Part shown: positions 1 to 64,000 of the stretch, one piece after another
How the letters are laid out: the number at the start of each line of letters is the position of its first letter
Numbering within the stretch: the first letter of the stretch is position 1
Source: a virus
Lineage: Duplodnaviria; Caudoviricetes
Virus record (IMG/VR): IMGVR_UViG_3300025000_000055
Length of the DNA stretch: 64,000 nucleotides
Reading direction: 5' to 3' (one strand)
The notes under the pieces: generated by a model
Told to the model about the DNA's origin: nothing
The model's database searches: none
The model's input: only the letters and a program-made list of their open reading frames with translations
Made by a program: the position numbers and the translations under genes

Positions 1-1
1 T

Positions 2-418
2 CAAGATTTTATATTGAATATTAAAGAAATTAAAGGTGATGTTAATAGTAGGGGGAGTGGATCTTCCCCTTGGTGGATTACTTTAAAGAGAAGAAAAGCT
101 TTATCTAAAGTAAAAAATACATTACTTTTAGGTAATCAGTTATTACCAAATACAACATTGGTTTTATCTATGCAAGAAGTAGATCTTATTAAGGCAACAT
201 ATGGGTATGATTTAATGAATATAACTTTCGTTAATAAAATTATGGCAACGTATTTCTTATTAGGGTTTGTAGTTGTTGACACATCATCTCAATTAGCTCA
301 TTTTTTATTTGATGGGCAAAATTCTTATCAAACTACTACATTTATTGGTTTAGAACGAGAAACTGGCTCAGATGAGAAGAAATTTAAAGAAATGCTTAAA
401 TTAATCAATAGGGTCTAA
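2..418 (+). CDS. 5'-partial hypothetical protein, probably virion-associated
   Basis: Frame is open from position 2 to the stop at 418; lies upstream of the head-protein cluster. Confidence 0.7.
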   Translation, partial: QDFILNIKEIKGDVNSRGSGSSPWWITLKRRKALSKVKNTLLLGNQLLPNTTLVLSMQEVDLIKATYGYDLMNITFVNKIMATYFLLGFVVVDTSSQLAHFLFDGQNSYQTTTFIGLERETGSDEKKFKEMLKLINRV

Positions 419-448
419 TTTTTTATATAAAGGGGTTGAAAAAATATT

Positions 449-1441
449 ATGTTTAAAATGAATGACGCCTATAAAATATTAATTGAAAATGCCAGTACAT
501 TTAAAGAAAAAAATAATATTTATTCTCTTAAAGAATCAGACCAAAATATTGTTAATAATACGATGATATCTAATTTATATAAATCGGCTATTGAAAAAGC
601 TCATGTTGATTTTGATGATATCCCTAATAGTAAAGGTGATTTAAGTAAATTTTCAGGTATTAAATCCATGCTAGATACTATTGATTTATTATTTCAACTA
701 TCTAATAAAACTAATACTAAAATTCCAGAATTGGATATTTTAGATAAAGCTATAAGTAATATTATTAACTTTAAAGAATCTTTTGAAAAAGGATTTAAGT
801 TAGAAAAAGAATTTATTATTTTACAATACAATATTTTGGTTTGTGCATGTATAGAAGGCTTGAGTTCAATTATTTCATCTTATGTTGATTTTATAAAAAG
901 ACCAGATAAAATAGAGTTTACTTTAATTAACTACCCTCAATTGTCTGGTCGAATCTGTATTATGAATCTTGAAAAATTTAATTCGTGTGTGCGTAGTGGT
1001 GAATTTAGTAAAGTTATTAAATCTGTTATTGAAAGTGGTAAAGAAGGATTTGTTGGAACTGAAACACTAATGATCGGAACTTTAATAGTTGGTGGGGTTT
1101 TAATTTTAGTTCCTTTGATGAGAGAATTAATTTTTTATTTTTATTACTCAAGACTAAAAATTTCAGATTATTTAAAAACTCAAGCTCTATTTTTAGAAAT
1201 TAATAAAAATAATGTTAATATGAATGCATCACTACAACCTAAAAATAAAAAACAAATCTTAGAAAGACAACAAACTGTTATTAAAAATCTACAGTCATTA
1301 TCTGAAAAAATTCGTGTTAATGATACAACTTCAAATTCTCATGTCTATAGAGAAATGAATAATGAGAATAAAGGTTGGACACTTGATAGTGTTAAAACTC
1401 AATCTGCATCTATTGATGGAAATGGGTTTAAGTTACTATAA
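449..1441 (+). CDS. putative virion (inner head) protein with one hydrophobic helix
   Basis: 330 aa with GGGG RBS; hydrophobic LMIGTLIVGGVLILVPLM segment follows KEG; structural gene context. Confidence 0.6.
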   Translation: MFKMNDAYKILIENASTFKEKNNIYSLKESDQNIVNNTMISNLYKSAIEKAHVDFDDIPNSKGDLSKFSGIKSMLDTIDLLFQLSNKTNTKIPELDILDKAISNIINFKESFEKGFKLEKEFIILQYNILVCACIEGLSSIISSYVDFIKRPDKIEFTLINYPQLSGRICIMNLEKFNSCVRSGEFSKVIKSVIESGKEGFVGTETLMIGTLIVGGVLILVPLMRELIFYFYYSRLKISDYLKTQALFLEINKNNVNMNASLQPKNKKQILERQQTVIKNLQSLSEKIRVNDTTSNSHVYREMNNENKGWTLDSVKTQSASIDGNGFKLL

Positions 1442-1470
1442 AAAAATAACTTTATTAAATTGACAATATA

Positions 1471-1482
1471 AACATATTTATA
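1471..1482 (+). promoter_or_regulatory. late promoter AACA-N6-TA (representative copy)
   Basis: Also + at 3792, 44539, 62564; - at 12138, 13106, 15134, 22932, 23431, 31753, 32993, 40417, 62504. Confidence 0.7.
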
Positions 1483-1517
1483 AAAAATCCTAATACTGAA
1501 AGGTGGTAAATAAGAAT

Positions 1518-2579
1518 ATGGCTATTTTTAATAGAAGTGGAAACGGATTTAATATACCCTCATATAGTGGGTACGACTGTTTGGTAAATGGTGACTTGGT
1601 TGCAGCTCAGGAGGGTTTTGAGGATCAACTGGCCATTATCGAATCTATTCATACAATGGACATGGAAGAAATTAATATGGAAAATGATATTAAAGTTTTA
1701 CGTGAATCTGGTGGAGATGAAATTAAAATTGAAACTCGTATGCAAGAGTTTGTAACCGTAACTGAAGGTGCTATGAGTAGTGTTTGGGAAAAAATTAAAG
1801 CTTTTTTCAGTAAAATGTGGGGTAAATTGAAGCAATTCTTTGCTTCTGTCATTCGTTTTTTTGATGGGTTGTTTAAAAGTGGTAAAGAATTTGCTACTAA
1901 ATATGAAAAAGAACTTAGAAGATTAAGTCTTTCTGGATACAAACATAAAATGTTTAATTATACCGAATTAGATAGTAACAACCACGTATCTAATGGTATT
2001 GAAGTTGCAATGAATGTTGTTGACCAAACCGGAGCTTTGAAGAGTTTTTCTTCTGAAGCTGACGCTAAAAAATGTTTGGAAGATATGGAAGAAAACAAAG
2101 AAGAAATTATAAATAAGGTCCGTGGAACTTTTATAGGTGGTGGTTCCAAAGACAATGAAGATTATAAAAAAGGATTATTTTCACACTTTAGAAGTGGTGC
2201 TAAAGATAGTGAAGATATTGAAGAGCAATCTGTTAATATTGGGAATATTATCACCGCTTTGATGAGTGACAAGTTTTCTAAAATGGCGGCTGATTCTGAA
2301 AAATCTGCTGAAAAATCATTCACTACGGTTTTAAAAGAAATTACCGGGTATGAAAAGGAATTTGGAAAATCTGTTGATGACAAAAATAAATCAGAAGATA
2401 AGAGAAAGCTTGCTTCTGTTCAAATTTCTATTATGCAAAAATATTCAACATTGTTTAGTGAAGCTAAAAATATCGCTCTTGAATATTTTGGGGCATGGAA
2501 ACACGCTATTACTGAAAGAGAGTCAGTATATAAGCAAGTATGTGTAAGTGCATTTAGATACAAAGAAGATAAGAAATAA
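1518..2579 (+). CDS. inner head protein, paralog 1
   Basis: ATG 1518 (MAIFNRS) after AGGTGG; acidic propeptide ending VTEG, then amphipathic SVWEKIKAFFSKMWGKLKQFF; late promoter at 1471. Confidence 0.75.
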   Translation: MAIFNRSGNGFNIPSYSGYDCLVNGDLVAAQEGFEDQLAIIESIHTMDMEEINMENDIKVLRESGGDEIKIETRMQEFVTVTEGAMSSVWEKIKAFFSKMWGKLKQFFASVIRFFDGLFKSGKEFATKYEKELRRLSLSGYKHKMFNYTELDSNNHVSNGIEVAMNVVDQTGALKSFSSEADAKKCLEDMEENKEEIINKVRGTFIGGGSKDNEDYKKGLFSHFRSGAKDSEDIEEQSVNIGNIITALMSDKFSKMAADSEKSAEKSFTTVLKEITGYEKEFGKSVDDKNKSEDKRKLASVQISIMQKYSTLFSEAKNIALEYFGAWKHAITERESVYKQVCVSAFRYKEDKK

Positions 2580-2645
2580 TCAATAATGAATTATCAATTG
2601 ATAAACTAAACTTGAGTTTAAAAAATCAAAGGAGGACACAGTAAA

Positions 2646-3728
2646 ATGGCTATTTTTGGAAATAAGAGAAGCTCTTTAAATGACGATTTTGATATTTCAA
2701 AATATGACCACATTCAACCTACCACAGAAGCACTGGAACAAATTATAACCGAATCTGCTAAAGATTCTTATAAACTTCGTGCCGGTATGTATGTATCAGA
2801 TGTCATGATGGAACAAGCTGTATTGTTTGAATCAGCTGACCCAGAAGTTCTTTTGGAAGCCTTTGGCAAAGGTTTTTTTGCCAAAGTAAAAGATATGTTC
2901 GTAAAAATGTGGAATGCTGTTAAAGCTTGGTTTGAAAAAATGAAAAAATCTCTTGTTATGTTTTTCTCTTCGGGTAAAACTTTTGTAGATAAGTTTGAAA
3001 ATGATCTACGGAAAAAGAATGTCAAAGGTTATAAATATAAGTCATTTAAATATACCGCAAGTAAAGGTGATGCCTTTGCCAGCAAAATACTAAGTACAAT
3101 TGATAGTACTGAGAATGAATACGAGAATAAACTTGGTGGTTTGGATGTAAGAAGTTCGTCCAAACATAAAGATGCAATGGATTCCAAAAAAGATAATATG
3201 AAAGAAGAATATGACACTAACGATGATAAAGAATCTTTATTTAAGAGTATGGGTGTTGATTCTATTTCTGAATTACAAGAAGAATCATACCAAGAATATA
3301 GAAATGGTTCTAAAGAAAAAGAAGAATTTGAAGATTTTGAAAATAATAGCAAAGATGATATGATGAAATTCATTAAGGATAGTAGTAAAAATTTAGCCGA
3401 TCTTGAAAGATATCAGAAAGATATGGATTCACATTTTAGTAAAATTGTTAAGGCTATTGAAACGGCTGGTAATAAATATAAGAATGAAGAATTTTCTAAA
3501 GTTTCACCATATGTCTCTCATAGTGTTGAAATGTTGAGATTTTGTATGTCAATTCGTTCAGCATTAAGTAAAATGCATGTTGAATATGTAAAAGAAGCTG
3601 CCAGTGAATTTGAATCTATTTTAAAAGGTTATTTAAGATTTAAACCGCTTAAAGAAAGTCTTGATGTTAGTCATGACGACAAAACTGATACTACAAATAT
3701 TTTTGAAGCGGCAATGCGTTTGGTTTAA
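2646..3728 (+). CDS. inner head protein, paralog 2
   Basis: MAIFGNKRS start with GGAGG RBS; LLEA followed by GFFAKVKDMFVKMWNAVKAWF; same layout as paralog 1. Confidence 0.75.
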   Translation: MAIFGNKRSSLNDDFDISKYDHIQPTTEALEQIITESAKDSYKLRAGMYVSDVMMEQAVLFESADPEVLLEAFGKGFFAKVKDMFVKMWNAVKAWFEKMKKSLVMFFSSGKTFVDKFENDLRKKNVKGYKYKSFKYTASKGDAFASKILSTIDSTENEYENKLGGLDVRSSSKHKDAMDSKKDNMKEEYDTNDDKESLFKSMGVDSISELQEESYQEYRNGSKEKEEFEDFENNSKDDMMKFIKDSSKNLADLERYQKDMDSHFSKIVKAIETAGNKYKNEEFSKVSPYVSHSVEMLRFCMSIRSALSKMHVEYVKEAASEFESILKGYLRFKPLKESLDVSHDDKTDTTNIFEAAMRLV

Positions 3729-3733
3729 TATAT

Positions 3734-3773
3734 TACATTAGATGAATAGTGAATAAACTATTCATCTAATGTA
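3734..3773 (+). terminator. intrinsic terminator, 17-bp stem
   Basis: TACATTAGATGAATAGT / ACTATTCATCTAATGTA followed by a T-rich tract. Confidence 0.75.
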
Positions 3774-3831
3774 TTTTATATTTTCTATGAAAACAAATAA
3801 ATAAGAAAAAAAAAGGAGCTGAATATTATCT

Positions 3832-4911
3832 ATGAATTTAAAGAATATTTTTAATAAAAATATTATATGTAATAAACCAACATCACTTTTATTAACCACT
3901 GATAATATTGATTTTGATACAAGTCAATCTTGTTTAGAATATTTTATATTATTAGAAGAAAAATATTTTAATATTAATAAAAATCATTTACAATCAGCCC
4001 ATATTGGTATTAAAGATAATAATATAGAAATATTACAAGAGGGGTTTGGTGATTTTATTAATTCGGTTATTTCATTCTTTAAAAATCTTTTAGATAAATT
4101 TAAAGAATTTATGAAAAGAATCTTTATGGTTATTTATGCATATCTTGGTGATTTTGAAAAGTTTTTAGATAAATATAAAGAAGAATTAAGAGGTTTAGAC
4201 CCTAAGTTTAGTATTAAGGGATTCAAATATACTTTTAAATCAAATATACCAAATTTAGAAATTATTGATAACATAATTAATTCTTATAATAGTGAATTGA
4301 ATGATATTGATAATATGACAAGAGATAAAATTATAGAACAAAGAGAAAAATTTATGTCAACTACTAATTTGAATAAAATTAGAGCTAATATTATTGGTGT
4401 AACAGGTGAAGTATCATCAGAAGATTACTTAAAAGATGTTAAAAAGATATTTAGGGATAATAATGATGAAAAAATAGATATTGATGTAAATAAATCATTC
4501 TTAACAACAATTATAGCAGATTACCCATTTTTAAAAAAAGAATATAGTGATTCTATTAAAGAAAGAGATAATATAATTGTAATTATAGAAAAAATTAAAT
4601 CTTTTTTTGAAAAAAGTGCATCAGTTTATTATAAGGGTACTGATAAAACCATTGGGGTTAAATTATTAAATAGAAATGGTAATAAGATTCAAATTAATGA
4701 CACTGTTGAAAAGAATCATAGTGAAAGTAAAATTAATTTAATTAACACCTTTTTTAGTTTCAAATTTACACAATCAAAAGAAATTGGTAGTATCTGTACA
4801 ATAGCTTGTATTGAAAAAGCTAATGCACTAAAAGAATGCCTATCTTTTTATAGAGAAACTATTAAAAGATGTGCATTTAAAGGACCTAAGAAATCAACAG
4901 AAGATGATTAA
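3832..4911 (+). CDS. inner head protein, paralog 3
   Basis: LQEG followed by FGDFINSVISFFKNLLDKFKEF; late promoter at 3792. Confidence 0.7.
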   Translation: MNLKNIFNKNIICNKPTSLLLTTDNIDFDTSQSCLEYFILLEEKYFNINKNHLQSAHIGIKDNNIEILQEGFGDFINSVISFFKNLLDKFKEFMKRIFMVIYAYLGDFEKFLDKYKEELRGLDPKFSIKGFKYTFKSNIPNLEIIDNIINSYNSELNDIDNMTRDKIIEQREKFMSTTNLNKIRANIIGVTGEVSSEDYLKDVKKIFRDNNDEKIDIDVNKSFLTTIIADYPFLKKEYSDSIKERDNIIVIIEKIKSFFEKSASVYYKGTDKTIGVKLLNRNGNKIQINDTVEKNHSESKINLINTFFSFKFTQSKEIGSICTIACIEKANALKECLSFYRETIKRCAFKGPKKSTEDD

Positions 4912-4933
4912 AAAAGATTATGAGGTGAATATA

Positions 4934-6025
4934 ATGGACTATTGTTTAGAAACAAGTATATTTCATTTAGAATATGATAAAGATTTCTTTTCTACATTAT
5001 TGGAAAGAATGGAAGAAGAATCCGAATTTATCAATAAATCACTAAATAATAATTATATTGTGTTGGAATCTGATACAACTAATAATCAAGGAATATGGGA
5101 AAAGATTAAAACTTTCTTTAAACGTATATTTGGTGTATTTTCAGAAAAAACTAAAACAATTTTTGATTCAAATAAAAAATGGATGGATGAGAATTTTAAT
5201 AAATTAGATAAAATTAATTATGACAAATTGAAGATAACAATGTGGCCATTCTGGTTAATGACTATTAATGATATCAAAGGTGTTCTCAGTACAATTCAAG
5301 GAATAGCTGATAATGAATTAAATAATCCTAAAAAGTTAGAAAAATATAAGAATGTAGATGATATGAAAAATACCTTATTTAAAGAATATTTCAATGAAGA
5401 CAATGATTTAACCTTAGGATTAAAGAATAAATTTAGAAGTAATAATCCTAAAGGACCTATTAAAACACAAGAGCTATCTGGAGGAGAGTTAAAGACTAAA
5501 GTTGGTGAATTCAGAGAGTATTGTTATAATTATGGTAAAGATATAACACCCATGGTCCAAGCTTGGATTAATAAGGCCGAACAATCATTAACTCGTATTG
5601 AAAAAGTTTTAAAAGAAAGTATTGGAATGGATTTTTGTTTAATTGAAAATATTATTTATTCTAATACTGATTTGATTTATTGTAGTAATTTTGAAGCTAT
5701 ATTTGAAGCGGATAATACTACACAAACTAATGATAAAAGAAAGGATGAAAAAAAACCTGGAGAATCAACTAAACCAACTGAAGTCTCAGTTGTTAATACA
5801 GATGATAAAAATAAAGTTGATGAACAAAATGAAAATAAAAAATATTCTGATGTAAGCAATTCTCAACTCACTATGTATAAGAATATAGCTCAAATTATTC
5901 AATTAGCTATAACTTCAGCAATGACGGTTTTAGAAGAAAGATTTAGTGCGTATCTAAATGCTTTAAAGAAGATTGTTGCTGAAGGTGGAAATAATATAAA
6001 TAATAATCCTGATGAAAAAAAATAA
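4934..6025 (+). CDS. inner head protein, paralog 4
   Basis: ATG 4934 after GAGGTG (ORF track starts at 4871); VLES then GIWEKIKTFFKRIF. Confidence 0.7.
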   Translation: MDYCLETSIFHLEYDKDFFSTLLERMEEESEFINKSLNNNYIVLESDTTNNQGIWEKIKTFFKRIFGVFSEKTKTIFDSNKKWMDENFNKLDKINYDKLKITMWPFWLMTINDIKGVLSTIQGIADNELNNPKKLEKYKNVDDMKNTLFKEYFNEDNDLTLGLKNKFRSNNPKGPIKTQELSGGELKTKVGEFREYCYNYGKDITPMVQAWINKAEQSLTRIEKVLKESIGMDFCLIENIIYSNTDLIYCSNFEAIFEADNTTQTNDKRKDEKKPGESTKPTEVSVVNTDDKNKVDEQNENKKYSDVSNSQLTMYKNIAQIIQLAITSAMTVLEERFSAYLNALKKIVAEGGNNINNNPDEKK

Positions 6026-6031
6026 AAAAAA

Positions 6032-6060
6032 TATAGGTAGAGAAATAATCTCTACCTATA
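6032..6060. terminator. bidirectional terminator between convergent genes
   Basis: TATAGGTAGAGA / TCTCTACCTATA with A and T tracts. Confidence 0.75.
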
Positions 6061-7303
6061 TTTTTTTAAATTCACATATCCCACTCATAATAAATTCATT
6101 TCCTTCTGATTTAAATTGTATAATTCGTTTAGTTAATCTATACGAACCACTATATGTTGAATTAATTTTAGTATTATCAAATATAAAAATAAATTCTTTA
6201 TTTGGAGTTATAGCATCTATATTAAAATCCGATATATTTACATTTATAACAGTATTATTTTCAATTTTTCTAGTCTTCGCATCATTATTACTATATTCAT
6301 TTCCATAATTATTAACTAGTACTTGGTATGTTCCAACGCCTCGTTGAACAGTTTCGGGTTTGATATTTTCAACTGTTCCTTGTTTTGGATCTATTATAAT
6401 AAAATTGTTACCAATTATTTGATCAGCTACAACAGAATTACTATATATATTTATACTATCTGGGGTTATATTTATATGATTTTCCTTTTCTTTTTCTATT
6501 ATAAAACTACCAGGAGTGAAACTATTTGGGTTTGTCACTTCCTTAATATTAAATACAGTACGTGTATATTCTTCTTTTATAAATGCAGTACATTTTGAAT
6601 TAGACTCAATAATATACATACATAATAAATCAAAGAATATTAAAGCTCCCTTAGTATAAAATCCATATTGTTGATTTAAATAAAGTAAATTATTTAATAA
6701 TGTTAATGGTGGTAATAATATTTCTTTAAAAATACTTTTATTTTGTAATGGGCTCATTAATACATTTTTCATACCACAAGTTGACAATAAATATGTTATA
6801 GTATCAGTTAAGTTACTATTAGTTATAACATTATTTACTATTTTTTTAGAATTGTCTAAATCACTTTCTTTAAATAAATAAAAAGAATATACATTTGCTA
6901 AATCTCTAGGAGTTGTTCCAGTTCTTTCAACTAATTTACTTTCTTTATAACTTGTTTCATCAAAATATGGTGTATTTTCATCCATGAATACACAAAAAAC
7001 TGTATTAACAATATCTTTCTTGAATTGAAAATCTTTATTCCCATCATAAGCATATTTTTGCATTCTAAGTCTAAATCTTACTTTTAACTTATTTGATAAT
7101 ATTTTAAAATATATTTTTGGTTCTATAGAAACAGATAATTTAAATACAGGAAAATAATCATTATCAAAATCATGTTCTAATAAAATTCCTGTAATAAAAT
7201 TAGTATTTATTTTAGTTGGCTCAACCTCTTCTGGGAATAAAATATCCATTGAATCTACCGTGTATTTATATGTTCGTGTATTATTCGGTATATTATTAGC
7301 CAA
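6056..7303 (-). CDS. putative baseplate hub/tail structural protein
   Basis: 415 aa beta-rich protein, TTG start with GGGGGG RBS; C-terminal YSGSYRLTKRIIQF resembles hub proteins; near-consensus late promoter TACA-N6-TA at 7332-7343. Confidence 0.5.
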   Translation of the reverse strand: MANNIPNNTRTYKYTVDSMDILFPEEVEPTKINTNFITGILLEHDFDNDYFPVFKLSVSIEPKIYFKILSNKLKVRFRLRMQKYAYDGNKDFQFKKDIVNTVFCVFMDENTPYFDETSYKESKLVERTGTTPRDLANVYSFYLFKESDLDNSKKIVNNVITNSNLTDTITYLLSTCGMKNVLMSPLQNKSIFKEILLPPLTLLNNLLYLNQQYGFYTKGALIFFDLLCMYIIESNSKCTAFIKEEYTRTVFNIKEVTNPNSFTPGSFIIEKEKENHINITPDSINIYSNSVVADQIIGNNFIIIDPKQGTVENIKPETVQRGVGTYQVLVNNYGNEYSNNDAKTRKIENNTVINVNISDFNIDAITPNKEFIFIFDNTKINSTYSGSYRLTKRIIQFKSEGNEFIMSGICEFKKI

Positions 7304-7389
7304 AAAAATCCCCCCTATAATAAATATTCTTTAATAATCTGTATTAAAAGAAAAAAATAAACTAGAGAAGTTAATCCCTAGTTTATTTA

Positions 7390-7950
7390 TTATGAGAAAA
7401 TAGTTCTAGTTTTATTATTTTTAATTCTTTCTCGCCAAAATTTACGGTCAAAACATTCTTCCATTAATAAATTTGCTATATTATTAGCAAATATTTCTTC
7501 AGGATCTGTCTCATGTACATCATCGGATGTTTTTAATTCAATATTTTCATAAAATTCTTGAAGAGTTAACTTAAATTTTTCTTTAACCCAGTTTTGTCTA
7601 GATAAATTAAAATACCAACAAAGTATTCTATTATTTAAGACAGCATGGTGGGCTAATTCATGTAATAATAACCACATTATACTGTTAGTATGTTCATGTT
7701 TATCAATGAATATAAATATTTCATTAGTAATTGGTTGATAAAAAGCTCGAAATGCATTATCACCAGGATATTTTCTATTTTTATAGTAGGGATCTCTTTC
7801 AAAAAAGAATTTCTTATATTTTGAATTTATAATAAAAACATTGACATCTATTTCTTCTCCCCAAAATTTATCTGAGTTAAGTTGATCAAATTCTTTTTTA
7901 ATACCATTGACATCTATACCAATGACATCAAAATCAACAAAGTTTATCAT
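7390..7950 (-). CDS. HExxH zinc metallopeptidase-like protein (ImmA/IrrE-like)
   Basis: LLHELAHH plus downstream EEIFANNIA. Confidence 0.7.
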   Translation of the reverse strand: MINFVDFDVIGIDVNGIKKEFDQLNSDKFWGEEIDVNVFIINSKYKKFFFERDPYYKNRKYPGDNAFRAFYQPITNEIFIFIDKHEHTNSIMWLLLHELAHHAVLNNRILCWYFNLSRQNWVKEKFKLTLQEFYENIELKTSDDVHETDPEEIFANNIANLLMEECFDRKFWRERIKNNKTRTIFS

Positions 7951-7993
7951 ATTATTTTACCCCCCCATTATTTATAATTAAAAAGGTACCTTA

Positions 7994-8608
7994 TTAAGTT
8001 AAATATTTTATTAGTGTATATTTCATCATAAATTTCTTAATATTCTCAATATAATAATTTATAAATTTTTTTATAATACCTTTTTTCTTATTCCATTCCA
8101 TCTCATAATTAAGATATTCTTTCATTAATAAATCGGCCACATCATTAGCAAATTTTTCTTCAGGGTTGTCTTCATGTATACCTTTAGCTGAACACATCTC
8201 ATTATTTTTATAATAATCAAAAAAATCTATATTAAACCTTTCTTTAATCCATTTAATTTGAAACAAAGTAAAATACATATGTAGTATTTTACTATTATCT
8301 ATAGCAAGATGTGTTAATTCATGAAATATTGTCCAAAGTATAATTTCTTTATTAAAATTTTCATTTATAAATAATACTATTTCCTCATGTGTTGGTACAC
8401 AAAAACCATTAACATGATCAACAACAGTATAGTTTCCTGTACTATAACATAAATGGTTATGAAATATCGTTTTATATTTTATATTTATTAAACAAATACG
8501 AGCATCTATTTCCTTACCAAATACTAAATCAGAATTTATATTATTAATTATTTCAATAATATATTCTAAATCATCATGGTTAACATCAAAATTAAAAAAT
8601 TCTATCAT
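7994..8608 (-). CDS. HExxH zinc metallopeptidase-like protein, tandem paralog
   Basis: IFHELTHL plus EEKFANDVA; start MIEFFNFDV after AGGAG parallels MINFVDFDV of the neighbour. Confidence 0.7.
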   Translation of the reverse strand: MIEFFNFDVNHDDLEYIIEIINNINSDLVFGKEIDARICLINIKYKTIFHNHLCYSTGNYTVVDHVNGFCVPTHEEIVLFINENFNKEIILWTIFHELTHLAIDNSKILHMYFTLFQIKWIKERFNIDFFDYYKNNEMCSAKGIHEDNPEEKFANDVADLLMKEYLNYEMEWNKKKGIIKKFINYYIENIKKFMMKYTLIKYLT

Positions 8609-8806
8609 TTTATTTTTTCTCCTTTTTTTAAATCTCATCTTGCAAATGTATATTCATTTGTTTTACAATCTCCATATTAGGATGCAACACTTCATCCAAT
8701 CTTTAATACTGATTTTTCTTAACTATCTTTTCTATTTATTATAATAAAGTTTAAAAGAAAATAAATAATAAATCAGAGATAATATTATCTCTGATTTATT
8801 ATATTC

Positions 8807-9124
8807 TTAATGTAATTCTTCAAACTTTTCGTCATAATATAAATTAAAATTTTTATCTCCACATTGTAAAGAATAACAAAAAGTTTCATCTATTATACCT
8901 TCAAACTTACAACTGTATAACTCGTTTTCATATATCATAGTAGCTTCTACAATAATATTATTATCAATTATAAGAGGTTCAAAATACCTTTTTGGTAATA
9001 AAATAGTAATATATTCCCTAGGTAAATCAACAAACTCAATTTCATAATCAACATCACTATGTGTATCAGATGAAGGATATTTACCTACTACGTTCTCAAC
9101 TGAAATAACTCTTAACTGTTTCAT
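8807..9124 (-). CDS. hypothetical protein
   Basis: 105 aa ORF with GTGGG RBS. Confidence 0.6.
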   Translation of the reverse strand: MKQLRVISVENVVGKYPSSDTHSDVDYEIEFVDLPREYITILLPKRYFEPLIIDNNIIVEATMIYENELYSCKFEGIIDETFCYSLQCGDKNFNLYYDEKFEELH

Positions 9125-9149
9125 AATTCATCCCACTTTTATTTTTTTA

Positions 9150-9950
9150 TTAAAATGATGAGCAGCCTTTATAATATTTTTTAAATAAAAAGGTCTTATC
9201 AGGAAATAATTTATTAAGTTTTTCTAATAAAAGAGCGTTCTTGCATCTAAATCTATTTTTATATAAAGATGATAAATCATTATCAATAAAGTCATTCATT
9301 GATAGAAATATTATATTACAATTAGTTTTCTTAAGTTTTTCTTTAATTAACCATTCAATAGCTTCCTTTATGTTATTATCATCTTTCCAGTAATTTCTAG
9401 AAACAGATTTAAATTGCCACATTTTAAATCTCTCCGGATAAGCTTTATTTATAGCTTTAAATGGAGAACCACCAAATAAATCTAAAACTGTTGATACCTT
9501 ATTATTGTCAAACATATCTGAACTTATATTTACAATACAACCATCATTACTACATTTCAATTTTGTCTCAACCAACCATCTAATAGCCTTAATTATATTG
9601 TCATCATTGTCCCAATAATTATGTGGGACTGACTTAACTGAATCTATTTCCCATGGTTTAAATTTATCAGGATACGCACTATTAATAGTATTAAACACAG
9701 ATTGATTGTGAATAATTTTAAGAACTTGGTTAAGACCATACTCAATAAGTACATTTCTATTTATTTTCTTACACAATTCCTTATCATTCCATCCTAATAA
9801 ATCATCAATTAAAAATTTTACCAGAGTATTACCAATGATTATATTTTCCTCATCACTATTTACCCAAAAGCCTTTTGGGAATATTTTTCTATTTTTACCG
9901 GCTAAAACTTGCTTATAAATTTTAATTACTTCTGATTCATTCACTCCCAT
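9150..9950 (-). CDS. DUF4046-like repeat protein
   Basis: IYKQVLAGKNRKIFPKGFW; repeated INSAYPDKFKPWE / INKAYPERFKMWQ units. Confidence 0.7.
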   Translation of the reverse strand: MGVNESEVIKIYKQVLAGKNRKIFPKGFWVNSDEENIIIGNTLVKFLIDDLLGWNDKELCKKINRNVLIEYGLNQVLKIIHNQSVFNTINSAYPDKFKPWEIDSVKSVPHNYWDNDDNIIKAIRWLVETKLKCSNDGCIVNISSDMFDNNKVSTVLDLFGGSPFKAINKAYPERFKMWQFKSVSRNYWKDDNNIKEAIEWLIKEKLKKTNCNIIFLSMNDFIDNDLSSLYKNRFRCKNALLLEKLNKLFPDKTFLFKKYYKGCSSF

Positions 9951-10007
9951 CTTTCCAACCCCTTTTATTATTATTCATTCTATATAATAATATATAAATA
10001 AATTTTA

Positions 10008-11084
10008 TTATTCTTTTTTCTTAGATAAATTGCCACCACTCGTTAATTCTAATAATTGGATTGGATATTGTGTAAAATATTTATCATTTAAATTTCTTAA
10101 AGATAGATTATCGAATTTGTCAATTATTTGTTCAGTTACACTATATATATCTTTCAATGTTAATGCTTTAAATTGACTACCTAAATTAGTTGTATAATAA
10201 TTATTTAATAAATGATTTTTAAATTCTTTTTTAATAATATTAGAAAGAATATTTATACTATTAGTGTTATTATTAATAACCCCTTGTTTAATAGCTTTAT
10301 CTAAAGTTTTTATAATAGTTAATAAACCTAAATTTTTAATTTTTTCTATGTTTCGATATTTATCACCTAATATAGATTTAATAAATGGATATAAACTTGA
10401 ATCTATTTCTATATTATTTATTATTTTATCTTCATATTTTATTATTTCAATAAGATTATCTTTACCTATTATATAACTGTCTTGTTTCTTGGGATGTATT
10501 ATATAAAAATTATTATTAACATATTGGTATTCATACTTATCATTGGACAGAATAAGATTTATTGAACTATCCTTAAAGTTTTTTGTTATTATATATGGTA
10601 TTAATGAACTTTCAATATTATTACTTTTAATAAAATAAACCCCTTCTATATAATCAGTAATAACTGATAATAAAGGAATTATAGTTGATAAAGTTTGAGA
10701 TAAAACAAATGTTTTAGGATTATTACCATATTTATCCTCATAATATTTTCTATAGTTTTCATTCATTGCTCTGTTTTTATATGTATTTTTTATTATTGGA
10801 TATGAAATGTATATATAAATCTTAGAGTATAATTTATTCTTTGAAAAAAATGATCTATAATGAGATGCTAAATTTAAGATATTACTCATCAATTCAATTG
10901 AACGCTCATCTTTTTTTACTTTTAAATAATCCTCTATATTAGCAGTTACTAATTTTTTTAAGATAGGTTCAAAGTTTATAAATAAATTTATTGTAGAATT
11001 TGGTGTTATTTCTTTACAATTATTTGTAAGTAGCTCATCTAATAATTTAAATCTTATTTTAAATAAGTTAAATATAATTTCCAT
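10008..11084 (-). CDS. 5'-3' exonuclease/FEN (RNase H-like) family protein, degenerate
   Basis: H3TH-like ILGDKYRNIEKIKNLG; PIN-like IESSL and LSNDKYEYQ where EADD and SxDxD are expected. Confidence 0.55.
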   Translation of the reverse strand: MEIIFNLFKIRFKLLDELLTNNCKEITPNSTINLFINFEPILKKLVTANIEDYLKVKKDERSIELMSNILNLASHYRSFFSKNKLYSKIYIYISYPIIKNTYKNRAMNENYRKYYEDKYGNNPKTFVLSQTLSTIIPLLSVITDYIEGVYFIKSNNIESSLIPYIITKNFKDSSINLILSNDKYEYQYVNNNFYIIHPKKQDSYIIGKDNLIEIIKYEDKIINNIEIDSSLYPFIKSILGDKYRNIEKIKNLGLLTIIKTLDKAIKQGVINNNTNSINILSNIIKKEFKNHLLNNYYTTNLGSQFKALTLKDIYSVTEQIIDKFDNLSLRNLNDKYFTQYPIQLLELTSGGNLSKKKE

Positions 11085-11091
11085 TAATTTA

Positions 11092-11451
11092 TCACACCTT
11101 TATATTAATTATTAATCTGCCTTTAAATTTTGAATTATCTGATATAGTAAATCTTTTTCTTTTTTTATCAATTGCTTTTTCTAATGCTTCCAATGTTCCA
11201 TAGTCACATTCTAATAAAATATCAATTAAACTATTAGCTTCATCATCAGATAAACTTATACCTTTACCAATACGATTATTACTCATATTTATATTACGAA
11301 CGTCTAATGTTGTAGGGTTACTATCCCATGTTATTTTAGCAATAGCTTTACACCAATCATGTTTACTACTTTCTTTAATAACCCCTAAAACTTCTTCTAT
11401 CGTGAATTTAAAATCTTCATTTGGTTTTTTTCTTTTTTTACTTTTAGTCAT
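11092..11451 (-). CDS. PC4/YdbC-like ssDNA-binding protein
   Basis: LGVIKES..W.K.I.KITW.....LDVR......IGKGISLSDDE matches the YdbC pattern. Confidence 0.75.
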   Translation of the reverse strand: MTKSKKRKKPNEDFKFTIEEVLGVIKESSKHDWCKAIAKITWDSNPTTLDVRNINMSNNRIGKGISLSDDEANSLIDILLECDYGTLEALEKAIDKKRKRFTISDNSKFKGRLIINIKV

Positions 11452-11530
11452 TTATTTTATATCCCCTTTTTTAAATATTAATAAAAAAATAAAATATTGG
11501 AATACACTTTTTAGGTGTATTCCAATATGA

Positions 11531-12112
11531 TTAATTGTCAATGTTATTTACGATACTGGAATATTTGTCATTCGCATCATCGTCTTTACTGAAAAATTTG
11601 TTGGTTTTAATAACTGTGAGAATTGATTTATTTTTCTTTAACTTAACTACCTCGGGAATGCTAATTGCATGTATCCTATTGTCAACTGCAAACATTAGTC
11701 CCAGCACTTTAAAAATATTACACTCCGAATAAACAATTCTTTCACGAACATCTGAACCAATTTTAAATTCTTTGGTAACAGAGTATAAAGCATTTTTTAA
11801 TTTATCACTAACTCTATAATTACCAGAATCCATTTTTCTTCTTAACTGTTCAGGAACATTCTTTAATTCGGAGTCAACATCAGCAGAATTCATATGGAAC
11901 ATAGCATAAACTTTCATTTCCGGTTTAGCTGAACCATCCCTTGTAGCAACTGCTCTAATTGCTGCAACACCATCAATCTTTCTTAGATCTCTAAAATAAT
12001 TAAATAAAAAGTTTTCAATATCTTCTGACATAACATTATAAATCACACCGATAGGTTCAACTTCCACCGACCTATCCAATAAACCAATTTTTTTTTGTTC
12101 TCCATTACTCAT
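11531..12112 (-). CDS. hypothetical protein
   Basis: 193 aa with AGGAGG RBS; both promoter motifs upstream. Confidence 0.7.
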   Translation of the reverse strand: MSNGEQKKIGLLDRSVEVEPIGVIYNVMSEDIENFLFNYFRDLRKIDGVAAIRAVATRDGSAKPEMKVYAMFHMNSADVDSELKNVPEQLRRKMDSGNYRVSDKLKNALYSVTKEFKIGSDVRERIVYSECNIFKVLGLMFAVDNRIHAISIPEVVKLKKNKSILTVIKTNKFFSKDDDANDKYSSIVNNIDN

Positions 12113-12201
12113 GTAATCTCTACCTCCTAAATTTATTTATTTTTTTGTTTAATTAGATATAAAAATCTATTTAGATATTTTAATAATATATAATTAAAAT
12201 A

Positions 12202-13086
12202 TCAATTTAATTTCTTCACTGTTTGATAATCATTTAACATGATTCTATAAATTTTATTAGACCATTTAACACTAGAAGAATATTTTGTATTTATTTGTTC
12301 AACGGTCTTTAAGTTTTTTCCTATATAATATTTTTTAATTAATTTTGCAAAACTATATACACTTTCAGATTTACTTTTAAAAGTAAATGCCTTATTATAA
12401 GGGTCGTTGTCTACAGCATTTAAACCAAATAAATTATTTTTATTTCTTGCAATTTGTGAATTACCATCACCACTTTCTAATCTAGCTACAGCTAATATAA
12501 AAAAGGCGTTTATTTCATATTGTTGCTCAGCCTTTAAAATAGCTTCTTCAATTCCTACTAATTTTGTTTTAGATAAAAGCTTTTTTAAATCTTCTATATG
12601 TAAATTAGATTTTGAATTTACTATACTTATAGGTCTTCTTATAAATAAACTACGAGAAACATTTTTTTGTTTTCTAATAAAATTATCTTCATTAACAATT
12701 TTTAAATAATTTTTATTAACGAATTCATTATCTTTCGTTTTATACCAATCATCAATTTTATCTATTATTTCTATAAAGTCATTTTTATATAACATACCAA
12801 TACATTCAGAATTTACATTATTTGATTTCCTTATATTTAATGTATTACTAGTAATAATATAATATTCCGATTCCTTTCGATTATTCCCTTCTGGTTTTTT
12901 AATATTATTTTCTTTATTTCGTTTGTACTGCTCTTCTTGAATTTGAATAGGTTTACTTGAGTTTCCTTTATTCTTTTTTTTAATTTCTTCTGTAGTTTGG
13001 TTAATAAGATGATTAAAAAATATTGTAGTTACTAATGCTGAAATAATAAATAAAAATAAATAAATAGTAATTTTGTTTTTTGACAT
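12202..13086 (-). CDS. membrane-anchored SH3b + GH73 N-acetylglucosaminidase (cell wall hydrolase)
   Basis: N-terminal TM helix; SH3b LNIRKS...IG.LYKND.IEI; GH73 AVARLESG and NNLFGLNAVD. Confidence 0.85.
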   Translation of the reverse strand: MSKNKITIYLFLFIISALVTTIFFNHLINQTTEEIKKKNKGNSSKPIQIQEEQYKRNKENNIKKPEGNNRKESEYYIITSNTLNIRKSNNVNSECIGMLYKNDFIEIIDKIDDWYKTKDNEFVNKNYLKIVNEDNFIRKQKNVSRSLFIRRPISIVNSKSNLHIEDLKKLLSKTKLVGIEEAILKAEQQYEINAFFILAVARLESGDGNSQIARNKNNLFGLNAVDNDPYNKAFTFKSKSESVYSFAKLIKKYYIGKNLKTVEQINTKYSSSVKWSNKIYRIMLNDYQTVKKLN

Positions 13087-13141
13087 ATTTTTTACCCCCT
13101 TAAATTATAATAATGTTTTATATATGATAAAAAGCTATTAA

Positions 13142-13180
13142 TTATGAGATAATCCTCTATAATAGAGGATTATCTCATAA
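13142..13180 (-). terminator. 19-bp perfect palindrome at a gene end
   Basis: TTATGAGATAATCCTCTAT-A-ATAGAGGATTATCTCATAA. Confidence 0.65.
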
Positions 13181-13184
13181 TATT

Positions 13185-15104
13185 TTATGAAAACATAATT
13201 ATTTTAAATAGTTTCTTTACACCTAATATAGACTTTGTATCTATATTATAAACAAATTTATCATATCCACCATTTTCAAAGTATTTAGTAAAATCAAAAC
13301 TTTTTTCATTCTTTTGTACTTCTTTTAAATAAGTCTTAAAATCATTAATTGCAAACGCTCTAGCTTTTTGAGCATCTTTTAGTTTTTCATTATCAATATT
13401 TTTTTTCTTATATATCACATCTCTTTCTATAGAATTTATTAAAGCAAATAAATAAGCTAAATTATGTTTCATTGCTTCATAATTTTTAGATTTAAAGTTT
13501 TCAATTAATAACTTATGATTTTCTGAATAATCATCCATATAAGATTTCCTTGGTTTAAAATAAAATTTGATACCATCTTCATCTACAGAAATACCTTCAG
13601 TTAATATTTTATTTTTATATGAATTATCAAGACCTTGTTTATTCATATACACAATCGTCATATCCATAGGTTTTAAATCTTTAACAATACATGTTACTAG
13701 GGAATATATATTAATATCTACAGATGAATCATGTAATTTTATTAAAATAATCTCATTATTATCAATTTTATTTTTAGCTAATAAATATAAACGGTTTTCA
13801 CCTATACCATAATATATTATATCACCATTTATATCTATGGAATTATATATCCCTGTAAATATATCTTTTAATTTATTTATAAATAATAAATCCATACTAT
13901 CTAACTTTAGTGTATAATTTTTATCATAGTATTTAATAAATTTTGGATTTAAGGAACCTTCTAGATAACCTATTATAGATAAAATTTCTTTATTATGTCT
14001 TGGTATTTCTTGTAAGAAGAATTCTCTCATATCATTAAAAAAGTTAATACCTAATGAAAGATTAAATTTAGTTGCAGCAGACCGAGATAAATCTTTTAAT
14101 TCAACCGATTTTTTCCTAAGAAATTCTTCAGTATTTTTCATATTTAAATTTAAAAATTGCTCATAATCTATATCTCTATTATCACTAGAAACATAAAGAT
14201 TTTTATAAGCACATCTTAAATTTTTATCATCAATAAAATCTTTTAATAAAGAATTTAAAATTTCAATTTGATTTATTGAATTTTTTGACACATTATTAAC
14301 ACCAATTTCAATAATTACTTTTAATCCATCAATGTATAATAAATAAATACGTCTTATAACTAAAAAGAAATTATCTGAATTTTGTATTAACATATCTTTT
14401 AATAATGATAAATATTTCTCATTTTCTTCAATATTGTTTTCATTATCAATCATATAACAAAAATCATCAATCATACTTTTTTGTAATCTGATTGATTCAA
14501 TATGATTAAACCCTTTTCCTCCTATAAATAATATATATTCAAATCCTCTTTCATATAATATTTTTTCAATAAAATTATTTAAACTTTGTATAATATATAT
14601 CGCATCATCTTTTAATGAACTAACTATAATATCATTTATAAAAGGTTTATATAAATTTTCATAGAATTTTTTTTCAAAATCATAAAATTCATCTAATGAT
14701 GATGGTATAAATGTATTTAGTTCTTTTATCATTTGTTTAAAATAATTATTTGTTGAAGTATAATTTAAAAATTCCTCAGGTAACTCAATATCAGTTAATG
14801 AACATTCATCAGATGAGTAATTAACATATTCTTTTATTATACTTTTATCAGCTAATTTATAAAAAGGGTTCTTTTCACTAATATTTATTTTTAAACCGTA
14901 AGTTTTAGCTTTTTTATTTATATTATTAGCTAATAATAGTTTTTTAGATGCAGGACAATATCTAAAGAATCTAATAGCTTGAAGTATATGTTCCTCATCA
15001 ATTAATGGGAATTTTCTATCTTCAGGTAATCCAAAATCTTCCGAATATAGGTTTTTTCGGTCCTTAGATTTTAATTTAGTTTCTAACAATATATTAAAGT
15101 CCAA
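13185..15104 (-). CDS. DUF6582-like domain virion protein
   Basis: N-terminal LKSKDRKNL..EDFGLPEDRKFPLIDEEH...AIRFF; LLET and LTEG cleavage-like sites; late promoter at 15134. Confidence 0.6.
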   Translation of the reverse strand: MDFNILLETKLKSKDRKNLYSEDFGLPEDRKFPLIDEEHILQAIRFFRYCPASKKLLLANNINKKAKTYGLKINISEKNPFYKLADKSIIKEYVNYSSDECSLTDIELPEEFLNYTSTNNYFKQMIKELNTFIPSSLDEFYDFEKKFYENLYKPFINDIIVSSLKDDAIYIIQSLNNFIEKILYERGFEYILFIGGKGFNHIESIRLQKSMIDDFCYMIDNENNIEENEKYLSLLKDMLIQNSDNFFLVIRRIYLLYIDGLKVIIEIGVNNVSKNSINQIEILNSLLKDFIDDKNLRCAYKNLYVSSDNRDIDYEQFLNLNMKNTEEFLRKKSVELKDLSRSAATKFNLSLGINFFNDMREFFLQEIPRHNKEILSIIGYLEGSLNPKFIKYYDKNYTLKLDSMDLLFINKLKDIFTGIYNSIDINGDIIYYGIGENRLYLLAKNKIDNNEIILIKLHDSSVDINIYSLVTCIVKDLKPMDMTIVYMNKQGLDNSYKNKILTEGISVDEDGIKFYFKPRKSYMDDYSENHKLLIENFKSKNYEAMKHNLAYLFALINSIERDVIYKKKNIDNEKLKDAQKARAFAINDFKTYLKEVQKNEKSFDFTKYFENGGYDKFVYNIDTKSILGVKKLFKIIMFS

Positions 15105-15164
15105 TATATTTCACTCCTTTATATTTGTCACTTTAAATAATTGTTTTTATTTAATTAAAATTTC

Positions 15165-15178
15165 AAATATATATTATT
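15165..15178 (+). promoter_or_regulatory. early promoter motif A(A/G)ATATATTAT (representative copy)
   Basis: Also + at 16604, 30363, 45093, 52033, 56913, 59811; - at 9987, 12183, 17778, 19624, 33670, 37796. Confidence 0.7.
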
Positions 15179-15222
15179 AGAGTGAAAATAAATATTAATA
15201 AAATAGATGGGGGTAATTTAAA

Positions 15223-15519
15223 ATGAAAACTAGTAAACTTTGGACTAATGAAATAGGAGAAAAAATTAATAATGTGTTATCTTTAAAATTTAGAAGATAT
15301 ATAAAAAGAATTAGGGAAGATAACGGATATGTTATCGACCAATCTTTAAACTGTGTAGTGAGAATTTTTGGTATTGTTTTATGTAAGGATGGGAATTTTT
15401 ATCCAGTAATGAAGGATAATAAAATTTCTTTTAATAAATTATCTCGTAAAAATACTGTTATGTATATACTAAGTTTGAAGTGTGAACCATCTGAAGTTTT
15501 AGCAACTTATGAACTTTAG
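15223..15519 (+). CDS. hypothetical early protein
   Basis: GGGGG RBS; early promoter motif at 15165. Confidence 0.65.
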   Translation: MKTSKLWTNEIGEKINNVLSLKFRRYIKRIREDNGYVIDQSLNCVVRIFGIVLCKDGNFYPVMKDNKISFNKLSRKNTVMYILSLKCEPSEVLATYEL

Positions 15520-15597
15520 TTTTAATGATTAAAGAGTTAGTTTTTAACTAACTCTTTAATTTTTTATAAAATAAATTATTTTAAGGAGGTTTTAAAT

Positions 15598-16521
15598 ATG
15601 AAAATTTTATTGGTTGACACTAGTAGTAAGTTTATTGAAATAAATGCTTATTTAGCTACAAAGACTAAATATGAGCAGTTAATATTTCATCAGATTGGTA
15701 ATTTAGGTTCTTTAAAAAGTATAAAGAACTTTAACACTAAAAACTTCTTTGTTGCTGTAACAGATAATGATTATAATGACGGTTCTGGAATACAAAATCA
15801 AAAATTCTTTCACGATGGTTTAATGAAAACTGAATGTGTTGCTTTATTTAAGGAAAATTATTTTCCTAAAGAACCATGTCTTATTCATATTTTTCCAAAT
15901 AATATGTTTTTTAGAAGTCCTGGGCAAGCATGTGGAATTTCAAAACATATTGCTGATGCAACAAAGGAATTTGCTGAATTAAAAGCACAACAAAATAAAC
16001 TTATTGTTGGAGGTGGTTTCGTAGATGAAAGTTATGTATATAGAGAATTTATACCTCAACATAGAGTAAGTCAACAATTTAGTATGAAATTTGTTTCAAA
16101 GGAATGTGACAGTAGATTATTTAATACCGAAAATGTTTTATGGTATGCAAGTAGTTGTTGTGACCGATTAAAATATGGTTATACAAAGAAGGATATTGTT
16201 GAATTTGATTTAAAATGGGTGAATCAAATGATAGACAAATTAATTACAATGAAAAATACTGATACTAGTATAGTTCCAACATTAGAAGGTGAGTGGGTCC
16301 CTGCTATTATATATCTTGGTAATGATGGTCATTATACAATAACTAATGTTGATGGTAAATTTCTTCCAATAAAAACATTCCATCATTTATTACGAAAATG
16401 GTTTGAAAAAGGTGGGGACTTACCAAATAAACATTTTTGGGAACAAGCATTACCTCAAATAATAAATAGTAAGCCAGTACGAGCTATATTTAATAAACAT
16501 TTACAAGGAACTGTTATTTAA
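15598..16521 (+). CDS. hypothetical protein
   Basis: 307 aa with AGGAGG RBS. Confidence 0.75.
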   Translation: MKILLVDTSSKFIEINAYLATKTKYEQLIFHQIGNLGSLKSIKNFNTKNFFVAVTDNDYNDGSGIQNQKFFHDGLMKTECVALFKENYFPKEPCLIHIFPNNMFFRSPGQACGISKHIADATKEFAELKAQQNKLIVGGGFVDESYVYREFIPQHRVSQQFSMKFVSKECDSRLFNTENVLWYASSCCDRLKYGYTKKDIVEFDLKWVNQMIDKLITMKNTDTSIVPTLEGEWVPAIIYLGNDGHYTITNVDGKFLPIKTFHHLLRKWFEKGGDLPNKHFWEQALPQIINSKPVRAIFNKHLQGTVI

Positions 16522-16710
16522 AAAAATATAAAATAAATAGAGATTTTTAGTCTCTATTTATTTTTTTATGTTCCTTTTATTTTTTAGTATAGTTAATACT
16601 ACTAAATATATATTATATTAGTAAGATAATCAGTAATTTTACCCACCGATTTAGGGTTATAATATAATCGGGATACATATAAAATTATGTATATAAGGAG
16701 GTGATAAAGA

Positions 16711-17040
16711 ATGAAACCACAGCGAGGATTTACAGAATTAGTTAAATGGGATTGTTATGAAGGGACTTTGGGATGTAGATACCTAATCGGATACCGACCC
16801 TTGATTGTAGAAACCGTTACCAATTACACATTTATTATTGGTCATAGCGAATTGACTTTCTTAATAAGTCGGTTTCGACCACATCAAATCCAACAGGGCG
16901 GTGAACACTTTTTGAACCAGTTATTCGAACCAGCTATTGAAAAAAGTCTCAATACAAGGAAAGGAGGCTTTCTAGGTCTGTTTTTCATAACATTCCTAAA
17001 AACTTTAATGAAACCTCAAGTGGTTTCATTTATAAAATAA
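16711..17040 (+). CDS. hypothetical early protein
   Basis: AGGAGGTG RBS; early promoter at 16604. Confidence 0.6.
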   Translation: MKPQRGFTELVKWDCYEGTLGCRYLIGYRPLIVETVTNYTFIIGHSELTFLISRFRPHQIQQGGEHFLNQLFEPAIEKSLNTRKGGFLGLFFITFLKTLMKPQVVSFIK

Positions 17041-17112
17041 AAAAAATATTATTATGGGTTTTTTAAAAAATGGAGATGGGTTAACCCCCATTTCTATTTT
17101 TTTATAAATAAA

Positions 17113-17154
17113 AAAATATAATGTAATGGTATTTAATCCATTACATTATATTTT
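17113..17154. terminator. terminator at a convergent junction
   Basis: AAAATATAATGTAATGG / CCATTACATTATATTTT. Confidence 0.7.
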
Positions 17155-17159
17155 ATAGA

Positions 17160-17708
17160 TTATTCATTTACTTTATGTTTTTTTCCTTTTGGACATCTGC
17201 TCTTTGCTTTTAATAGTTTATGAGCTTCTTTGCGAATACTGATTTTTTGCCCATCTTGAATGTTCGTATATTGACCAACAAATTCAGAAACATCCTTCAG
17301 AACAATTGAACCGTTGAAATCTTCTTTAGGAATAAAGTCAAACTTCCTACCGGCATCGACATATTTATAAATGAGTTCAGAGCATACTTCATACAAACCA
17401 TCAGTATTTCTGAATTCATACGACTCAACAATACGCTGAGCTTCCTGTTTATCAACACCGAAGTCAAGTAAAATTGTTTTAATCATATTACGGAACAGTT
17501 GTACTGGAAATACTTCTTTAGTTACAAGTTCATTACCTTTGGTTGAAACACTTTCAACCTTATAGTCGATTTCATTCAAAAATGCTTTGGTTAATTTGTC
17601 GAAGTCACCACGACTAAATGAAACAATAGGTTTACCCTTTTTAGATAAGGTAATACCATTTTTAATTTCTTCAAATACCTCTGTAAAACTTTTAGTCACT
17701 TTTGCCAT
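17160..17708 (-). CDS. putative HU/IHF-like DNA-binding protein
   Basis: C-terminal GRKFDF...GSIVLK..SEFVGQYTNIQDGQKISIRK.AHK.LKAK parallels the HU beta-arm; Lys-rich tail; GGAGG RBS. Confidence 0.5.
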   Translation of the reverse strand: MAKVTKSFTEVFEEIKNGITLSKKGKPIVSFSRGDFDKLTKAFLNEIDYKVESVSTKGNELVTKEVFPVQLFRNMIKTILLDFGVDKQEAQRIVESYEFRNTDGLYEVCSELIYKYVDAGRKFDFIPKEDFNGSIVLKDVSEFVGQYTNIQDGQKISIRKEAHKLLKAKSRCPKGKKHKVNE

Positions 17709-17833
17709 TTGATTCTACCTCCATTAATAGTTTTATTTACTTTATTAGTTCTTTGTATTAATTTTTAATACACTTAAATAATATATACTTAAAATGTATT
17801 TCAAAGAAATGTTTAATTTATATTAATAAATAA

Positions 17834-17965
17834 TTATCTTATTTCTTTAGAAGATCTGTTTCCATCTTCATAACCTAATTTGTATCCAATACAAAAAGTA
17901 ATAAAACCAATTAATATTGACGCACTTATAACTGACAAATTATTTACAATTAAATTATTTTCCAT
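17834..17965 (-). CDS. 43-aa membrane protein
   Basis: Hand translation MENNLIVNNLSVISASILIGFITFCIGYKLG...; GGTGG RBS. Confidence 0.55.
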   Translation of the reverse strand: MENNLIVNNLSVISASILIGFITFCIGYKLGYEDGNRSSKEIR

Positions 17966-17980
17966 TAATTTCACCACCTT

Positions 17981-18163
17981 TCAACTATAAAATAAATATA
18001 TAGTAAAAATATATACTGATAATATACATAAACCAATCACAAGTAAAGATAATAAACTATTCTTATTAATTTTTTTTTGAATACTATATATTATAAAACC
18101 CATAAAAATAAATATCTGTAATATCAACCCAATAAGAATAGATATCTTAGTTATAGTACTCAC
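17981..18163 (-). CDS. small membrane protein
   Basis: 60 aa with two hydrophobic helices. Confidence 0.6.
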   Translation of the reverse strand: MSTITKISILIGLILQIFIFMGFIIYSIQKKINKNSLLSLLVIGLCILSVYIFTIYLFYS

Positions 18164-18178
18164 TTATTTCACAACCTT

Positions 18179-18622
18179 CTATTCTGCTTTCAGTTTATTT
18201 AATAAACTGAAAGCATCCTTTAATAACATAATTTGTTTCTTTACAAAATCGTCAACATTTTCTTTATCGAATTTATTAATAATATCATTCATATTCTCTT
18301 TAGTTATTTTTAAATCATTTTCTAATACAAATAGATTATTTGTATTAATAAATAAATCCAATGCAGCTAATAAATTATGATAAATTAAACTATATGCAAA
18401 CTCATCTTTAATTTGTTCATCATTTTCATTGAATGTTTCAACCTCATCGATAATACTTTGAAACATTGAGAAAAATATATTATCTCTAGCACCAGCAAAA
18501 TCACCATACACTTCACATAAATCACTATGATTCACACTAAACGCCTTTATTTTATTAAAATCCTTTTTTAATTTTTTTTCTTTTAGTTTTTTATTTAAAT
18601 CGATAATATTAATTATAAACAC
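18179..18622 (-). CDS. hypothetical protein, paralog of 19107-19592
   Basis: Shares KLKEK and YSLIYHNLL / YALIYRNLL with 19107-19592. Confidence 0.65.
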   Translation of the reverse strand: MFIINIIDLNKKLKEKKLKKDFNKIKAFSVNHSDLCEVYGDFAGARDNIFFSMFQSIIDEVETFNENDEQIKDEFAYSLIYHNLLAALDLFINTNNLFVLENDLKITKENMNDIINKFDKENVDDFVKKQIMLLKDAFSLLNKLKAE

Positions 18623-18875
18623 ATCCCATTCTTTTTATAAATTTAGTTAATAAAATGTAGAATTTAATATAATTTATTAAAAATACCATAATGAAATATC
18701 TATCATTTTAAACAACTCCAAAATAGTTCTTTACTTTTCTAAATAATACTCTAGCTGTTTGATATACAAAAACTGACACATAAAATAAAAATATTATTAA
18801 ACATATATATTGTATACATTTTAGTACATAAAATATTATTTTTGCTATAACTAATACATACAAAGCTTCAAACAT

Positions 18876-19049
18876 TTATTTTTTCACCACCAATTTCATA
18901 TTTTTTATTTTTATAAATAAGACTTTAATTGCTGGATATAAGATATCTAAAGTACAATATATTATTACTAATATTAATATATAATTTAAATACTCTAATA
19001 TATATGATAAAACTATTATTATAGTTAATAAAAATATTGATCCAAACAT
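18876..19049 (-). CDS. 57-aa membrane protein
   Basis: Hand translation MFGSIFLLTIIIVLSYILEYLNYILILVII...; AGGAG RBS. A second ~55-aa hydrophobic ORF (MFEALYVLVIAK...) follows directly. Confidence 0.55.
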   Translation of the reverse strand: MFGSIFLLTIIIVLSYILEYLNYILILVIIYCTLDILYPAIKVLFIKIKNMKLVVKK

Positions 19050-19106
19050 TTATGTTCTCCTTCTTATTGTTGCACATATTGTTTCAATAAACATTTTTTA
19101 TATATC

Positions 19107-19592
19107 CTAACTAATATATTTTACCATATTATCATAAACTATCATAATATTTTTTAAATGTTTTACTTGCTCTAATAGAACTTTATTCTCTTCAATTTTT
19201 TCATCACTGATATTTTTTTCCAATATTTGTATATATTCATCTATATTATCTTTATTTAATTCAGAGTTTCTTAGAATACCATCGACACTCATATCAATAA
19301 AAAGTTTTATTGAACCTAATAAATTTCTATAAATTAATGCATAAATAAAGGCATCAGTAAGTAAAAGCTTATTCTCTTTATCTGAGAATTCCTCACACTC
19401 TTTTATAATATCAGGAAGAAACCCATAGAATGAGAAATCTCTAATATCGTTAATCATATTAAAACCTGGTAATAAAAATTCATTATTAATGAAAAATTCT
19501 TTTACTTTGTCACCTTTAGCTTCTAGTTCTTTTTCTTTTAATTTATTATTTAAATCTAATAATTTGCCAAATCTTTTATTCATCTTAAACAT
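19107..19592 (-). CDS. hypothetical early protein, paralog of 18179-18622
   Basis: AGGAGG RBS; early promoter at 19624. Confidence 0.7.
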   Translation of the reverse strand: MFKMNKRFGKLLDLNNKLKEKELEAKGDKVKEFFINNEFLLPGFNMINDIRDFSFYGFLPDIIKECEEFSDKENKLLLTDAFIYALIYRNLLGSIKLFIDMSVDGILRNSELNKDNIDEYIQILEKNISDEKIEENKVLLEQVKHLKNIMIVYDNMVKYIS

Positions 19593-19686
19593 CCTCCTAA
19601 AATTTATTATAACTTTCTATTTAATAATATATATTTATAAAAATATTAAAGAATGGATAGATTTAATCCATTCTTTAATATTATAT

Positions 19687-22600
19687 TTATTTTTTAATAT
19701 TTAGACAAAATAAAATATATGATTTTAAATCTACTTCATATCTAATTTCATTGGGTATAGTATTTGATATTAATATAGGATAATTTTTATTAGACTCCAT
19801 TTTAGAATGTATATCCTCAATATATTGTTTTAGATGTATTAAAGAATTAAATGGTCCGTGAATTCCTAGTTGTTCCCCCCAAACAGTTTCAATCCAATAA
19901 ACCTTTTCATTTTTAATATAATAACATAAAGTATGATTAAATCCACCAGTATTTTCTTTTTCATTGTATTCAATAAAAAATAAACAATTAGCTTTATATA
20001 TTTTATTGTTATTAAATAAATTACGAATAAATATTGCTTGTTCATGAGATGAACCATTTTGAGTTTCAAGAAGTTCATCATCATTTTTTAATAAATTAAA
20101 TTCAGAGCTCTTAATATTATTTCTCATAAAATTATATACATCTTCATCACCATTAAAATTAGGTAAATCAGTTATATATAGTTCTGTAACAATATTATTT
20201 TCTTGTTTATTCATTATTTTTAATACATTTTTATCAACTGTATCTTTATTATAGTTTTCTAACTTACCTCTGGTTACAAAATAAGTTTCTTTTTGTTTAG
20301 TAAAATCATATGGTTTATATAAACTAGGATGTTTATCAATCATACCATTATTAGAAGCTTTTAATATTTCAGCTACAAATTGACTACAAAAATATTCATT
20401 TTCCCTATCAGTTTCTTTACCAATACTTATATTAAATAAACCAATAAAACTAAAACTTAATTTATCTTTTTTCTTTTTAAATTCATTTAGTTTATTTTTC
20501 ATTAAGTCTCTTTGTTCTTTAGTAACAAATATTACATAAAGGGAATAACTAGTATCTTTAATAACATCTTTAAGCAAACCATCTTTAATATCTTCATTAA
20601 TAAATGTCATATCAGAATCTTTAAATTTTCTACCAAAACTATACATATCATTTAAACTACTATCAAATGAAATACTTACATGACTATATGGATCGCCAGT
20701 AACAAACTTAATAACTTTAGCCATATTAGTATTAGTGTAAGTTAATAAAATAAATACTGGGTAAAGATTATTATTTGATTTATAAGATTCTTTAACAAAA
20801 TCTCTTTCACCCTCAAAATCAAATTGCCTATAATCTATAGTTAATTCCTCACCTTTTTTAATTTTATTTTTAGATTTATAAAAGTAAACTTTTTTCCCAT
20901 TTCTATTAGCTTGAACTAATACTAAATTAGGATTATTTGAATGATTAACAAATTGACCAGCTTTAGTTCGTTCATAATCTTTATCTGGATTACCAGTTTC
21001 ATTAACTTTCTTTATAGCTAATAATTTAGTATTATAATCAATACCTTTATTTGCAAATATACCTTTACCAGATATTTTTGAATCCTTAACATTATAGTAT
21101 GTTTCAGAAATATATGAATCATCTATCTTCTTTAAAGTTATAACTTCTAATTTTCTAGCACCACCAATATCATTTTTCATTTTATCATTTAAATATTCTT
21201 TAAATTGATAATCATTAATACTCTTTATTTCAATAACACTGATAATTTGTACAGGAGCCCCCCATTCAGTTTGATAAATATTATTCTCTAAATATTTATG
21301 TCTTTCGGCATATACACGTATAGTATAAACAATTTTACCAGAATTAAGTCTTTTTTTTATACTAACCCATTCGTTCTTTGGAAAAGTTATAACTGGTATT
21401 TTAATTTTAGTATTTTTTAATTCATTGGCATTAAAAAAACCTTCGTTACAAGGTATATCCCATTTCTTTTTAGCTTCTTCCTCCATTTTAACTAATCTAG
21501 TATAATAATCGGGTATTTCATCTAAATGATCTTTAGCTATCATTCTAGCTTTATCTAAATTTTTAGTGTGTTCCTGTTCAATTTTTATCCCTATTTTTAA
21601 TTGTTCAGAATCATAATTAGAATCTGGTCGTATATCATAACTAAGGTCAATAGCTTTTTCATCTTTATTCTCTTCTATAAAAGATTCTTTAATAAATTCA
21701 TCAAGAGATCTAATAAACCTTATATGTGTTTTATTAACCATGTCGCTTTTTTGTTCTTTAAACCCATATTTTTTAGCTAATTTGATAGATATATTATTAG
21801 TTTTTTTTATATTTAAAACAATTGATGTTATATCTCTTTTAGAACGATGACAGAATTGAATACCCTCATTCATTAAAACATGAGAAATACCTTTTCCACG
21901 AAACTCTTCTTTAATAAATATATTAAAGAAAGCATATTCTCTTTTAACCTTTACTTCAATAAATCCAGCATTTCTATTACCAACTTTATAAATGTATCTA
22001 AAAGATACTTTATTATAAAACTCCCTTGGTCCTAATTTTTCTTTATCTTTATTATCTCCTAATATTCTTAATGCACGTTGATATTCAGCTTCCATTATAA
22101 TATCAGTATTAATAATTTCATTATAAGATTCCATTAAAACAAATATAGGTCTGTTATCTTCACCATTAGATTCAATATATCTATCTTTAGCTTGTTTTAA
22201 AAATTCAAATATAGAATCATATTTTTTATCAATAACTTTGATATAACTAAAAGTTGTTTGACTCATTAATACTCTGTCTTTTAATTTTTCTTTTACTTTA
22301 TCAACTGCTATGATTTTATGATGGTTATTAGGATTTTCCCCACCTTGTTTGACTTCTATCTCTAATGCTAAAGAAACTATAAATACATCAGGAATATAAA
22401 ACTTTTCTTCACCTTCATATACATAATAATAAACATGAGGTGATGGTGTCATTACATCATCTGAATCAAATTGTAAAAATATATCTAAAAATTTTAATAA
22501 ATCTAATTCATATGAACCAGTATATGTTTTTTTATTACCATCAGACCATTCATACTCACCTGATATTTTTCTATTAGCTAACATTTTCTTTTGTTGTTCA

Positions 22601-22914
22601 GGACTACTTAATAAATGTATCTTACCATATTTACCAATCATCCTTTGTTTAAATATTTCTCTATATCTATCTTTACATTCAGGTCTTTCACAAAATCTTA
22701 AATATTTATTAGTAGTTTCATTCCATTTAGTGGGTCTTTTACATATAATACATCTTCCTTTATCTTTACCCGTTTTTACAAAATAAAAATATTGTGCTGG
22801 AGTAAAAGTTTTAGGAATCATACCCTCATGTTCTTGTTCAAGGTGTTCGTATAAATCTTCAATATGATTAAATTTATCTTCACATATATTACACTTAATC
22901 AAATTAAAACACAT
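19687..22914 (-). CDS. multidomain effector polyprotein: Zn-finger/PD-(D/E)xK nuclease, GNAT, DUF5661-like, unknown, SET, permuted NlpC/P60, transglutaminase-like
   Basis: YIPDVF..EIEVK; FRGKGIS; GIKIEQEHT..ARMIAKDHLDEIPDYY; SKISGKGIFA..FVNHSNNPN..KKGEELTIDY; YSHVSIS..YFCSQFVA; GSSHEQ..NHT..WIE. Confidence 0.8.
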   Translation of the reverse strand: MCFNLIKCNICEDKFNHIEDLYEHLEQEHEGMIPKTFTPAQYFYFVKTGKDKGRCIICKRPTKWNETTNKYLRFCERPECKDRYREIFKQRMIGKYGKIHLLSSPEQQKKMLANRKISGEYEWSDGNKKTYTGSYELDLLKFLDIFLQFDSDDVMTPSPHVYYYVYEGEEKFYIPDVFIVSLALEIEVKQGGENPNNHHKIIAVDKVKEKLKDRVLMSQTTFSYIKVIDKKYDSIFEFLKQAKDRYIESNGEDNRPIFVLMESYNEIINTDIIMEAEYQRALRILGDNKDKEKLGPREFYNKVSFRYIYKVGNRNAGFIEVKVKREYAFFNIFIKEEFRGKGISHVLMNEGIQFCHRSKRDITSIVLNIKKTNNISIKLAKKYGFKEQKSDMVNKTHIRFIRSLDEFIKESFIEENKDEKAIDLSYDIRPDSNYDSEQLKIGIKIEQEHTKNLDKARMIAKDHLDEIPDYYTRLVKMEEEAKKKWDIPCNEGFFNANELKNTKIKIPVITFPKNEWVSIKKRLNSGKIVYTIRVYAERHKYLENNIYQTEWGAPVQIISVIEIKSINDYQFKEYLNDKMKNDIGGARKLEVITLKKIDDSYISETYYNVKDSKISGKGIFANKGIDYNTKLLAIKKVNETGNPDKDYERTKAGQFVNHSNNPNLVLVQANRNGKKVYFYKSKNKIKKGEELTIDYRQFDFEGERDFVKESYKSNNNLYPVFILLTYTNTNMAKVIKFVTGDPYSHVSISFDSSLNDMYSFGRKFKDSDMTFINEDIKDGLLKDVIKDTSYSLYVIFVTKEQRDLMKNKLNEFKKKKDKLSFSFIGLFNISIGKETDRENEYFCSQFVAEILKASNNGMIDKHPSLYKPYDFTKQKETYFVTRGKLENYNKDTVDKNVLKIMNKQENNIVTELYITDLPNFNGDEDVYNFMRNNIKSSEFNLLKNDDELLETQNGSSHEQAIFIRNLFNNNKIYKANCLFFIEYNEKENTGGFNHTLCYYIKNEKVYWIETVWGEQLGIHGPFNSLIHLKQYIEDIHSKMESNKNYPILISNTIPNEIRYEVDLKSYILFCLNIKK

Positions 22915-22995
22915 CCTTTCTTTTAAGCTATTATGTAAATGTTTTTTATATGTGCAAAATATAAATAAATAAAAAAAATCAGGTAGATATTTTAT

Positions 22996-23403
22996 CTACC
23001 TGATTTTTAATTTTTTTTCCTTTATGAATTCCATTAACATCATCTCAATTGTTTTAGTTATATAACCTATTATATATGTTTCAGTATAATAGTATTCTAA
23101 ACTTTTCATGAAGGGCTTATTAAATGACATTACAACCTTATGAACTAATTCACTTAAATCTTTTTCAAAATCATAGATCATTCTTATATCTTTTAATTCA
23201 TATTCCAATTTGTATTTTTCTAAAAATACTCTTTTTATAGTATCTTCTATAATACCCATTAAAATATCTAAGTCTTGAATATTATTTGTAGTAGGAGTAT
23301 TTTTCTTATTTTTTATATGATTAATTATACTAATTAAAAAACAGAAAATAGTAAAATAAGTAATAGATATTACACCTAATAATTTTATTAAATCAATATT
23401 CAT
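22996..23403 (-). CDS. hypothetical protein with N-terminal TM helix
   Basis: LLGVISITYFTIFCFLISII; late promoter at 23431. Confidence 0.65.
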   Translation of the reverse strand: MNIDLIKLLGVISITYFTIFCFLISIINHIKNKKNTPTTNNIQDLDILMGIIEDTIKRVFLEKYKLEYELKDIRMIYDFEKDLSELVHKVVMSFNKPFMKSLEYYYTETYIIGYITKTIEMMLMEFIKEKKLKIR

Positions 23404-23522
23404 ATTAATTTAACCCCCTTAAATATATTCTAAATTATTGTTTTATGTATATTATTAATTTACTTATAATACATTTTAGTAATATTTGTTTATTATTTTA
23501 AGGTGGTGTTGTATAATATATT

Positions 23523-23942
23523 ATGGAAAACTTTAAAAAAGAAATCGATTTTGGAGTTGATAATTTTCAAAAACAAAAAGTTCTTAATAGTAATCAATCT
23601 ATTGCTCAAATTATAGTTAATTTATTTTTTATGAGACCTGGTAATATACCTAGTTTACCACATATAGGAATCAATATACACCAATATTTATATAGTATTG
23701 ATGATCAAGTTAATATTGATGGTCTTAAAGAAAATATATATAGACAATGCCCAGCTTTAATACCATATCTGAATATGGGTGAAGTAAAAGTATTTGTCGC
23801 TGAATATAAAGGACAAGGAATTTTAATGGTTGCTATCCCAGTATTAACAGATAACACTACAATTTTACTTGGTTTTACTAAAAACAATTCTGGGGATATA
23901 CTCTTCAATTATTCTATTGAAGAAAGTATAACTAATATTTAA
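23523..23942 (+). CDS. baseplate wedge protein, gp25-like
   Basis: NLFFMRPGNIPSLPHIGINI matches the gp25 pattern L.T.PGE....P.FG. Confidence 0.7.
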   Translation: MENFKKEIDFGVDNFQKQKVLNSNQSIAQIIVNLFFMRPGNIPSLPHIGINIHQYLYSIDDQVNIDGLKENIYRQCPALIPYLNMGEVKVFVAEYKGQGILMVAIPVLTDNTTILLGFTKNNSGDILFNYSIEESITNI

Positions 23943-23960
23943 AAGGATGGTGTTCTAGTA

Positions 23961-25460
23961 ATGAGTGATATTAAATTTGATCAAGGCATTGATTTACAGG
24001 CAATTATTAAAGAAAGTGAGTTAAATACTTTAAAAGAAGAAATTAATGATAATGAATTAACTCCAGTTATTGGAAACAATTGGATGAATAAGATATGCTC
24101 TGAAGAATTGGGACCTACTTTACCCAAAGATTCTATTAATTTATCTGATGTTCAAACAGAAAGTAAATATGAGGGTTTAGGTATTATAATAGAAAAATCA
24201 GAACAAGAGAAACCAACCACAATGAGAGAACAACCTGGTTTATCAAAAGAAACTATGAATAGTTTAGATGAATATATGAAAGATTTTGATGAAACTATTA
24301 GTGTTGTTAAAGAAAAAGTTGAAGAAATTAAATCTAAACAAGATGATGATGATGATGAAAAAGATGCAGCTGATGAAAAAATGACTAAAGATGAATTTGA
24401 TAGAGTTTATTCTGAAGCTGTTGTTGTTATTGATAAAACTGGTATGGGTACTATTATTAATTTTACCAATGAAGAAAGAGAAAAATTAGAAAAAGTGAAA
24501 AAAATTAAATTAGAGGAAGTAGAAACTATCAATCTGCAAGTCCTTAAAACTAAAAAGAAAAAAGGTAAAGTTGACACTATTCTTAAAAAGTTTGTTAATA
24601 TTCATACGACACCTATTGTTGCAGTAAATTCTGGTTATACTGCTATGATGAAAGGGTGTTCTGCATATGAATTAATGTCTATAATGGCAGATACTAAGAA
24701 TCCACTTATAGATGCCCAAACAAAATGGTCATTAATTCATAGTAAAATTGAGTCAACCAGTATTGGTATATTAACATATGAGGATTTTCTAATTAAATCA
24801 GCTGCACTAGATTACAATATGTATATTTATGGTATTCTTTGTGCAACATATCCTAATGATGATACAATTCCATTAAAATGTGAAAAATGTGGTAAAGATT
24901 TTGAACATAAATATTCAATTAAATCTCTAATTAGAGCTGAAAAGATGAGTGATAAACTTAAGCAAGAAGTTGGTTCTATTATAGATGCTTCGGTTAGTTT
25001 AGAAACAGCTAAATTTAAGCATAAAAATAGTTCTTTTTCTCAAGTCAAAGCTATTAGATTACCGGATAGTGGATTTATTGTTGAAATGTATATTCAATCA
25101 GTATACGATTATATTAATAAATCTATTAAAGAATTATCTGATAATAAAGATAGCAAGTACAATCAAGCATCTGTATTATCATCAGTTGTTAATAAAGTTT
25201 ATATTCCTGATGAAAAAGAACTAGATGAATACTTTGAATTCGATTCTGTTACGGATATAACTAAAATAATTTATTCTTTAAGTGATACAGATATTTTAAT
25301 ATTAAGTAAACAAGCCGATATACTTATGGATGGATTTGAATTCGGTTTAATGAATATTACTTGTCCAAATTGTAAACATCATAACAATACAGTTAATATG
25401 GAATTGGAGGAAATCCTTTTTCTCAAGTATCAGCAGGCAATGACTACCAAAATCGAATAG
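23961..25460 (+). CDS. baseplate hub/tail assembly chaperone, T4 gp26-like, with two CxxC motifs
   Basis: CEKCGK and CPNCKH; follows the gp25-like gene; acidic N-terminal extension. Confidence 0.6.
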   Translation: MSDIKFDQGIDLQAIIKESELNTLKEEINDNELTPVIGNNWMNKICSEELGPTLPKDSINLSDVQTESKYEGLGIIIEKSEQEKPTTMREQPGLSKETMNSLDEYMKDFDETISVVKEKVEEIKSKQDDDDDEKDAADEKMTKDEFDRVYSEAVVVIDKTGMGTIINFTNEEREKLEKVKKIKLEEVETINLQVLKTKKKKGKVDTILKKFVNIHTTPIVAVNSGYTAMMKGCSAYELMSIMADTKNPLIDAQTKWSLIHSKIESTSIGILTYEDFLIKSAALDYNMYIYGILCATYPNDDTIPLKCEKCGKDFEHKYSIKSLIRAEKMSDKLKQEVGSIIDASVSLETAKFKHKNSSFSQVKAIRLPDSGFIVEMYIQSVYDYINKSIKELSDNKDSKYNQASVLSSVVNKVYIPDEKELDEYFEFDSVTDITKIIYSLSDTDILILSKQADILMDGFEFGLMNITCPNCKHHNNTVNMELEEILFLKYQQAMTTKIE

Positions 25461-25471
25461 AACAATTCTAT

Positions 25472-25681
25472 GTGTTTCTTGATGAGATGTTAGAATTATT
25501 TAAAGGGCAACTTGATATTGATTATATTAAATATGGTATGTCATATAAAGAGGCTCTTTTATTAAGAGACACAAGAGTTGAAAGATTAAAAAAAGAAAGA
25601 GAAGAAATTGAGAAGGATAGAGAAATAGAATCGGCTAAAATAAAACAACAACAATTTCAAAAATCTTTCTTAAAAAAATAA
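25472..25681 (+). CDS. small gp51-like ORF, possible -1 frameshift extension of the upstream gene
   Basis: No RBS before the GTG; frame open from 25397, overlapping the upstream gene end in the -1 frame. Confidence 0.55.
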   Translation: MFLDEMLELFKGQLDIDYIKYGMSYKEALLLRDTRVERLKKEREEIEKDREIESAKIKQQQFQKSFLKK

Positions 25682-25727
25682 CCCCATCCTGTTGATACAG
25701 TTTGTGTGAAAGGGGTTTAACAAACCT

Positions 25728-26108
25728 ATGCTAAATGATATTATTTCTGTATTCAATCAGCTTACTCGTAGTGAGTTGGCTGATTGTTCATTATTTGAAA
25801 ATATTATTAATAGACACTATGAAAAATTTAAATATTTTTATTCTATTATAGATAATATCAATTTAAAGAGTATAATAGATATTGACTGTCAAGAAGAATC
25901 AACAAAGTTAAATATTTATATTTCATTTAAAACAAAAAAAGAAAGAGATACATTTTTTAATATATTTATTAATAAAATTAATAATAGATGTAGTTTTAAA
26001 TATAAAGATTATTTTATTTTCAATGTTATGAGAGATACTAAATGTATTAATATAACAATAGAAAATAATGATATTATAATGGAAGAGGTGATTTATGGAT
26101 GCAAATAG
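25728..26108 (+). CDS. hypothetical protein
   Basis: AGGGG RBS; overlaps the start of the RNAP gene. Confidence 0.65.
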   Translation: MLNDIISVFNQLTRSELADCSLFENIINRHYEKFKYFYSIIDNINLKSIIDIDCQEESTKLNIYISFKTKKERDTFFNIFINKINNRCSFKYKDYFIFNVMRDTKCINITIENNDIIMEEVIYGCK

Positions 26109-29100
26109 AATTATATGACACTAAGAAATTTATTGAGGTTAATAATTTAAGAGAAATAACAAACTTAATTTTATTTGAGAAAGGGAATATTCCAACTGTT
26201 GATGGTTTATTATCAACAGATATTTTTGGAGTTTCGGCTAGAGAAAGAAAAGAAACATATGCTTATATCGATTTACACGGGCATTTCTTACACCCATTTA
26301 TATTTAAAACATTAAAACGAATGAATAAGAAATTTGAATCTGCTATATATGGTAATGTAAATTTTATAATTAAAGATGGTGAATTAATTGAAGATGAAAA
26401 TGGAGAAAGTGGGATAGAATTTTTATATAAAAACTGGGAGAAATTTGATTTTAAAAGAAATAATAGTATGATGAGAAATGAAAGAATTTCTGTTTTAGAA
26501 TCATATAAAAAAGATGTTCTATTTACTAAATATTGGATTGTTATGCCAGCTTTCTTTAGAGATGTAAATTTACAATTTGCAGCTGAAGGAAGAGTGTCAC
26601 ATCATGAGATCAATGATAAATATTCTAAATTAATTAGGTTCGCTTCTATAATTAATAATAATAATTTTGACTTTGTTTTAAATACAACTAAAGCAAAAAT
26701 TCAAGAAATGCTTGTTGAAATATATGATTTACTTAAAGGTAAAATAGAGAAAAAACAAGGGCTGATCCGTAAGTCTCTATTAGGTAAATCTATTGATTTT
26801 GGCGTTAGGAGTGTAAATTTACAATGCACGTGATTCTTTAATTGTCGGGGAAGCCTTTTAAATATCTTACTACCAAACTATATTAGTAATAATATAGTGG
26901 CGAAGGGTAATGCCTTAGGTATGGTAACAAGGTAAGAAATTAGGTAATCCGCAGCTAAGTCTCTTTATTTGTTGTGTTAAAATAAGTTTTTAATAATAAA
27001 TAAACTTTTTATTAAAGGAGGTGATAAGATTGTTTTTTATAAATATAATAACAGAAAAGGAACAATGGAAAAAAATTTATATTAAAAATAAAATAACAAA
27101 ATATAGTATTAGTTCATATGGTAATATTAAAAATGAAGAAACTAATTATATATTACATCCTGCTAAGGATTCAGATGGGTATTTGATAGTTTCACTATAT
27201 CTTAATTCAAAGCGGTATATTAGGAAAATGCATAGATTAGTGGGAATAGCTTTTATACCTAATCCTGAAAATAAACCTACAGTTAATCATAAAGATGGTG
27301 TTAAATCTAATAATTATGTTTATAATTTAGAATGGGCTACTTATTCTGAACAAATGGTTCATGCATTTGAATTAGGTTTAGTTGAAGGTGGAAAAGGTGA
27401 AAAAAATTCCATGTGTAAATATTCAGAAAAAATAATTCATAATATATGTGAATTATTAGAAAATGGATATAATCGTTCAAAAATATCTAAAAAATTAGAA
27501 GTACCAAAAGATTTAATACAAAGAATTGTATTAGGAAGAAGTTGGACATATATATCATCATTATATAATATAGATCCTAAAAAAAGTAAAACTCCATATT
27601 CAAAAGGACAAGAACACTATCATGCATCTTGTAATGAAGAGATGATACATTCAGTTTGTAAATTATTAGAAGAAGGAAAATTATCAATTAAGGAAATATC
27701 TAAAAAATTAAATATTTCTAAATATATAATAAAACATATTTTATACAATAATACTTGGAAACAAATATCATCTCAATATAACGTGGATAATTTTAAAAAA
27801 TATAGACATAATACAACAACAAATAAAGAGAAAAGTTCAACGACTATCGAAAACAATATGTTTATCATTAATATAAAAATTGGTAAACATAGGGTAAGTA
27901 GGTAAACTCACAAGTCAATTAATGGTGGGTTGAAATGGGAAACCATCAAAAAGATGAAGATATAGTCTAGTATCCTAGTGAAAACTAGGGACGTTCATTA
28001 GAGAACTGCATAGTCTGACGAACTATGTGAATACAACGAATTTCTGCACCTGTATTTAAAGCAAATAGACCAGAAGAAATGAAGGTTGACTTTTATAATT
28101 GTGGTATTCCATTGTCACAATGCTGTTCATTATGTACACCGTTTATGATAACATGGGTAAAAAGATTTTTTCAAAGAGAATTAGAAAGATTATATAATAA
28201 ATATCCAGTTAGATTAAAAACAGAAGAAATTATTTATGTTAAATTAAAATCTCCGGAATTATATTTTAATGATGAATATATTGAAAAGCAAATTAATAAA
28301 TTTATTTCTAGTTATGGTGATAGATTTGAAAAAATTAAATTACCTGTAGATGATCCAAAATATGATAAAAATATTTATTTAAGTTTCATCGGCAGAGAAT
28401 ATATTAAAGGAGTTCCAGAAACAGAATCACCCTTAATACAAAGGCCTGCTACATGGTGTGATATTTTATATCAAGCAGCAGTTGAAATTACCTCTGACAA
28501 ACATGTATATGTAACACGGTATCCTGTTTTAGATTATTTTGGTACTTTTCCTAATAAAATTCATGTGTTATCAACACATGAAACTATTCCAATGTTTGTT
28601 GGTTTTAGGGTATATGAGCACTACCCTAAAATAGATATTAAAATGCCTAAAGATAAAGTTTCTGTTGCCTTTGCTGATACAGTAACAATGTCAAACCTGT
28701 ATTTAACAGGTCTCGGTGGGGATTACGACGGCGATTTTACGTTCGAAGAACTTTGGTCGCTCAGCAGTAGTAATATTGCTGATAGCATTCTGTGAACGCT
28801 TAACGAGCGGTGTGTGGGTTATTAAGAATAAAGTTGGAAAGATAACCTATGCTAACGGTAGAAGCGGAAATAAGTGGTATTTGACAGCCGACGAATATGC
28901 TTCGTAAGAGAACCTAAGGACCTGAAATATGGTTAGCTTGGTAATACCGTGTTTTTATGAATTAACTTTTCCCAAAAAATAAAAAAGTATTAAATGCTCA
29001 ACAATTCAATGAGGTGAGTAATTTGTTTAAAATTTCAGAAGAGGAATCTAAAGAATGTAAGAAATATTTTGGTGTTATTTATATGATTATTGATAAAACA

Positions 29101-30012
29101 AATAATAAAATATATGTTGGACAAACAAGAGACATTTTAAACCGTCTACGCCAATATAGATATGAAAGTAAAAAATTAACTAAACGTAATATTAATAGGG
29201 ATATTGGTATTGCTCTTTATGAAAAAGGAGAAAAGAATTTTGAATGTGTTATATTGGAGAAATGTAATTCATTGGTTGATTTAAATATGAAAGAGATTAA
29301 ATGGATAGAAAAACTTGACTCAAAAAATGTAGAAAAAGGATATAATATGGGTATTGGTGGAGAAGCGTATGAAAATAAAAGAGGGATTAAATTAACATGG
29401 GAAGAAAGATTAAAAAAATCAATACCAATAGTTGTATATGAAGATGGGCAATTTAAATATTATGAGGGTTCTAAACTCTTTGCTTCAATTATAGGAGTTG
29501 ACAGAACACATATAACAAGAGCAATAAAAAAGGAATTAAAGTTAAAAAGTATCTTATTTTTTATTATGAGAAAGATCTCTGTTACAACACTATTACTGAA
29601 ATTGAAAGAAATTTATATAATAGAAAAAAGATTTTAAAAGAAAAAGTTAAATACATTGAATTGGGGAAAGATTTAATTCATAGGAATGTAGAGATCATTC
29701 GAAATTTTAATATTTATATTAAATATTAAAATAGTAGAAGTACTAGCCAGTTTGAGGGCTGGTTGGGAAGCGCAGAACTCCTTTATATTTCTTATTCTTT
29801 ATAAAGGATGAAGAGATGATCCGTGCCATATGAAAATATGGATTATCATGCAAGTATCATTAAAGGTATTATTTTCACAAGAAGCTAATCTTGAGGCAGA
29901 AAGAATTATGAAATCAAAGGGTCATATTCTTAATATCTATGGACAAAATATGAGAAAGACAACAAATGAAGGTGCTCATACTTTATTTATGTTAACAAAG
30001 TTTAATAAATAA
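26099..30012 (+). CDS. rpoC: RNA polymerase beta-prime N-terminal half with catalytic DYDGD; spliced, exons 26099-26814, 28039-28735, 29851-30012 (524 aa)
   Basis: DGLLSTDIFG; joins restore LLGKSIDFGVRSV|ISAP and GGDYDGD|QVSLK; exon total 1575 nt is in frame. Confidence 0.9.
26815..28038 (+). mobile_element. group I intron (IA-like) with HNH homing endonuclease
   Basis: P1 GTGT|A pairs with TGCAC (U.G at the splice site); cores AATCCGCAGC, TTCAACGACTA, GAAGATATAGTCT; terminal G at 28038. Confidence 0.9.
27021..27905 (+). CDS. intron-encoded HNH homing endonuclease (NUMOD4-HNH plus tandem HTH repeats)
   Basis: YSISSYGNIKN, HRLVGIAFIPNP, VNHKDGVKSNN, NLEW; true start probably TTG 27030. Confidence 0.9.
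   Translation: MIRLFFINIITEKEQWKKIYIKNKITKYSISSYGNIKNEETNYILHPAKDSDGYLIVSLYLNSKRYIRKMHRLVGIAFIPNPENKPTVNHKDGVKSNNYVYNLEWATYSEQMVHAFELGLVEGGKGEKNSMCKYSEKIIHNICELLENGYNRSKISKKLEVPKDLIQRIVLGRSWTYISSLYNIDPKKSKTPYSKGQEHYHASCNEEMIHSVCKLLEEGKLSIKEISKKLNISKYIIKHILYNNTWKQISSQYNVDNFKKYRHNTTTNKEKSSTTIENNMFIINIKIGKHRVSR
28736..29850 (+). mobile_element. group I intron with GIY-YIG endonuclease, inserted right after the DYDGD codons
   Basis: P1 GCGAT| pairs with GTCGC; P7 variant GATCA/TGATC; terminal G at 29850. Confidence 0.85.
29014..29637 (+). CDS. intron-encoded GIY-YIG homing endonuclease (C-terminus frameshifted or -1 recoded)
   Basis: GVIYMI..IYVGQT..RLRQY, E..WI, GYN; A_AAA_AAG at 29526. Confidence 0.85.
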   Translation: MSNLFKISEEESKECKKYFGVIYMIIDKTNNKIYVGQTRDILNRLRQYRYESKKLTKRNINRDIGIALYEKGEKNFECVILEKCNSLVDLNMKEIKWIEKLDSKNVEKGYNMGIGGEAYENKRGIKLTWEERLKKSIPIVVYEDGQFKYYEGSKLFASIIGVDRTHITRAIKKELKLKSILFFIMRKISVTTLLLKLKEIYIIEKRF

Positions 30013-30015
30013 ATA

Positions 30016-30054
30016 TAAGATATAGATAGAAACTAATATTCTATCTATATCTTA
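30016..30054 (+). terminator. terminator after the beta-prime N gene
   Basis: TAAGATATAGATAGAA / TTCTATCTATATCTTA. Confidence 0.7.
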
Positions 30055-30760
30055 TTTATATATTATACCTATGGGGTAGATAATAAGAGTAAAAAATAAC
30101 TAAAGAAAAAATTGAACACATAATTAATAAAAAAAATAAAGAATATTGATGAAGATTGGATGAAATAACTGTTTTAAATGATTTTATTATTAAATTTAAT
30201 AATAAACCATATATACCAGCATATATGAAAATAATAAATCACTGTATTTACACCGGCAAACATTTCTCATATAGACGTAATGGAAGAGTTAAAATGTTTT
30301 AGATAAATATTAAAATTTATGTGATTTATTCACATATTTTTTTTCGTATAATTAACAATAATAGATATATATTATTTTAGTAATAATAAATAAAAAAAAT
30401 ATATTTTTAAGGGGGATTTATAATGATATATTGTTATGGTATTGGGTAAAATTAATAAGACTACCGAAGTATTATCTAGTGAAGATAAAATCTAAGAATC
30501 TTTTACTAACTGTTATATTAATAAAGTTTATTAAAAAAATAAAGGTGTAATAATTCGCCTTTATTTTTTGTATGAACCTTAATCGCTATTATACCTTTTA
30601 AAGACCCGTTTCCTAATAATAAAAAGAAATGGGGTGATCAGAAAATTGATATTATAAGATTTACAAACATAAATCATATTTATCAACGATACCGATAATA
30701 TTTTTTAAACCAAATAATTTATATCTTCTATCAGTAAAATAACATATAGAAGGGAGGGAT

Positions 30761-30888
30761 GCCTATATACACATAAAGATGTATATGGGATAACCTCTAA
30801 TTATTTGCGAGTTTAAAAAATATTATTTTTATATAGCTTTATTTAAAATTCGCCCATAAATTCCCCATAGACACATGTGTATGTAGGC
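30761..30888 (+). ncRNA. candidate structured non-coding RNA (rod with internal bubble)
   Basis: Three nested helices with G.U wobbles favouring the + strand, inside a ~1.07 kb stretch without a convincing ORF. Confidence 0.35.
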
Positions 30889-31093
30889 AATCTATGATGG
30901 ATGGGGACACTATCGGTTTAGAATACGATGAAGACTAGTTGCTGCCTATTTGTTACAATATATTTAGATAGTGTGAAAATATCTACTATTTTATAATTAA
31001 ATATGTTACTGTTTAAATAGTGATAAAATGGTGAATTTACTTTCATAAAATAAAAATAAAGCTCTGTGTAATAATCCACAGAGCTTTATTTTT

Positions 31094-31462
31094 TTATTTT
31101 TTTTCAATAACATCCGGTATGATTTTCTTCTTTACAGACATAGTTGTAAATTCTTCAACCACACTGTCAACTACAATTGGTTCTTGTTTAGGAATTTCAA
31201 CAGGAATAGGTTCGGGTATAGTATTTACGGGTTCTTGATAAAGAATAATCTCTTCTTTATTATTTTCTTTATCAAAATTAATAGCCGTTAACTTTAATTC
31301 AGTACCATCTTTAAGTACCTCAACAACTTTAAGCCCCTGTGTAATCATAGAAAAAATAATATTAGTCTTTTCGGTATATGGTGTTAAAATTGGACCATAC
31401 ACACCACCTTTTGCTGCAATAGGTGTTATACTGAGAATTTTAATAATTTTAGTTTGCACCAT
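31094..31462 (-). CDS. hypothetical late protein, Pro/Glu-rich tail
   Basis: GGGGG RBS; terminator hairpin at 31052-31100. Confidence 0.7.
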   Translation of the reverse strand: MVQTKIIKILSITPIAAKGGVYGPILTPYTEKTNIIFSMITQGLKVVEVLKDGTELKLTAINFDKENNKEEIILYQEPVNTIPEPIPVEIPKQEPIVVDSVVEEFTTMSVKKKIIPDVIEKK

Positions 31463-31476
31463 TTTAATAACCCCCC

Positions 31477-31728
31477 TTAATAATTAGTTTCCGGAATAAA
31501 ACTTTCTTTAATATGTTTTAATTTCTCTTCCATGTCTTTTTCTTCATCAAACTCTGGAATATCCTCGGCAAGTTTCTTAATTTCAATATCCTCGTCATCA
31601 ATTAATATACCAGTATCATCTAAAATTGCATCACGAATATCATCGTTATCCCCATTTGTACTCATGGCTTCAAATACAAATGTTTCTTGTTCACTTTTAC
31701 GAATAGTCTTTTTTAGACCAGATAACAT
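31477..31728 (-). CDS. small acidic protein, possible head/scaffold component
   Basis: Late promoter at 31753; VFEA and IKES sites. Confidence 0.6.
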   Translation of the reverse strand: MLSGLKKTIRKSEQETFVFEAMSTNGDNDDIRDAILDDTGILIDDEDIEIKKLAEDIPEFDEEKDMEEKLKHIKESFIPETNY

Positions 31729-31774
31729 AATATATCAAACCTCCAATCTTTTTATTAAATTGTTTAGATGAAAA

Positions 31775-32965
31775 TTAGTTATTAGAAACAAATTTATTAT
31801 AATAATATCGAAGAATAAATAATAATATAGGAATTTTAATATATGAATTAAATGTATATTCTATAAATTCATATTCTTCTAATTGTTCTAAATTTATATT
31901 ATATACAGAATTAATATGTTTATTAAAATAATCCACCATTAAATTTTCAATAATAAATTCATCATTTAATTTAATATCTGTTAATATAGCAGATAACACA
32001 ATATCCTCTATATATTCGATACCCTCATTACTAAATGCTATAGAATTAACATTATCTAAATAATAAAAAAATATAGAATCATAATTTTGAATAATTGTAT
32101 TACTATATTTAATACTTGTAGGTAAATTCTTTTTATTTTTCTCTAAAAATCTATAAACCGATTTCTCATATTCTACTATAAAAGTTGGACTATCATCCTC
32201 ATTAACTAAACAAATTGTATTATAATTATATTTTTCATTAAATAAAATATTGTTATTAATAAAATAATTTAAATACTTATCATAAAATTTACTACCAAGT
32301 TCATTATTATACATAAAACAATTATATTTTTTATTAAAAAAAAATATTTTATATTTATCAGCTATATATCTATAGATTTCATTTAATTTAAGTATCTTAT
32401 AGTAATCATCTTCTCGAATTAAACATTTTTCTTGTGTACCAATATTTCTTAATATACAATTATATATTTCATTTATCTGATTTTCTAAATCATTAATCAA
32501 TTCACCATATGCGGCTTTTAATGTAAAAGAAATTTTATAATAATTATTACTTTTTATTGTATCATATTTAACATCTGTTACCATGAATAAATAGTTCTTA
32601 TCTAGATATGATATAGTAAAGAAATCATTCGGTAAAGGTTTAAGTGTATTAGGTAAGATAATAAGTTCACTATCAAAATTAGTTGTTAAACCCTCTTCTT
32701 CTTCACTTAATTCTAACATTATAGATTCTAAACCATATACAGGAAAATCATTTATCTTTTTAAACTTTAACGGAGAATTTTCTCCTAATAAATCTTCAAT
32801 ATTTTCAAATCCACTATCTGTAATACTATTAATATTATCAATATTATAATATGTAACAAATGTTGGATTTTTATCTAAAAATCTAGAATATTGTGAATTC
32901 ATTCTTTCTTCGTATTTAAAAATATTCTCATTAATAAAAGTTTTATCATCTATTAAATAACCCAA
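31775..32965 (-). CDS. putative virion neck/head-tail structural protein
   Basis: Start reassigned to TTG 32965 (GGAG RBS, late promoter at 32993-33004); 396 aa. Confidence 0.55.
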   Translation of the reverse strand: MGYLIDDKTFINENIFKYEERMNSQYSRFLDKNPTFVTYYNIDNINSITDSGFENIEDLLGENSPLKFKKINDFPVYGLESIMLELSEEEEGLTTNFDSELIILPNTLKPLPNDFFTISYLDKNYLFMVTDVKYDTIKSNNYYKISFTLKAAYGELINDLENQINEIYNCILRNIGTQEKCLIREDDYYKILKLNEIYRYIADKYKIFFFNKKYNCFMYNNELGSKFYDKYLNYFINNNILFNEKYNYNTICLVNEDDSPTFIVEYEKSVYRFLEKNKKNLPTSIKYSNTIIQNYDSIFFYYLDNVNSIAFSNEGIEYIEDIVLSAILTDIKLNDEFIIENLMVDYFNKHINSVYNINLEQLEEYEFIEYTFNSYIKIPILLFILRYYYNKFVSNN

Positions 32966-33069
32966 AATTAAATCATCTCCATTCATTCTAATTATTATAA
33001 TGTTAAAATGTCTTGGAACATAGAAAAAAAATAAACCCATATAAAGATTTATGGGTTTATTTTTATTTT

Positions 33070-33332
33070 TTACATATTCATAGCTTTTAGCCAACAATGG
33101 GCTGACACAAAGGCATCATCAACAGGGTGATGAACTCGCATATTTTTAAGACCAGAAAATTTAATTCTATTAGTATCTGGTTTAATACCTTTACTCATAA
33201 GAAGTGTTTCAACTTCATGTAAAGGATATGGTCCAAGGAATTTACGTGATCCTACCTCATCTTCAATGCATTTCCTAAAGAATCCTGATTCAACAGGACT
33301 ACCATAGTCTGAAATACAAATACCTGAGTCAT
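33070..33332 (-). pseudogene. internally deleted DEDDh 3'-5' exonuclease remnant
   Basis: GGAGTG RBS + MTQVFVF, then out-of-frame SDYGSPVESGF..GPYPLHEV..HHPVDDA; terminator follows. Confidence 0.5.
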
Positions 33333-33349
33333 AAATAAATCACTCCAAA

Positions 33350-33634
33350 TTATTTTTTATAGGATTTTTGAATTCTTATTTTAAATGTTTCAAGCTGATT
33401 TTCAATATTCCTTTTCCTGCACTCTAACAACTTAACTTCGTCCATAGGGTCCCTCAGTATCCAATTAGGTGGACCCCAAATAAATCTTTCTTCTATATGA
33501 CACTTTCTTAATTCATCAGGAGTGAACCATGAACCCTCACGTTCCAAATAAAACCATAACCTTTTTTCATCAGCCTCTTTAAACATAGGCTCTAATGATT
33601 CTAAAATAGCATTAGTATTTGTTGAATTAAACAT
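33350..33634 (-). CDS. hypothetical early protein, paralog of 33681-33914
   Basis: Shared WFTP and W.LR motifs; early promoter at 33670. Confidence 0.7.
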   Translation of the reverse strand: MFNSTNTNAILESLEPMFKEADEKRLWFYLEREGSWFTPDELRKCHIEERFIWGPPNWILRDPMDEVKLLECRKRNIENQLETFKIRIQKSYKK

Positions 33635-33680
33635 TTTATCACCCCTAAAATTTATTATCCATTACTTTAATAATATATAT

Positions 33681-33914
33681 TTAATTTTTTACATAATTTT
33701 CAATTTCATTTATCTTTAATTGTATTATTTCTTTTTTTTCATATAAAGAGTTAAGAATATCGTTATGACCACGTAACTCCCATTTTGTTTTACACATAAT
33801 ATATTCAATATTGTTATAATAATCTATTATTCCATTGGGTGTGAACCAAATTTTAAAAAATTCATCATAAAGTAATAACTTTTCATTCCTAGCTTTATTA
33901 ATTAAAGATTCCAA
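33681..33914 (-). CDS. hypothetical protein (WFTP family)
   Basis: KARNEKLLLY..IWFTP..KWELR. Confidence 0.6.
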   Translation of the reverse strand: MESLINKARNEKLLLYDEFFKIWFTPNGIIDYYNNIEYIMCKTKWELRGHNDILNSLYEKKEIIQLKINEIENYVKN

Positions 33915-33931
33915 TGTTTTAAGATAATTAA

Positions 33932-34237
33932 TTATTTCATTTTTACTAGAAATAGAAAAAGTTCCATTCCTAGATAAATATTTGTATAATCAAACACCCC
34001 CTCATTAACTAGTTTATTCAAATAATTCAACTGAATAAGTTCTATATCTAAAGGTTTAAAATTTAAAAAATTAACATCTACGCTACCGTATTTATAAATA
34101 CGGTAGTTATATTCCATTTTACAAGCAGCTCTATAAATTCTAATTAGTTTAGTTATATCAATATTCTTTTGACATAATTCAAAATACCAGTCCATTAATA
34201 ATATTGCCTTATCATTATAAAAAGAATTAAAAAGCAT
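33932..34237 (-). CDS. hypothetical protein
   Basis: ATG 34237 after GGGGG RBS. Confidence 0.55.
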   Translation of the reverse strand: MLFNSFYNDKAILLMDWYFELCQKNIDITKLIRIYRAACKMEYNYRIYKYGSVDVNFLNFKPLDIELIQLNYLNKLVNEGVFDYTNIYLGMELFLFLVKMK

Positions 34238-34262
34238 GTATAAAAGACCCCCCATTATTTTT

Positions 34263-34839
34263 TTATAGATTATATTTCTTAATTTTATTCCAAATAAATA
34301 CAAAATGTTCTAAAGCGAATTTATCAGCATATAATTCACTAACATCGAAATTATGTGCTATACGTATAGGTTCATATTTATCAAGTTCTGATAATTTAAA
34401 CATAATACATACAGTATTCTTAATTATATTATCAAAATAAAAACTAGTTAATATCTTGATTATATTTATATAATTCATTTAATTGAGCAATATGCCTATA
34501 TTCATGTAATAGCAACATGAGAAAATTCGTTTCTGAATTTAATTCTAATCCAGCAGTATATTTTAAAAAATTACCAAATCTTTCATTAGTTGATTTATAG
34601 AATTCAGGATATTCTTTATAAAAGCTTTCACATTCTTCATGTCTAATATTTATTTCAGCAATAAATCTTTTTTTGTTTTTGTCTGAATAATTTTCGTTTA
34701 ATTCAACAAAAGCAAATTGGTCTAAAAGGTCTTCTGGTACGGAATTATATTCAGATTTAATTAATTGAATCTTAACTCTACCGTATTTGAATTTAAATTC
34801 TTTTTTACAAACTTGAATACAATTTTTATAGAACGACAT
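34263..34839 (-). pseudogene. HExxH metallopeptidase-like gene split by a frameshift near 34445
   Basis: LLLHEYRH in ORF 34444-34839; the partner motif ELYADKFA lies in overlapping ORF 34263-34478. Confidence 0.55.
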
Positions 34840-34842
34840 ATA

Positions 34843-35073
34843 CTATTCAACCACCTTTGTAGTATCTTTTAGTATAAAAAATAGCACCCGTCCTGTGGAA
34901 TATTCAGCATAATATATTTCATTTACTTGTTCTGTAGAGTTGTTATTAATTGTATATTTAACACCATGATTACTACAACTTAGTATATTTACAGATATAT
35001 ACTCATCTTTTTTACTAAAATTTTCATTATAAAATATTTCTTTACGACACAATACGGCTTCAACTAAATCCAT
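34843..35073 (-). CDS. hypothetical protein
   Basis: 76 aa ORF in the operon. Confidence 0.5.
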   Translation of the reverse strand: MDLVEAVLCRKEIFYNENFSKKDEYISVNILSCSNHGVKYTINNNSTEQVNEIYYAEYSTGRVLFFILKDTTKVVE

Positions 35074-35113
35074 AAATCCAATTAATGGAATATATTTTTT
35101 TGTTGTATTTATC

Positions 35114-36166
35114 TTAAACTCCCCCTTTTATATACTTTAAAACATCCTTAGTCCTTTTAATCAAATTAATTTCATTCTTTTTAACACCATAATCCTTTCC
35201 CAAACTATTATAATATAGCTTTATCTTATTAACAAAAGGATTTAATTCTTCAAATAGATTTTTATAAAACCATGGTTTTTTATCTTTATCTGAAAATATA
35301 TTAATATCAACATTCCCTATTATACCCGATTGAATATAGAATTTTAATACATTAGTAAATCCACACCCGCATACTGCTGTATAAATTGTATTTTCTTTTT
35401 CTTTATCAAATATATTATAGTACAGACCTAAAATATCAAATACCCCTTCCGCTATATTGATAGTAATAGTTTTAGGTAATAATAAATCAATACTATTAGG
35501 AATTGAATAAAATTTTCTAGTATTATCTAAATTTTTATATATACTATACTTAAAATATCTTTTATACTTTCCACTTATATCTCTAAATACAATATGTTCG
35601 TTTTTAGCTGATAAAAATCCTACATAATTATTATGTAGAATACTAGCTTGTTCCTTATTAGTTGTTAAAGTTTTTATATTATTATGTCTAAGAAACTCTC
35701 CAAAATTAAATACTACTTTTAATTCAATTAATTCTTCTTCAGTTATATTAATACCAAGTCTATTTTCAATATAGTATTTCTTTTCTTTTATTAATTCTTT
35801 TAGTAATGACATTGGTATTTTAAAATCAAAGATATTATTTTTTATACCCAATTTTTTATTAATTTTTCCTATGGTTTCTTTATTATAAGATAATAACTTA
35901 CTATTAATTTGTAAATCATTAATTCTAAATGTTCTTAGTATGGATGGAGTCATAACTCCTGATATATCACATAAAAAACAATGAAAAATAATTGGTGTAT
36001 TTAATTTCAATTCAATTTTTATAAAGAAGTGAGCACTTGTGCTATTCTTTACACTATCACCACAAAAAGGACAACGAATCACTATCTGTGATTCGTTGAC
36101 ACTTTTAGATGAATGCACACTAAGTAATTTATTTCTTATTCTTAGTTTAAAAGAATAGTTATCCAT
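35114..36166 (-). CDS. DNA primase (T4 gp61/DnaG-like)
   Basis: Zn ribbon CPFCGDS..CFLCD; TOPRIM IAEGVFD and SDKD. Confidence 0.85.
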   Translation of the reverse strand: MDNYSFKLRIRNKLLSVHSSKSVNESQIVIRCPFCGDSVKNSTSAHFFIKIELKLNTPIIFHCFLCDISGVMTPSILRTFRINDLQINSKLLSYNKETIGKINKKLGIKNNIFDFKIPMSLLKELIKEKKYYIENRLGINITEEELIELKVVFNFGEFLRHNNIKTLTTNKEQASILHNNYVGFLSAKNEHIVFRDISGKYKRYFKYSIYKNLDNTRKFYSIPNSIDLLLPKTITINIAEGVFDILGLYYNIFDKEKENTIYTAVCGCGFTNVLKFYIQSGIIGNVDINIFSDKDKKPWFYKNLFEELNPFVNKIKLYYNSLGKDYGVKKNEINLIKRTKDVLKYIKGGV

Positions 36167-36180
36167 AATATCAAAACCTC

Positions 36181-37728
36181 TTATAATTGATTTAAGAAAC
36201 TTAAGAATTCATCAGATACAATATCTTGATTGATTTCAAGTTTTTCTCCAAGTTTATCAAGATGATCATAATCGACAATTGTAAATGTTGAATTTAAAAT
36301 AGTTGATAATAAATTTAGAATTAAATTTGATCTCTTAACTTCTTGAAGTGTGGAATATTTATCTTGTATTAATGATTGGTATAATGGGGTTTCTTCTAAT
36401 TTATTTAAAAATTTTGTGTTTTGAATAGTACGAGTATTTAGTCGTCCCTCAATATTTCCACTTATAATCTGAGGAAGATACAAACCACCCTGAATTTGTA
36501 ACCTTCTTTTTAATAATATAACAAGAGTTATATATTGCTTTCTTGTTAATAAATTTAAATCTCTGTAACCACCAAAATGTTTGGCATAAAAATAATGAAC
36601 TAATTGTACTTGAAACTTATTTACTTTATGAAATTTTTTATAAAAAGTAATTTCATCTTTAGTTACATCAACACCAATATTTTTCTTGATGTTTTTAATT
36701 GTACGTTTAATATTTACCTCAGATAATATTATCAATGATTCATCTATTTTATTAGAATTCATTTCAAACTTATCTAAACCACTTAATCCATCCTCACCAC
36801 TTTTATCTGCACTTAATTCAACTAAATTAACCTTATAATTTTTTTTAATAACAAAATATAATTGTTTTTCTAGTATAAAAGAATTGAAATTAACAATATT
36901 TTTATTAAAGACATATTTAAACATAGTTTCGGTTATAATATTCTTCTTCAATAAACTATTGAGATATATTAATGGATCAACACCAAATATTTCTTGTTGT
37001 TCCCACATTGGTTTATTACTAGATAAATTTTTGTTTATTTTAGCGGATACAGTTACCATTAGCTTATTATAAATATTAATACCTTTACCATATAAATCAA
37101 ATAAACCTTTATAAAAGTTATAAATATAGTCAACTTCTTTCTTAACATTATTTACATTAATATATTGAAATACTACTGGAATCATTATCTTAATAGACAT
37201 TGAAATCATCATCATTATTTTAGCATGTTCATTCGTTATCTCTAATGATTCACTATATTTCTTCTTATCACTACTTGTTAAATCTATATAGTAATTATCT
37301 TCAACCATTTTAGTAATTTTTTCTTTCATTGTTTCTGTGAATAATACACCATATAAAAACTTAATAAAGGTTTTAGGTTTCTTAATAGGGCTACTTTTAT
37401 TATCAATGAAATACTTAAGTTTAAAATATGACATTAATAATTCATTATTAATGTCATAAAATTTAATAAAATAATTCAGATAATGAATTATACCTTTTTC
37501 ATTTATAATTATACCATTTTCATTTTTTTTATTGGTATTATTAAGTTGATTCACATATGACTCTTTTTTAATAATAAAAACATTTAATGTACTTGTACTT
37601 TCCTTTTTAAAAATTTTATCAAATGGGATTATTATTAATTTCCCATCACATTTAATAATTTTATCTTCTTCTTCGGGCTCCCATTCATCCACTCTTATGA
37701 AATTTGTATCGGTAACACAATCCACCAT
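36181..37728 (-). CDS. putative sigma-like promoter-specificity subunit of non-virion RNAP (AR9 gp226-like)
   Basis: 515 aa helical protein two genes from the chaperonin, as for AR9 gp226/gp228; early promoter at 37796. Synteny-based inference. Confidence 0.55.
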   Translation of the reverse strand: MVDCVTDTNFIRVDEWEPEEEDKIIKCDGKLIIIPFDKIFKKESTSTLNVFIIKKESYVNQLNNTNKKNENGIIINEKGIIHYLNYFIKFYDINNELLMSYFKLKYFIDNKSSPIKKPKTFIKFLYGVLFTETMKEKITKMVEDNYYIDLTSSDKKKYSESLEITNEHAKIMMMISMSIKIMIPVVFQYINVNNVKKEVDYIYNFYKGLFDLYGKGINIYNKLMVTVSAKINKNLSSNKPMWEQQEIFGVDPLIYLNSLLKKNIITETMFKYVFNKNIVNFNSFILEKQLYFVIKKNYKVNLVELSADKSGEDGLSGLDKFEMNSNKIDESLIILSEVNIKRTIKNIKKNIGVDVTKDEITFYKKFHKVNKFQVQLVHYFYAKHFGGYRDLNLLTRKQYITLVILLKRRLQIQGGLYLPQIISGNIEGRLNTRTIQNTKFLNKLEETPLYQSLIQDKYSTLQEVKRSNLILNLLSTILNSTFTIVDYDHLDKLGEKLEINQDIVSDEFLSFLNQL

Positions 37729-37839
37729 TATTAATATCCCACCCCCTATGACAATCTACTCCACCATGGTATGTAAAATTTTTATCTATATAGTTATAAT
37801 ATATACTTCATTTTATTTCTAACTTAGTTGGATGAGATA

Positions 37840-38616
37840 CTATATTTTCGGTTTTTGAATATTTGACTTTTTAGCTTTAATTTTAGATTTAGGTTGTACT
37901 TTATTAATAATAGATTTTTTTACACCTGAAATTTTTTCAACTACTTTATTCTTAATTCTACTTTCATTTTTCTTCTTTTCTAATATATTCTTCTTACGTC
38001 TAATTTCATTATTAGAATTTTTGATATCAATTTTTATTTGTTCCATACTTCTAACAGATTTAAAAAAATCAGTTTTATTTATTTTCTTAGAATGAGAATT
38101 AAGAAATGATTTTGATAAATATTTACTTCTATTTAATAATATATGAAAACCAATAAAATATATTGATTTTTCGAAACTTATAATCTCTCCCGGATTTCTA
38201 ACTATAGGATTCCCTTCAATAATTTCATCACTGAATTTCTTATTAAGAAAATCTATTAATAAACCATATTGATTAAAAGCATATGCATAGGTAAAAGTAA
38301 AATTAGGAGAATTTGAAAAGAATTTAACATAGTAATGTTCTAAAGTAACATCTCTACTAAAATCTTCTTCATCCATAGTAAATAATATAACAACATCATA
38401 TGTATTATCTCTTTCTGTTTCACTTGGTAAAATAAAGTGAAGAATATAGTCATCACCATCTCTATAAATATTAGGTTCAGATATTTTCTTCTTTTTTATT
38501 AAAGTATAGTAACGTTTATTAAGATCATCTCTAATAAGTTGTCTATTTGTAATTGCTGTACTACCTTTACCCATAGGATTATCAATAAAATCTTTTAATG
38601 TTTGAAGTATAAACAA
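37840..38616 (-). CDS. hypothetical protein with basic C-terminal tail
   Basis: 258 aa with AAGGGG RBS. Confidence 0.7.
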   Translation of the reverse strand: MFILQTLKDFIDNPMGKGSTAITNRQLIRDDLNKRYYTLIKKKKISEPNIYRDGDDYILHFILPSETERDNTYDVVILFTMDEEDFSRDVTLEHYYVKFFSNSPNFTFTYAYAFNQYGLLIDFLNKKFSDEIIEGNPIVRNPGEIISFEKSIYFIGFHILLNRSKYLSKSFLNSHSKKINKTDFFKSVRSMEQIKIDIKNSNNEIRRKKNILEKKKNESRIKNKVVEKISGVKKSIINKVQPKSKIKAKKSNIQKPKI

Positions 38617-38704
38617 AGGCGATACCCCCTTATTAGTAATAATTTCTAAAAATCATATCTAGGAATGGTTGTTAATAACAACCATTCCATAATAATTATA
38701 AATT

Positions 38705-40381
38705 TTATTGTTGTTCTCTGTTATTTATCATAATAGAAATATATTGATTACTAGATAATAATAAAGATATTATTGATGTTACAGCTTTTAATATTTCAAT
38801 ATCTGTTTGACAAGAATTAATAATGTCTTTAGAAAAATCATCATAAACTAAATTCCAACATTCTTTTCTTTTAATACATTCTTCAATTAATAAATCAATT
38901 GAAGGATTAGTTCCTTTAGATTTATTATCTAATACTTTAGAAAACACTTCAATGAAAGTTTTTCTTAATAATTTAAAGAATTTCTTCTCGACATCATTAA
39001 ATTTAATTCCATCATTTAACAATTCATCTATAACAATTGGAATAATTAAATTTCCACCAATATTATATCCATATTTAAATGCTGATTCACAGGCTTTAAC
39101 AGCATCCTCAACTAAGTCATAATTAGTGGTTTTCACTAAAGACGAATTACCACCAATATTTATTATACCCATTTTACAAGTCAATTTGGATACTCTCTGT
39201 TTTAAATCATAAATTTGAGTATTAACAATGTTTAAATTCTGATTTGTTTCTTCAACCTCTTTAAATTTAGCAACAGCATCATTCATATATACATCATAAG
39301 TATTTTGTTTAATAGAGTTAAAACCTTTAATAATAGTTGTCTTACTTCCAATTAAAATTTTATCAACTTGGCCGATATAATAGTTAATATACCCGTCATC
39401 TTCTTTTTCCAAATCATACATAGTATTTTCACTAACAAGCATTGCACCAGTTAACATACAGAAATCATTATAGAATAAGTTTTGTAGATTATTAAATAAT
39501 GAAACTCTTGTATAAACAGTTTTACTTGTTCCAGTTGATCTAAATTCTATATTTGATGTTTGTTTTATATAATTTAATAATAAACTATCATAATGGGGGG
39601 CTACAACAACAACACGTCTATTAGTTGAAATACCTAATTGAATTACTTTAGATATAACTTTATCAAAATGAATTTTTTCAATTTTATGATCAAACATGAT
39701 GATTAAAGGATTTTCAATCTCACATATACCATTATCATTTTCTGCATATATACTGTCAAGATAAGTGATATTAGCCTTATACCCCTCAATTATTTCACAT
39801 GATGTGATATCGGTTTTTGAAGGAGAAAATTCAATACTCGGATTATCAGTTTCTTTATATATTTTATGAATCATATCAGATAGGATGTTATCCCCATTAG
39901 TTGAAATCATTGCCAATTGATAAATCTCTTGATAATTATTTTCTTTAGTTATTTTGATAGAATTTTGTAATATTTTATCAGTAATCATTCTAACACAAAT
40001 TGATAAAATATCAGTAAAATCCCTCGGTCTTATCTTTTTTAATTCTTCGTCAGAATCTAAAAGTTTTAGTAGTGAGTTTGCTGCAACTAATGAAGAAGAA
40101 CTACCATCTCCAACTTTAATTACAACCTGTGCCGCTATATTAATTAATAATTGCTTGATATTATTATCAATACTATTATTGGAATTGATATTTTTTAATA
40201 TCTGCCAACCATCTTTGGTAATATGCATTTCTCCAAATTTTTCAATAATAGTATTTGAACCATACGGGCCTAGACTTTTTTGTATAGCAGAAGAAACCTT
40301 CTCAAAAATCATACGAATTCGTTGTTTAAATTCATCTTCCCCAATAATATTCCAGTCATTTTTGTTTTCAAAAGTAAGCAT
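38705..40381 (-). CDS. groEL: phage chaperonin, GroEL-like
   Basis: SLGPYG, ITKDGWQIL, VGDGSSS, VEDAVKA..A, GG..I; ATG 40381 after GGAGG. Confidence 0.92.
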   Translation of the reverse strand: MLTFENKNDWNIIGEDEFKQRIRMIFEKVSSAIQKSLGPYGSNTIIEKFGEMHITKDGWQILKNINSNNSIDNNIKQLLINIAAQVVIKVGDGSSSSLVAANSLLKLLDSDEELKKIRPRDFTDILSICVRMITDKILQNSIKITKENNYQEIYQLAMISTNGDNILSDMIHKIYKETDNPSIEFSPSKTDITSCEIIEGYKANITYLDSIYAENDNGICEIENPLIIMFDHKIEKIHFDKVISKVIQLGISTNRRVVVVAPHYDSLLLNYIKQTSNIEFRSTGTSKTVYTRVSLFNNLQNLFYNDFCMLTGAMLVSENTMYDLEKEDDGYINYYIGQVDKILIGSKTTIIKGFNSIKQNTYDVYMNDAVAKFKEVEETNQNLNIVNTQIYDLKQRVSKLTCKMGIINIGGNSSLVKTTNYDLVEDAVKACESAFKYGYNIGGNLIIPIVIDELLNDGIKFNDVEKKFFKLLRKTFIEVFSKVLDNKSKGTNPSIDLLIEECIKRKECWNLVYDDFSKDIINSCQTDIEILKAVTSIISLLLSSNQYISIMINNREQQ

Positions 40382-40463
40382 TTTTTTTACCTCCAATTAT
40401 TTTTTCTTTTAGTCTTTAGAAATATGTTATTATCATAATTATTTTTTAATATTTAGGGTTACG

Positions 40464-41150
40464 TTATCTAAAATTATAAGGTGAGAATGTTGCAAATTTA
40501 AATATTCTTTCTACTAATAAATCTTCTACACTAAATCTTGGTACAAGTATATTTTCTTTATTTAAAGTAAAATTATAAGCATAATTAGCTACAATTATAT
40601 TAGTATATTCAGTTTTATTTAGTTCCATAATAATACCAATATCTATAATATTTCTAAGAATATATGTTGTAACACCTGATAATTTCTTAATAGCATTAAA
40701 TAAATTACCAGTAATATAGTTAACTTTAGTCATATCTTTAAATTGAGTTTGTATATCTATATGGACTCTCTTATCATACTTATCAGTATGGATATAAATT
40801 TTTTCAGTAAATTTTTGTTTTAACATTACTTGTATACTAGAACTTATTATAAGAGGAGTTGACATAATATACATATCACTGAATTTATAAAATATATCAT
40901 TCAATGCTTTATTATAATCAAATTCTTTTTTAGCTAAGTATTCAACTATATTAATAGTCCTACGTTGAATACAGAATTTAAGTAATTCAATCATATTTAA
41001 TTTATCTATTAAAGAAAAATTAATAAATTCATCATATACATTCCTATATGTAGTTCTCATCTGATGTAAAATAAAAGGATACGGGTTCTTAATAATTTCA
41101 TCATAACAAATAAAAAATATTTCAGGTCTTTTAACAAATTCAGTACTCAT
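40464..41150 (-). CDS. hypothetical protein, possible degenerate HAD-like fold
   Basis: FFICYDEIIK at the N-terminus; weak evidence. Confidence 0.5.
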   Translation of the reverse strand: MSTEFVKRPEIFFICYDEIIKNPYPFILHQMRTTYRNVYDEFINFSLIDKLNMIELLKFCIQRRTINIVEYLAKKEFDYNKALNDIFYKFSDMYIMSTPLIISSSIQVMLKQKFTEKIYIHTDKYDKRVHIDIQTQFKDMTKVNYITGNLFNAIKKLSGVTTYILRNIIDIGIIMELNKTEYTNIIVANYAYNFTLNKENILVPRFSVEDLLVERIFKFATFSPYNFR

Positions 41151-41220
41151 TTAAATCATCCTTTATTTTTAAATTATTAAAAGACTATAATGAAAAAATC
41201 ATTATAGTCTTTTAATATTC

Positions 41221-42006
41221 TTACATAAATTCGTCGATACTGTTTATATTATCTATATTACTAATTTCGGTTGTTTCACTATTTGAAGGCGTATTGGTAT
41301 TACTACCATTAGAGAAAACATTATTTTGTCTTCCATAGGTACGACCTTCAATTCCATTTTTCTTTGCAATACCTTCAAGATATTTTATAGAAGCATCCCT
41401 ATATCCTTTATCAGCATATCTGACGGAATGTGCAACCCCATTTGATAAACAATCCCTACCACTTTTTAATAATTTCATAAAAGTAAGTAGCTCAGAATGA
41501 AGATTAGAAGTAATTTCAAATGTACCTTCTTCTTCATTATAATCATCAATCCTGTAAGACCTGTTAAATTCATAGCATATACTCATTTCAGGTTTTTTAG
41601 TTTCTTCATTTAGATTTTTATATATAGCAGCATAAGGTCTGTTACTACCAATAATTTTATTACCAGTTGCAATAACAAATAAAGAGTTTGCACCAACAGG
41701 AACTCCGATAGATTTAATTTTATTTTCTTTAAGAGCTGGAAGAAGTATTTCTACAAAATCATTAATAAGAATTGTTAGTTTTTCGACTGTGAGTGCTGTT
41801 GATACAGTTGTCTCATAATCAAATACTTTAGACTCAGTTTGTTTATTTTTATCTAAAGCTGGATTCATTTTAATAGAAACAAAATCATTCCAGAACCCAA
41901 ATGTTAAAGAAGATGGGTCAAATCCATCCTTATTTCTAAATTGAGTACCCTTAGTATTAACATTAACAACATTTTTTGAATTATTTTGTGAGTTATTAAT
42001 AAACAT
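41221..42006 (-). CDS. putative single-stranded DNA-binding protein
   Basis: Beta-rich core, disordered linker, acidic-hydrophobic tail NSIDEFM; sits among replication genes. Confidence 0.45.
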   Translation of the reverse strand: MFINNSQNNSKNVVNVNTKGTQFRNKDGFDPSSLTFGFWNDFVSIKMNPALDKNKQTESKVFDYETTVSTALTVEKLTILINDFVEILLPALKENKIKSIGVPVGANSLFVIATGNKIIGSNRPYAAIYKNLNEETKKPEMSICYEFNRSYRIDDYNEEEGTFEITSNLHSELLTFMKLLKSGRDCLSNGVAHSVRYADKGYRDASIKYLEGIAKKNGIEGRTYGRQNNVFSNGSNTNTPSNSETTEISNIDNINSIDEFM

Positions 42007-42056
42007 ATTTTAACTACCTCCAATATTTTTTATTTATAATAAAGTTTATTGTATTT

Positions 42057-42473
42057 TTAAATACAACCTAAAATAAAATATTTAAGTTTATAATTCTTAG
42101 GATTTCTAAATATATTAATAATAAATGAACATATAGAATATTTCCTTCCCTTTCTATTTATTCTTTTAAAAGTAAAGATATCTTTATTAGAAAAATCAGG
42201 ATTTTCTCCAAAAATCAGATGTACCTCTTTTAAAAATCTTTTTGACCTTTTCTTTAATAATAAGAATTCTTTACGTGAACAACTAGAACCTAGCACACTC
42301 TTTTTTCTATTGTTCTGTGAAACAATACACTTAGCTATTTTATAAATAAAGTAAAAAGTTCTTTCTTTTAATTTATTAAATACTTCTACTAAACCATTTG
42401 AAAATTTTATTAATACATCTTTAAGATTACTTGTAATTTTATTTAATAGTTCTAAATCAATACCTAATTTCAT
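42057..42473 (-). CDS. hypothetical basic protein
   Basis: GGGGG RBS; 138 aa. Confidence 0.55.
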   Translation of the reverse strand: MKLGIDLELLNKITSNLKDVLIKFSNGLVEVFNKLKERTFYFIYKIAKCIVSQNNRKKSVLGSSCSRKEFLLLKKRSKRFLKEVHLIFGENPDFSNKDIFTFKRINRKGRKYSICSFIINIFRNPKNYKLKYFILGCI

Positions 42474-42506
42474 AAATTAACCCCCTTTATAATTTTAATA
42501 TATAAA

Positions 42507-44453
42507 TTATATACGTAGTATATTACTATGATATTCATCTTCAGTTGTCTTAATAGTAGCAATACCCAAACTATCTAATACTCCATGGAATGTAGATAGA
42601 TTATTATTTATAATAGTATTATAATCAATAAAAGGAATAATCCAATCTGGTATCTTAGGTATATTTCTAGGTAAACCTATAACTTTAACTCCTTTCTCTC
42701 TTATTTTCTTATCACTAGCATGATATATATTTTCAATAATTCTCTCATATATTTCGGGTTCGGATTGCTTTATTTTTTCAATAGATTCTTCATCCATATT
42801 AACCTTAATAATATCAATATGTTCAGGTAATTCTATTGTATTATCTGGATAAGCAAAATTCCATGCTAAAACAGCACGAACACCCATTTCTCTTAATGGA
42901 TCTTTATACGCTTCTAATTCCTTTACTGATTTAGGAATTAAGAATTCCTTCTCTCCAGATTGTAATGATAATCTAATCATATTTTCTAATTTTTCTAATT
43001 CTTTTAAAATATTAGATATATTGATTTCTTCAGTTGATAATAAATGCTCTTTAATAAGATTTTTAAAGAATTTTTCTGTTGCCTCTCTTGTCGATGATTT
43101 AACAAAGTCTAAGCCCTTTATATCAATTTTCTCAGGATATAACTCTTCACCCTCCCTTAGTCTAATACTAGCAATATATCTTTTCTTTTTTTGTGTTAAT
43201 ATTAGTCTTGTAAATAAAAATTCATTTTTCATATTTATTTTTGGTCTATATCTTTTAGGTATATTTACATTTTTAGTATATTTTTTTAATGTATCTGTAA
43301 CCATATTAGTTATTATATATGCTAATATATTAATAGAAATAAATTTTAATTCAGTTTTATCTTTATTTATTAATTTATCATTAACATTAATAATATCAAA
43401 TCTAATAAACTTAACCCAATCATCAACTGTTAATATAGTAGAATCAGTATCTGAACCGACTACAATTTTTCTTTTGTCATATTTAAGTCTACGAATTCTA
43501 TTATATGGTGAAAAGTTAAAGAAAACAAACTCTTTATAGTATTCCCATAAGAGTTCTAAATCTTCTTTTATATTTTTGGGTATATTGCTAGGATTTTTAA
43601 AAGTATCAGTATTTTCTATAATATATGATAACATATTTCTTATTTTTCTTAATTTTGAAAACTCAAGTATATTATTTTTATAATAAATTCTATTAATATC
43701 TTTTTGACTTAAGGTCATTAAATAATTTAAAATAACAGAATTATATTCTTCTTTATATTTAAAAAATCTTTTCTTTAAATATTTCATTAATTGTTTTAGA
43801 CTAATATTTTCTAAAAAATTATCATTAAAAATTCTTTTTTCTTTAATTACATTGGATATAAAAAATATACACTCCTCCAAATTATTAAAAGGTGCATTAT
43901 TTCCTAAGAAGGTTTCAAAAGACATTTCAGCAGTACTAATCAATGACTGTCCAACATTTGTCACAGCTGATGCTATATATATATTAAAAAAATTAGATGT
44001 TGGTGCTCCACTTGCTCCGTAAAAGCTATTTGCGTTTACTTTTTCAGAACCTTGTAATCTATCAAATGTACCATATTCATAATCATCTTTAGAATATTTT
44101 TTTAATTGACCCTTATACTCTTTTCTTAATGACATAAAATTTTCTAACATAACTGCGGCGGGGTTTAATGATTCATCTTGATTTTTAAAAAATACTCCAA
44201 ATCCAGCAATTATAGGTTTAGTTTTTTTTATCCAATCATATACTGATATTAAATCTACATTAATAGATTTATGAATATAATTATTATGAATAATAGCTTT
44301 AGGATTAATTATATTTTTATCTATTATATCATCTAAAACATTTGATATCTGTGTATCTGTTAATTCTGGATACATTCTTTTAAATATTTCTATATTATTT
44401 TCTTTCCAATCTTTTATAAATAAACTCTTATTTATTTTAGAAATTATTATCAT
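42507..44453 (-). CDS. polB: family B DNA polymerase core, lacking the exonuclease domain and motif A
   Basis: EKVNANSFYG (motif B), GSDTDS (motif C), KKKRY..IDIKGLD; start near 44453 after AAGGAG. Confidence 0.85.
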   Translation of the reverse strand: MIIISKINKSLFIKDWKENNIEIFKRMYPELTDTQISNVLDDIIDKNIINPKAIIHNNYIHKSINVDLISVYDWIKKTKPIIAGFGVFFKNQDESLNPAAVMLENFMSLRKEYKGQLKKYSKDDYEYGTFDRLQGSEKVNANSFYGASGAPTSNFFNIYIASAVTNVGQSLISTAEMSFETFLGNNAPFNNLEECIFFISNVIKEKRIFNDNFLENISLKQLMKYLKKRFFKYKEEYNSVILNYLMTLSQKDINRIYYKNNILEFSKLRKIRNMLSYIIENTDTFKNPSNIPKNIKEDLELLWEYYKEFVFFNFSPYNRIRRLKYDKRKIVVGSDTDSTILTVDDWVKFIRFDIINVNDKLINKDKTELKFISINILAYIITNMVTDTLKKYTKNVNIPKRYRPKINMKNEFLFTRLILTQKKKRYIASIRLREGEELYPEKIDIKGLDFVKSSTREATEKFFKNLIKEHLLSTEEINISNILKELEKLENMIRLSLQSGEKEFLIPKSVKELEAYKDPLREMGVRAVLAWNFAYPDNTIELPEHIDIIKVNMDEESIEKIKQSEPEIYERIIENIYHASDKKIREKGVKVIGLPRNIPKIPDWIIPFIDYNTIINNNLSTFHGVLDSLGIATIKTTEDEYHSNILRI

Positions 44454-44560
44454 CTCCTTTAATATAAGTTTTTGATAAAGAATTAATATTTTGTTATTGA
44501 GTTTCTTATTTTTTATTTTAATTGAAAAATGCCTATAGAACAATTAATTAAAAAAATGCA

Positions 44561-45034
44561 TTGAAAGGTTGTGTTATTGTGATATTTAATAAAAGTGGAA
44601 AAACAGATACTTCTACTGAAGATTTAAGTCCAGAATCATTATCTTTAATTATTGAGTCTATGATGAAAGATGAGTTAAGTAAAGAAGAATTGGAAGCTTT
44701 CTTAGAAAACTCATCTGAAGTTAATTCGGCTATGGGTGATGACATATTACTTGAAAGAACTATTGTCAGAATGGATAAATATGCAAAATTGAATAGGGCT
44801 CAAAAAATAGCAGTATTTACTATTGCTAAAGAAAAGAAAAACCCTAAATTTAAAAAATTATTAACTATTTGGAGAATTGAAAGATTCCTAGAAAATGAAC
44901 TTATGAAACAATACGGTAATGAAGGTATGCGTCGTGCTAAAGCTAGTTACAATAAAGCACGAACCTCAACTTCTAAGATCGTTAAAACTGTTGCTAATAA
45001 GGTTCATAGTCAGTTTAACAGTGGAATTAAATAA
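44561..45034 (+). CDS. putative head protein with acidic propeptide and basic C-terminus
   Basis: Late promoter at 44539; acidic region ends ILLE, then Lys/Arg-rich. Confidence 0.55.
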   Translation: MKGCVIVIFNKSGKTDTSTEDLSPESLSLIIESMMKDELSKEELEAFLENSSEVNSAMGDDILLERTIVRMDKYAKLNRAQKIAVFTIAKEKKNPKFKKLLTIWRIERFLENELMKQYGNEGMRRAKASYNKARTSTSKIVKTVANKVHSQFNSGIK

Positions 45035-45038
45035 TTTA

Positions 45039-45072
45039 AATAATACTAGATGTATATACATCTAGTATTATT
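45039..45072 (+). terminator. palindromic terminator
   Basis: AATAATACTAGATGTA-TA-TACATCTAGTATTATT followed by a T tract. Confidence 0.7.
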
Positions 45073-45159
45073 TTTCTATGTTCCATCGGTTAAAATATAT
45101 ATTATTAATAAGTAAAAAACAAATGAATAACTTATAATAAAGGAGAGGAATGATGTTAA

Positions 45160-48100
45160 TTGGAGAATAACATAAAAGAAATTATCGATCTATTAAGTAA
45201 TAAGGTTTTTGTTATTTCTGATATAATGGAAAGTAAAGAAACCTTTAATGACATATTAGAAACTGTTTATGACTATTTAAAACAAGGTTTCGAAATCAAA
45301 GAATTGAGAACATGTCCAACCTATTTTAAGTTTAAAGAAGAGGGTGAAATCCATGTATTACAATTAAGACATTTTCTTACCAATTTAATGTTTTGGGAAC
45401 CATTAATGAGATTTGATTATTCTGATAAGATAGATGAGACATATATTGTTGATTGTACTAAAATGTCAAGTAAACTAATTAAGAATTATATTGATAATAA
45501 GATAGTTATACCTTATAAAAGAATAATTCCTAATAAGAAAATGAACAAAGTTATTCATGATATGATTTATAATCTATCTAGAATTTCAAGAGATTTTAAT
45601 ATCATATTAGGTTTATCCATGAATCTTGAAACATTTATTGATGTTGCCAAAAGGAACCCAAGATTTAATGAAATTATTAGAACCCAATTGGATGAAGATA
45701 TGCAACCAACTGAAATTGAAGCATATTTAGATAAATTAATGTATGAACAAATGGATATTTTAAAAAATGACGAGGAGGGAAATTTATTAAAACCAATACT
45801 TAAATCAGGTGCTGGTATAAAAAGTAAACAATTGGCGGAGTTTTCAATTTCTTCAGGGTTAAATATTAGCCCCGTATATAGGCGACTATGTGCGTAAACC
45901 TCTTTAATTGCTGGAAAATCTCTCAAACTCTACTATTCTACCAAAAAAATATTAATAAAAGATGGTGTTAATATTGAAATTAGTTAGTGTTGATTACTAT
46001 AAAAAAGAAAGGCAATATACTATTACCTTTTTTAAGAATAAAAATGGATATAAAACAAGAACTAAAAGATTCACTTATTCTGAAAATACCCATGGTCCTT
46101 TTACTAAATTTCTTGCTATGTATACAGCAAAAACAGGTAAGAGATTATACCACTGGTTTGTTACCGATGGTATATATACCTCAGTTTTTATATATAATAA
46201 AACTTATGGTATTAAACGTATGCTAATAGACAATGAATTTATAGATATTGTAAGAAATCATAAAATTAATATAGTAAAAAATAAAACGGGTCAAGATATT
46301 TTTTATGCAATAATAAAAATGAATGGTAGAAATATTCATGTACATCGTCTTATTATGGGTTTAGGAAAATATAATAATGATCCAGTAGATCATATTTTTC
46401 ATGATTCTTTAGACAATAGGAGATTAAATCTACGTATTTGTACACCTAGTATTAATAATAGAAATTCAAGATTACGTGTTGATAATAAAAGTGGTATACA
46501 AGGAGTTTATTTTAGTAAGCATAGAAAAACATATATTGCAGAAGTAAGGGATTTAAATGGTAAAAAAATTAGAAAACACTTTAAAATAAAGCATAATGGT
46601 AGAGAGAAAGCCATTGAATTAGCAAAACAATGGCGTGATGAAATGGTAGAAGAATATTATGAGAGAAAATCAGCAGCGAAGCCTGAATTTCAGGAACGTT
46701 CAACGACTATCAAAAGCATGTTTATTATTAATATAAAAATATAATAAACATAAGCGAGTAGAGTAGGGCTAGAAGCTAATGCTAGTTCGAAACGGGAGGC
46801 ATCTCTATGAGATGATGATATAGTCTATTATCCTAGAGTAATTTAGGGAAGTTCATAAGAGAACTGTATAGGCGTTGCGTCCTATATGAATTAAAAGTAA
46901 AACCGACTCTTAGTGGTAACACTATACCTATACCAATTAATACAAATTATATAGTTGGTGGACTGAGAAATATATCTAATTATTATATTGATTCCCTAAA
47001 CTATATTGGGGCTTCATACAGTGATGTATGTTGAATAACTTCTTTAATTGTCGGGGAAGCTCTTAGAGCTTTTTATTATATAATAAAAAGATTGAGTAAT
47101 CCGCAGCTAAGATTCCTATTAGTTATAGGAATAAAGTTCAACGACTATCCCCCATTGGCTTTGAAATAAGCAATAGGAGTAGGGCTCAAGTGAGTGGGTG
47201 AGAATCCCTTAAATCGAAATAGGAAGCATCTCTATGAGATGAAGATATAGTCTGGTATCCTAATGAAAGTTAGGGAAGTTCATAAGAGAACTGCATAGAT
47301 TAACGACCTATGTGAACTTACGAGGTGGAAGAAAGTCTTTAATTATGAGCAAACTTGAAATGGGTAAATTGAGTTGCCCATGCTTCTTTAATTGTCGGGA
47401 AATCTCTTAGAGCCTAAAACTACCAAATCATAGTAGTGATATTATGGTGGCTTAGTCTAATCAACTAAGGTATGGTAACAAGGTTTTAGGATTGAGTAAT
47501 CCGCAGCTAAGTTATTTTGTTATGTGTGATATTTTTATATAATTAAAAAAATCTAAAAAAGGAGGTGATATAATATGGGAAAAGAAATATGGAATAAAAT
47601 TATTATTGATGATGAAAATACTAAATATAGTATTAGTTCTTATGGAAATATAAGAAATGATATTACAGGATTAATTTTAAAACCATTTAAAAATCATGAT
47701 GACTATCTTGTTATTACATTATACCATAAAGGTAAAAAATATCTTAGAAGAATTAATATTTTAGTGGCTAAAGCTTTTATACCTAATCCTTTAAATAAAC
47801 CTACAGTTAATCATAAAGATGGTATTAAAACTAATAATTATGTTTATAATTTAGAATGGGCTACTTATTCTGAACAAAACATTCATGCATTTAAAATGGG
47901 TTTAATGAAACCAAAAGTTGGAGAACAATCTCATTATAATAAATATCCAGAGACTACAATTCATAAAATATGCAAATTATTAGAAGATGGATATGACCGT
48001 AAGCAAGTATCTGAAAAATTAAATGTACCAAAATCTCTAATAAAACATATTATAGGTGGTGGATCATGGAAACATGTTTCTTCACTATATATAATAGATC

Positions 48101-49713
48101 GTGAAAAGACTAAAACCAAAATATTAACTGGTTCTAAATCATATTATAGTAAATATTCTGAAGAAACTATTCGTGAAATTTGTTATCTATTACAGAAAGG
48201 TAAAAGTAGGAAATATATTAAAAATAAGCTTAATTTACTTAATACGAGGATAATAATAAATATCCAAGAAGGTACAACATGGAAACACATTTCTTCCCAA
48301 TATGTAATAATTTATGTCCCACATCATATCATACACAACAAAATAAAAAGTTCAACGACTATCAAAAACTTATTCACCATTAAAATAAATATTGGTGAAT
48401 AAAGTGAGTAGAGTAGGGCCTAAGTAGGTGGGTGAAATTCCCTTAAATCGAAATAGGAAGCCACCCAAGAGGGTGAAGATATAGTCTGGTACCCTAGTGA
48501 AAACTAGGGAAGTTCATAAAAAGAACTGCGTAGAGTAACGATTTACGTGAACACCAGGAACTCGGGTCATTTTTCGCGTATGGTCATGCTGCTAGTTTCA
48601 AGTATTAATTTATCAAAAACTGTTGAATCATGTAATAGTGTACATCCAATAAAAATTGAATTATCTTCTAAAGAACATTTGATAAGAATGAGAGGTCGAT
48701 ATTATAGAACTATGTATTCTAGAAATTATCAATTGTTAAAAGGAGATGAATATAATTTAATAAATAAAACTATTTTTATTAAATCACCTGCTACATGTGC
48801 ATGTAAAGATGGTATATGTAAAATGTGTTATGGTGACTTATCATATATAAATAAAGATATTACAATAGGTGCATTTGCTGGTACAAAAATTACAGAACCA
48901 GTATCGCAAAATATTTTATCATCTAAACACTTATTAACAACTAAATCACAAAAAATAGAATTCAATGAAGAATTTTATAAGTTTTTTAATATAAGTGGTA
49001 ATGAAATAATTATCAATGCAAGTGAAGAAAATGATGATTTAGATGATTTTAGTTTACTTATAATTAAATCTAATATTAAAACAATTGCTGATTATGATGA
49101 TAATGATATGGAATTTAATGAATATATAAATCTATTTCATGTATATAATAAGAAAACTGGTGAAATGATTGAAATAAAAGAAACTGGGGAAAAAGATTTA
49201 TATATATCACCTGAATTAAGAAAATTATTTAAGAAGAAAAGTAAGAAAGAAGTTTATGAAATTGATTTTAAAACACTTGATGATGACAATAGAATATTTG
49301 TTATTGAAGTAATTAATAATGAGTTAACTAGACCATTATATGATATTATTCGTTTAATCGATAGAGTTGATTATAGAATTATACATTGGGACTGTGTAAC
49401 AATTGACCAAATGTGTCAAAAGATGTTGGATCTATTAATAGAATCAGAGATTAATTCTGATTCTGTTCATGGTGAATTAATTTTAACACCATTGTTAAGG
49501 GATAAAGAAAATATATTAGAAAGACCTAAATTTAATAGATATTTTAATGATGATAGATACCAAATTCTAACAGTTAAAGCTGCTTTAGAAAAACATCCTT
49601 CAGTATTAGTCGGTTTATCATTCCAAGCACTTGATAGACAATTAACAAATCCATTAACATTTAGAAAGAAAGAAAGCTCATTTATTGATCCTTTCTTTAA
49701 AGAAAGACCATAG
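45160..49713 (+). CDS. rpoC: RNA polymerase beta-prime C-terminal half; spliced, exons 45160-45859, 46898-46997, 47323-47365, 48559-49713 (665 aa)
   Basis: Joins restore SSG|LKPTLSGNTIP, YYIDSL|GGRKSLI and EMG|NSGHFSR (bridge helix); Zn site C..C....IC..CYG; exon total 1998 nt is in frame. Confidence 0.9.
45860..46897 (+). mobile_element. group I intron with HNH-AP2 endonuclease
   Basis: P1 GGGT|T pairs with AGCCC; AATCAGCAGC, TTCAACGACTA, GATATAGTCT; terminal G at 46897. Confidence 0.88.
45962..46744 (+). CDS. intron-encoded HNH endonuclease with AP2-like DNA-binding domain
   Basis: HVHRLIMG, VDHIFHDSLDNRRLNLR, KSGIQGVYF..YIAEV. Confidence 0.85.
   Translation: MVLILKLVSVDYYKKERQYTITFFKNKNGYKTRTKRFTYSENTHGPFTKFLAMYTAKTGKRLYHWFVTDGIYTSVFIYNKTYGIKRMLIDNEFIDIVRNHKINIVKNKTGQDIFYAIIKMNGRNIHVHRLIMGLGKYNNDPVDHIFHDSLDNRRLNLRICTPSINNRNSRLRVDNKSGIQGVYFSKHRKTYIAEVRDLNGKKIRKHFKIKHNGREKAIELAKQWRDEMVEEYYERKSAAKPEFQERSTTIKSMFIINIKI
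46998..47322 (+). ncRNA. ORF-less group I intron (325 nt)
   Basis: P1 CCCT|A pairs with TGGGG; AATCCGCAGC, TTCAACGACTA, GAAGATATAGTCT; terminal G at 47322. Confidence 0.9.
47366..48558 (+). mobile_element. group I intron with HNH endonuclease
   Basis: P1 TGGGT|A pairs with TGCCCA; same core motifs; terminal G at 48558. Confidence 0.88.
47575..48402 (+). CDS. intron-encoded HNH homing endonuclease, paralog of 27021-27905
   Basis: [46 protein letters not shown]. Confidence 0.9.
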   Translation: [275 protein letters not shown]

Positions 49714-49878
49714 AATTATTATATTAAAAATGTGGTGATAATATGAATAAAAAAGAATTAATACAAACTGAACAAATATCAGAGCTTTTTAATGTATAAC
49801 CTTCATCTAAAACCCAAATATTATTATTTCATACAGGGGAACCTTTGAGAATGTATATAATAAAATAAAATTTTATTT

Positions 49879-50508
49879 ATGAGAAGGAGTTGTTTTTTAA
49901 TGAAAGGGGATTTTATAAAAGTAAAAGTTGATGAGTACTTAGATATTGAGTATAAAAATACCGATTTAAATGGTAATGAAATTATACCTGATTGTTTCAA
50001 TGTCTTATCTTCAGACACAGTTATTACTACTATTAATTTCCAGGATATAATTGATACGGGGGAAGTTAGAGCTAATATCAATGAATTAGCTTTATTGAAA
50101 ATAGTTGAAATACGTTTAAAAGAAATTCAAAAAAAATCAATTAATTATAATATTGAAGATAAAATTATTACTATATGTATTGAAACAGCAATAAATATTA
50201 TACATGATGTAAAAAAAGTTACAGAATATCCCCCTAAAAACTCAATGAAACAGCGTTTAATAGAATGCTATGAGGATGCTGTTAGAAATAAAATAAAATA
50301 TATTGGGTATGTTATTACTTTAACTACTAATAATATGGATATAGAGTGTAAGATTTCTACAGTAGAAAAGTTTCAGACTAATATACAATATTTAAATAGT
50401 TTTAATAAGGATTTAGTTAAAATGGGTAATAAACATCTTAAAATAACAACATTTTGTTCCGGAAATTCATTTAGTGAAATAGAAGAAAAAATAAATAAAT
50501 TTAAATAA
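49879..50508 (+). CDS. hypothetical protein
   Basis: 209 aa ORF. Confidence 0.65.
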   Translation: MRRSCFLMKGDFIKVKVDEYLDIEYKNTDLNGNEIIPDCFNVLSSDTVITTINFQDIIDTGEVRANINELALLKIVEIRLKEIQKKSINYNIEDKIITICIETAINIIHDVKKVTEYPPKNSMKQRLIECYEDAVRNKIKYIGYVITLTTNNMDIECKISTVEKFQTNIQYLNSFNKDLVKMGNKHLKITTFCSGNSFSEIEEKINKFK

Positions 50509-50510
50509 GG

Positions 50511-50963
50511 ATGAATATATTAATGAATGGTTCTATTAAAAAAGAAACTTTTACTTTAAAATTAGCAAGAGAAATTGGAAAACCTGATAAAAATAATGTA
50601 CTTATTAGTGAAGAAATTTGGATTAATTCTTTAAACGGATATATTAAAGAATTAATAGAAAAAAATAGTTTTTTCATTACTTTAGGTAAAGAAGAACCAT
50701 TTCATGTTGATTTGTTAAAAGCTGTTGCTAGAATAAAAGAAATAAATGATAAATATGCTGTTATTGAATTAATTAAAAATTCTAATAGTATTAAGAATTT
50801 AATTGAAACTATTGGAATTGATAATTTGAGGTTAAATTTTAACACTTATTTTAAATATGAAGAAAAAAGTAATTTAAAAGTTGTAACTGAACTTAAATTA
50901 GGAACTTTTTATATAGATTATATGAATGGTGGTCCAAGCCAAAAAATAAGAGGAGATGTATAA
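50511..50963 (+). CDS. hypothetical protein
   Basis: 150 aa ORF. Confidence 0.65.
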   Translation: MNILMNGSIKKETFTLKLAREIGKPDKNNVLISEEIWINSLNGYIKELIEKNSFFITLGKEEPFHVDLLKAVARIKEINDKYAVIELIKNSNSIKNLIETIGIDNLRLNFNTYFKYEEKSNLKVVTELKLGTFYIDYMNGGPSQKIRGDV

Positions 50964-51951
50964 TATGAAAAAACCACATCTTTCTGTACAATATAAAAAA
51001 GATTTAGGTTGTGTTTTACCAAATAAATTTGATATTATATCAAAAGTTGGTAATTATGATGATGTAAAAGTTATTAATACTATTAAATTTCAGGAAGGTT
51101 CTGTTGAGGAATTTGGAATTAATGGTGTTACTGAAGAGAGTTTATTATCTGTATTAATGATAAGATTTGAAGAACTTCAAAAAAGTCCTCTTTCTTGTGA
51201 AAAATATCAATTATCATTAGAATTAGTAAATACATTATTACAATTATTAACAAAAACAGATGAAAATTATCTAGTTCAAAATAATATAAGTAAAACAATT
51301 CTAAATCTTTTACTTGAAAAAAGAAAAGAAATTAAAGAAGAAATATTAACTAGAAAAATAACTCCAAAACAGAGACTACTTAATCTTATTGATGATGCTA
51401 TTAAATTAAATAAAAAACTTATTTCTATTTGTTATAGTTATAAGGAAGATAGTTCTTCTATTAAATCTAATAATAATACTAAATATATAGTAAATCATAC
51501 TACTAGAGTTTATGATATGATAGAATTTATATTAACTTCTTTTAATGATGAATTAAAGAATAAAATAAATTTTAACGAAAAAATAATTAGTTTTTGTTAC
51601 AGTGAACCTCAGTATTCAAAACATATTGAAGAATTACTGTTATCTAATCTATATAAAGTTGATAAAATACCTAAAAATTGTTTACTTAGTTGTATGAATG
51701 AAGTATTCAATAATGGATTTAAAAATAAATGTTTTGATTATTTAAAAAGAGATGAAAAAGGTTTGATACATCATATTAGAATTATGGGTGAAAAAGTTTA
51801 TCTAAGAGAATTAGAATATATTACCCTTTGCTATGATGATGAATTGAATAATATCTTTTTTAAAGATATTATGATTTTTGGTTTTTATTCAAATCAATAC
51901 AGTAATTTTAATGACGTTATAGAAATAATGAAAAAAAGTAGATTTTATTAA
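50956..51951 (+). CDS. Tad1-like (anti-Thoeris sponge) domain fused to an unknown C-terminal domain
   Basis: TIKFQEG..EEFGINGVTEESLL..L..R...LQ..P.SC resembles the Tad1 core TIKFQKG..GV...DLL....DRL..FQ.GPFS. Confidence 0.5.
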   Translation: MYNMKKPHLSVQYKKDLGCVLPNKFDIISKVGNYDDVKVINTIKFQEGSVEEFGINGVTEESLLSVLMIRFEELQKSPLSCEKYQLSLELVNTLLQLLTKTDENYLVQNNISKTILNLLLEKRKEIKEEILTRKITPKQRLLNLIDDAIKLNKKLISICYSYKEDSSSIKSNNNTKYIVNHTTRVYDMIEFILTSFNDELKNKINFNEKIISFCYSEPQYSKHIEELLLSNLYKVDKIPKNCLLSCMNEVFNNGFKNKCFDYLKRDEKGLIHHIRIMGEKVYLRELEYITLCYDDELNNIFFKDIMIFGFYSNQYSNFNDVIEIMKKSRFY

Positions 51952-52099
51952 AATAATTATGTATTAATAAGTCATAGTTTATAGTATGTAAGTTATAATA
52001 TAAACTATGACTTATTTTTTTATAAAGAATTTAAATATATATTATAATAGTAGATTTAATTTTATAATAAATTATTTAAATTCTGAGGGGGAATATAAA

Positions 52100-52360
52100 A
52101 TGGCAGGTAGAGGAACAGTAAGGGCTTTAATGAATTTAGTAAGTGATTTTTGTGAAGTTCATGAAGAAAAGTATAGGGTTGTTAAATTAAAAGAAAGAAT
52201 TAAATTTACTCGAAATATTAGAGGCGGTTCTTTGGATGATTTAAAAAATGGGGTATTATATTTATTTGAAAAAAGTCATTCTGGTGATTGTCTTTGTCTA
52301 TTAAATGATAGCCATTTAGTAATCGTTGATAGAAGAGATATTTTAGATATAATTTGTTAA
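52100..52360 (+). CDS. hypothetical early protein
   Basis: ATG 52100 after GAGGGGG; early promoter at 52033. Confidence 0.65.
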   Translation: MAGRGTVRALMNLVSDFCEVHEEKYRVVKLKERIKFTRNIRGGSLDDLKNGVLYLFEKSHSGDCLCLLNDSHLVIVDRRDILDIIC

Positions 52361-52383
52361 ATTTTATTGGGGGAGATGGGATA

Positions 52384-54345
52384 ATGTATAAATTTAAAGA
52401 ATTAAATTTACCGATTCATAATTATAAAGATGAAATTTTATCAGCAATTAAAGAAAACCCTGTTGTAATTATTACTGCTGAAACAGGTGCAGGTAAATCA
52501 ACTCAAGTTCCTAAGTTCCTTATGGAAGAGGGATATAGAGTAGTTATAACTCAGCCTCGAAAAATTAGTTGTACAACCTTAGCGTTAAGGGTGAGTGAAG
52601 AAATTGGTTGTCAAATTGGTACAAGAGTTGGGTATCGTACAGCATACGAGAGAAAATGTAATAATGATACTGAAATATTATTTTGTACAGACGGACTTCA
52701 ACTTGTTCGTGAAATAAACAACAGTGTTAAAACAGACGTACTTATAATAGATGAAGTTCATGAATGGAATATAAATATTGAAACTCTAGTTGCATGGACT
52801 CATAAACAAATAGAAGAGGGTTGGTCGATAAAAGTTGTACTAATGAGTGCAACTCTTGAATCAGATGAACTAGCAACATTTTATGGTAATAATACTCCTA
52901 TTATAAAAGTACCAGGAAGACTTTTTAATGTTGTAACTCGGGAAGATTCACACTACAGATTAATTTATAATATTGAAAATCTTATTAAAGAAGGTCGTAA
53001 TGTTCTTGTGTTTTTACCAGGTAAAAAAGAAATTGATGAAACTTGTGATGAATTAAAACATTTCGATGCTGTTATTTTACCTCTTCATGCTGAACTTGAT
53101 TTAATTGAACAAGAAAAATGTTTTTTATCTTATGAACAACCTAAGGTTGTGGTTGCTACAAATGTTGCTCAAACTTCTATAACCATTCCAGATATTGATG
53201 CAGTTGTTGATTCTGGTATAGAAAGAAGAGTTGAGTTAGTTGACAATATAGAGGGGTTATATTTAAAAGATATTAGTCAGGCTGATTGTTTACAACGTAA
53301 AGGTAGAGCTGGGAGAGTTAAAGAAGGTATTTATATACTTTGCTCAGATACATCATTTGAAGAACGCCCAGTTTTTTCAACATCTGAAATAAATAGAACA
53401 AGATTAGATCAATTAGTATTACGTCTTGCTGTTGTTGGTATTGATGTAACAAAATTAGAATTCTTTCATCAGCCAGATATAGAAGTTCTTCTTGAAGCTA
53501 AAAGAAGTCTTCATGTTTTAGGTGCTATGTCATCGGATGATAAAGTAACTGATATTGGTAAACTTATGGCAAAACTACCAGTATCAGTTTATACTGCAAG
53601 AATGATTGTTGAAGCAAATAAACTTGGGGTTGTTGACGATGTGATAACTATTGCATCAATATTAGAAACAAATAGAGGTACTATTCGGGATAGAAATAAT
53701 AAATGGATATTTTATACATCAGAACGTGAAAGTGATTTGCTTGTAGAACTTGATTTATGGAATTTAGCACAAGGTAAATTAGCAAAAGAACTACCTGAAT
53801 TTGGTATATTCAAAAAGTCTTTTTATAATGCAAGAGAAATTCGTAATAAGTTGTATAAATCATTAAATGGTTTAGTAACATTTGGTTCTAATGGAGAAAG
53901 AGAATCTATCAAACAATCATGTATTGCAGGTATGATAGACCATTTATACATTAATAATCTTGGTTTATATATAAATAGTAATAGTATTGTTCCAAGATTA
54001 TTGTCAAAAGACAGTGTTGTTAAAGATAGTAGTAAATTAATTGTAGGATTACCTAAAGATATTCAATTTACTGATAGGTGGGGATATAGACGTACTATAA
54101 ATTTAGTTTCAATGATTACAAAAGTTAATACAGAGCAATTATTCAAAGCCGCACCACAACTTGTTCAAGTTGAAGAAGGTATTAAACCTTATTATAATTT
54201 TGAACAAGATTCATGTTATTCAACAAAAAAAATTTTGTTTAAAGATCAATTAATTAAAGAAGAGGATGTTGCAAGCCCAGAACATGAAAAAGCAAATGAA
54301 TTATTTATTGATTGGCTTGCTACTGTTAACAATATTATTATATAA
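52384..54345 (+). CDS. DEAH-box RNA helicase, HrpA/HrpB-like
   Basis: AETGAGKST, TQPR, DEVH, MSAT, FLPG, ATNVAQTSITIPDI, QRKGRAGR, HA2-like region. Confidence 0.9.
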   Translation: MYKFKELNLPIHNYKDEILSAIKENPVVIITAETGAGKSTQVPKFLMEEGYRVVITQPRKISCTTLALRVSEEIGCQIGTRVGYRTAYERKCNNDTEILFCTDGLQLVREINNSVKTDVLIIDEVHEWNINIETLVAWTHKQIEEGWSIKVVLMSATLESDELATFYGNNTPIIKVPGRLFNVVTREDSHYRLIYNIENLIKEGRNVLVFLPGKKEIDETCDELKHFDAVILPLHAELDLIEQEKCFLSYEQPKVVVATNVAQTSITIPDIDAVVDSGIERRVELVDNIEGLYLKDISQADCLQRKGRAGRVKEGIYILCSDTSFEERPVFSTSEINRTRLDQLVLRLAVVGIDVTKLEFFHQPDIEVLLEAKRSLHVLGAMSSDDKVTDIGKLMAKLPVSVYTARMIVEANKLGVVDDVITIASILETNRGTIRDRNNKWIFYTSERESDLLVELDLWNLAQGKLAKELPEFGIFKKSFYNAREIRNKLYKSLNGLVTFGSNGERESIKQSCIAGMIDHLYINNLGLYINSNSIVPRLLSKDSVVKDSSKLIVGLPKDIQFTDRWGYRRTINLVSMITKVNTEQLFKAAPQLVQVEEGIKPYYNFEQDSCYSTKKILFKDQLIKEEDVASPEHEKANELFIDWLATVNNIII

Positions 54346-54354
54346 AACTAAAGG

Positions 54355-55380
54355 ATGTGTAATATCATGGATATACTTTCTATAATAGAATCAAATCGTA
54401 AAATACAGAAAGAAGCCAATATATTTAATATTCAAGCTGGGGAAGAAGTATTTCATATAATGACTAATTCTGAATGGAAAAGTCATTTAAAAAATATATT
54501 AAATGGTGCTAGGAATGTATCAGAAATTAAAGACTTAAATATACTTAAGATTCCACAACTAGATTCTGAGATGATAAAAATCATCTCAGAATATAATCCT
54601 AATACTATTACCATTGATGATCAAGTTTTAAATATAGAGTATAGTAAAACATGTGATAGGTTCTATGTTCTAACTAATGTTGATGAAGAATTTGCACGAA
54701 AAACTTCTTTAGAAAATATAAAACTTCCTGGAGGACGTATTGTTGAAATATGTTGCAATGGTTTATCATCTAATAATTTTATAGATTTAGTAAAAAAACT
54801 TGAGGACGAAAGAATACAAAGACGTTGGTCACAAGTTTCTAGTATGCATGAAAAATGGACATCTAATTTAAGTACAGTTCTAGAATGGATACCAAAAGTT
54901 TCAACTAAAGTTGAAATTACACGTGATGAAAATGGTGAATCAATTGTTGGTTTTCTATCATTGAAACATGAACATAATGGTTGGACATTATTTATTACAA
55001 ATAATGAACAAAAACTAACAGAAGAAATTCAAGAGGTTATTGAACAAATATTATACAAATATATTGAAAAAAGCTTTATGATTCCTAAAGAAGAACCTTG
55101 GTATAAAGATAATGGAGGAGTGTTCTTTACAAACTGGGTGTTAACCGAATTGGGTGAACAATTACAAGATAAGTATAATACAATTATATGTACTAATGAC
55201 TATAATAAAAATTTATCTATTAATAATGTAATATATAAAATTAATGAAATTAAACAAATTTCTATCTCTATTAAAAATGAGATTGAATTTGGTGTAAATG
55301 GTAATAAAATAGAGGATTTAAAATCTTCTGTAGAATTATTGAGAGACTCTTTTAATGCAAATAAATGTTACAAAAAGTAA
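54355..55380 (+). CDS. hypothetical protein, possibly the detached C-terminus of the helicase
   Basis: Same frame as the helicase, 9 nt after its stop; weak RBS. Confidence 0.55.
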   Translation: MCNIMDILSIIESNRKIQKEANIFNIQAGEEVFHIMTNSEWKSHLKNILNGARNVSEIKDLNILKIPQLDSEMIKIISEYNPNTITIDDQVLNIEYSKTCDRFYVLTNVDEEFARKTSLENIKLPGGRIVEICCNGLSSNNFIDLVKKLEDERIQRRWSQVSSMHEKWTSNLSTVLEWIPKVSTKVEITRDENGESIVGFLSLKHEHNGWTLFITNNEQKLTEEIQEVIEQILYKYIEKSFMIPKEEPWYKDNGGVFFTNWVLTELGEQLQDKYNTIICTNDYNKNLSINNVIYKINEIKQISISIKNEIEFGVNGNKIEDLKSSVELLRDSFNANKCYKK

Positions 55381-55469
55381 CTTTATCTTTTAGATGGATA
55401 TTAATTTAATCAATGTATATAGTTATATATCCATCTAAATATAAAGTTATTCATATAAATAATTTAAAA

Positions 55470-55966
55470 TATATAAAATATTAAAAAGGAGTTGTTCTAT
55501 AATGTTATCTCATCAGGTTGTATCAGTTTTTATTATCAACGACAAAAATGAAATTTTATTAATTAATCATAAGAAACTTAATGCTTGGCTTCCTCCAGGT
55601 GGTCATGTAGAGCATGAAAAAAATGAATTAATTCATCATGCTGCAATTAGAGAAGTGCTGGAAGAGACGGGTATCCACTTTAAATTTATAAGTGGAGGAA
55701 AAGGTAATATGGATAAAATATTGGGACCATTACCTTTACCTTCATTTATTCAACTAAAAGATTTAGGAGATCATTATCACGAAGATTTTATTTATGTTGG
55801 GTTGTTTGTTTCAAATGATATCCCTAAAGAAGATACAGAGATGAGATGGTTTAATAAAGAAAGTATTAATTCAATTAATACTTTTGAAAATGTTAGAAGA
55901 CACTTACAAATAATTTGTAATAGATACTTTATTTAATGTATATAAAATATTAAAAAGGAGTTGTTC
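55470..55966 (+). repeat. 28-bp direct repeat flanking the Nudix gene (55470-55497 and 55939-55966)
   Basis: TATATAAAATATTAAAAAGGAGTTGTTC, two identical copies. Confidence 0.9.
55502..55936 (+). CDS. Nudix hydrolase
   Basis: PGGHVE...HHAAIREVLEETG Nudix box. Confidence 0.88.
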   Translation: MLSHQVVSVFIINDKNEILLINHKKLNAWLPPGGHVEHEKNELIHHAAIREVLEETGIHFKFISGGKGNMDKILGPLPLPSFIQLKDLGDHYHEDFIYVGLFVSNDIPKEDTEMRWFNKESINSINTFENVRRHLQIICNRYFI

Positions 55967-56085
55967 CTTTAATTCGTATGATTATATTATTCAATTATAT
56001 ATTATAAAATTATAATAAGGTATAGTGCAACCAAAATATACAATTATTATATCTTATTAAAAAATAAAAAGGGGGGTTTTTAAGT

Positions 56086-56847
56086 ATGAAAAAGAAATTA
56101 TTAGTAAATATCATTGTTATTGTTTGGATGTTATCTATTTGTGGTAGTGTTTTTGCAAATCAACAAATAGGTATTAAAATCGATCTTATCACTAGAGATT
56201 TTACCACAACACCACTTGTAATGGAAAACGGAACTGTATTAGTTCCTGTTAAACCCGTCGCTAGTGCATTTAGAGGAACTGTTAAGGGGACTGTTAATAC
56301 TTGTTATGTTTATATAAACCATGGTAACAAATGTGTTGTCTTAAATCCTACTAACATAGGAGAATATTATTTACAAGAAGGTGAATATGTAAAAAAGAAT
56401 GATAGACCAATTGAAGGAAAAGTAATAAATGAAAATTTGTATGTTCCTGTGAGAGACTTTGTTGAATCTCTTGATGGTAGAGTTTTATGGGATAGTTCTA
56501 AAAATACTGTAATGATATATACTGATTCTGCTGACATGAATTATTATTTAAGTAAACAAAAATTAGAACCATCTGTAAATATATCAACAAATATGCATTC
56601 CAATAATTCAAATAGTAATTTACCATTAGATAAGAATGGTAATGAAATTCAAATTGGTGACTTGGTATCATCTGGTGCTTTTTATGGAAAAGTTCAAGAA
56701 ATAAAAGGAAATAGAGTATTGGTTTACTGGGATAGTAAATCAATATTTGTTAAGGATGAGGATGTTGATTTTTGGTCAATGCTTGCAGGAGTTAGGTATA
56801 AATCTAGTAATTGGATAGATTCGGATAAATTATTAATCGAAAGATAA
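56086..56847 (+). CDS. secreted protein with copper amine oxidase N-terminal (stalk) domain
   Basis: Signal peptide ending VFA; VLVPVKPVA and LYVPVRDFVESLDGRVLWD. Confidence 0.75.
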   Translation: MKKKLLVNIIVIVWMLSICGSVFANQQIGIKIDLITRDFTTTPLVMENGTVLVPVKPVASAFRGTVKGTVNTCYVYINHGNKCVVLNPTNIGEYYLQEGEYVKKNDRPIEGKVINENLYVPVRDFVESLDGRVLWDSSKNTVMIYTDSADMNYYLSKQKLEPSVNISTNMHSNNSNSNLPLDKNGNEIQIGDLVSSGAFYGKVQEIKGNRVLVYWDSKSIFVKDEDVDFWSMLAGVRYKSSNWIDSDKLLIER

Positions 56848-57012
56848 ATTTTTAATAATAAAAGAACTTTTAATTAAGTTCTTTTATTTTTTTAGGTATT
56901 ATTATGTATTTTAAATATATATTATTTCATTGAATAAAATATTATTCCCACAATAAGGGGAAATAAATATACTTATTGTATATATCTAAGAAGATATATT
57001 TATAGGAGGTAA

Positions 57013-57090
57013 ATGAATTTTATTTCTTCATTTTTAATCTCGTTAATTTGTTTCTATGTTCCATATATGTTTTTTAAAATTATATTTTAA
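57013..57090 (+). CDS. 25-aa hydrophobic peptide
   Basis: AGGAGGT RBS; MNFISSFLISLICFYVPYMFFKIIF; early promoter at 56913. Confidence 0.45.
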   Translation: MNFISSFLISLICFYVPYMFFKIIF

Positions 57091-57102
57091 GGGGGACTAA
57101 AA

Positions 57103-57543
57103 ATGAGTTCTATGTCTACTCATCAATATGTAATTATAACTTTACCCAGTTCTATATATGATGCAGATAGAGAAATAGCTGCATCATCATTAAAGAATTA
57201 TGTTTATCAATTTTGCCAAAAGTATTTTATAACTCCGGCTAAATTTCCTGTAGACTTTCACAGTACTTATAATAAATGTCCAGAATATTATTGCGATGGT
57301 AGCAATTCGTTTGAGCTCATTGATTCGAATTATGAAGGGGAATGGTTAATTTCTAAAAAAGAAAAAGTGAAATTAGCCGTAGCTATTGAAACAAATCTAC
57401 CATGTGAGAATATAGTTAAACTGTATGAACTGAACCTTATTCAAGGATTCTCAGTTCATGTGTTTGGTTCTATCTTCCTCCATAATAATATAACAGGTTT
57501 AGTAACAAAGTTGTTTAAAATAATTAATGAAAAAAAACATTAA
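57103..57543 (+). CDS. hypothetical protein
   Basis: GGGGG RBS; 146 aa. Confidence 0.65.
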   Translation: MSSMSTHQYVIITLPSSIYDADREIAASSLKNYVYQFCQKYFITPAKFPVDFHSTYNKCPEYYCDGSNSFELIDSNYEGEWLISKKEKVKLAVAIETNLPCENIVKLYELNLIQGFSVHVFGSIFLHNNITGLVTKLFKIINEKKH

Positions 57544-57715
57544 ATCTAACGTTTTTAAAAAATCTTATTGTATTATAATATGTTCTTTCCATGTATCCAA
57601 CATCAATAAATGAGATGTTGGATACATGGAAAGAACTATAACGCTTGCAAGGGTGAAAATACTTGCACCGTCATTGTAATTAAAAAATATTACTTTGACG
57701 TAAAAAGGAGGAAAT

Positions 57716-58252
57716 ATGAATAATAATAGTTTTAAATATTTAACTGAGCAAGAAAAAAAAGCAATACTTCTTGGAGTTATTGCTAAAAGAACTAATGGTA
57801 AGTTAAACAATGAACAATTGAAACATATTGTTCGAGATATTCCAATAGATGTACAGTATTCCATTAAAGTGTTTAGTGATGCTAAAGAATTTGGTAAAGT
57901 GATAACTTTACCTGATTATGAAATGAAACATTCATGGGCAGGGGGAACGAAATGTACTGCTGAAACTAATATTTTATTAGTGTCTGGTATAAAATTTGGT
58001 AGAAATAAACATTATAAATATCTCGATAATGGAACTTTAACTAGTGAAGATAAATGGAACTCTTTACCAGATTTCAATGTAAAAGAAATTCATGCTGTTA
58101 GTGTCAGTATTCATTCTTTTAGTGATTATAATAATGAATACTATGACAATACTGATAATTTTATATATATTTATATACCTTCTGACAAACCTTTTGTTGT
58201 GTCAGAAGAAATACAGTATATTTTTGATAATTTCAATATTTGTTTCAGTTGA
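57716..58252 (+). CDS. hypothetical protein
   Basis: AGGAGG RBS; 178 aa. Confidence 0.7.
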   Translation: MNNNSFKYLTEQEKKAILLGVIAKRTNGKLNNEQLKHIVRDIPIDVQYSIKVFSDAKEFGKVITLPDYEMKHSWAGGTKCTAETNILLVSGIKFGRNKHYKYLDNGTLTSEDKWNSLPDFNVKEIHAVSVSIHSFSDYNNEYYDNTDNFIYIYIPSDKPFVVSEEIQYIFDNFNICFS

Positions 58253-58360
58253 TTGTATGGAGATGTCTATTTCTAAATTAAAATAATAAATTAGATTTAT
58301 ACTAATAAAAGAACTTTTAAATAAAGTTCTTTTATTTTTTTATATTAGGAGGTTTATTTT

Positions 58361-59800
58361 ATGAATGTTATTAAAGCTAAACATACTTCAATTATTATAC
58401 CTAATTATAATTTAGGTGATAATATACAATTGGAACATTCACTATCAGTTTGGAATGATAGTTATTATAGATATGATAATAAAGGTTTTTTTTATAATAA
58501 AGAAACTAAAGAATTATTATTACCAAGAGGTTTGGATTTAAGTTATTTAGAAAAAACTTTTAATTTAAATATAGATATTGATTTTAAACCTGATCCATAT
58601 GAATTAGTTTCGTATAGATTAAAAGTAGAACCTAGAAATGATATCCAGAGAAAATCTATTTGTTATTTAATCGGAGAAGATGATTTTTCATATACTAAAA
58701 AATATTCTCAGTTAGCTTTAAATTTACAGACAGGTGAAGGTAAGAGTTTTTGTATTATAGCATCACTTTCATTTATGAGAACTAAAGCCATTATATTTAC
58801 ACATGTTAACGCATTAAAAAAACAATGGATAAAAGAAATTAAAAAGTTTACTGATGTAACAGATTCGTTTATATGTAATATAATTAGCGGTAATGTTATA
58901 AAAAATATATTAAAAACTGATAAATTACCTTATAAGATTTATCTTGTTAATCATAGAACTATTAATAATTTTGGTGAGAAACATGGTTGGGAGAAAATAA
59001 CTGAATTATTTCAAAAGATTAAAGTTGGTGTTAAGGTTTATGATGAAGCACATTTTGAATTTGATAATATAATAAAAACTGATTTACACACTAACACTAA
59101 AAAGACTATTTATTTAACAGCTAATTTTGAAAGATCAAATTTTAAAGAAAATAAATTATTCAATTTATGTTTTAAAAATATTGCTAAATATGGAACTGAA
59201 ACAAGACATGAAAGAAGAAAACATATTGTATATTTAGGTTTATTATTCAATAGTAAACCCGATATAGTTAATCAAGCATCTATAAAAAAACGACATGGAT
59301 TTGATAAAAATACTTATATTGATTATCAAATAAAAAAGGGAAAGATATTTGATGTATTAACATATATAATAAATTATTTTCATGATAAAGAAGGTAAGAT
59401 GATAATATTGTCTTCTAAAATAGAATCTACTGAAATAATATCAGATTATTTAAAAAAAGAGTTTCCTGAAAAAACTATAGGTGTTTTTAATTCCACTATA
59501 AGTGAAATTGATAAAGTTAAAGCATTAGAATGTGATATAATAAGTTCAACTCCTAAGAGTTTAGGAACTGGTTTAGATATACCTAATTTAAGATTTATTA
59601 TTATGACAGAACCATATAGTTCATCCATAACAGCTAATCAAACATCTGGAAGATTAAGAGAATTATCTTCAGATTTATATTGTTTTTATATTGAGTTAAT
59701 TGATACTGGTTTTAATAAAGTTTATAACATGTATAAATCTAGAATGAAAATATTTAAACAAAAGTGTGTTAAATTGGTTCAATTAAAATACACTGAATAA
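58361..59800 (+). CDS. SF2 DNA helicase (UvsW-like)
   Basis: QTGEGKS, YDEAH, LTAN, SLGTGLDIP, QTSGRLR. Confidence 0.85.
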   Translation: MNVIKAKHTSIIIPNYNLGDNIQLEHSLSVWNDSYYRYDNKGFFYNKETKELLLPRGLDLSYLEKTFNLNIDIDFKPDPYELVSYRLKVEPRNDIQRKSICYLIGEDDFSYTKKYSQLALNLQTGEGKSFCIIASLSFMRTKAIIFTHVNALKKQWIKEIKKFTDVTDSFICNIISGNVIKNILKTDKLPYKIYLVNHRTINNFGEKHGWEKITELFQKIKVGVKVYDEAHFEFDNIIKTDLHTNTKKTIYLTANFERSNFKENKLFNLCFKNIAKYGTETRHERRKHIVYLGLLFNSKPDIVNQASIKKRHGFDKNTYIDYQIKKGKIFDVLTYIINYFHDKEGKMIILSSKIESTEIISDYLKKEFPEKTIGVFNSTISEIDKVKALECDIISSTPKSLGTGLDIPNLRFIIMTEPYSSSITANQTSGRLRELSSDLYCFYIELIDTGFNKVYNMYKSRMKIFKQKCVKLVQLKYTE

Positions 59801-59859
59801 AATTAATAATAGATATATATTATTTATTAGAAATAAAAAATAATAAGGGGGTTTTATTT

Positions 59860-60435
59860 ATGAAACAATTTATTGTAACTTGCGGAATAATACCACAAAC
59901 AGGTGAATGTAAATTTGGAGAAAAATGTTCACCTAAAATGTGTCCTGCATTTGTACACAATTTATCAGATAAACAAAAAATTGTTGAGATTATTAAACAT
60001 CATGTTAGTCATATTACTTATAATGACGATGAATATAATATTGAACATCGTTTTGTTGGTAAAGCTGAAAATGGTAAATATTTTTACTTATGGGGAAAAA
60101 AATATATTGATAAAGGTTTAATACCTATTATAAATATTGAAAATGAAGATAGTGGTATTATGTATTTTAATAATATTGAAAATGCTATTGAAGTATTTAA
60201 TATTATTGAATTTTCAGAAAAAGGTCTTTTAGATAAAATAAAATTATCTTCCGGTATATATAAGTCTGTAGTAATAAACCAGGATTTATATTACTTAAAT
60301 ACAGAAGATGATGAAATAAGGGTATTAAGAAATAAAAATATGCACTCTTTACTTTGTTATAATATTAAAAAATTATATTATGAAAGTTATTTAATTTTAT
60401 TTATAAAACTTAAATATAATGGTATATTAGTATAA
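59860..60435 (+). CDS. hypothetical early protein with N-terminal Cys cluster
   Basis: C..C....C....CP; early promoter at 59811. Confidence 0.65.
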   Translation: MKQFIVTCGIIPQTGECKFGEKCSPKMCPAFVHNLSDKQKIVEIIKHHVSHITYNDDEYNIEHRFVGKAENGKYFYLWGKKYIDKGLIPIINIENEDSGIMYFNNIENAIEVFNIIEFSEKGLLDKIKLSSGIYKSVVINQDLYYLNTEDDEIRVLRNKNMHSLLCYNIKKLYYESYLILFIKLKYNGILV

Positions 60436-60567
60436 CTTTATTTTTAATAATAAATGTAGATAGTTTTATCTCTACATTTATTATTATTTTTTTAGTATTC
60501 TTAACATATTATTTTATATATTATAATTACATATATAGAAAAAATTTAATAATAGTGGGGTGGAATA

Positions 60568-60834
60568 ATGAGAGCAATAATAGAAACAAAGAAAGACTTA
60601 AATGAAAATGAATATATCCATTTTTCATCATTAACTAAAAATAATTCAGAAGATTGGTCAGCTCTAACTAATAGTAATAGATTACTTACTATTACAGTAA
60701 TTGAGGGGAAAGAAATGATGGTTACTGTAAAGGAACCAAAAGAAGTACTATTTAAAATAATATTCAGAGGATGTGTAAATAGGATAAATCTTGTTAGAAA
60801 TTTATTACAACTCCATGGATATAAGTTTGTTTGA
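60568..60834 (+). CDS. hypothetical protein
   Basis: GGGGTGG RBS; terminator at 60839. Confidence 0.6.
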   Translation: MRAIIETKKDLNENEYIHFSSLTKNNSEDWSALTNSNRLLTITVIEGKEMMVTVKEPKEVLFKIIFRGCVNRINLVRNLLQLHGYKFV

Positions 60835-60838
60835 TAAT

Positions 60839-60875
60839 AAAATAAGTACAGTGAAAAAATCACTGTACTTATTTT
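60839..60875. terminator. bidirectional terminator
   Basis: AAAATAAGTACAGTGA / TCACTGTACTTATTTT between convergent genes. Confidence 0.75.
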
Positions 60876-60880
60876 TTTTG

Positions 60881-61606
60881 TTAAATAATAAATATTGGAC
60901 TCTGTTCTAAATGACTTACATCCCTATATTTCTCAATCATTTCTTTTCTATCAGATTCACTGTTAGACCAATCATCTATTTTTAGTTGAATTGTTCCATA
61001 AGCTGTTTGAATTTCATTATAATGCTTTAATGTATTATATAAAAATCTTTTAACATCAATTAATGCTAATTCATAAAAACTTTCCCATTGTGTTGATGGT
61101 ATTGTGGCTAAATTTGGTGCATGAGCTAATCCAACCTCAACATCAATTTCTCCATACATTGTTGCATAATTATATAATACTAATATATTAGGTTCTTGAA
61201 ATTTAAATGTCATAGGTGGAGCTGCAAGTGACATCAAATCAGCACTAGCTTGACCCATCATCAGTGATTCATATGTTGATATTTCACCATCAAATATTGG
61301 AGATGTGTATCCATTAGAAAAAGATTTATTTTTAGGATTAACATTTTTTATCATTATAATTTTCTTATCACCAAATAAATCTGGTATTACATATGACGAT
61401 TCACTATAGTTTGAATTTAAACATGTTAAAGTTCGTATATCTAAATTCATTTTTAATGTATAAGGAAAGAACACACTATATGTTGTTAAAGTCTTTAATT
61501 TAATAACATTAAATAAAGTGTCATCAGGTTTTTCAAATGGAAGTGATAATCCATATATACCTAAATCCATTTTAATAGAAGTTAATAAATCACTAACATT
61601 CATCAT
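60881..61606 (-). CDS. putative neck protein (T4 gp13-like)
   Basis: Downstream of the protease; ALIDVKRFLY and GTIQLKIDDW resemble neck proteins. Confidence 0.5.
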   Translation of the reverse strand: MMNVSDLLTSIKMDLGIYGLSLPFEKPDDTLFNVIKLKTLTTYSVFFPYTLKMNLDIRTLTCLNSNYSESSYVIPDLFGDKKIIMIKNVNPKNKSFSNGYTSPIFDGEISTYESLMMGQASADLMSLAAPPMTFKFQEPNILVLYNYATMYGEIDVEVGLAHAPNLATIPSTQWESFYELALIDVKRFLYNTLKHYNEIQTAYGTIQLKIDDWSNSESDRKEMIEKYRDVSHLEQSPIFII

Positions 61607-61634
61607 TTTTTATCACCACTTATTTTTTTATTTT

Positions 61635-62465
61635 TTATATCCTTGACATATAATGGGTAATATCTCTTTTTATTTTATCCTCAATTCTAACAATAAAAGT
61701 TGAACCATTTTCTTTTAAAATAGCATTTTTAAAATCAGATGTAACTTCCATACTTTCAGTTACAATTTCATAGATATTAGAAACTAATTTAATATTCTTC
61801 GATTCAGTTTTAATAAAATCAGCAATTTGAGATTCTTGAACTACTGTTAATACATTTTCTTGAAGACTGTTTCCACTAAGTTCAATATTTCTATTAATCT
61901 TTTTAATTGGTATGGAATCATCCCTATATGCTTTATCATGACTGGGTAAAATAACCCAATCATATGTAACAACATGCCCTCTACTATTGATTAAACCACC
62001 GGTAGCAGTTTTAACAACTTTAGCTAATGCTCTTAAACTAAAAGCAGGTTCCATTCCTTGTAATATAGATTTAGTCATATCTTTACCAAAATGATCATTA
62101 TCTAATGTTTGAATAGTCCCTCTTAATAAATTACCAGTTAAATTATATGTTAATATTTTATGGGATATTAATTTAGGATCAATGACTAATATACGTTTAG
62201 GATCATCTGATGTTGGATGTCCAGCTTCTCCACACCAAGAATTTTTTAATCTTAATTCATTTATATGAGGTGCACCTAATGATTCCATCATTGGTTTATC
62301 AATATATGTTCTACCATTTCTATTTCTTATATTAAATTCTTGTAATATTGTATCAAATTGTAAATAAAATAAATTATCTCTATTAATTCTTTGAATATTA
62401 GTTGGCTTACTTGGGTCCGAAACACACTCTCTTATGAGATAAGCAACAACTTCTTGTTTTTGCAT
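61635..62465 (-). CDS. prohead protease (T4 gp21/phiKZ gp175-like)
   Basis: NRNGRTY, GEAGHP (His), AFSLRA (Ser), VTYDWVILPS; late promoter at 62504. Confidence 0.85.
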   Translation of the reverse strand: MQKQEVVAYLIRECVSDPSKPTNIQRINRDNLFYLQFDTILQEFNIRNRNGRTYIDKPMMESLGAPHINELRLKNSWCGEAGHPTSDDPKRILVIDPKLISHKILTYNLTGNLLRGTIQTLDNDHFGKDMTKSILQGMEPAFSLRALAKVVKTATGGLINSRGHVVTYDWVILPSHDKAYRDDSIPIKKINRNIELSGNSLQENVLTVVQESQIADFIKTESKNIKLVSNIYEIVTESMEVTSDFKNAILKENGSTFIVRIEDKIKRDITHYMSRI

Positions 62466-62610
62466 TTTTTATATCAACTCCTTCTAATTTTTATAAGTAT
62501 TTTTAAATTATTGTTTTGGTTGTTCAGATAATTCTTACAAATAAAGTCTTTATTTGTAACACAAACAAATAGTTAAATGAAAATTGTAAATTTTAAGAGG
62601 GGTGAAGCTC

Positions 62611-64000
62611 ATGAATATAAACATAAATAGAGTTTTATCTAATGTGAAAGTTAATGTTATTAAAAAAGAATTTGATTATTTAAAAGAAAATTACTCGACT
62701 ATTAATTCTATTAATTACTTACAATTTGTACGTTCCCAACCAATTGATATTATATTTGAAAATTCTCAATATGTATTTTCAGAATTAAGAGAAGGATATA
62801 AATTATATAATAGAATTTTAAAATCTTTTGATTTATCATTAGAGCAATTACAAGTTCAACAAAATAAATTAAAAGAATATATTAGTAGGTGTAAAAATAA
62901 TGAATATGATAATAAAAGTCATATTTACTTATTGAATGAATGTGTGAAATTTATAGAATCAGAAATTAAATATAAAAATAGTTTTAAGTATTTAAAAGAA
63001 TCAATGATTTATGATATTCATTTTAATTATCTTCAACCAGTATTAGAAGATAATATTAGTAATATTATGGATGAAATTATATTAAATATAAATCACAATC
63101 CTACTCTTATAAATGAATATCAGGTACTTATTCATCATATAGAAAAAGAATCCGTTTTAGTAATTGGAAAAAATTTTCCTTTAATTTTAGCTAAAAATAC
63201 TGCTCTTATTCTAGCTATGGGTGGAATTATAGCAGGAACACTTCTTATCTTAGTTTTATCAGTACCCCTATTATTAGTGAATTCAATTATAGAAAAAAAA
63301 ATAGATAACACATTTATTGAATCATATAAATATTGTATACGAAAAGAAATATCAAGATTAAAAATAGTTAAAGAAGAAGATGAAAATAGAAAAAAAACTA
63401 TTGATAAGTATATTGAACAATTAGAATTAGCATATAATAAATTAGATGAATCTAAAGATAACAATACAGCCGTTAAAGAAAATTCAATAACAACTATAAC
63501 TGAGGATGAAAATGATTTAACGACAACTATATTAACTCAATTTATCAACACTTTAATATTTGATGAAGAAGAAGATAATGAAACTGAAGATATGCAATTC
63601 ACATTAGAAAATTTTAATATATTAATTAGAAATATAAGAAAATTACAAAATATAAAAGAAATGAATTGTTTACAAGAAGGCACTATAGATAATGTTGGCA
63701 GAAAAGTTGTTCATGCTGTACGATCTACTGCTAATAATATAGGTTCAGGTAGTTCCAGTATTAAAAAATCTGTTAATCATGTTGTAGATGCTTTTAATGA
63801 TACTATTGATAAGTATAAAAAGATGGAAGTAAATGAAAGACGTAATAGAATTATTGAAGGTGGTTCTTCATTTACTTTAATGAAAATAATTAAATATGGT
63901 ATTGCTGTAGGTTTAGTTTGGGCGGTTTCACCTGCTTTGGCTGCTATAGGTTTATTAACATCAGTTGCTCTTAATGTTCATGCTGATATTAAAGAAAGAA
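62611..64000 (+). CDS. 3'-partial large virion protein with TM helices (missing from the ORF track)
   Basis: ATG 62611 after GAGGGGTG; frame open to the window end; two hydrophobic hairpins; LKES and LQEG sites; late promoter at 62564. Confidence 0.75.
   Translation, partial: MNININRVLSNVKVNVIKKEFDYLKENYSTINSINYLQFVRSQPIDIIFENSQYVFSELREGYKLYNRILKSFDLSLEQLQVQQNKLKEYISRCKNNEYDNKSHIYLLNECVKFIESEIKYKNSFKYLKESMIYDIHFNYLQPVLEDNISNIMDEIILNINHNPTLINEYQVLIHHIEKESVLVIGKNFPLILAKNTALILAMGGIIAGTLLILVLSVPLLLVNSIIEKKIDNTFIESYKYCIRKEISRLKIVKEEDENRKKTIDKYIEQLELAYNKLDESKDNNTAVKENSITTITEDENDLTTTILTQFINTLIFDEEEDNETEDMQFTLENFNILIRNIRKLQNIKEMNCLQEGTIDNVGRKVVHAVRSTANNIGSGSSSIKKSVNHVVDAFNDTIDKYKKMEVNERRNRIIEGGSSFTLMKIIKYGIAVGLVWAVSPALAAIGLLTSVALNVHADIKER

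Follow-up and report, generated by a model that had tools for sequence, protein, structure and literature searches.

The window analysed here, the whole 64,000-nucleotide stretch of IMG/VR record IMGVR_UViG_3300025000_000055, is part of the genome of an uncultured, AR9-like groundwater jumbo phage of ~230 kb. The phage belongs to a large metagenomic clade that is sister to the uracil-DNA jumbo phages of Bacillus, Staphylococcus, Listeria and Yersinia, and a 228-kb sister genome (G001) is 85% identical to the window. The host was previously taken to be probably clostridial; Clostridia are indeed a plausible host, and the ThyX of G001 is 45–47% identical to chromosomal ThyX of Clostridium species.

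In AR9 and PBS1 the late promoters 5'-AACA-N6-TA-3' are recognised by the non-virion RNA polymerase (nvRNAP) with its subunit gp226 (PDB 7S01, 7UM0; PMC5449584, PMC9209446). The window encodes a true homologue of AR9 gp226 by sequence, fold and gene order (36181-37728, Table 1), as had been suspected. It matches gp226 in phmmer (PDB 7s01_A, E 9.4e-15) as well as phrog_25005 (E 3e-26), and alignment of the clade profile with that of the deoxyuridine (dU) phages by hhalign gives a probability of 99.9% (E 2e-34, 450 columns). For the AF2 model of the protein (pLDDT 87.8) the best Foldseek match is 7s01_A (E 3.5e-18), and the third-best, 8que_B, points to the phiKZ nvRNAP. The primase-gp226-g227-GroEL block is complete and ordered as in AR9. 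Split beta and beta' genes with introns and homing endonucleases are also common to both phages: the beta'-C gene covers residues 122-218 and 263-628 of AR9 g154 (tblastn), with endonuclease ORFs and repeated intron-like DNA between its two pieces. Matches to HNH homing endonucleases of AR9, g190 and g271, are seen for the ORFs 45962-46744 and 47575-48402.

Table 1. Genes of the gp226 and nvRNAP loci and upstream AACA-N6-TA sites in the window; the last column states for each site the gene that it precedes and its state in the sister genome G001.
Feature	Coordinates	Strand	Remarks
DNA primase (AR9 g225 homologue)	35114..36166	-	phrog_19847, E 3e-59; tblastn AR9 g225, 32% identity, E 1e-35
gp226-like promoter-specificity (sigma-like) subunit of nvRNAP	36181..37728	-	515 aa
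AR9 g227 homologue, function not assigned	37840..38616	-	tblastn 37% identity, E 3e-36
GroEL-like chaperonin (AR9 g228 homologue)	38705..40396	-	PF00118, phrog_5725; tblastn E 1.5e-54
nvRNAP beta'-C gene (AR9 g154 homologue)	45160..49713	+	coding pieces 45160-45897 and 48547-49713
AACA-N6-TA	1471..1482	+	47 nt before gene 1518-2579; entire 72-nt stretch identical
AACA-N6-TA	3792..3803	+	40 nt before gene 3832-4911; kept
AACA-N6-TA	8651..8662	-	54 nt before gene 7994-8608; no alignable orthologue
AACA-N6-TA	12138..12149	-	gene 11531-12112; kept
AACA-N6-TA	13106..13117	-	endolysin-like gene 12202-13086; kept
AACA-N6-TA	15134..15145	-	gene 13185-15104; kept
AACA-N6-TA	22932..22943	-	1075-aa multidomain gene 19687-22914; kept
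AACA-N6-TA	23431..23442	-	gene 22996-23403
AACA-N6-TA	31753..31764	-	gene 31477-31728; kept in both copies
AACA-N6-TA	32993..33004	-	virion structural gene 31775-32965
AACA-N6-TA	35093..35104	-	small gene 34843-35073
AACA-N6-TA	40417..40428	-	GroEL-like gene; kept in both copies
AACA-N6-TA	44484..44495	-	DNA polymerase gene 42507-44453; kept in both copies
AACA-N6-TA	44539..44550	+	gene 44579-45034 (weak virion-protein match); kept in both copies
AACA-N6-TA	45118..45129	+	nvRNAP beta'-C gene; kept in both copies
AACA-N6-TA	62504..62515	-	head maturation protease gene 61635-62465; kept
AACA-N6-TA	62564..62575	+	gene 62602-63999+; kept

The 13 AACA-N6-TA coordinates given in the earlier note are all exact and lie on the strand of the following gene; four sites absent from its list, 8651(-), 35093(-), 44484(-) and 45118(+), are added here. 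Within 80 nt upstream of the 72 called genes the motif is found 17 times in sense orientation, in 17 genes, against 4.2 +/- 1.9 expected from 1000 dinucleotide-preserving shuffles (0/1000 reach 17), which confirms the upstream excess. Only 2 antisense copies occur in the same regions, a sense bias of ~8:1. The computed chance frequency (4.05 of the 72 genes, which equals 5.6% for an 80-nt region) agrees with the previous rough estimate of ~5% per 60-nt window. The 17 motifs begin 31-54 nt ahead of their start codons; in the window as a whole the motif is depleted (67 versus 102 +/- 9 in shuffles) and concentrated upstream of genes. Two pairs of sites are divergent, namely 44539(+) with 44484(-) and 62564(+) with 62504(-). 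The site at 32993(-) falls within the ORF if the true start is the upstream TTG at 33097.

An unbiased scan of G001 over all 4mer-N3..9-2mer shapes returns AACA-N6-TA as the top motif apart from the ribosome-binding site (58 sense and 13 antisense, 10-18 expected), and it again ranks first in G005 and G011, which are less closely related. Under the identical test AR9 gives 70 sense and 15 antisense copies with 12 expected, and the late consensus, its distance to start codons and the enrichment statistics are all alike in the two phages. At the start site the clade favours TAA; in AR9 either A or T comes after TA. Thirteen of the window sites can be aligned with G001 (18 alignments), and there the six fixed motif bases are identical in 108/108 cells while the flanks are 85% identical; in the relative G009 the first base co-varies (GACA). 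The AR9 early core, TATATTAT, is likewise enriched in the phage of the window. The gp226-like ORF, the nvRNAP core genes and both enriched motifs support the proposal that the transcription logic of AR9 is shared, and the AACA-N6-TA sites are predicted late promoters that would be read by the nvRNAP holoenzyme. By analogy with AR9, AACA would occupy positions -11 to -8 as a -10-like element, with initiation at the A of TA and leaders of 20-43 nt. The downstream genes had been described as mostly structural, which holds in part: besides virion proteins, head maturation protease and an endolysin they encode GroEL, DNA polymerase and nvRNAP beta'-C, and many have no assigned function.

The thymidylate genes distinguish the lineage of the window from AR9. 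G001 carries an operon of Tmk (PF02223), dCMP deaminase (PF00383) and tandem ThyX (PF02511, 108 bits), the latter with RHR and S-x-R-Y motifs, and the same Tmk/dCMP deaminase/ThyX operon is present in sister strain B. The complete operon is known from these sister strains only: in the homology search full-length ThyX of the window's own strain was absent, and only its C-terminal 92 residues were found. With these residues begins contig L047, at the orthologous place and with 91% identity to the G001 protein. L047 is assigned to the window's own strain; contigs with 100% identity to the window occur in the sample from which it comes, and it encodes a protein also found on a 233,207-bp contig. 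A thymidylate synthase is encoded by 15 of the 15 near-complete relatives in IMG/VR (at least 200 kb), ThyX by 8 and ThyA by 7. By comparison, none of the five phages with known or presumed dU (AR9, BpSp, LPJP1, S6 and phiR1-37) has ThyA, ThyX or dUTPase.

Markers of the dU pathway were taken from PMC12697855. G001 has neither dUTPase nor ThyA, and its dCMP deaminase shows homology to the dCTP deaminase of AR9/PBS1 (27% identity). Homologues of AR9 Ugi (g104) and of the dTMP phosphatase Dtm (g151) were not found in G001, nor was a Dtt homologue, although Ugi-like inhibitors are small and diverse, so that such a search could miss them; no enzyme of the NT5C, YfbR or Ham1 families was found there either. 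The earlier note had proposed a dU genome unless dUTPase or ThyA were encoded; the ThyX operon of the sister strains would supply the function of the latter, which, together with ThyX or ThyA in 15/15 relatives, speaks against its proposal.

The subunit itself also differs from that of AR9 where the template uracils are read. In AR9 this is done by V206, I207 and Y210, W208 not being described as a contact (PMC9209446). The 2.1bis helix reads S-N-K-P-M-W-E-Q in the window versus S-D-V-V-I-W-T-Y in AR9; the helix that forms the uracil pockets is rebuilt, with V206P, I207M and Y210Q, and only W208, which sits between V206/I207 and Y210, is kept. The dU phages, that is S6 and the MarsHill-like phages (Staphylococcus), LPJP1 (Listeria), BpSp (Bacillus) and phiR1-37 (Yersinia), in which dU is demonstrated or presumed, share gp226 orthologues and the two-RNAP strategy with the window but all keep D-x-V-I-W-x-Y/F. 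In the gp226 tree a branch with support 92/80 separates them from the clade of the window, on whose side ThyA and ThyX carriers are interspersed. Within the clade residue 206 varies, and at 210 there is either Q or K, never an aromatic residue; G009 and G010 keep V-I-W although they bear ThyX. In the beta-N subunit R363 is kept and K375 is N in G001.

Engineered AR9 gp226 V206G reads T at -10 (PMC9209446). Residue 206 is changed in the window too, and Gly is natural there in two clade members, L070 and L093; the window, however, has Pro, and the aromatic residue 210 is replaced as well. The jumbo phage phiKZ of Pseudomonas is similar in having thymine DNA and a five-subunit nvRNAP, which recognises T-containing double-stranded DNA (PMC9209446). 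Its gp68 is a remote structural homologue of gp226, equally far from gp226 and from bacterial sigma factors (PMC9209446), whereas the window has a clear gp226 orthologue and AACA-N6-TA.

Uracil and thymine in DNA cannot be distinguished from sequence. Judged by gene content, the phage probably combines an AR9-like transcription system with thymine DNA. It would make its own dTMP and dTDP by way of dCMP deaminase, ThyX and thymidylate kinase, in this order, and would not remove thymidine nucleotides, so that the virion DNA would most likely contain T rather than U. With thymine DNA, the gp226 orthologue would have to accept the template 3'-TTGT-5' or lean on the non-template AACA. It may well tolerate T, and the rebuilt helix (N-K-P-M-W-E-Q in place of D-x-V-I-W-x-Y/F) is a likely adaptation.

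A dU genome as in AR9, with a gp226-like subunit that depends on template deoxyuridines, is rather unlikely. In that case dUTP or dUMP would come from the deaminase, the Tmk-like protein could act on dUMP as its kinase, and ThyX would have lost its activity, taken on another role or been kept for a side need. A dUMP kinase is known to be induced by PBS2. The consensus identical to that of AR9, with AA at -11 and -10, the homologous and syntenic gp226, the Dcd homologue and the lack of dUTPase and ThyA in G001 all agree with dU. In AR9 the thymine methyl runs into the C-beta atom of residue 206 and, for the base at -11, into the DNA backbone (PMC9209446); since the clash arises from C-beta, any non-Gly residue, including that of the window, might still exclude T. 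Against dU, both sister strains have ThyX in one operon with Tmk and the deaminase, a ThyX fragment is seen in the window's strain, and a thymidylate synthase is retained in all 15 near-complete relatives despite repeated ThyA/ThyX replacement. The dTMP/dTTP-degrading enzymes of the three known families and a Ugi homologue were not found, the V-I-W-x-Y/F invariant among dU phages is lost, and in the established view U-DNA phages must suppress thymidylate synthesis rather than add to it (PMC8150378).

A thymine-derived or partly substituted base, either hypermodified T or a U/T mixture, seems less probable still. Thymidine modification is frequent in jumbo and other large phages, and the conserved dTMP pathway suits a base for which thymidylate synthase is needed and which makes promoter bases unlike plain T. 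On the other side, G001 has no ThyA-type dUMP hydroxymethylase, limited family scans found no modification enzymes, and clade contigs assemble readily from many standard metagenomes, which speaks weakly against heavily modified DNA. Finally, it is very improbable that AACA-N6-TA is an AT-rich intergenic by-product or the site of another factor: the motif is short and AT-rich and some copies lie ahead of genes of the early class in AR9 (DNA polymerase, nvRNAP beta'-C), but its excess over shuffles, sense bias, narrow position range, full conservation amid drifting flanks and co-variation in G009 argue otherwise, as does the like behaviour of AR9, where it is a proven promoter (PMC5449584, PMC9209446).

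If the reading of an AR9-like transcription system on thymine DNA is true, the phage would represent a natural variant of a transcription system that has been regarded as linked to uracil.

All 13 AACA-N6-TA sites listed in the earlier note are exact matches and lie on the strand of the gene downstream. AACA-N6-TA is the proven late promoter in AR9, a Bacillus phage with uracil DNA (dU-DNA). Over the window as a whole the motif is depleted (67 matches versus 102 ± 9 in shuffles). It is gathered 5' of genes: 17 sense matches fall within the 80 nt before the 72 called genes, with a shuffle expectation of 4.2 ± 1.9 and none of 1000 shuffles reaching 17, and the same upstream regions contain 2 antisense matches. 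The motif starts at the window sites are all at positions −31 to −54. The sister genome G001 (strain A, IMG/VR contig 3300025000_000053), the DNA of which is 83–86% identical to the window, was searched for all motifs of the form 4mer-N3..9-2mer in an unbiased scan. AACA-N6-TA ranks first there among motifs outside the ribosome-binding site (58 sense and 13 antisense matches), with 43 of the 58 sense matches at −50 to −35. The identical script returns 70 sense and 15 antisense matches for AR9, with a matching position peak, so that sense-oriented upstream AACA-N6-TA is above chance in the window, in G001 and in AR9. At the 13 window sites alignable to G001 the fixed six bases show no difference in any of the 108 cells, versus 85% identity in the 66 surrounding columns; judged from this alignment, the motif bases appear to be under purifying selection. 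Enrichment, orientation, position and conservation of the motif therefore confirm what the earlier note had observed. The AR9 early-promoter core TATATTAT is likewise enriched and oriented in G001 (44 sense and 15 antisense matches, 7 expected), and the phage appears to use both AR9 promoter classes. Divergent back-to-back pairs of AACA-N6-TA are found in two short intergenic regions (see the table). The DNA polymerase gene has such a pair upstream in the window; in AR9 this gene has an early promoter.

The ORF at 36181-37728 (−) had been proposed to resemble gp226, the promoter-specificity (sigma-like) subunit of the AR9 non-virion RNA polymerase (nvRNAP), and proves to be gp226-like by sequence, fold and gene context. 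It matches AR9 gp226 (PDB 7S01 chain A) in phmmer with E 9.4e-15 (residues 32–486 versus 17–442), and the clade gp226 profile aligns with the profile of six dU-phage orthologues over 450 columns (hhalign probability 99.9%, E 2e-34). A tblastn search of the window and G001 with AR9 gp226 as the query gave no match at E 1e-3, though the phmmer and hhalign results are clear. The AlphaFold (AF2) model of the ORF has a pLDDT of 87.8. The best Foldseek hits of the model are 7s01_A (E 3.5e-18) and 7um0_A, with phiKZ gp68 in third place, and its C-terminal domain, taken by itself, reaches a TM-score of 0.76 (normalised to the target) with 7um1_A. The protein is thereby predicted to have the gp226 fold, consisting of a sigma2-like N-terminal domain and a C-terminal domain. 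The gene order primase-gp226-g227-GroEL is as in AR9. The nvRNAP beta'-C gene lies within the window and is interrupted by endonuclease-bearing insertions; the beta-N and beta-C genes were found in G001. The gp226 homologue, the gene order, the nvRNAP genes and both promoter classes support a transcription logic shared with AR9.

Among the jumbo-phage functions encoded in the window (24% G+C) are helicases, a GroEL-like chaperonin and a divergent family-B DNA polymerase, along with virion proteins and a head maturation protease. Groundwater metagenomes are the source of contigs with 100% identity to the window, and at least three strains co-occur: A (G001), B (the carrier of ThyX protein P0122) and W (that of the window), proteins of the last being located on a 233,207-bp contig. 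The G001 record has 249,853 bp and a CheckV completeness of 100%. The same ~20 kb recurs at both of its ends (L004-L016: 1-20,800 versus 228,500-249,500) in diverged copies that are only about 85% identical, as if two co-occurring strains had been joined in the record. Since the ends are copies of one 20-kb region, the true genome length is ~228 kb. The wider clade comprises more than 160 gp226 clusters, many of them on 200–260 kb contigs and some filed under Clostridia.

In G001 the genes for thymidylate kinase, dCMP deaminase and a tandem ThyX form an operon. This ThyX contains the RHR and S-x-R-Y motifs and is 45–47% identical to chromosomal ThyX of Clostridium species; a phmmer search of the tandem protein against the PDB gave no match at 1e-3, despite a strong Pfam match. 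The operon of strain B is as in G001, and a metagenome scan for ThyX matched strains A and B only. The contigs of strain W, followed toward the ThyX region, lead to a contig end within the tape-measure gene. The homology search returned no full-length ThyX of strain W, nor is one present in the 90% clusters of P0121 and P0122 (the strain A and B proteins). Contig L047 begins with the last 92 residues of ThyX, which are 91% identical to those of G001 and stand in the orthologous position. This contig was assigned to strain W because the 100%-identical contigs come from its sample and because it shares a protein with the 233,207-bp contig. Co-occurrence of the strain B operon with the window in four runs was dropped as evidence, strain B being a third strain and not that of the window. 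Between ThyX and the DHHA1 gene, each of the strains A, B and W has a different gene.

Among the clade contigs of at least 200 kb (G001 and G003-G016), ThyX is encoded by 8 of 15 and ThyA by 7 of 15, one or the other being present in every genome in a perfectly complementary manner. The five known or presumed dU jumbo phages (AR9, BpSp, LPJP1, S6 and phiR1-37) encode neither ThyA nor ThyX (0/5), and dUTPase is also found in none of the five. A branch of the gp226 tree with support 92/80 sets the dU phages apart; on its other side, carriers of ThyA are interspersed with carriers of ThyX. Complementarity and interspersion point to repeated non-orthologous replacement, in which the thymidylate synthase was swapped repeatedly and never lost.

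These genes bear on the main proposal of the earlier note, namely that the late promoters together with the gp226-like subunit suggest a uracil-containing genome. An encoded thymidylate synthase, which that note had itself set against the proposal, is found as ThyX in the sister strains G001 and B, as the C-terminal part of ThyX in strain W, and as ThyX or ThyA throughout the 15 clade genomes. U-DNA phages should suppress thymidylate synthesis and would not be expected to encode it (PMC8150378), and dU phages are marked by three known families of thymidine-nucleotide-degrading enzymes (PMC12697855). Neither Dtm (PF06941) nor the YfbR-like (PF12917) or Ham1-type Dtt (PF01725) family was detected in G001, the record complete by CheckV, and a homologue of the AR9 dTMP phosphatase g151 (Dtm) was not found. 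The uracil-DNA glycosylase inhibitor of AR9 (Ugi, g104) gave no tblastn match; such inhibitors are small and have unrelated folds, and one could be missed. AR9 g221 has a homologue here from the dCMP deaminase family, with dCMP or dCTP as its candidate substrate. A deaminase of this family also feeds thymidylate synthase in thymine phages. Sequence reads show uracil and thymine alike. Judged from gene content, uracil DNA in this phage is unlikely and the proposal is probably wrong.

The metabolic argument against uracil DNA is stronger than that from the helix residues. In the AR9 structure, recognition by gp226 is explained by pockets shutting out the thymine methyl group: V206 and I207, both in the 2.1bis helix, are held responsible for U-specificity at −10, Y210 stacks on −9G, and gp226 also contacts the non-template AACA strand; the valine at 206 is absolutely conserved among dU phages (PMC9209446). 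The corresponding residues of the window protein are P240, M241 and Q244, with only the flanking W208 (W242) kept, and the register of the helix is identical in two independent alignments, by MAFFT and by hhalign. Among 46 IMG/VR relatives the residue at 206 varies (P, Q, T, L, V, A, I, G or M), and that at 210 is Q or K, being aromatic in none. The V-I-W-x-Y/F pattern is present in all six of AR9, BpSp, LPJP1, S6, SA1 and phiR1-37. The altered pocket residues by themselves do not prove tolerance of T, because in the AR9 clash the C-beta atom takes part and, at −11, so does the DNA backbone, and because two ThyX-bearing relatives also retain Val. V206 as the sole U/T marker was rejected on the latter ground. 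Lack of ThyA/ThyX combined with the V-I-W-x-Y/F helix did separate the groups in the sample (synthase in 0/5 versus 15/15 genomes).

The late consensus recurs in clade members with either synthase. In G005 (ThyA, 33.5% G+C) AACA-N6-TA, with 58 sense and 8 antisense matches, is the top motif, and it is strong in G011 (ThyA; 60 sense, 8 antisense). The top upstream motif of G009 (L105-L117; single-domain ThyX, 38% G+C, gp226 41% identical) is GACA-N6-TA, with 32 matches versus 2–6 expected, and its xACA-N6-TA sites start with G in 49% of cases and with A in 16%. The consensus has therefore moved in G009 at −11, a position that is U-specific in AR9. With G009 using GACA-N6-TA, specificity is still evolving inside the clade.

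Clostridia are a lead to the host of the groundwater strain itself, because clostridial enzymes are nearest to the phage ThyX and because gp226 relatives filed under Herbinix and Romboutsia ilealis are known from contigs of 213 and 244 kb. A repeat of ~130–300 bp is present in at least 15 copies across G001 and is 77–80% identical to DNA of Staphylococcus phages K, ISP and MarsHill, where its counterparts are located in or adjoining an RNAP gene. The repeat is probably a group I intron family; the window gave no match in the Rfam gathering scan or in the tRNA scan.

Coordinates of promoter pairs, strain-specific genes, repeats and interrupted genes (window positions unless a contig is named)
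Feature	Location	Description
Divergent pair 1	44484 (-) + 44539 (+), within 44454-44578	would drive DNA polymerase gene
Divergent pair 2	62504 (-) + 62564 (+), within 62466-62601	
ThyX-DHHA1 slot, strain B	L032:11358-11729	Acb2/Tad1-hairpin family gene (anti-CBASS or anti-Thoeris sponge)
ThyX-DHHA1 slot, G001	L012:1893-2510	unrelated 205-aa ORF
ThyX-DHHA1 slot, window strain	L047:319-786	155-aa protein, hydrophobic N-terminal stretch
Repeat	46993-47511, 48411-48551, 26835-26965, 27950-28041	
Virion RNAP beta' gene pieces	26099-26833 and 28079-28795	AR9 g145 homologue
HNH endonuclease ORF	27030-27905	AR9 g271-like; between the two virion RNAP beta' pieces
GIY-YIG ORF	29023-29637	after the virion RNAP beta' pieces

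By analogy with AR9, the nvRNAP holoenzyme with its gp226-like subunit would start transcription 11 nt beyond the first A of AACA, on the A of TA. Given the gene content, the template strand would read 3'-TTGT-5', and either the rebuilt 2.1bis helix may tolerate the methyl groups or recognition may lean more on the non-template AACA. It is somewhat probable that this widespread uncultured AR9-like clade combines thymine DNA with the retained AR9 template-strand promoter AACA-N6-TA. So far, promoter recognition of the gp226 type has been described only in phages with known or presumed uracil DNA. The present system would separate the AR9 promoter class from uracil, and AACA-N6-TA plus a gp226 homologue should not serve for calling uracil genomes in metagenomes. 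A sister clade that has this promoter consensus together with an obligatory thymidylate synthase provides natural comparison material, which bears on the residues deciding between U and T, on a shift to the non-template strand and on which state came first. If the combination is real, the gp226 orthologues of the clade read thymine naturally, with the aromatic residue at 210 replaced by Gln or Lys and residue 206 free, and the strict uracil dependence of AR9 would be a lineage-specific specialisation and not a property of the promoter class.

Follow-up and report, generated by a model that had tools for sequence, protein, structure and literature searches.

The window analysed here is a stretch of 64,000 nucleotides from an uncultured AR9/PBS1-like jumbo phage, and its phage origin is supported by a protease, a capsid protein, RNA polymerase fragments, and GroEL. 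On the minus strand, at 19687..22914, it contains a single open frame of 1075 aa. The initial annotation had described this frame as one ORF stringing together seven modules; the frame was indeed open, and the modules were matched by Pfam, PHROG, and fold searches. From the N- to the C-terminus, these are a zinc-finger PD-ExK nuclease, a GNAT acetyltransferase, a DUF5661 module, a predicted ASCH fold, a SET methyltransferase, a YaeF/YiiX peptidase, and a transglutaminase-like module. The start used by gene callers and in all homologs is TTG 22902, four codons after ATG 22914, and a protein of 1071 aa (P0002) is 100% identical to the ORF from this TTG. The features referred to below are as follows, with a slash after the Glu of each putative cleavage site:

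22974..23008, minus strand: terminator-like hairpin (16-pair stem, then a T run) at the end of the upstream 135-aa ORF
22932..22943, minus strand: late promoter motif of the AR9 type, AACA-N6-TA (AACATTTACATA), 29 nt ahead of ATG 22914
22129..22914, minus strand: module 1, nuclease (aa 1-262), ends PIFVLME/SY; phrog_15137 match
22090..22128, minus strand: spacer (aa 263-275) between LME/SY and IME/AE
21685..22089, minus strand: module 2, GNAT (aa 276-410), ends FIKE/SF; Pfam
21442..21684, minus strand: module 3, DUF5661 (aa 411-491), ends with degenerate PCNE/GF; Pfam
21103..21441, minus strand: module 4, predicted ASCH/YqfB-like fold (aa 492-604), ends YISE/TY; AF2 and Foldseek
20788..21102, minus strand: module 5, SET methyltransferase (aa 605-709), ends FVKE/SY; Pfam
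20182..20787, minus strand: module 6, permuted papain-like peptidase (YaeF/YiiX, C92; aa 710-911), ends IVTE/LY
19687..20181, minus strand: module 7, transglutaminase-like (aa 912-1075 plus stop), Ser at the nucleophile position
19642..19682, flagged on the plus strand: palindromic hairpin directly after the stop codon, 17-pair stem
61635..62465, minus strand: prohead (head maturation) serine protease; phrog_3014 (1e-19), phrog_207 (3e-16), Pfam S77/S80
62602..63999, plus strand: head-module neighbour that exits the window, 516 aa in full (full length from L007:8305-9855), YLKE/SM at residues 128-132

The first module matched phrog_15137 (residues 5-242, E 3e-65) as well as DUF7487 (E 2e-5). 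It comprises a C2H2 (C8/C11/H24/H29) and a C4 (C55/C58/C75/C80) zinc finger and the PD-(D/E)xK signature P175-D176...E185-I-E187-V-K189. These ligands and D176/E185/E187/K189 were kept in 115-120 of 120 sequences, with D176 and K189 in 120/120 and E185 and E187 in 119/120. Module 1 is 46% identical to AR9 g233 and 38% to phiR1-37 g237 ('endonuclease fused to N-terminal Zn finger domain'). These two and PBS1 gene 124 are orthologs (38-47% identity) that occur as stand-alone proteins of 236-243 aa, whereas the nuclease in the window is fused to six modules. The stand-alone orthologs terminate with ...PIFMV or ...KIFMP, at precisely the position that reads PIFVLM-E/S in fused forms, and synteny with a gp25-like baseplate wedge gene is common to AR9, BpSp, DC4, phiR1-37, and the window. 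The assignment of a zinc-finger PD-ExK nuclease was thus confirmed, but its description as one effector among equals gave way to that of a conserved anchor. Based on sequence comparison, we concluded that the nuclease belongs to the core genes of the AR9/PBS1/phiR1-37 group of jumbo phages, and that the polyprotein appears to represent a virion nuclease with six extra enzymes hung on its C-terminus.

Three further modules were recovered by Pfam as initially annotated, either above the cut-off or with strong E-values. The GNAT module (residues 302-401) matched Acetyltransf_10 at E 7e-9 and also exceeded the cut-offs of Acetyltransf_1 and _7; the scores for PF00583 and PF13673 were 36.1 bits (cut-off 23.6) and 33.3 bits (cut-off 20.7), respectively. 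DUF5661 (residues 435-480) was matched at E 2e-13. The SET domain (PF00856, residues 638-695) was found at E 1.5e-7 with 32.2 bits (cut-off 22.4) and matched phrog_28741 at 1e-14; its motifs NHS (657-659) and ELTIDY (690-695) can be read in the sequence. Module 4, formerly an "unknown domain", was modelled by AF2 at a pLDDT of 90.6, with the last strand ending at residue 596. The top Foldseek matches of this model were YqfB, PH0355, and ZmASCH (probability 1.0, TM 0.5-0.6, best E 3e-3, with none at E<=1e-3), and Pfam ASCH (PF04266) scored 17.6 bits, below the cut-off of 21.2. Homologs of module 4 (134 at E<=1e-3) are mostly stand-alone proteins of about 100 aa. According to the model, module 4 is predicted to have an ASCH fold.

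For module 6, residues 716-907 were modelled at a pLDDT of 93-98 with flanks below 50, and Foldseek matched 3kw0, 2if6, YaeF (E 1.9e-5), YiiX, and YebB. The order of the active-site residues is permuted, His745 preceding Cys843, and both are invariant in 57/57 sequences; the Pfam Peptidase C92 score alone is below cut-off (13 bits vs 27). The permuted NlpC/P60 peptidase of the initial annotation was thereby supported as a permuted papain-like peptidase of the YaeF/YiiX (C92) type. A transglutaminase-like fold had been proposed for module 7, and here homology is supported only transitively: modules of P0031 and P0049 that are 36-38% identical to module 7 match Transglut_core at 5e-6. The Atlas feature score to DUF553/transglutaminase-like clusters was 0.95. 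However, the Cys-His-Asp/Glu triad (PF01841 / PF04473) is incomplete in the alignment, in which GSSHEQ is placed against GNCHDQ: Ser replaces the catalytic Cys in the nucleophile column, while His and Glu are kept.

An AACA-N6-TA late promoter had been noted just upstream of the ORF, and AACATTTACATA was found at 22943-22932. The motif occurs 12-90 nt upstream of 13/62 ORFs, compared to 4% expected, including the genes for the protease, the neighbouring head protein (62602..63999, 38 nt upstream), and GroEL. Both the late-promoter consensus and late expression of the ortholog g233 have been described for AR9 (PMC5312081); g233 has a late AACA-N6-TA promoter, and its values were 0.47, 141, and 1092 at 5, 20, and 40 min. 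The hairpin at 22974..23008 probably sets the polyprotein gene apart as its own transcription unit. The gene adjoins the baseplate wedge gene and is located outside the head module. In the phiR1-37 record, g237 is annotated as 'phage structural protein'; the virion proteomes of BpSp and DC4, which are shallow with 23 and 15 proteins, respectively, do not list a nuclease ortholog.

All seven Glu sites named in the initial annotation were located at their places in the sequence. As a signal, the bare 'xxE' on which it had relied was rejected: hydrophobic-x-E occurs 23 times in the polyprotein compared to 20.7 expected, and 'xxE' by itself is uninformative because Glu makes up 8.5% of the residues. 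The pattern [LIVM]-x-E-[STAGL]-[YFW], which was defined post hoc, was observed five times against 0.61 expected (P 4e-4), and all five are positioned at module borders. It is hydrophobic-x-Glu with Ser/Thr and an aromatic residue after it, rather than 'xxE', that carries the information.

The sites are situated in linkers flanking the domains, both in models and in alignments, as would be expected if they lay outside folded domains. The first site is at residue 262; the spacer that follows (aa 263-275) is a hypervariable linker. In the models, the peptidase domain is folded with confidence, and VKES is located 8 aa ahead of its first strand and VTEL 2 aa beyond its last helix, while ISET is 6 aa beyond the last ASCH strand (AF2). 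CNEG was correctly placed at the border of modules 3 and 4 but is not canonical; it is a degenerate copy that aligns with ISKE/SF in P0003 and VLKE/SY in P0004. The junction codons differ at silent positions, indicating that the peptide, not the DNA, is what is kept.

Conservation of the junction sites in homologs, another expectation of the initial annotation, was observed. Hydrophobic-x-E-[SAGT] occurs within 40 aa after the nuclease domain in 67/72 non-redundant homologs, compared to 25% of background windows, and within 25 aa before the peptidase domain in 27/48 (background 19%), the sequences compared being related to each other; the second Glu of the spacer, E275, is kept in 104/120. Glu and the hydrophobic P3 persist in homologs of only 40-60% identity, in which the remaining linker differs both in sequence and in length. 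The closest relatives, P0003 and P0004 (81-83% identical), have long collinear stretches in common and insert or swap modules exactly at the junctions, in line with the proposed module shuffling. The extra or swapped modules, each bounded by the motif, are M23, a second SET-like, a Cys-bearing transglutaminase-like, and unknown ones. P0004 carries eight sites and P0003 seven (six by the strict pattern plus DFVKE/SS). The site at the GNAT end is kept as FVKE/SF in P0003 and FIKE/SF in P0004. In P0004, the two-site leader formed by LME/SY and IME/AE recurs as LISE/SY...IIIE/AEY ahead of the GNAT module, and P0003 has an additional module at the SET end that is bounded by FVKE/SS and NLTE/SY. Among relatives, further modules comprise NUDIX, metallophosphatase, P-loop kinase, M23, and YaeF-like domains. 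The nuclease is combined most often with the embedded papain-like peptidase (55/121 homologs).

A protease of the gp21 family had been noted at 61635, and this was borne out: in addition to the PHROG matches, Pfam S77 (28.5 bits, cut-off 27) and S80 (24.1 bits, cut-off 23.4) both exceeded their cut-offs. The protease itself carries VVQE/S at 209-213, where a cut would give a 64-residue C-terminal piece; SPN3US gp245 removes a C-terminal propeptide of 64 residues (PMC10052503). The record of the phiR1-37 capsid protein states 'mature N-terminus at Ser87', i.e. VMLQE/SMIGG. In the capsid protein of the window phage, LELIKE/SMDIG aligns with this site, as do the sequences of AR9, DC4, and LPJP1, and LIKE/S is the sole [LIVM]-x-E-[STAG] site in its 575 aa. 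The site is kept in 19/22 capsid proteins of the clade. The junctions LME/S, IKE/S, VKE/S, and ISE/T share the pattern of LIKE/S; P2' is aromatic in the polyprotein, whereas capsid proteins have Met, Val, or Ser there. The junction motif thus matches the maturation site of the capsid protein in the clade, in which a single N-terminus, that of phiR1-37, has been annotated. The head-module neighbour with its YLKE/SM is a candidate further substrate of the protease. Cutting after Glu with a hydrophobic P3 is a known habit of T4 gp21-type S77 proteases. Of the two specificities initially invoked, that of T4 gp21 therefore agrees with the sites by its hydrophobic P3, while that of phiKZ gp175, with a small P3, does not. 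A complex prediction with protease residues 1-212 and linker 248-287 yielded an ipSAE of 0.45 (best control 0.00), which is weak by the calibration of the tool; the partner pLDDT was at least 54, and runs shared at least 76% of contacts. In this calibration, the pass mark was reached by 51/78 solved complexes and 2/108 mismatched pairs, and at scores of 0.60 or below 5/78 solved complexes passed, along with all 4 mismatches that passed.

The motif of the clade's capsid-cutting head protease is present at every joint, and the chain is therefore probably packed, cut, and injected. We favor, with modest confidence, a late-expressed virion-bound precursor that is cut by the prohead protease into separate injected enzymes. 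The polyprotein would be made late and would enter the prohead as a precursor. Its joints would be short exposed linkers with hydrophobic-x-Glu followed by Ser/Thr/Gly/Leu and usually by Tyr/Phe; since they carry the P3-P1-P1' pattern of the capsid protein, the S77/S80-type prohead protease (61635..62465) is expected to cut there, after each Glu, within the prohead. This would yield a nuclease with a C-terminus almost as in the stand-alone orthologs, along with free GNAT, DUF5661, ASCH, SET, YaeF-like peptidase, and transglutaminase-like proteins. If the degenerate CNEG site stays uncut, DUF5661 and ASCH may remain joined. The enzymes would exit the capsid with the DNA and act ahead of any phage gene expression. 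We infer packaging, cleavage, and ejection from analogy, the 'structural' annotation in phiR1-37, and the weak complex prediction; the enzyme targets are likewise inferred.

Linkers can also be inherited along with modules, and the product might act uncut, as one 'polyvalent' polypeptide of 125 kDa, packaged or not, in which the motif is a flexible linker travelling with the cassettes. The collinear stretches shared by P0003 and P0004 would fit such a history, and full-length transfer is known for polyvalent proteins such as N4 virion RNA polymerase, TraC1, and Sog (PMC5512222). We consider this unlikely, as Glu and P3 persist while the remaining linker varies, the same pattern marks the capsid-protein maturation site, stand-alone nuclease orthologs end exactly at the first site, and silent positions of the junction codons vary. 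That the chain is cut with the prohead protease uninvolved, by its own papain-like peptidase (aa 710-911) or by a zincin-like protease encoded beside the capsid gene, is improbable. Autoprocessing by embedded (metallo)peptidases is the published model of Iyer et al. (PMC5512222), and the frequency of the papain-like partner and its invariant His and Cys are consistent with it. The gene adjoining that of the capsid protein encodes 412 aa with an HEVGH motif and corresponds to AR9 g118, which bears the annotation 'zincin protease'. However, 66/121 homologs without the embedded peptidase retain the post-nuclease motif, indicating that the cutting enzyme acts in trans. Moreover, the capsid protein bears the same site, and nothing ties zincins or YaeF-like enzymes to cleavage after Glu with a hydrophobic P3, which is the habit of T4 gp21-type S77 enzymes; the motif of SPN3US gp245 is A-x-E (PMC10052503).

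With its gene beside a baseplate gene, the nuclease could be a tail or baseplate component that is never met by the prohead protease. The product might be made late and act in the producing cell or at the cell wall, never being injected; its tasks could include host DNA degradation, late modification of phage or host proteins, lysis, or entry as a tail-associated wall hydrolase. Such hydrolases have been described among NlpC/P60-type proteins of jumbo phages (PMC7824862), relatives carry M23, YaeF-like, and transglutaminase-like modules, and the ortholog is missing from the two small virion proteomes. On the other hand, the substrates of GNAT, SET, ASCH, NUDIX, metallophosphatase, and P-loop kinase are cytoplasmic and not in the wall, a motif of the prohead-protease type, present at every joint, has no function other than in the head, and phiR1-37 g237 is annotated as structural. 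We therefore regard a product that is never injected as quite unlikely and prefer the packaged and processed precursor.

The closest published concepts are polyvalent proteins and capsid cargo processing of the T4 or phiKZ type. Polyvalent proteins (Iyer, Burroughs, Anand, de Souza, Aravind 2017, PMC5512222) similarly combine many unrelated enzymatic domains, including GNAT and nucleases, in one polypeptide, occur in late or structural gene context, and are predicted to be co-delivered with DNA and processed into units. The seven modules, with different folds, lie within the two to fifteen distinct effector domains by which these proteins are defined. In contrast, the published set is organised on zincin-like metallopeptidase hubs, ArdC-N, DarA/DarB, MuF, or N4 RNA polymerase (PMC5512222), for none of which a Pfam or PHROG match was obtained in P0001, P0003, P0004, P0027, P0038, P0043, and P0051. 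Processing is ascribed to embedded peptidases in that set, whereas the chain studied here contains no metallopeptidase; the text of PMC5512222 includes neither papain nor NlpC as a term. The anchor here is a zinc-finger PD-ExK nuclease instead, and the motif in the linkers is that of capsid maturation by the prohead protease of the phage itself.

In T4, IPI-III and Alt are ejected along with the DNA and are cut by gp21 after Leu/Ile-x-Glu, a hydrophobic-x-Glu motif as in the polyprotein. Further features shared with the locus are late expression, a phage-encoded protease of the S77 family, and, as proposed for the polyprotein, enzymes carried as cargo that act at the start of infection, Alt being an ADP-ribosyltransferase (PMC7411985). 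The T4 cargo consists of single proteins from which an N-terminal targeting peptide of 10-20 aa is removed. The N-terminus of the polyprotein is instead a conserved folded nuclease of 260 aa, beginning with the C2H2 zinc finger and with no short T4-type capsid-targeting peptide ahead of the first site at residue 262; six or seven internal sites would separate whole enzymes. The phages phiKZ, 201phi2-1, and SPN3US are likewise jumbo phages with virion and non-virion multisubunit RNA polymerases, and their gp175 or gp245 (S80) cuts many head proteins after x-x-Glu with Ser preferred at P1' (PMC10052503). P3 is small in these phages (A-x-E; S/A/G-x-E) but hydrophobic in the polyprotein, which also lacks a long cleavable propeptide at its N-terminus such as those of phiKZ and SPN3US. 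Mapped cleavages in these phages serve to remove or fragment propeptides at the N-terminus, and none of those mapped in SPN3US splits enzymes (PMC10052503), while release of an enzyme series is proposed here.

A wider reading, which we offer tentatively, is that the nuclease may serve as a general loading handle in AR9/PBS1-like jumbo phages, so that any C-terminal enzyme attached via a hydrophobic-x-Glu/Ser linker would be loaded, freed, and injected. If so, this type of protein delivery would be a principle without description for phages in the literature searched. One would then expect hundreds of different 'pre-made enzyme cocktails' in metagenomes, all built on one handle and reshuffled rapidly, containing SET, GNAT, ASCH, NUDIX, phosphoesterases, P-loop kinases, M23, and papain-like peptidases.

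The minus-strand frame 19687..22914 is open over 1075 codons and was found letter-identical in four contigs, the longest of 180 kb; a search for near-identical DNA among cultured phages found none. The window has a G+C content of approximately 24%. Besides a head maturation protease and GroEL, it encodes split RNA polymerase subunits, a primase, and a family B DNA polymerase. Between the RNA polymerase beta fragments lies an HNH endonuclease ORF (27021-27905, plus strand; phrog_59, 8e-48). The following elements were located around the polyprotein gene:

22974-23008, hairpin of 16 pairs with a T run, ending an upstream 135-aa ORF
22943-22932, late promoter motif AACA-N6-TA, AACATTTACATA, followed by GAAAGG and then the start codon
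3' of the polyprotein stop codon, palindrome of 17 pairs

AACA-N6-TA is the consensus of late promoters in phage AR9 (PMC5312081). In the window, it occurs 12-90 nt upstream of 13 of the 62 ORFs, compared to 4% expected, and these ORFs include the prohead protease, its head-module neighbour, and GroEL. The orthologous AR9 gene g233 is a late gene with such a promoter, with values of 0.47, 141, and 1092 at 5, 20, and 40 min, respectively (PMC5312081). The ATG at 22914 abuts the GAAAGG Shine-Dalgarno sequence. Since homologs and gene callers all begin at TTG 22902 (residue 5), there is a four-codon ambiguity in where translation starts.

All seven modules named in the initial annotation proved to be real, the C-terminal one by transitive evidence. 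Module 1, the nuclease, corresponds to phrog_15137 (3e-65) and DUF7487, and its C2H2 finger, C4 ribbon, and PD...ExExK site are each kept in at least 115 of 120 relatives. The GNAT, DUF5661, and SET modules score above Pfam's own cut-offs, and the SET module contains NHS and ELTIDY. The domain originally listed as unknown has 134 relatives, mainly stand-alone proteins of approximately 100 aa, and was modelled at a pLDDT of 90.6. In a fold search with this domain, ASCH proteins ranked first (YqfB N4-acetylcytidine amidohydrolase, PH0355, and ZmASCH); its profile yielded only chance-level matches against PDB sequences. Residues 716-907 (pLDDT 93-98) matched the fold of permuted YaeF/YiiX/3kw0 cysteine peptidases, with His745 positioned N-terminal to Cys843 and both residues invariant. 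For the C-terminal module (residues 912-1075; window 19690-20181), the transglutaminase likeness was retained on transitive evidence, but the catalytic Cys of the relatives is replaced: the module carries GSSHEQ, with Ser in the Cys column and His and Glu kept. This Ser form may use serine as its nucleophile, or it may be inactive and serve in binding. P0004, a close relative of the polyprotein, has both the Ser form and the Cys form, and a search for stand-alone homologs sharing words with the C-terminal module found none. A model of residues 596-1075 was confident for the peptidase only; nothing is claimed from the modelled SET and C-terminal modules (pLDDT 30-55), because they were aligned too shallowly. 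A full-length alignment built from domain fragments was left out of folding, since MAFFT had put peptidase fragments on the nuclease.

The 'xxE' sites at the module boundaries had been taken as evidence of processing. As such, they did not hold up: hydrophobic-x-E occurs 23 times compared to 20.7 expected, and 'xxE' is uninformative because Glu accounts for 91 of the 1075 residues (8.5%). A stricter junction pattern, hydrophobic-x-E with Ser, Thr, or Leu at P1' and Tyr or Phe at P2', occurs five times compared to 0.61 expected, although this pattern was defined post hoc. The junction sites are as follows (slash, predicted cut):

LME/SY (260)
IKE/SF (408)
ISE/TY (602)
VKE/SY (707)
VTE/LY (909)

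In addition, IME/AE (273) is a second site within the first linker, and CNE/GF (489) is a degenerate copy of ISKE/SF in P0003 and VLKE/SY in P0004. According to the models, the junction sites lie in linkers flanking folded domains, as had been predicted: VKES is located 8 residues ahead of the peptidase's first strand, VTEL 2 residues past its last helix, and ISET 6 residues past the last ASCH strand. The expected conservation in homologs was likewise observed. Hydrophobic-x-E-[SAGT] occurs within 40 residues past the nuclease domain in 67 of 72 non-redundant members (25% of background windows) and ahead of the peptidase domain in 27 of 48 (19% of background); P values for these comparisons overstate independence because the compared sequences are kin. 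The silent positions of the junction codons differ among relatives, indicating that the peptide is conserved and not the DNA. No fixed DNA that might serve as a recombination signal was seen at the junctions.

The closest relatives are P0003, of 1469 aa, and P0004, of 1511 aa, the latter also found as locus L004 in an IMG/VR genome of 250 kb; where aligned, identity is 81-83%. Each of their extra modules has the motif on both sides, in agreement with the proposed shuffling at linker sites. Among these extras are an M23 peptidase, another SET-like piece, and a transglutaminase-like module that has the Cys; the others are without assignment. The wider family consists of 240 proteins (word-indexed search) and 171 IMG/VR loci, many on contigs of 200-280 kb. 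Common to the family is only the nuclease, together with a papain-like peptidase in 55 of 121; between the two occur GNAT, NUDIX, metallophosphatase, P-loop kinase, M23, and SET modules. Among 16 complete or near-complete IMG/VR genomes, stand-alone nucleases measure 246-310 aa and the fused ones 372-1519 aa. In this set, fused forms were seen only in phages with a capsid protein 58-89% identical to that of this phage; in one phage (G018), the capsid protein is 59% identical, yet the nuclease stands alone.

The stand-alone forms bear on the first junction. Ten IMG/VR genomes have a stand-alone nuclease, which in nine ends in ...PIFMV, ...KIFMP, ...IIML or the like. These ends coincide precisely with PIFVLM-E/S of the fused forms, and a cut at the first junction would thus restore the nuclease in its stand-alone form. 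Orthologs of module 1 are AR9 g233, BpSp gp288, DC4 00081, and phiR1-37 g237, the last annotated as a structural protein; no nuclease ortholog occurs in the virion proteome lists of BpSp and DC4, both of which are shallow.

Which protease would read the motif was judged from several lines of evidence. Of 121 homologs, 66 keep the junction motif without an embedded peptidase, so that whatever reads the motif does so in trans. The protease gene 61635..62465 scores above the Pfam cut-offs for both S77 (T4 gp21) and S80 (phiKZ gp175). Prohead proteases of these types cut after Glu. The SPN3US protease gp245 cleaves at A-x-E and favours Ser at P1' (PMC10052503). The capsid gene lies just past the window end and was read via L007, the contig carrying the protease. 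Its product matches only the jumbo phages AR9/PBS1, Staphylococcus S6-like, Listeria LPJP1, and Yersinia phiR1-37, at approximately 25% identity. For the capsid protein of phiR1-37, the database record notes a 'mature N-terminus at Ser87', corresponding to VMLQE/SMIGG, which MAFFT aligned with LELIKE/SMDIG of this phage, the sole [LIVM]-x-E-[STAG] site in its 575-residue capsid protein. The same column holds AILQE/S (AR9), EILME/S (DC4), and NIME/S (LPJP1). Of 22 capsid proteins compared, 19 keep the site; 15 of the 22 come from complete IMG/VR jumbo genomes carrying the nuclease, and 12 of these have it. When junction and capsid motifs were compared for co-variation across clades, the capsid site was hydrophobic-x-E/S nearly throughout. 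The protease itself contains VVQE/S, 64 residues before its C-terminus, and SPN3US gp245 self-removes a 64-residue piece (PMC10052503). The head-module neighbour (516 aa) has YLKE/SM at residue 128. Taken together, trans reading, the S77/S80 gene, the capsid site, and the sites in protease and neighbour point to the prohead protease as the probable cutter. Complex prediction with protease residues 1-212 and linker residues 248-287 weakly suggests their pairing, with an ipSAE of 0.45 compared to 0.00 for the best control (partner pLDDT at least 54, shared contacts at least 76%). Of 78 solved complexes, 51 cleared the pass mark applied, as did 2 of 108 mismatches; at scores of 0.60 or below, only 5 of the 78 solved complexes cleared it, together with all 4 of the passing mismatches.

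At the sequence level, the predictions of the initial annotation hold, and the annotated capsid cleavage site in phiR1-37 strengthens them. We infer that the polyprotein would be packaged, cut, and injected. The main doubts are that its gene adjoins a baseplate gene and that the polyprotein has no removable N-terminal targeting peptide. The baseplate gene, gp25-like and coding for a wedge protein, is located at 23523..23942 and also adjoins the nuclease in AR9, BpSp, DC4, and phiR1-37. A third main doubt is that known jumbo-phage cleavages trim propeptides, whereas enzyme release is proposed here. The nearest published concepts are polyvalent proteins (PMC5512222) and T4/phiKZ-type cargo processing; a literature search for a phage enzyme polyprotein cut at prohead-protease sites found no precedent.

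If packaged and cut, one gene could supply phage heads with full sets of pre-made enzymes, here a protein methyltransferase and an acetyltransferase alongside an ASCH-type enzyme and two domains of cysteine-peptidase fold, and evolution could alter the set through cassette swaps at the protease site. This would explain how jumbo phages carrying their own RNA polymerase disarm the host before transcription. The 240 protein homologs and 171 IMG/VR loci would then represent a large unexplored pool of host-takeover and anti-defence enzymes. With the nuclease as handle, the proposed loading anchor, the order handle, linker, cargo would provide a design rule for foreign cargo in capsids of this group's laboratory phages.

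Several further ORFs of the window carry the strict junction pattern and may encode additional protease substrates: RIVE/SY at residue 93 of 182 (ORF 17160-17708, minus strand), HIKE/SF at residue 73 of 83 (31477-31728, minus strand), SVLE/SY at residue 132 in one of the RNA polymerase beta fragments (26099-26833, plus strand), and FVDE/SY at residue 142 (ORF 15598-16521, plus strand). Past the window end, L007:7578-8291 (minus strand), flanked by the capsid gene and the gene of the 516-aa neighbour, encodes a scaffold-like candidate of 237 aa; its first half is rich in Asp/Thr/Asn and extremely acidic, and DILKE/A occupies residues 7-11. Adjoining the capsid gene, approximately 8 kb past the window end, L007:4511-5749 (minus strand) encodes a protein of 412 aa that contains the zincin motif HEVGH and is a predicted second protease in the head module; AR9 g118, in the same position, is annotated 'zincin protease'. 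In the Fusobacterium phages JD-Fnp1, 4, 6, and 7, the PD-ExK part of the nuclease (residues 50-227) matches, at 37-38% identity, inside a 'DNA gyrase subunit A' annotation, which could reflect a nuclease of this family carried by an intein or an insertion.
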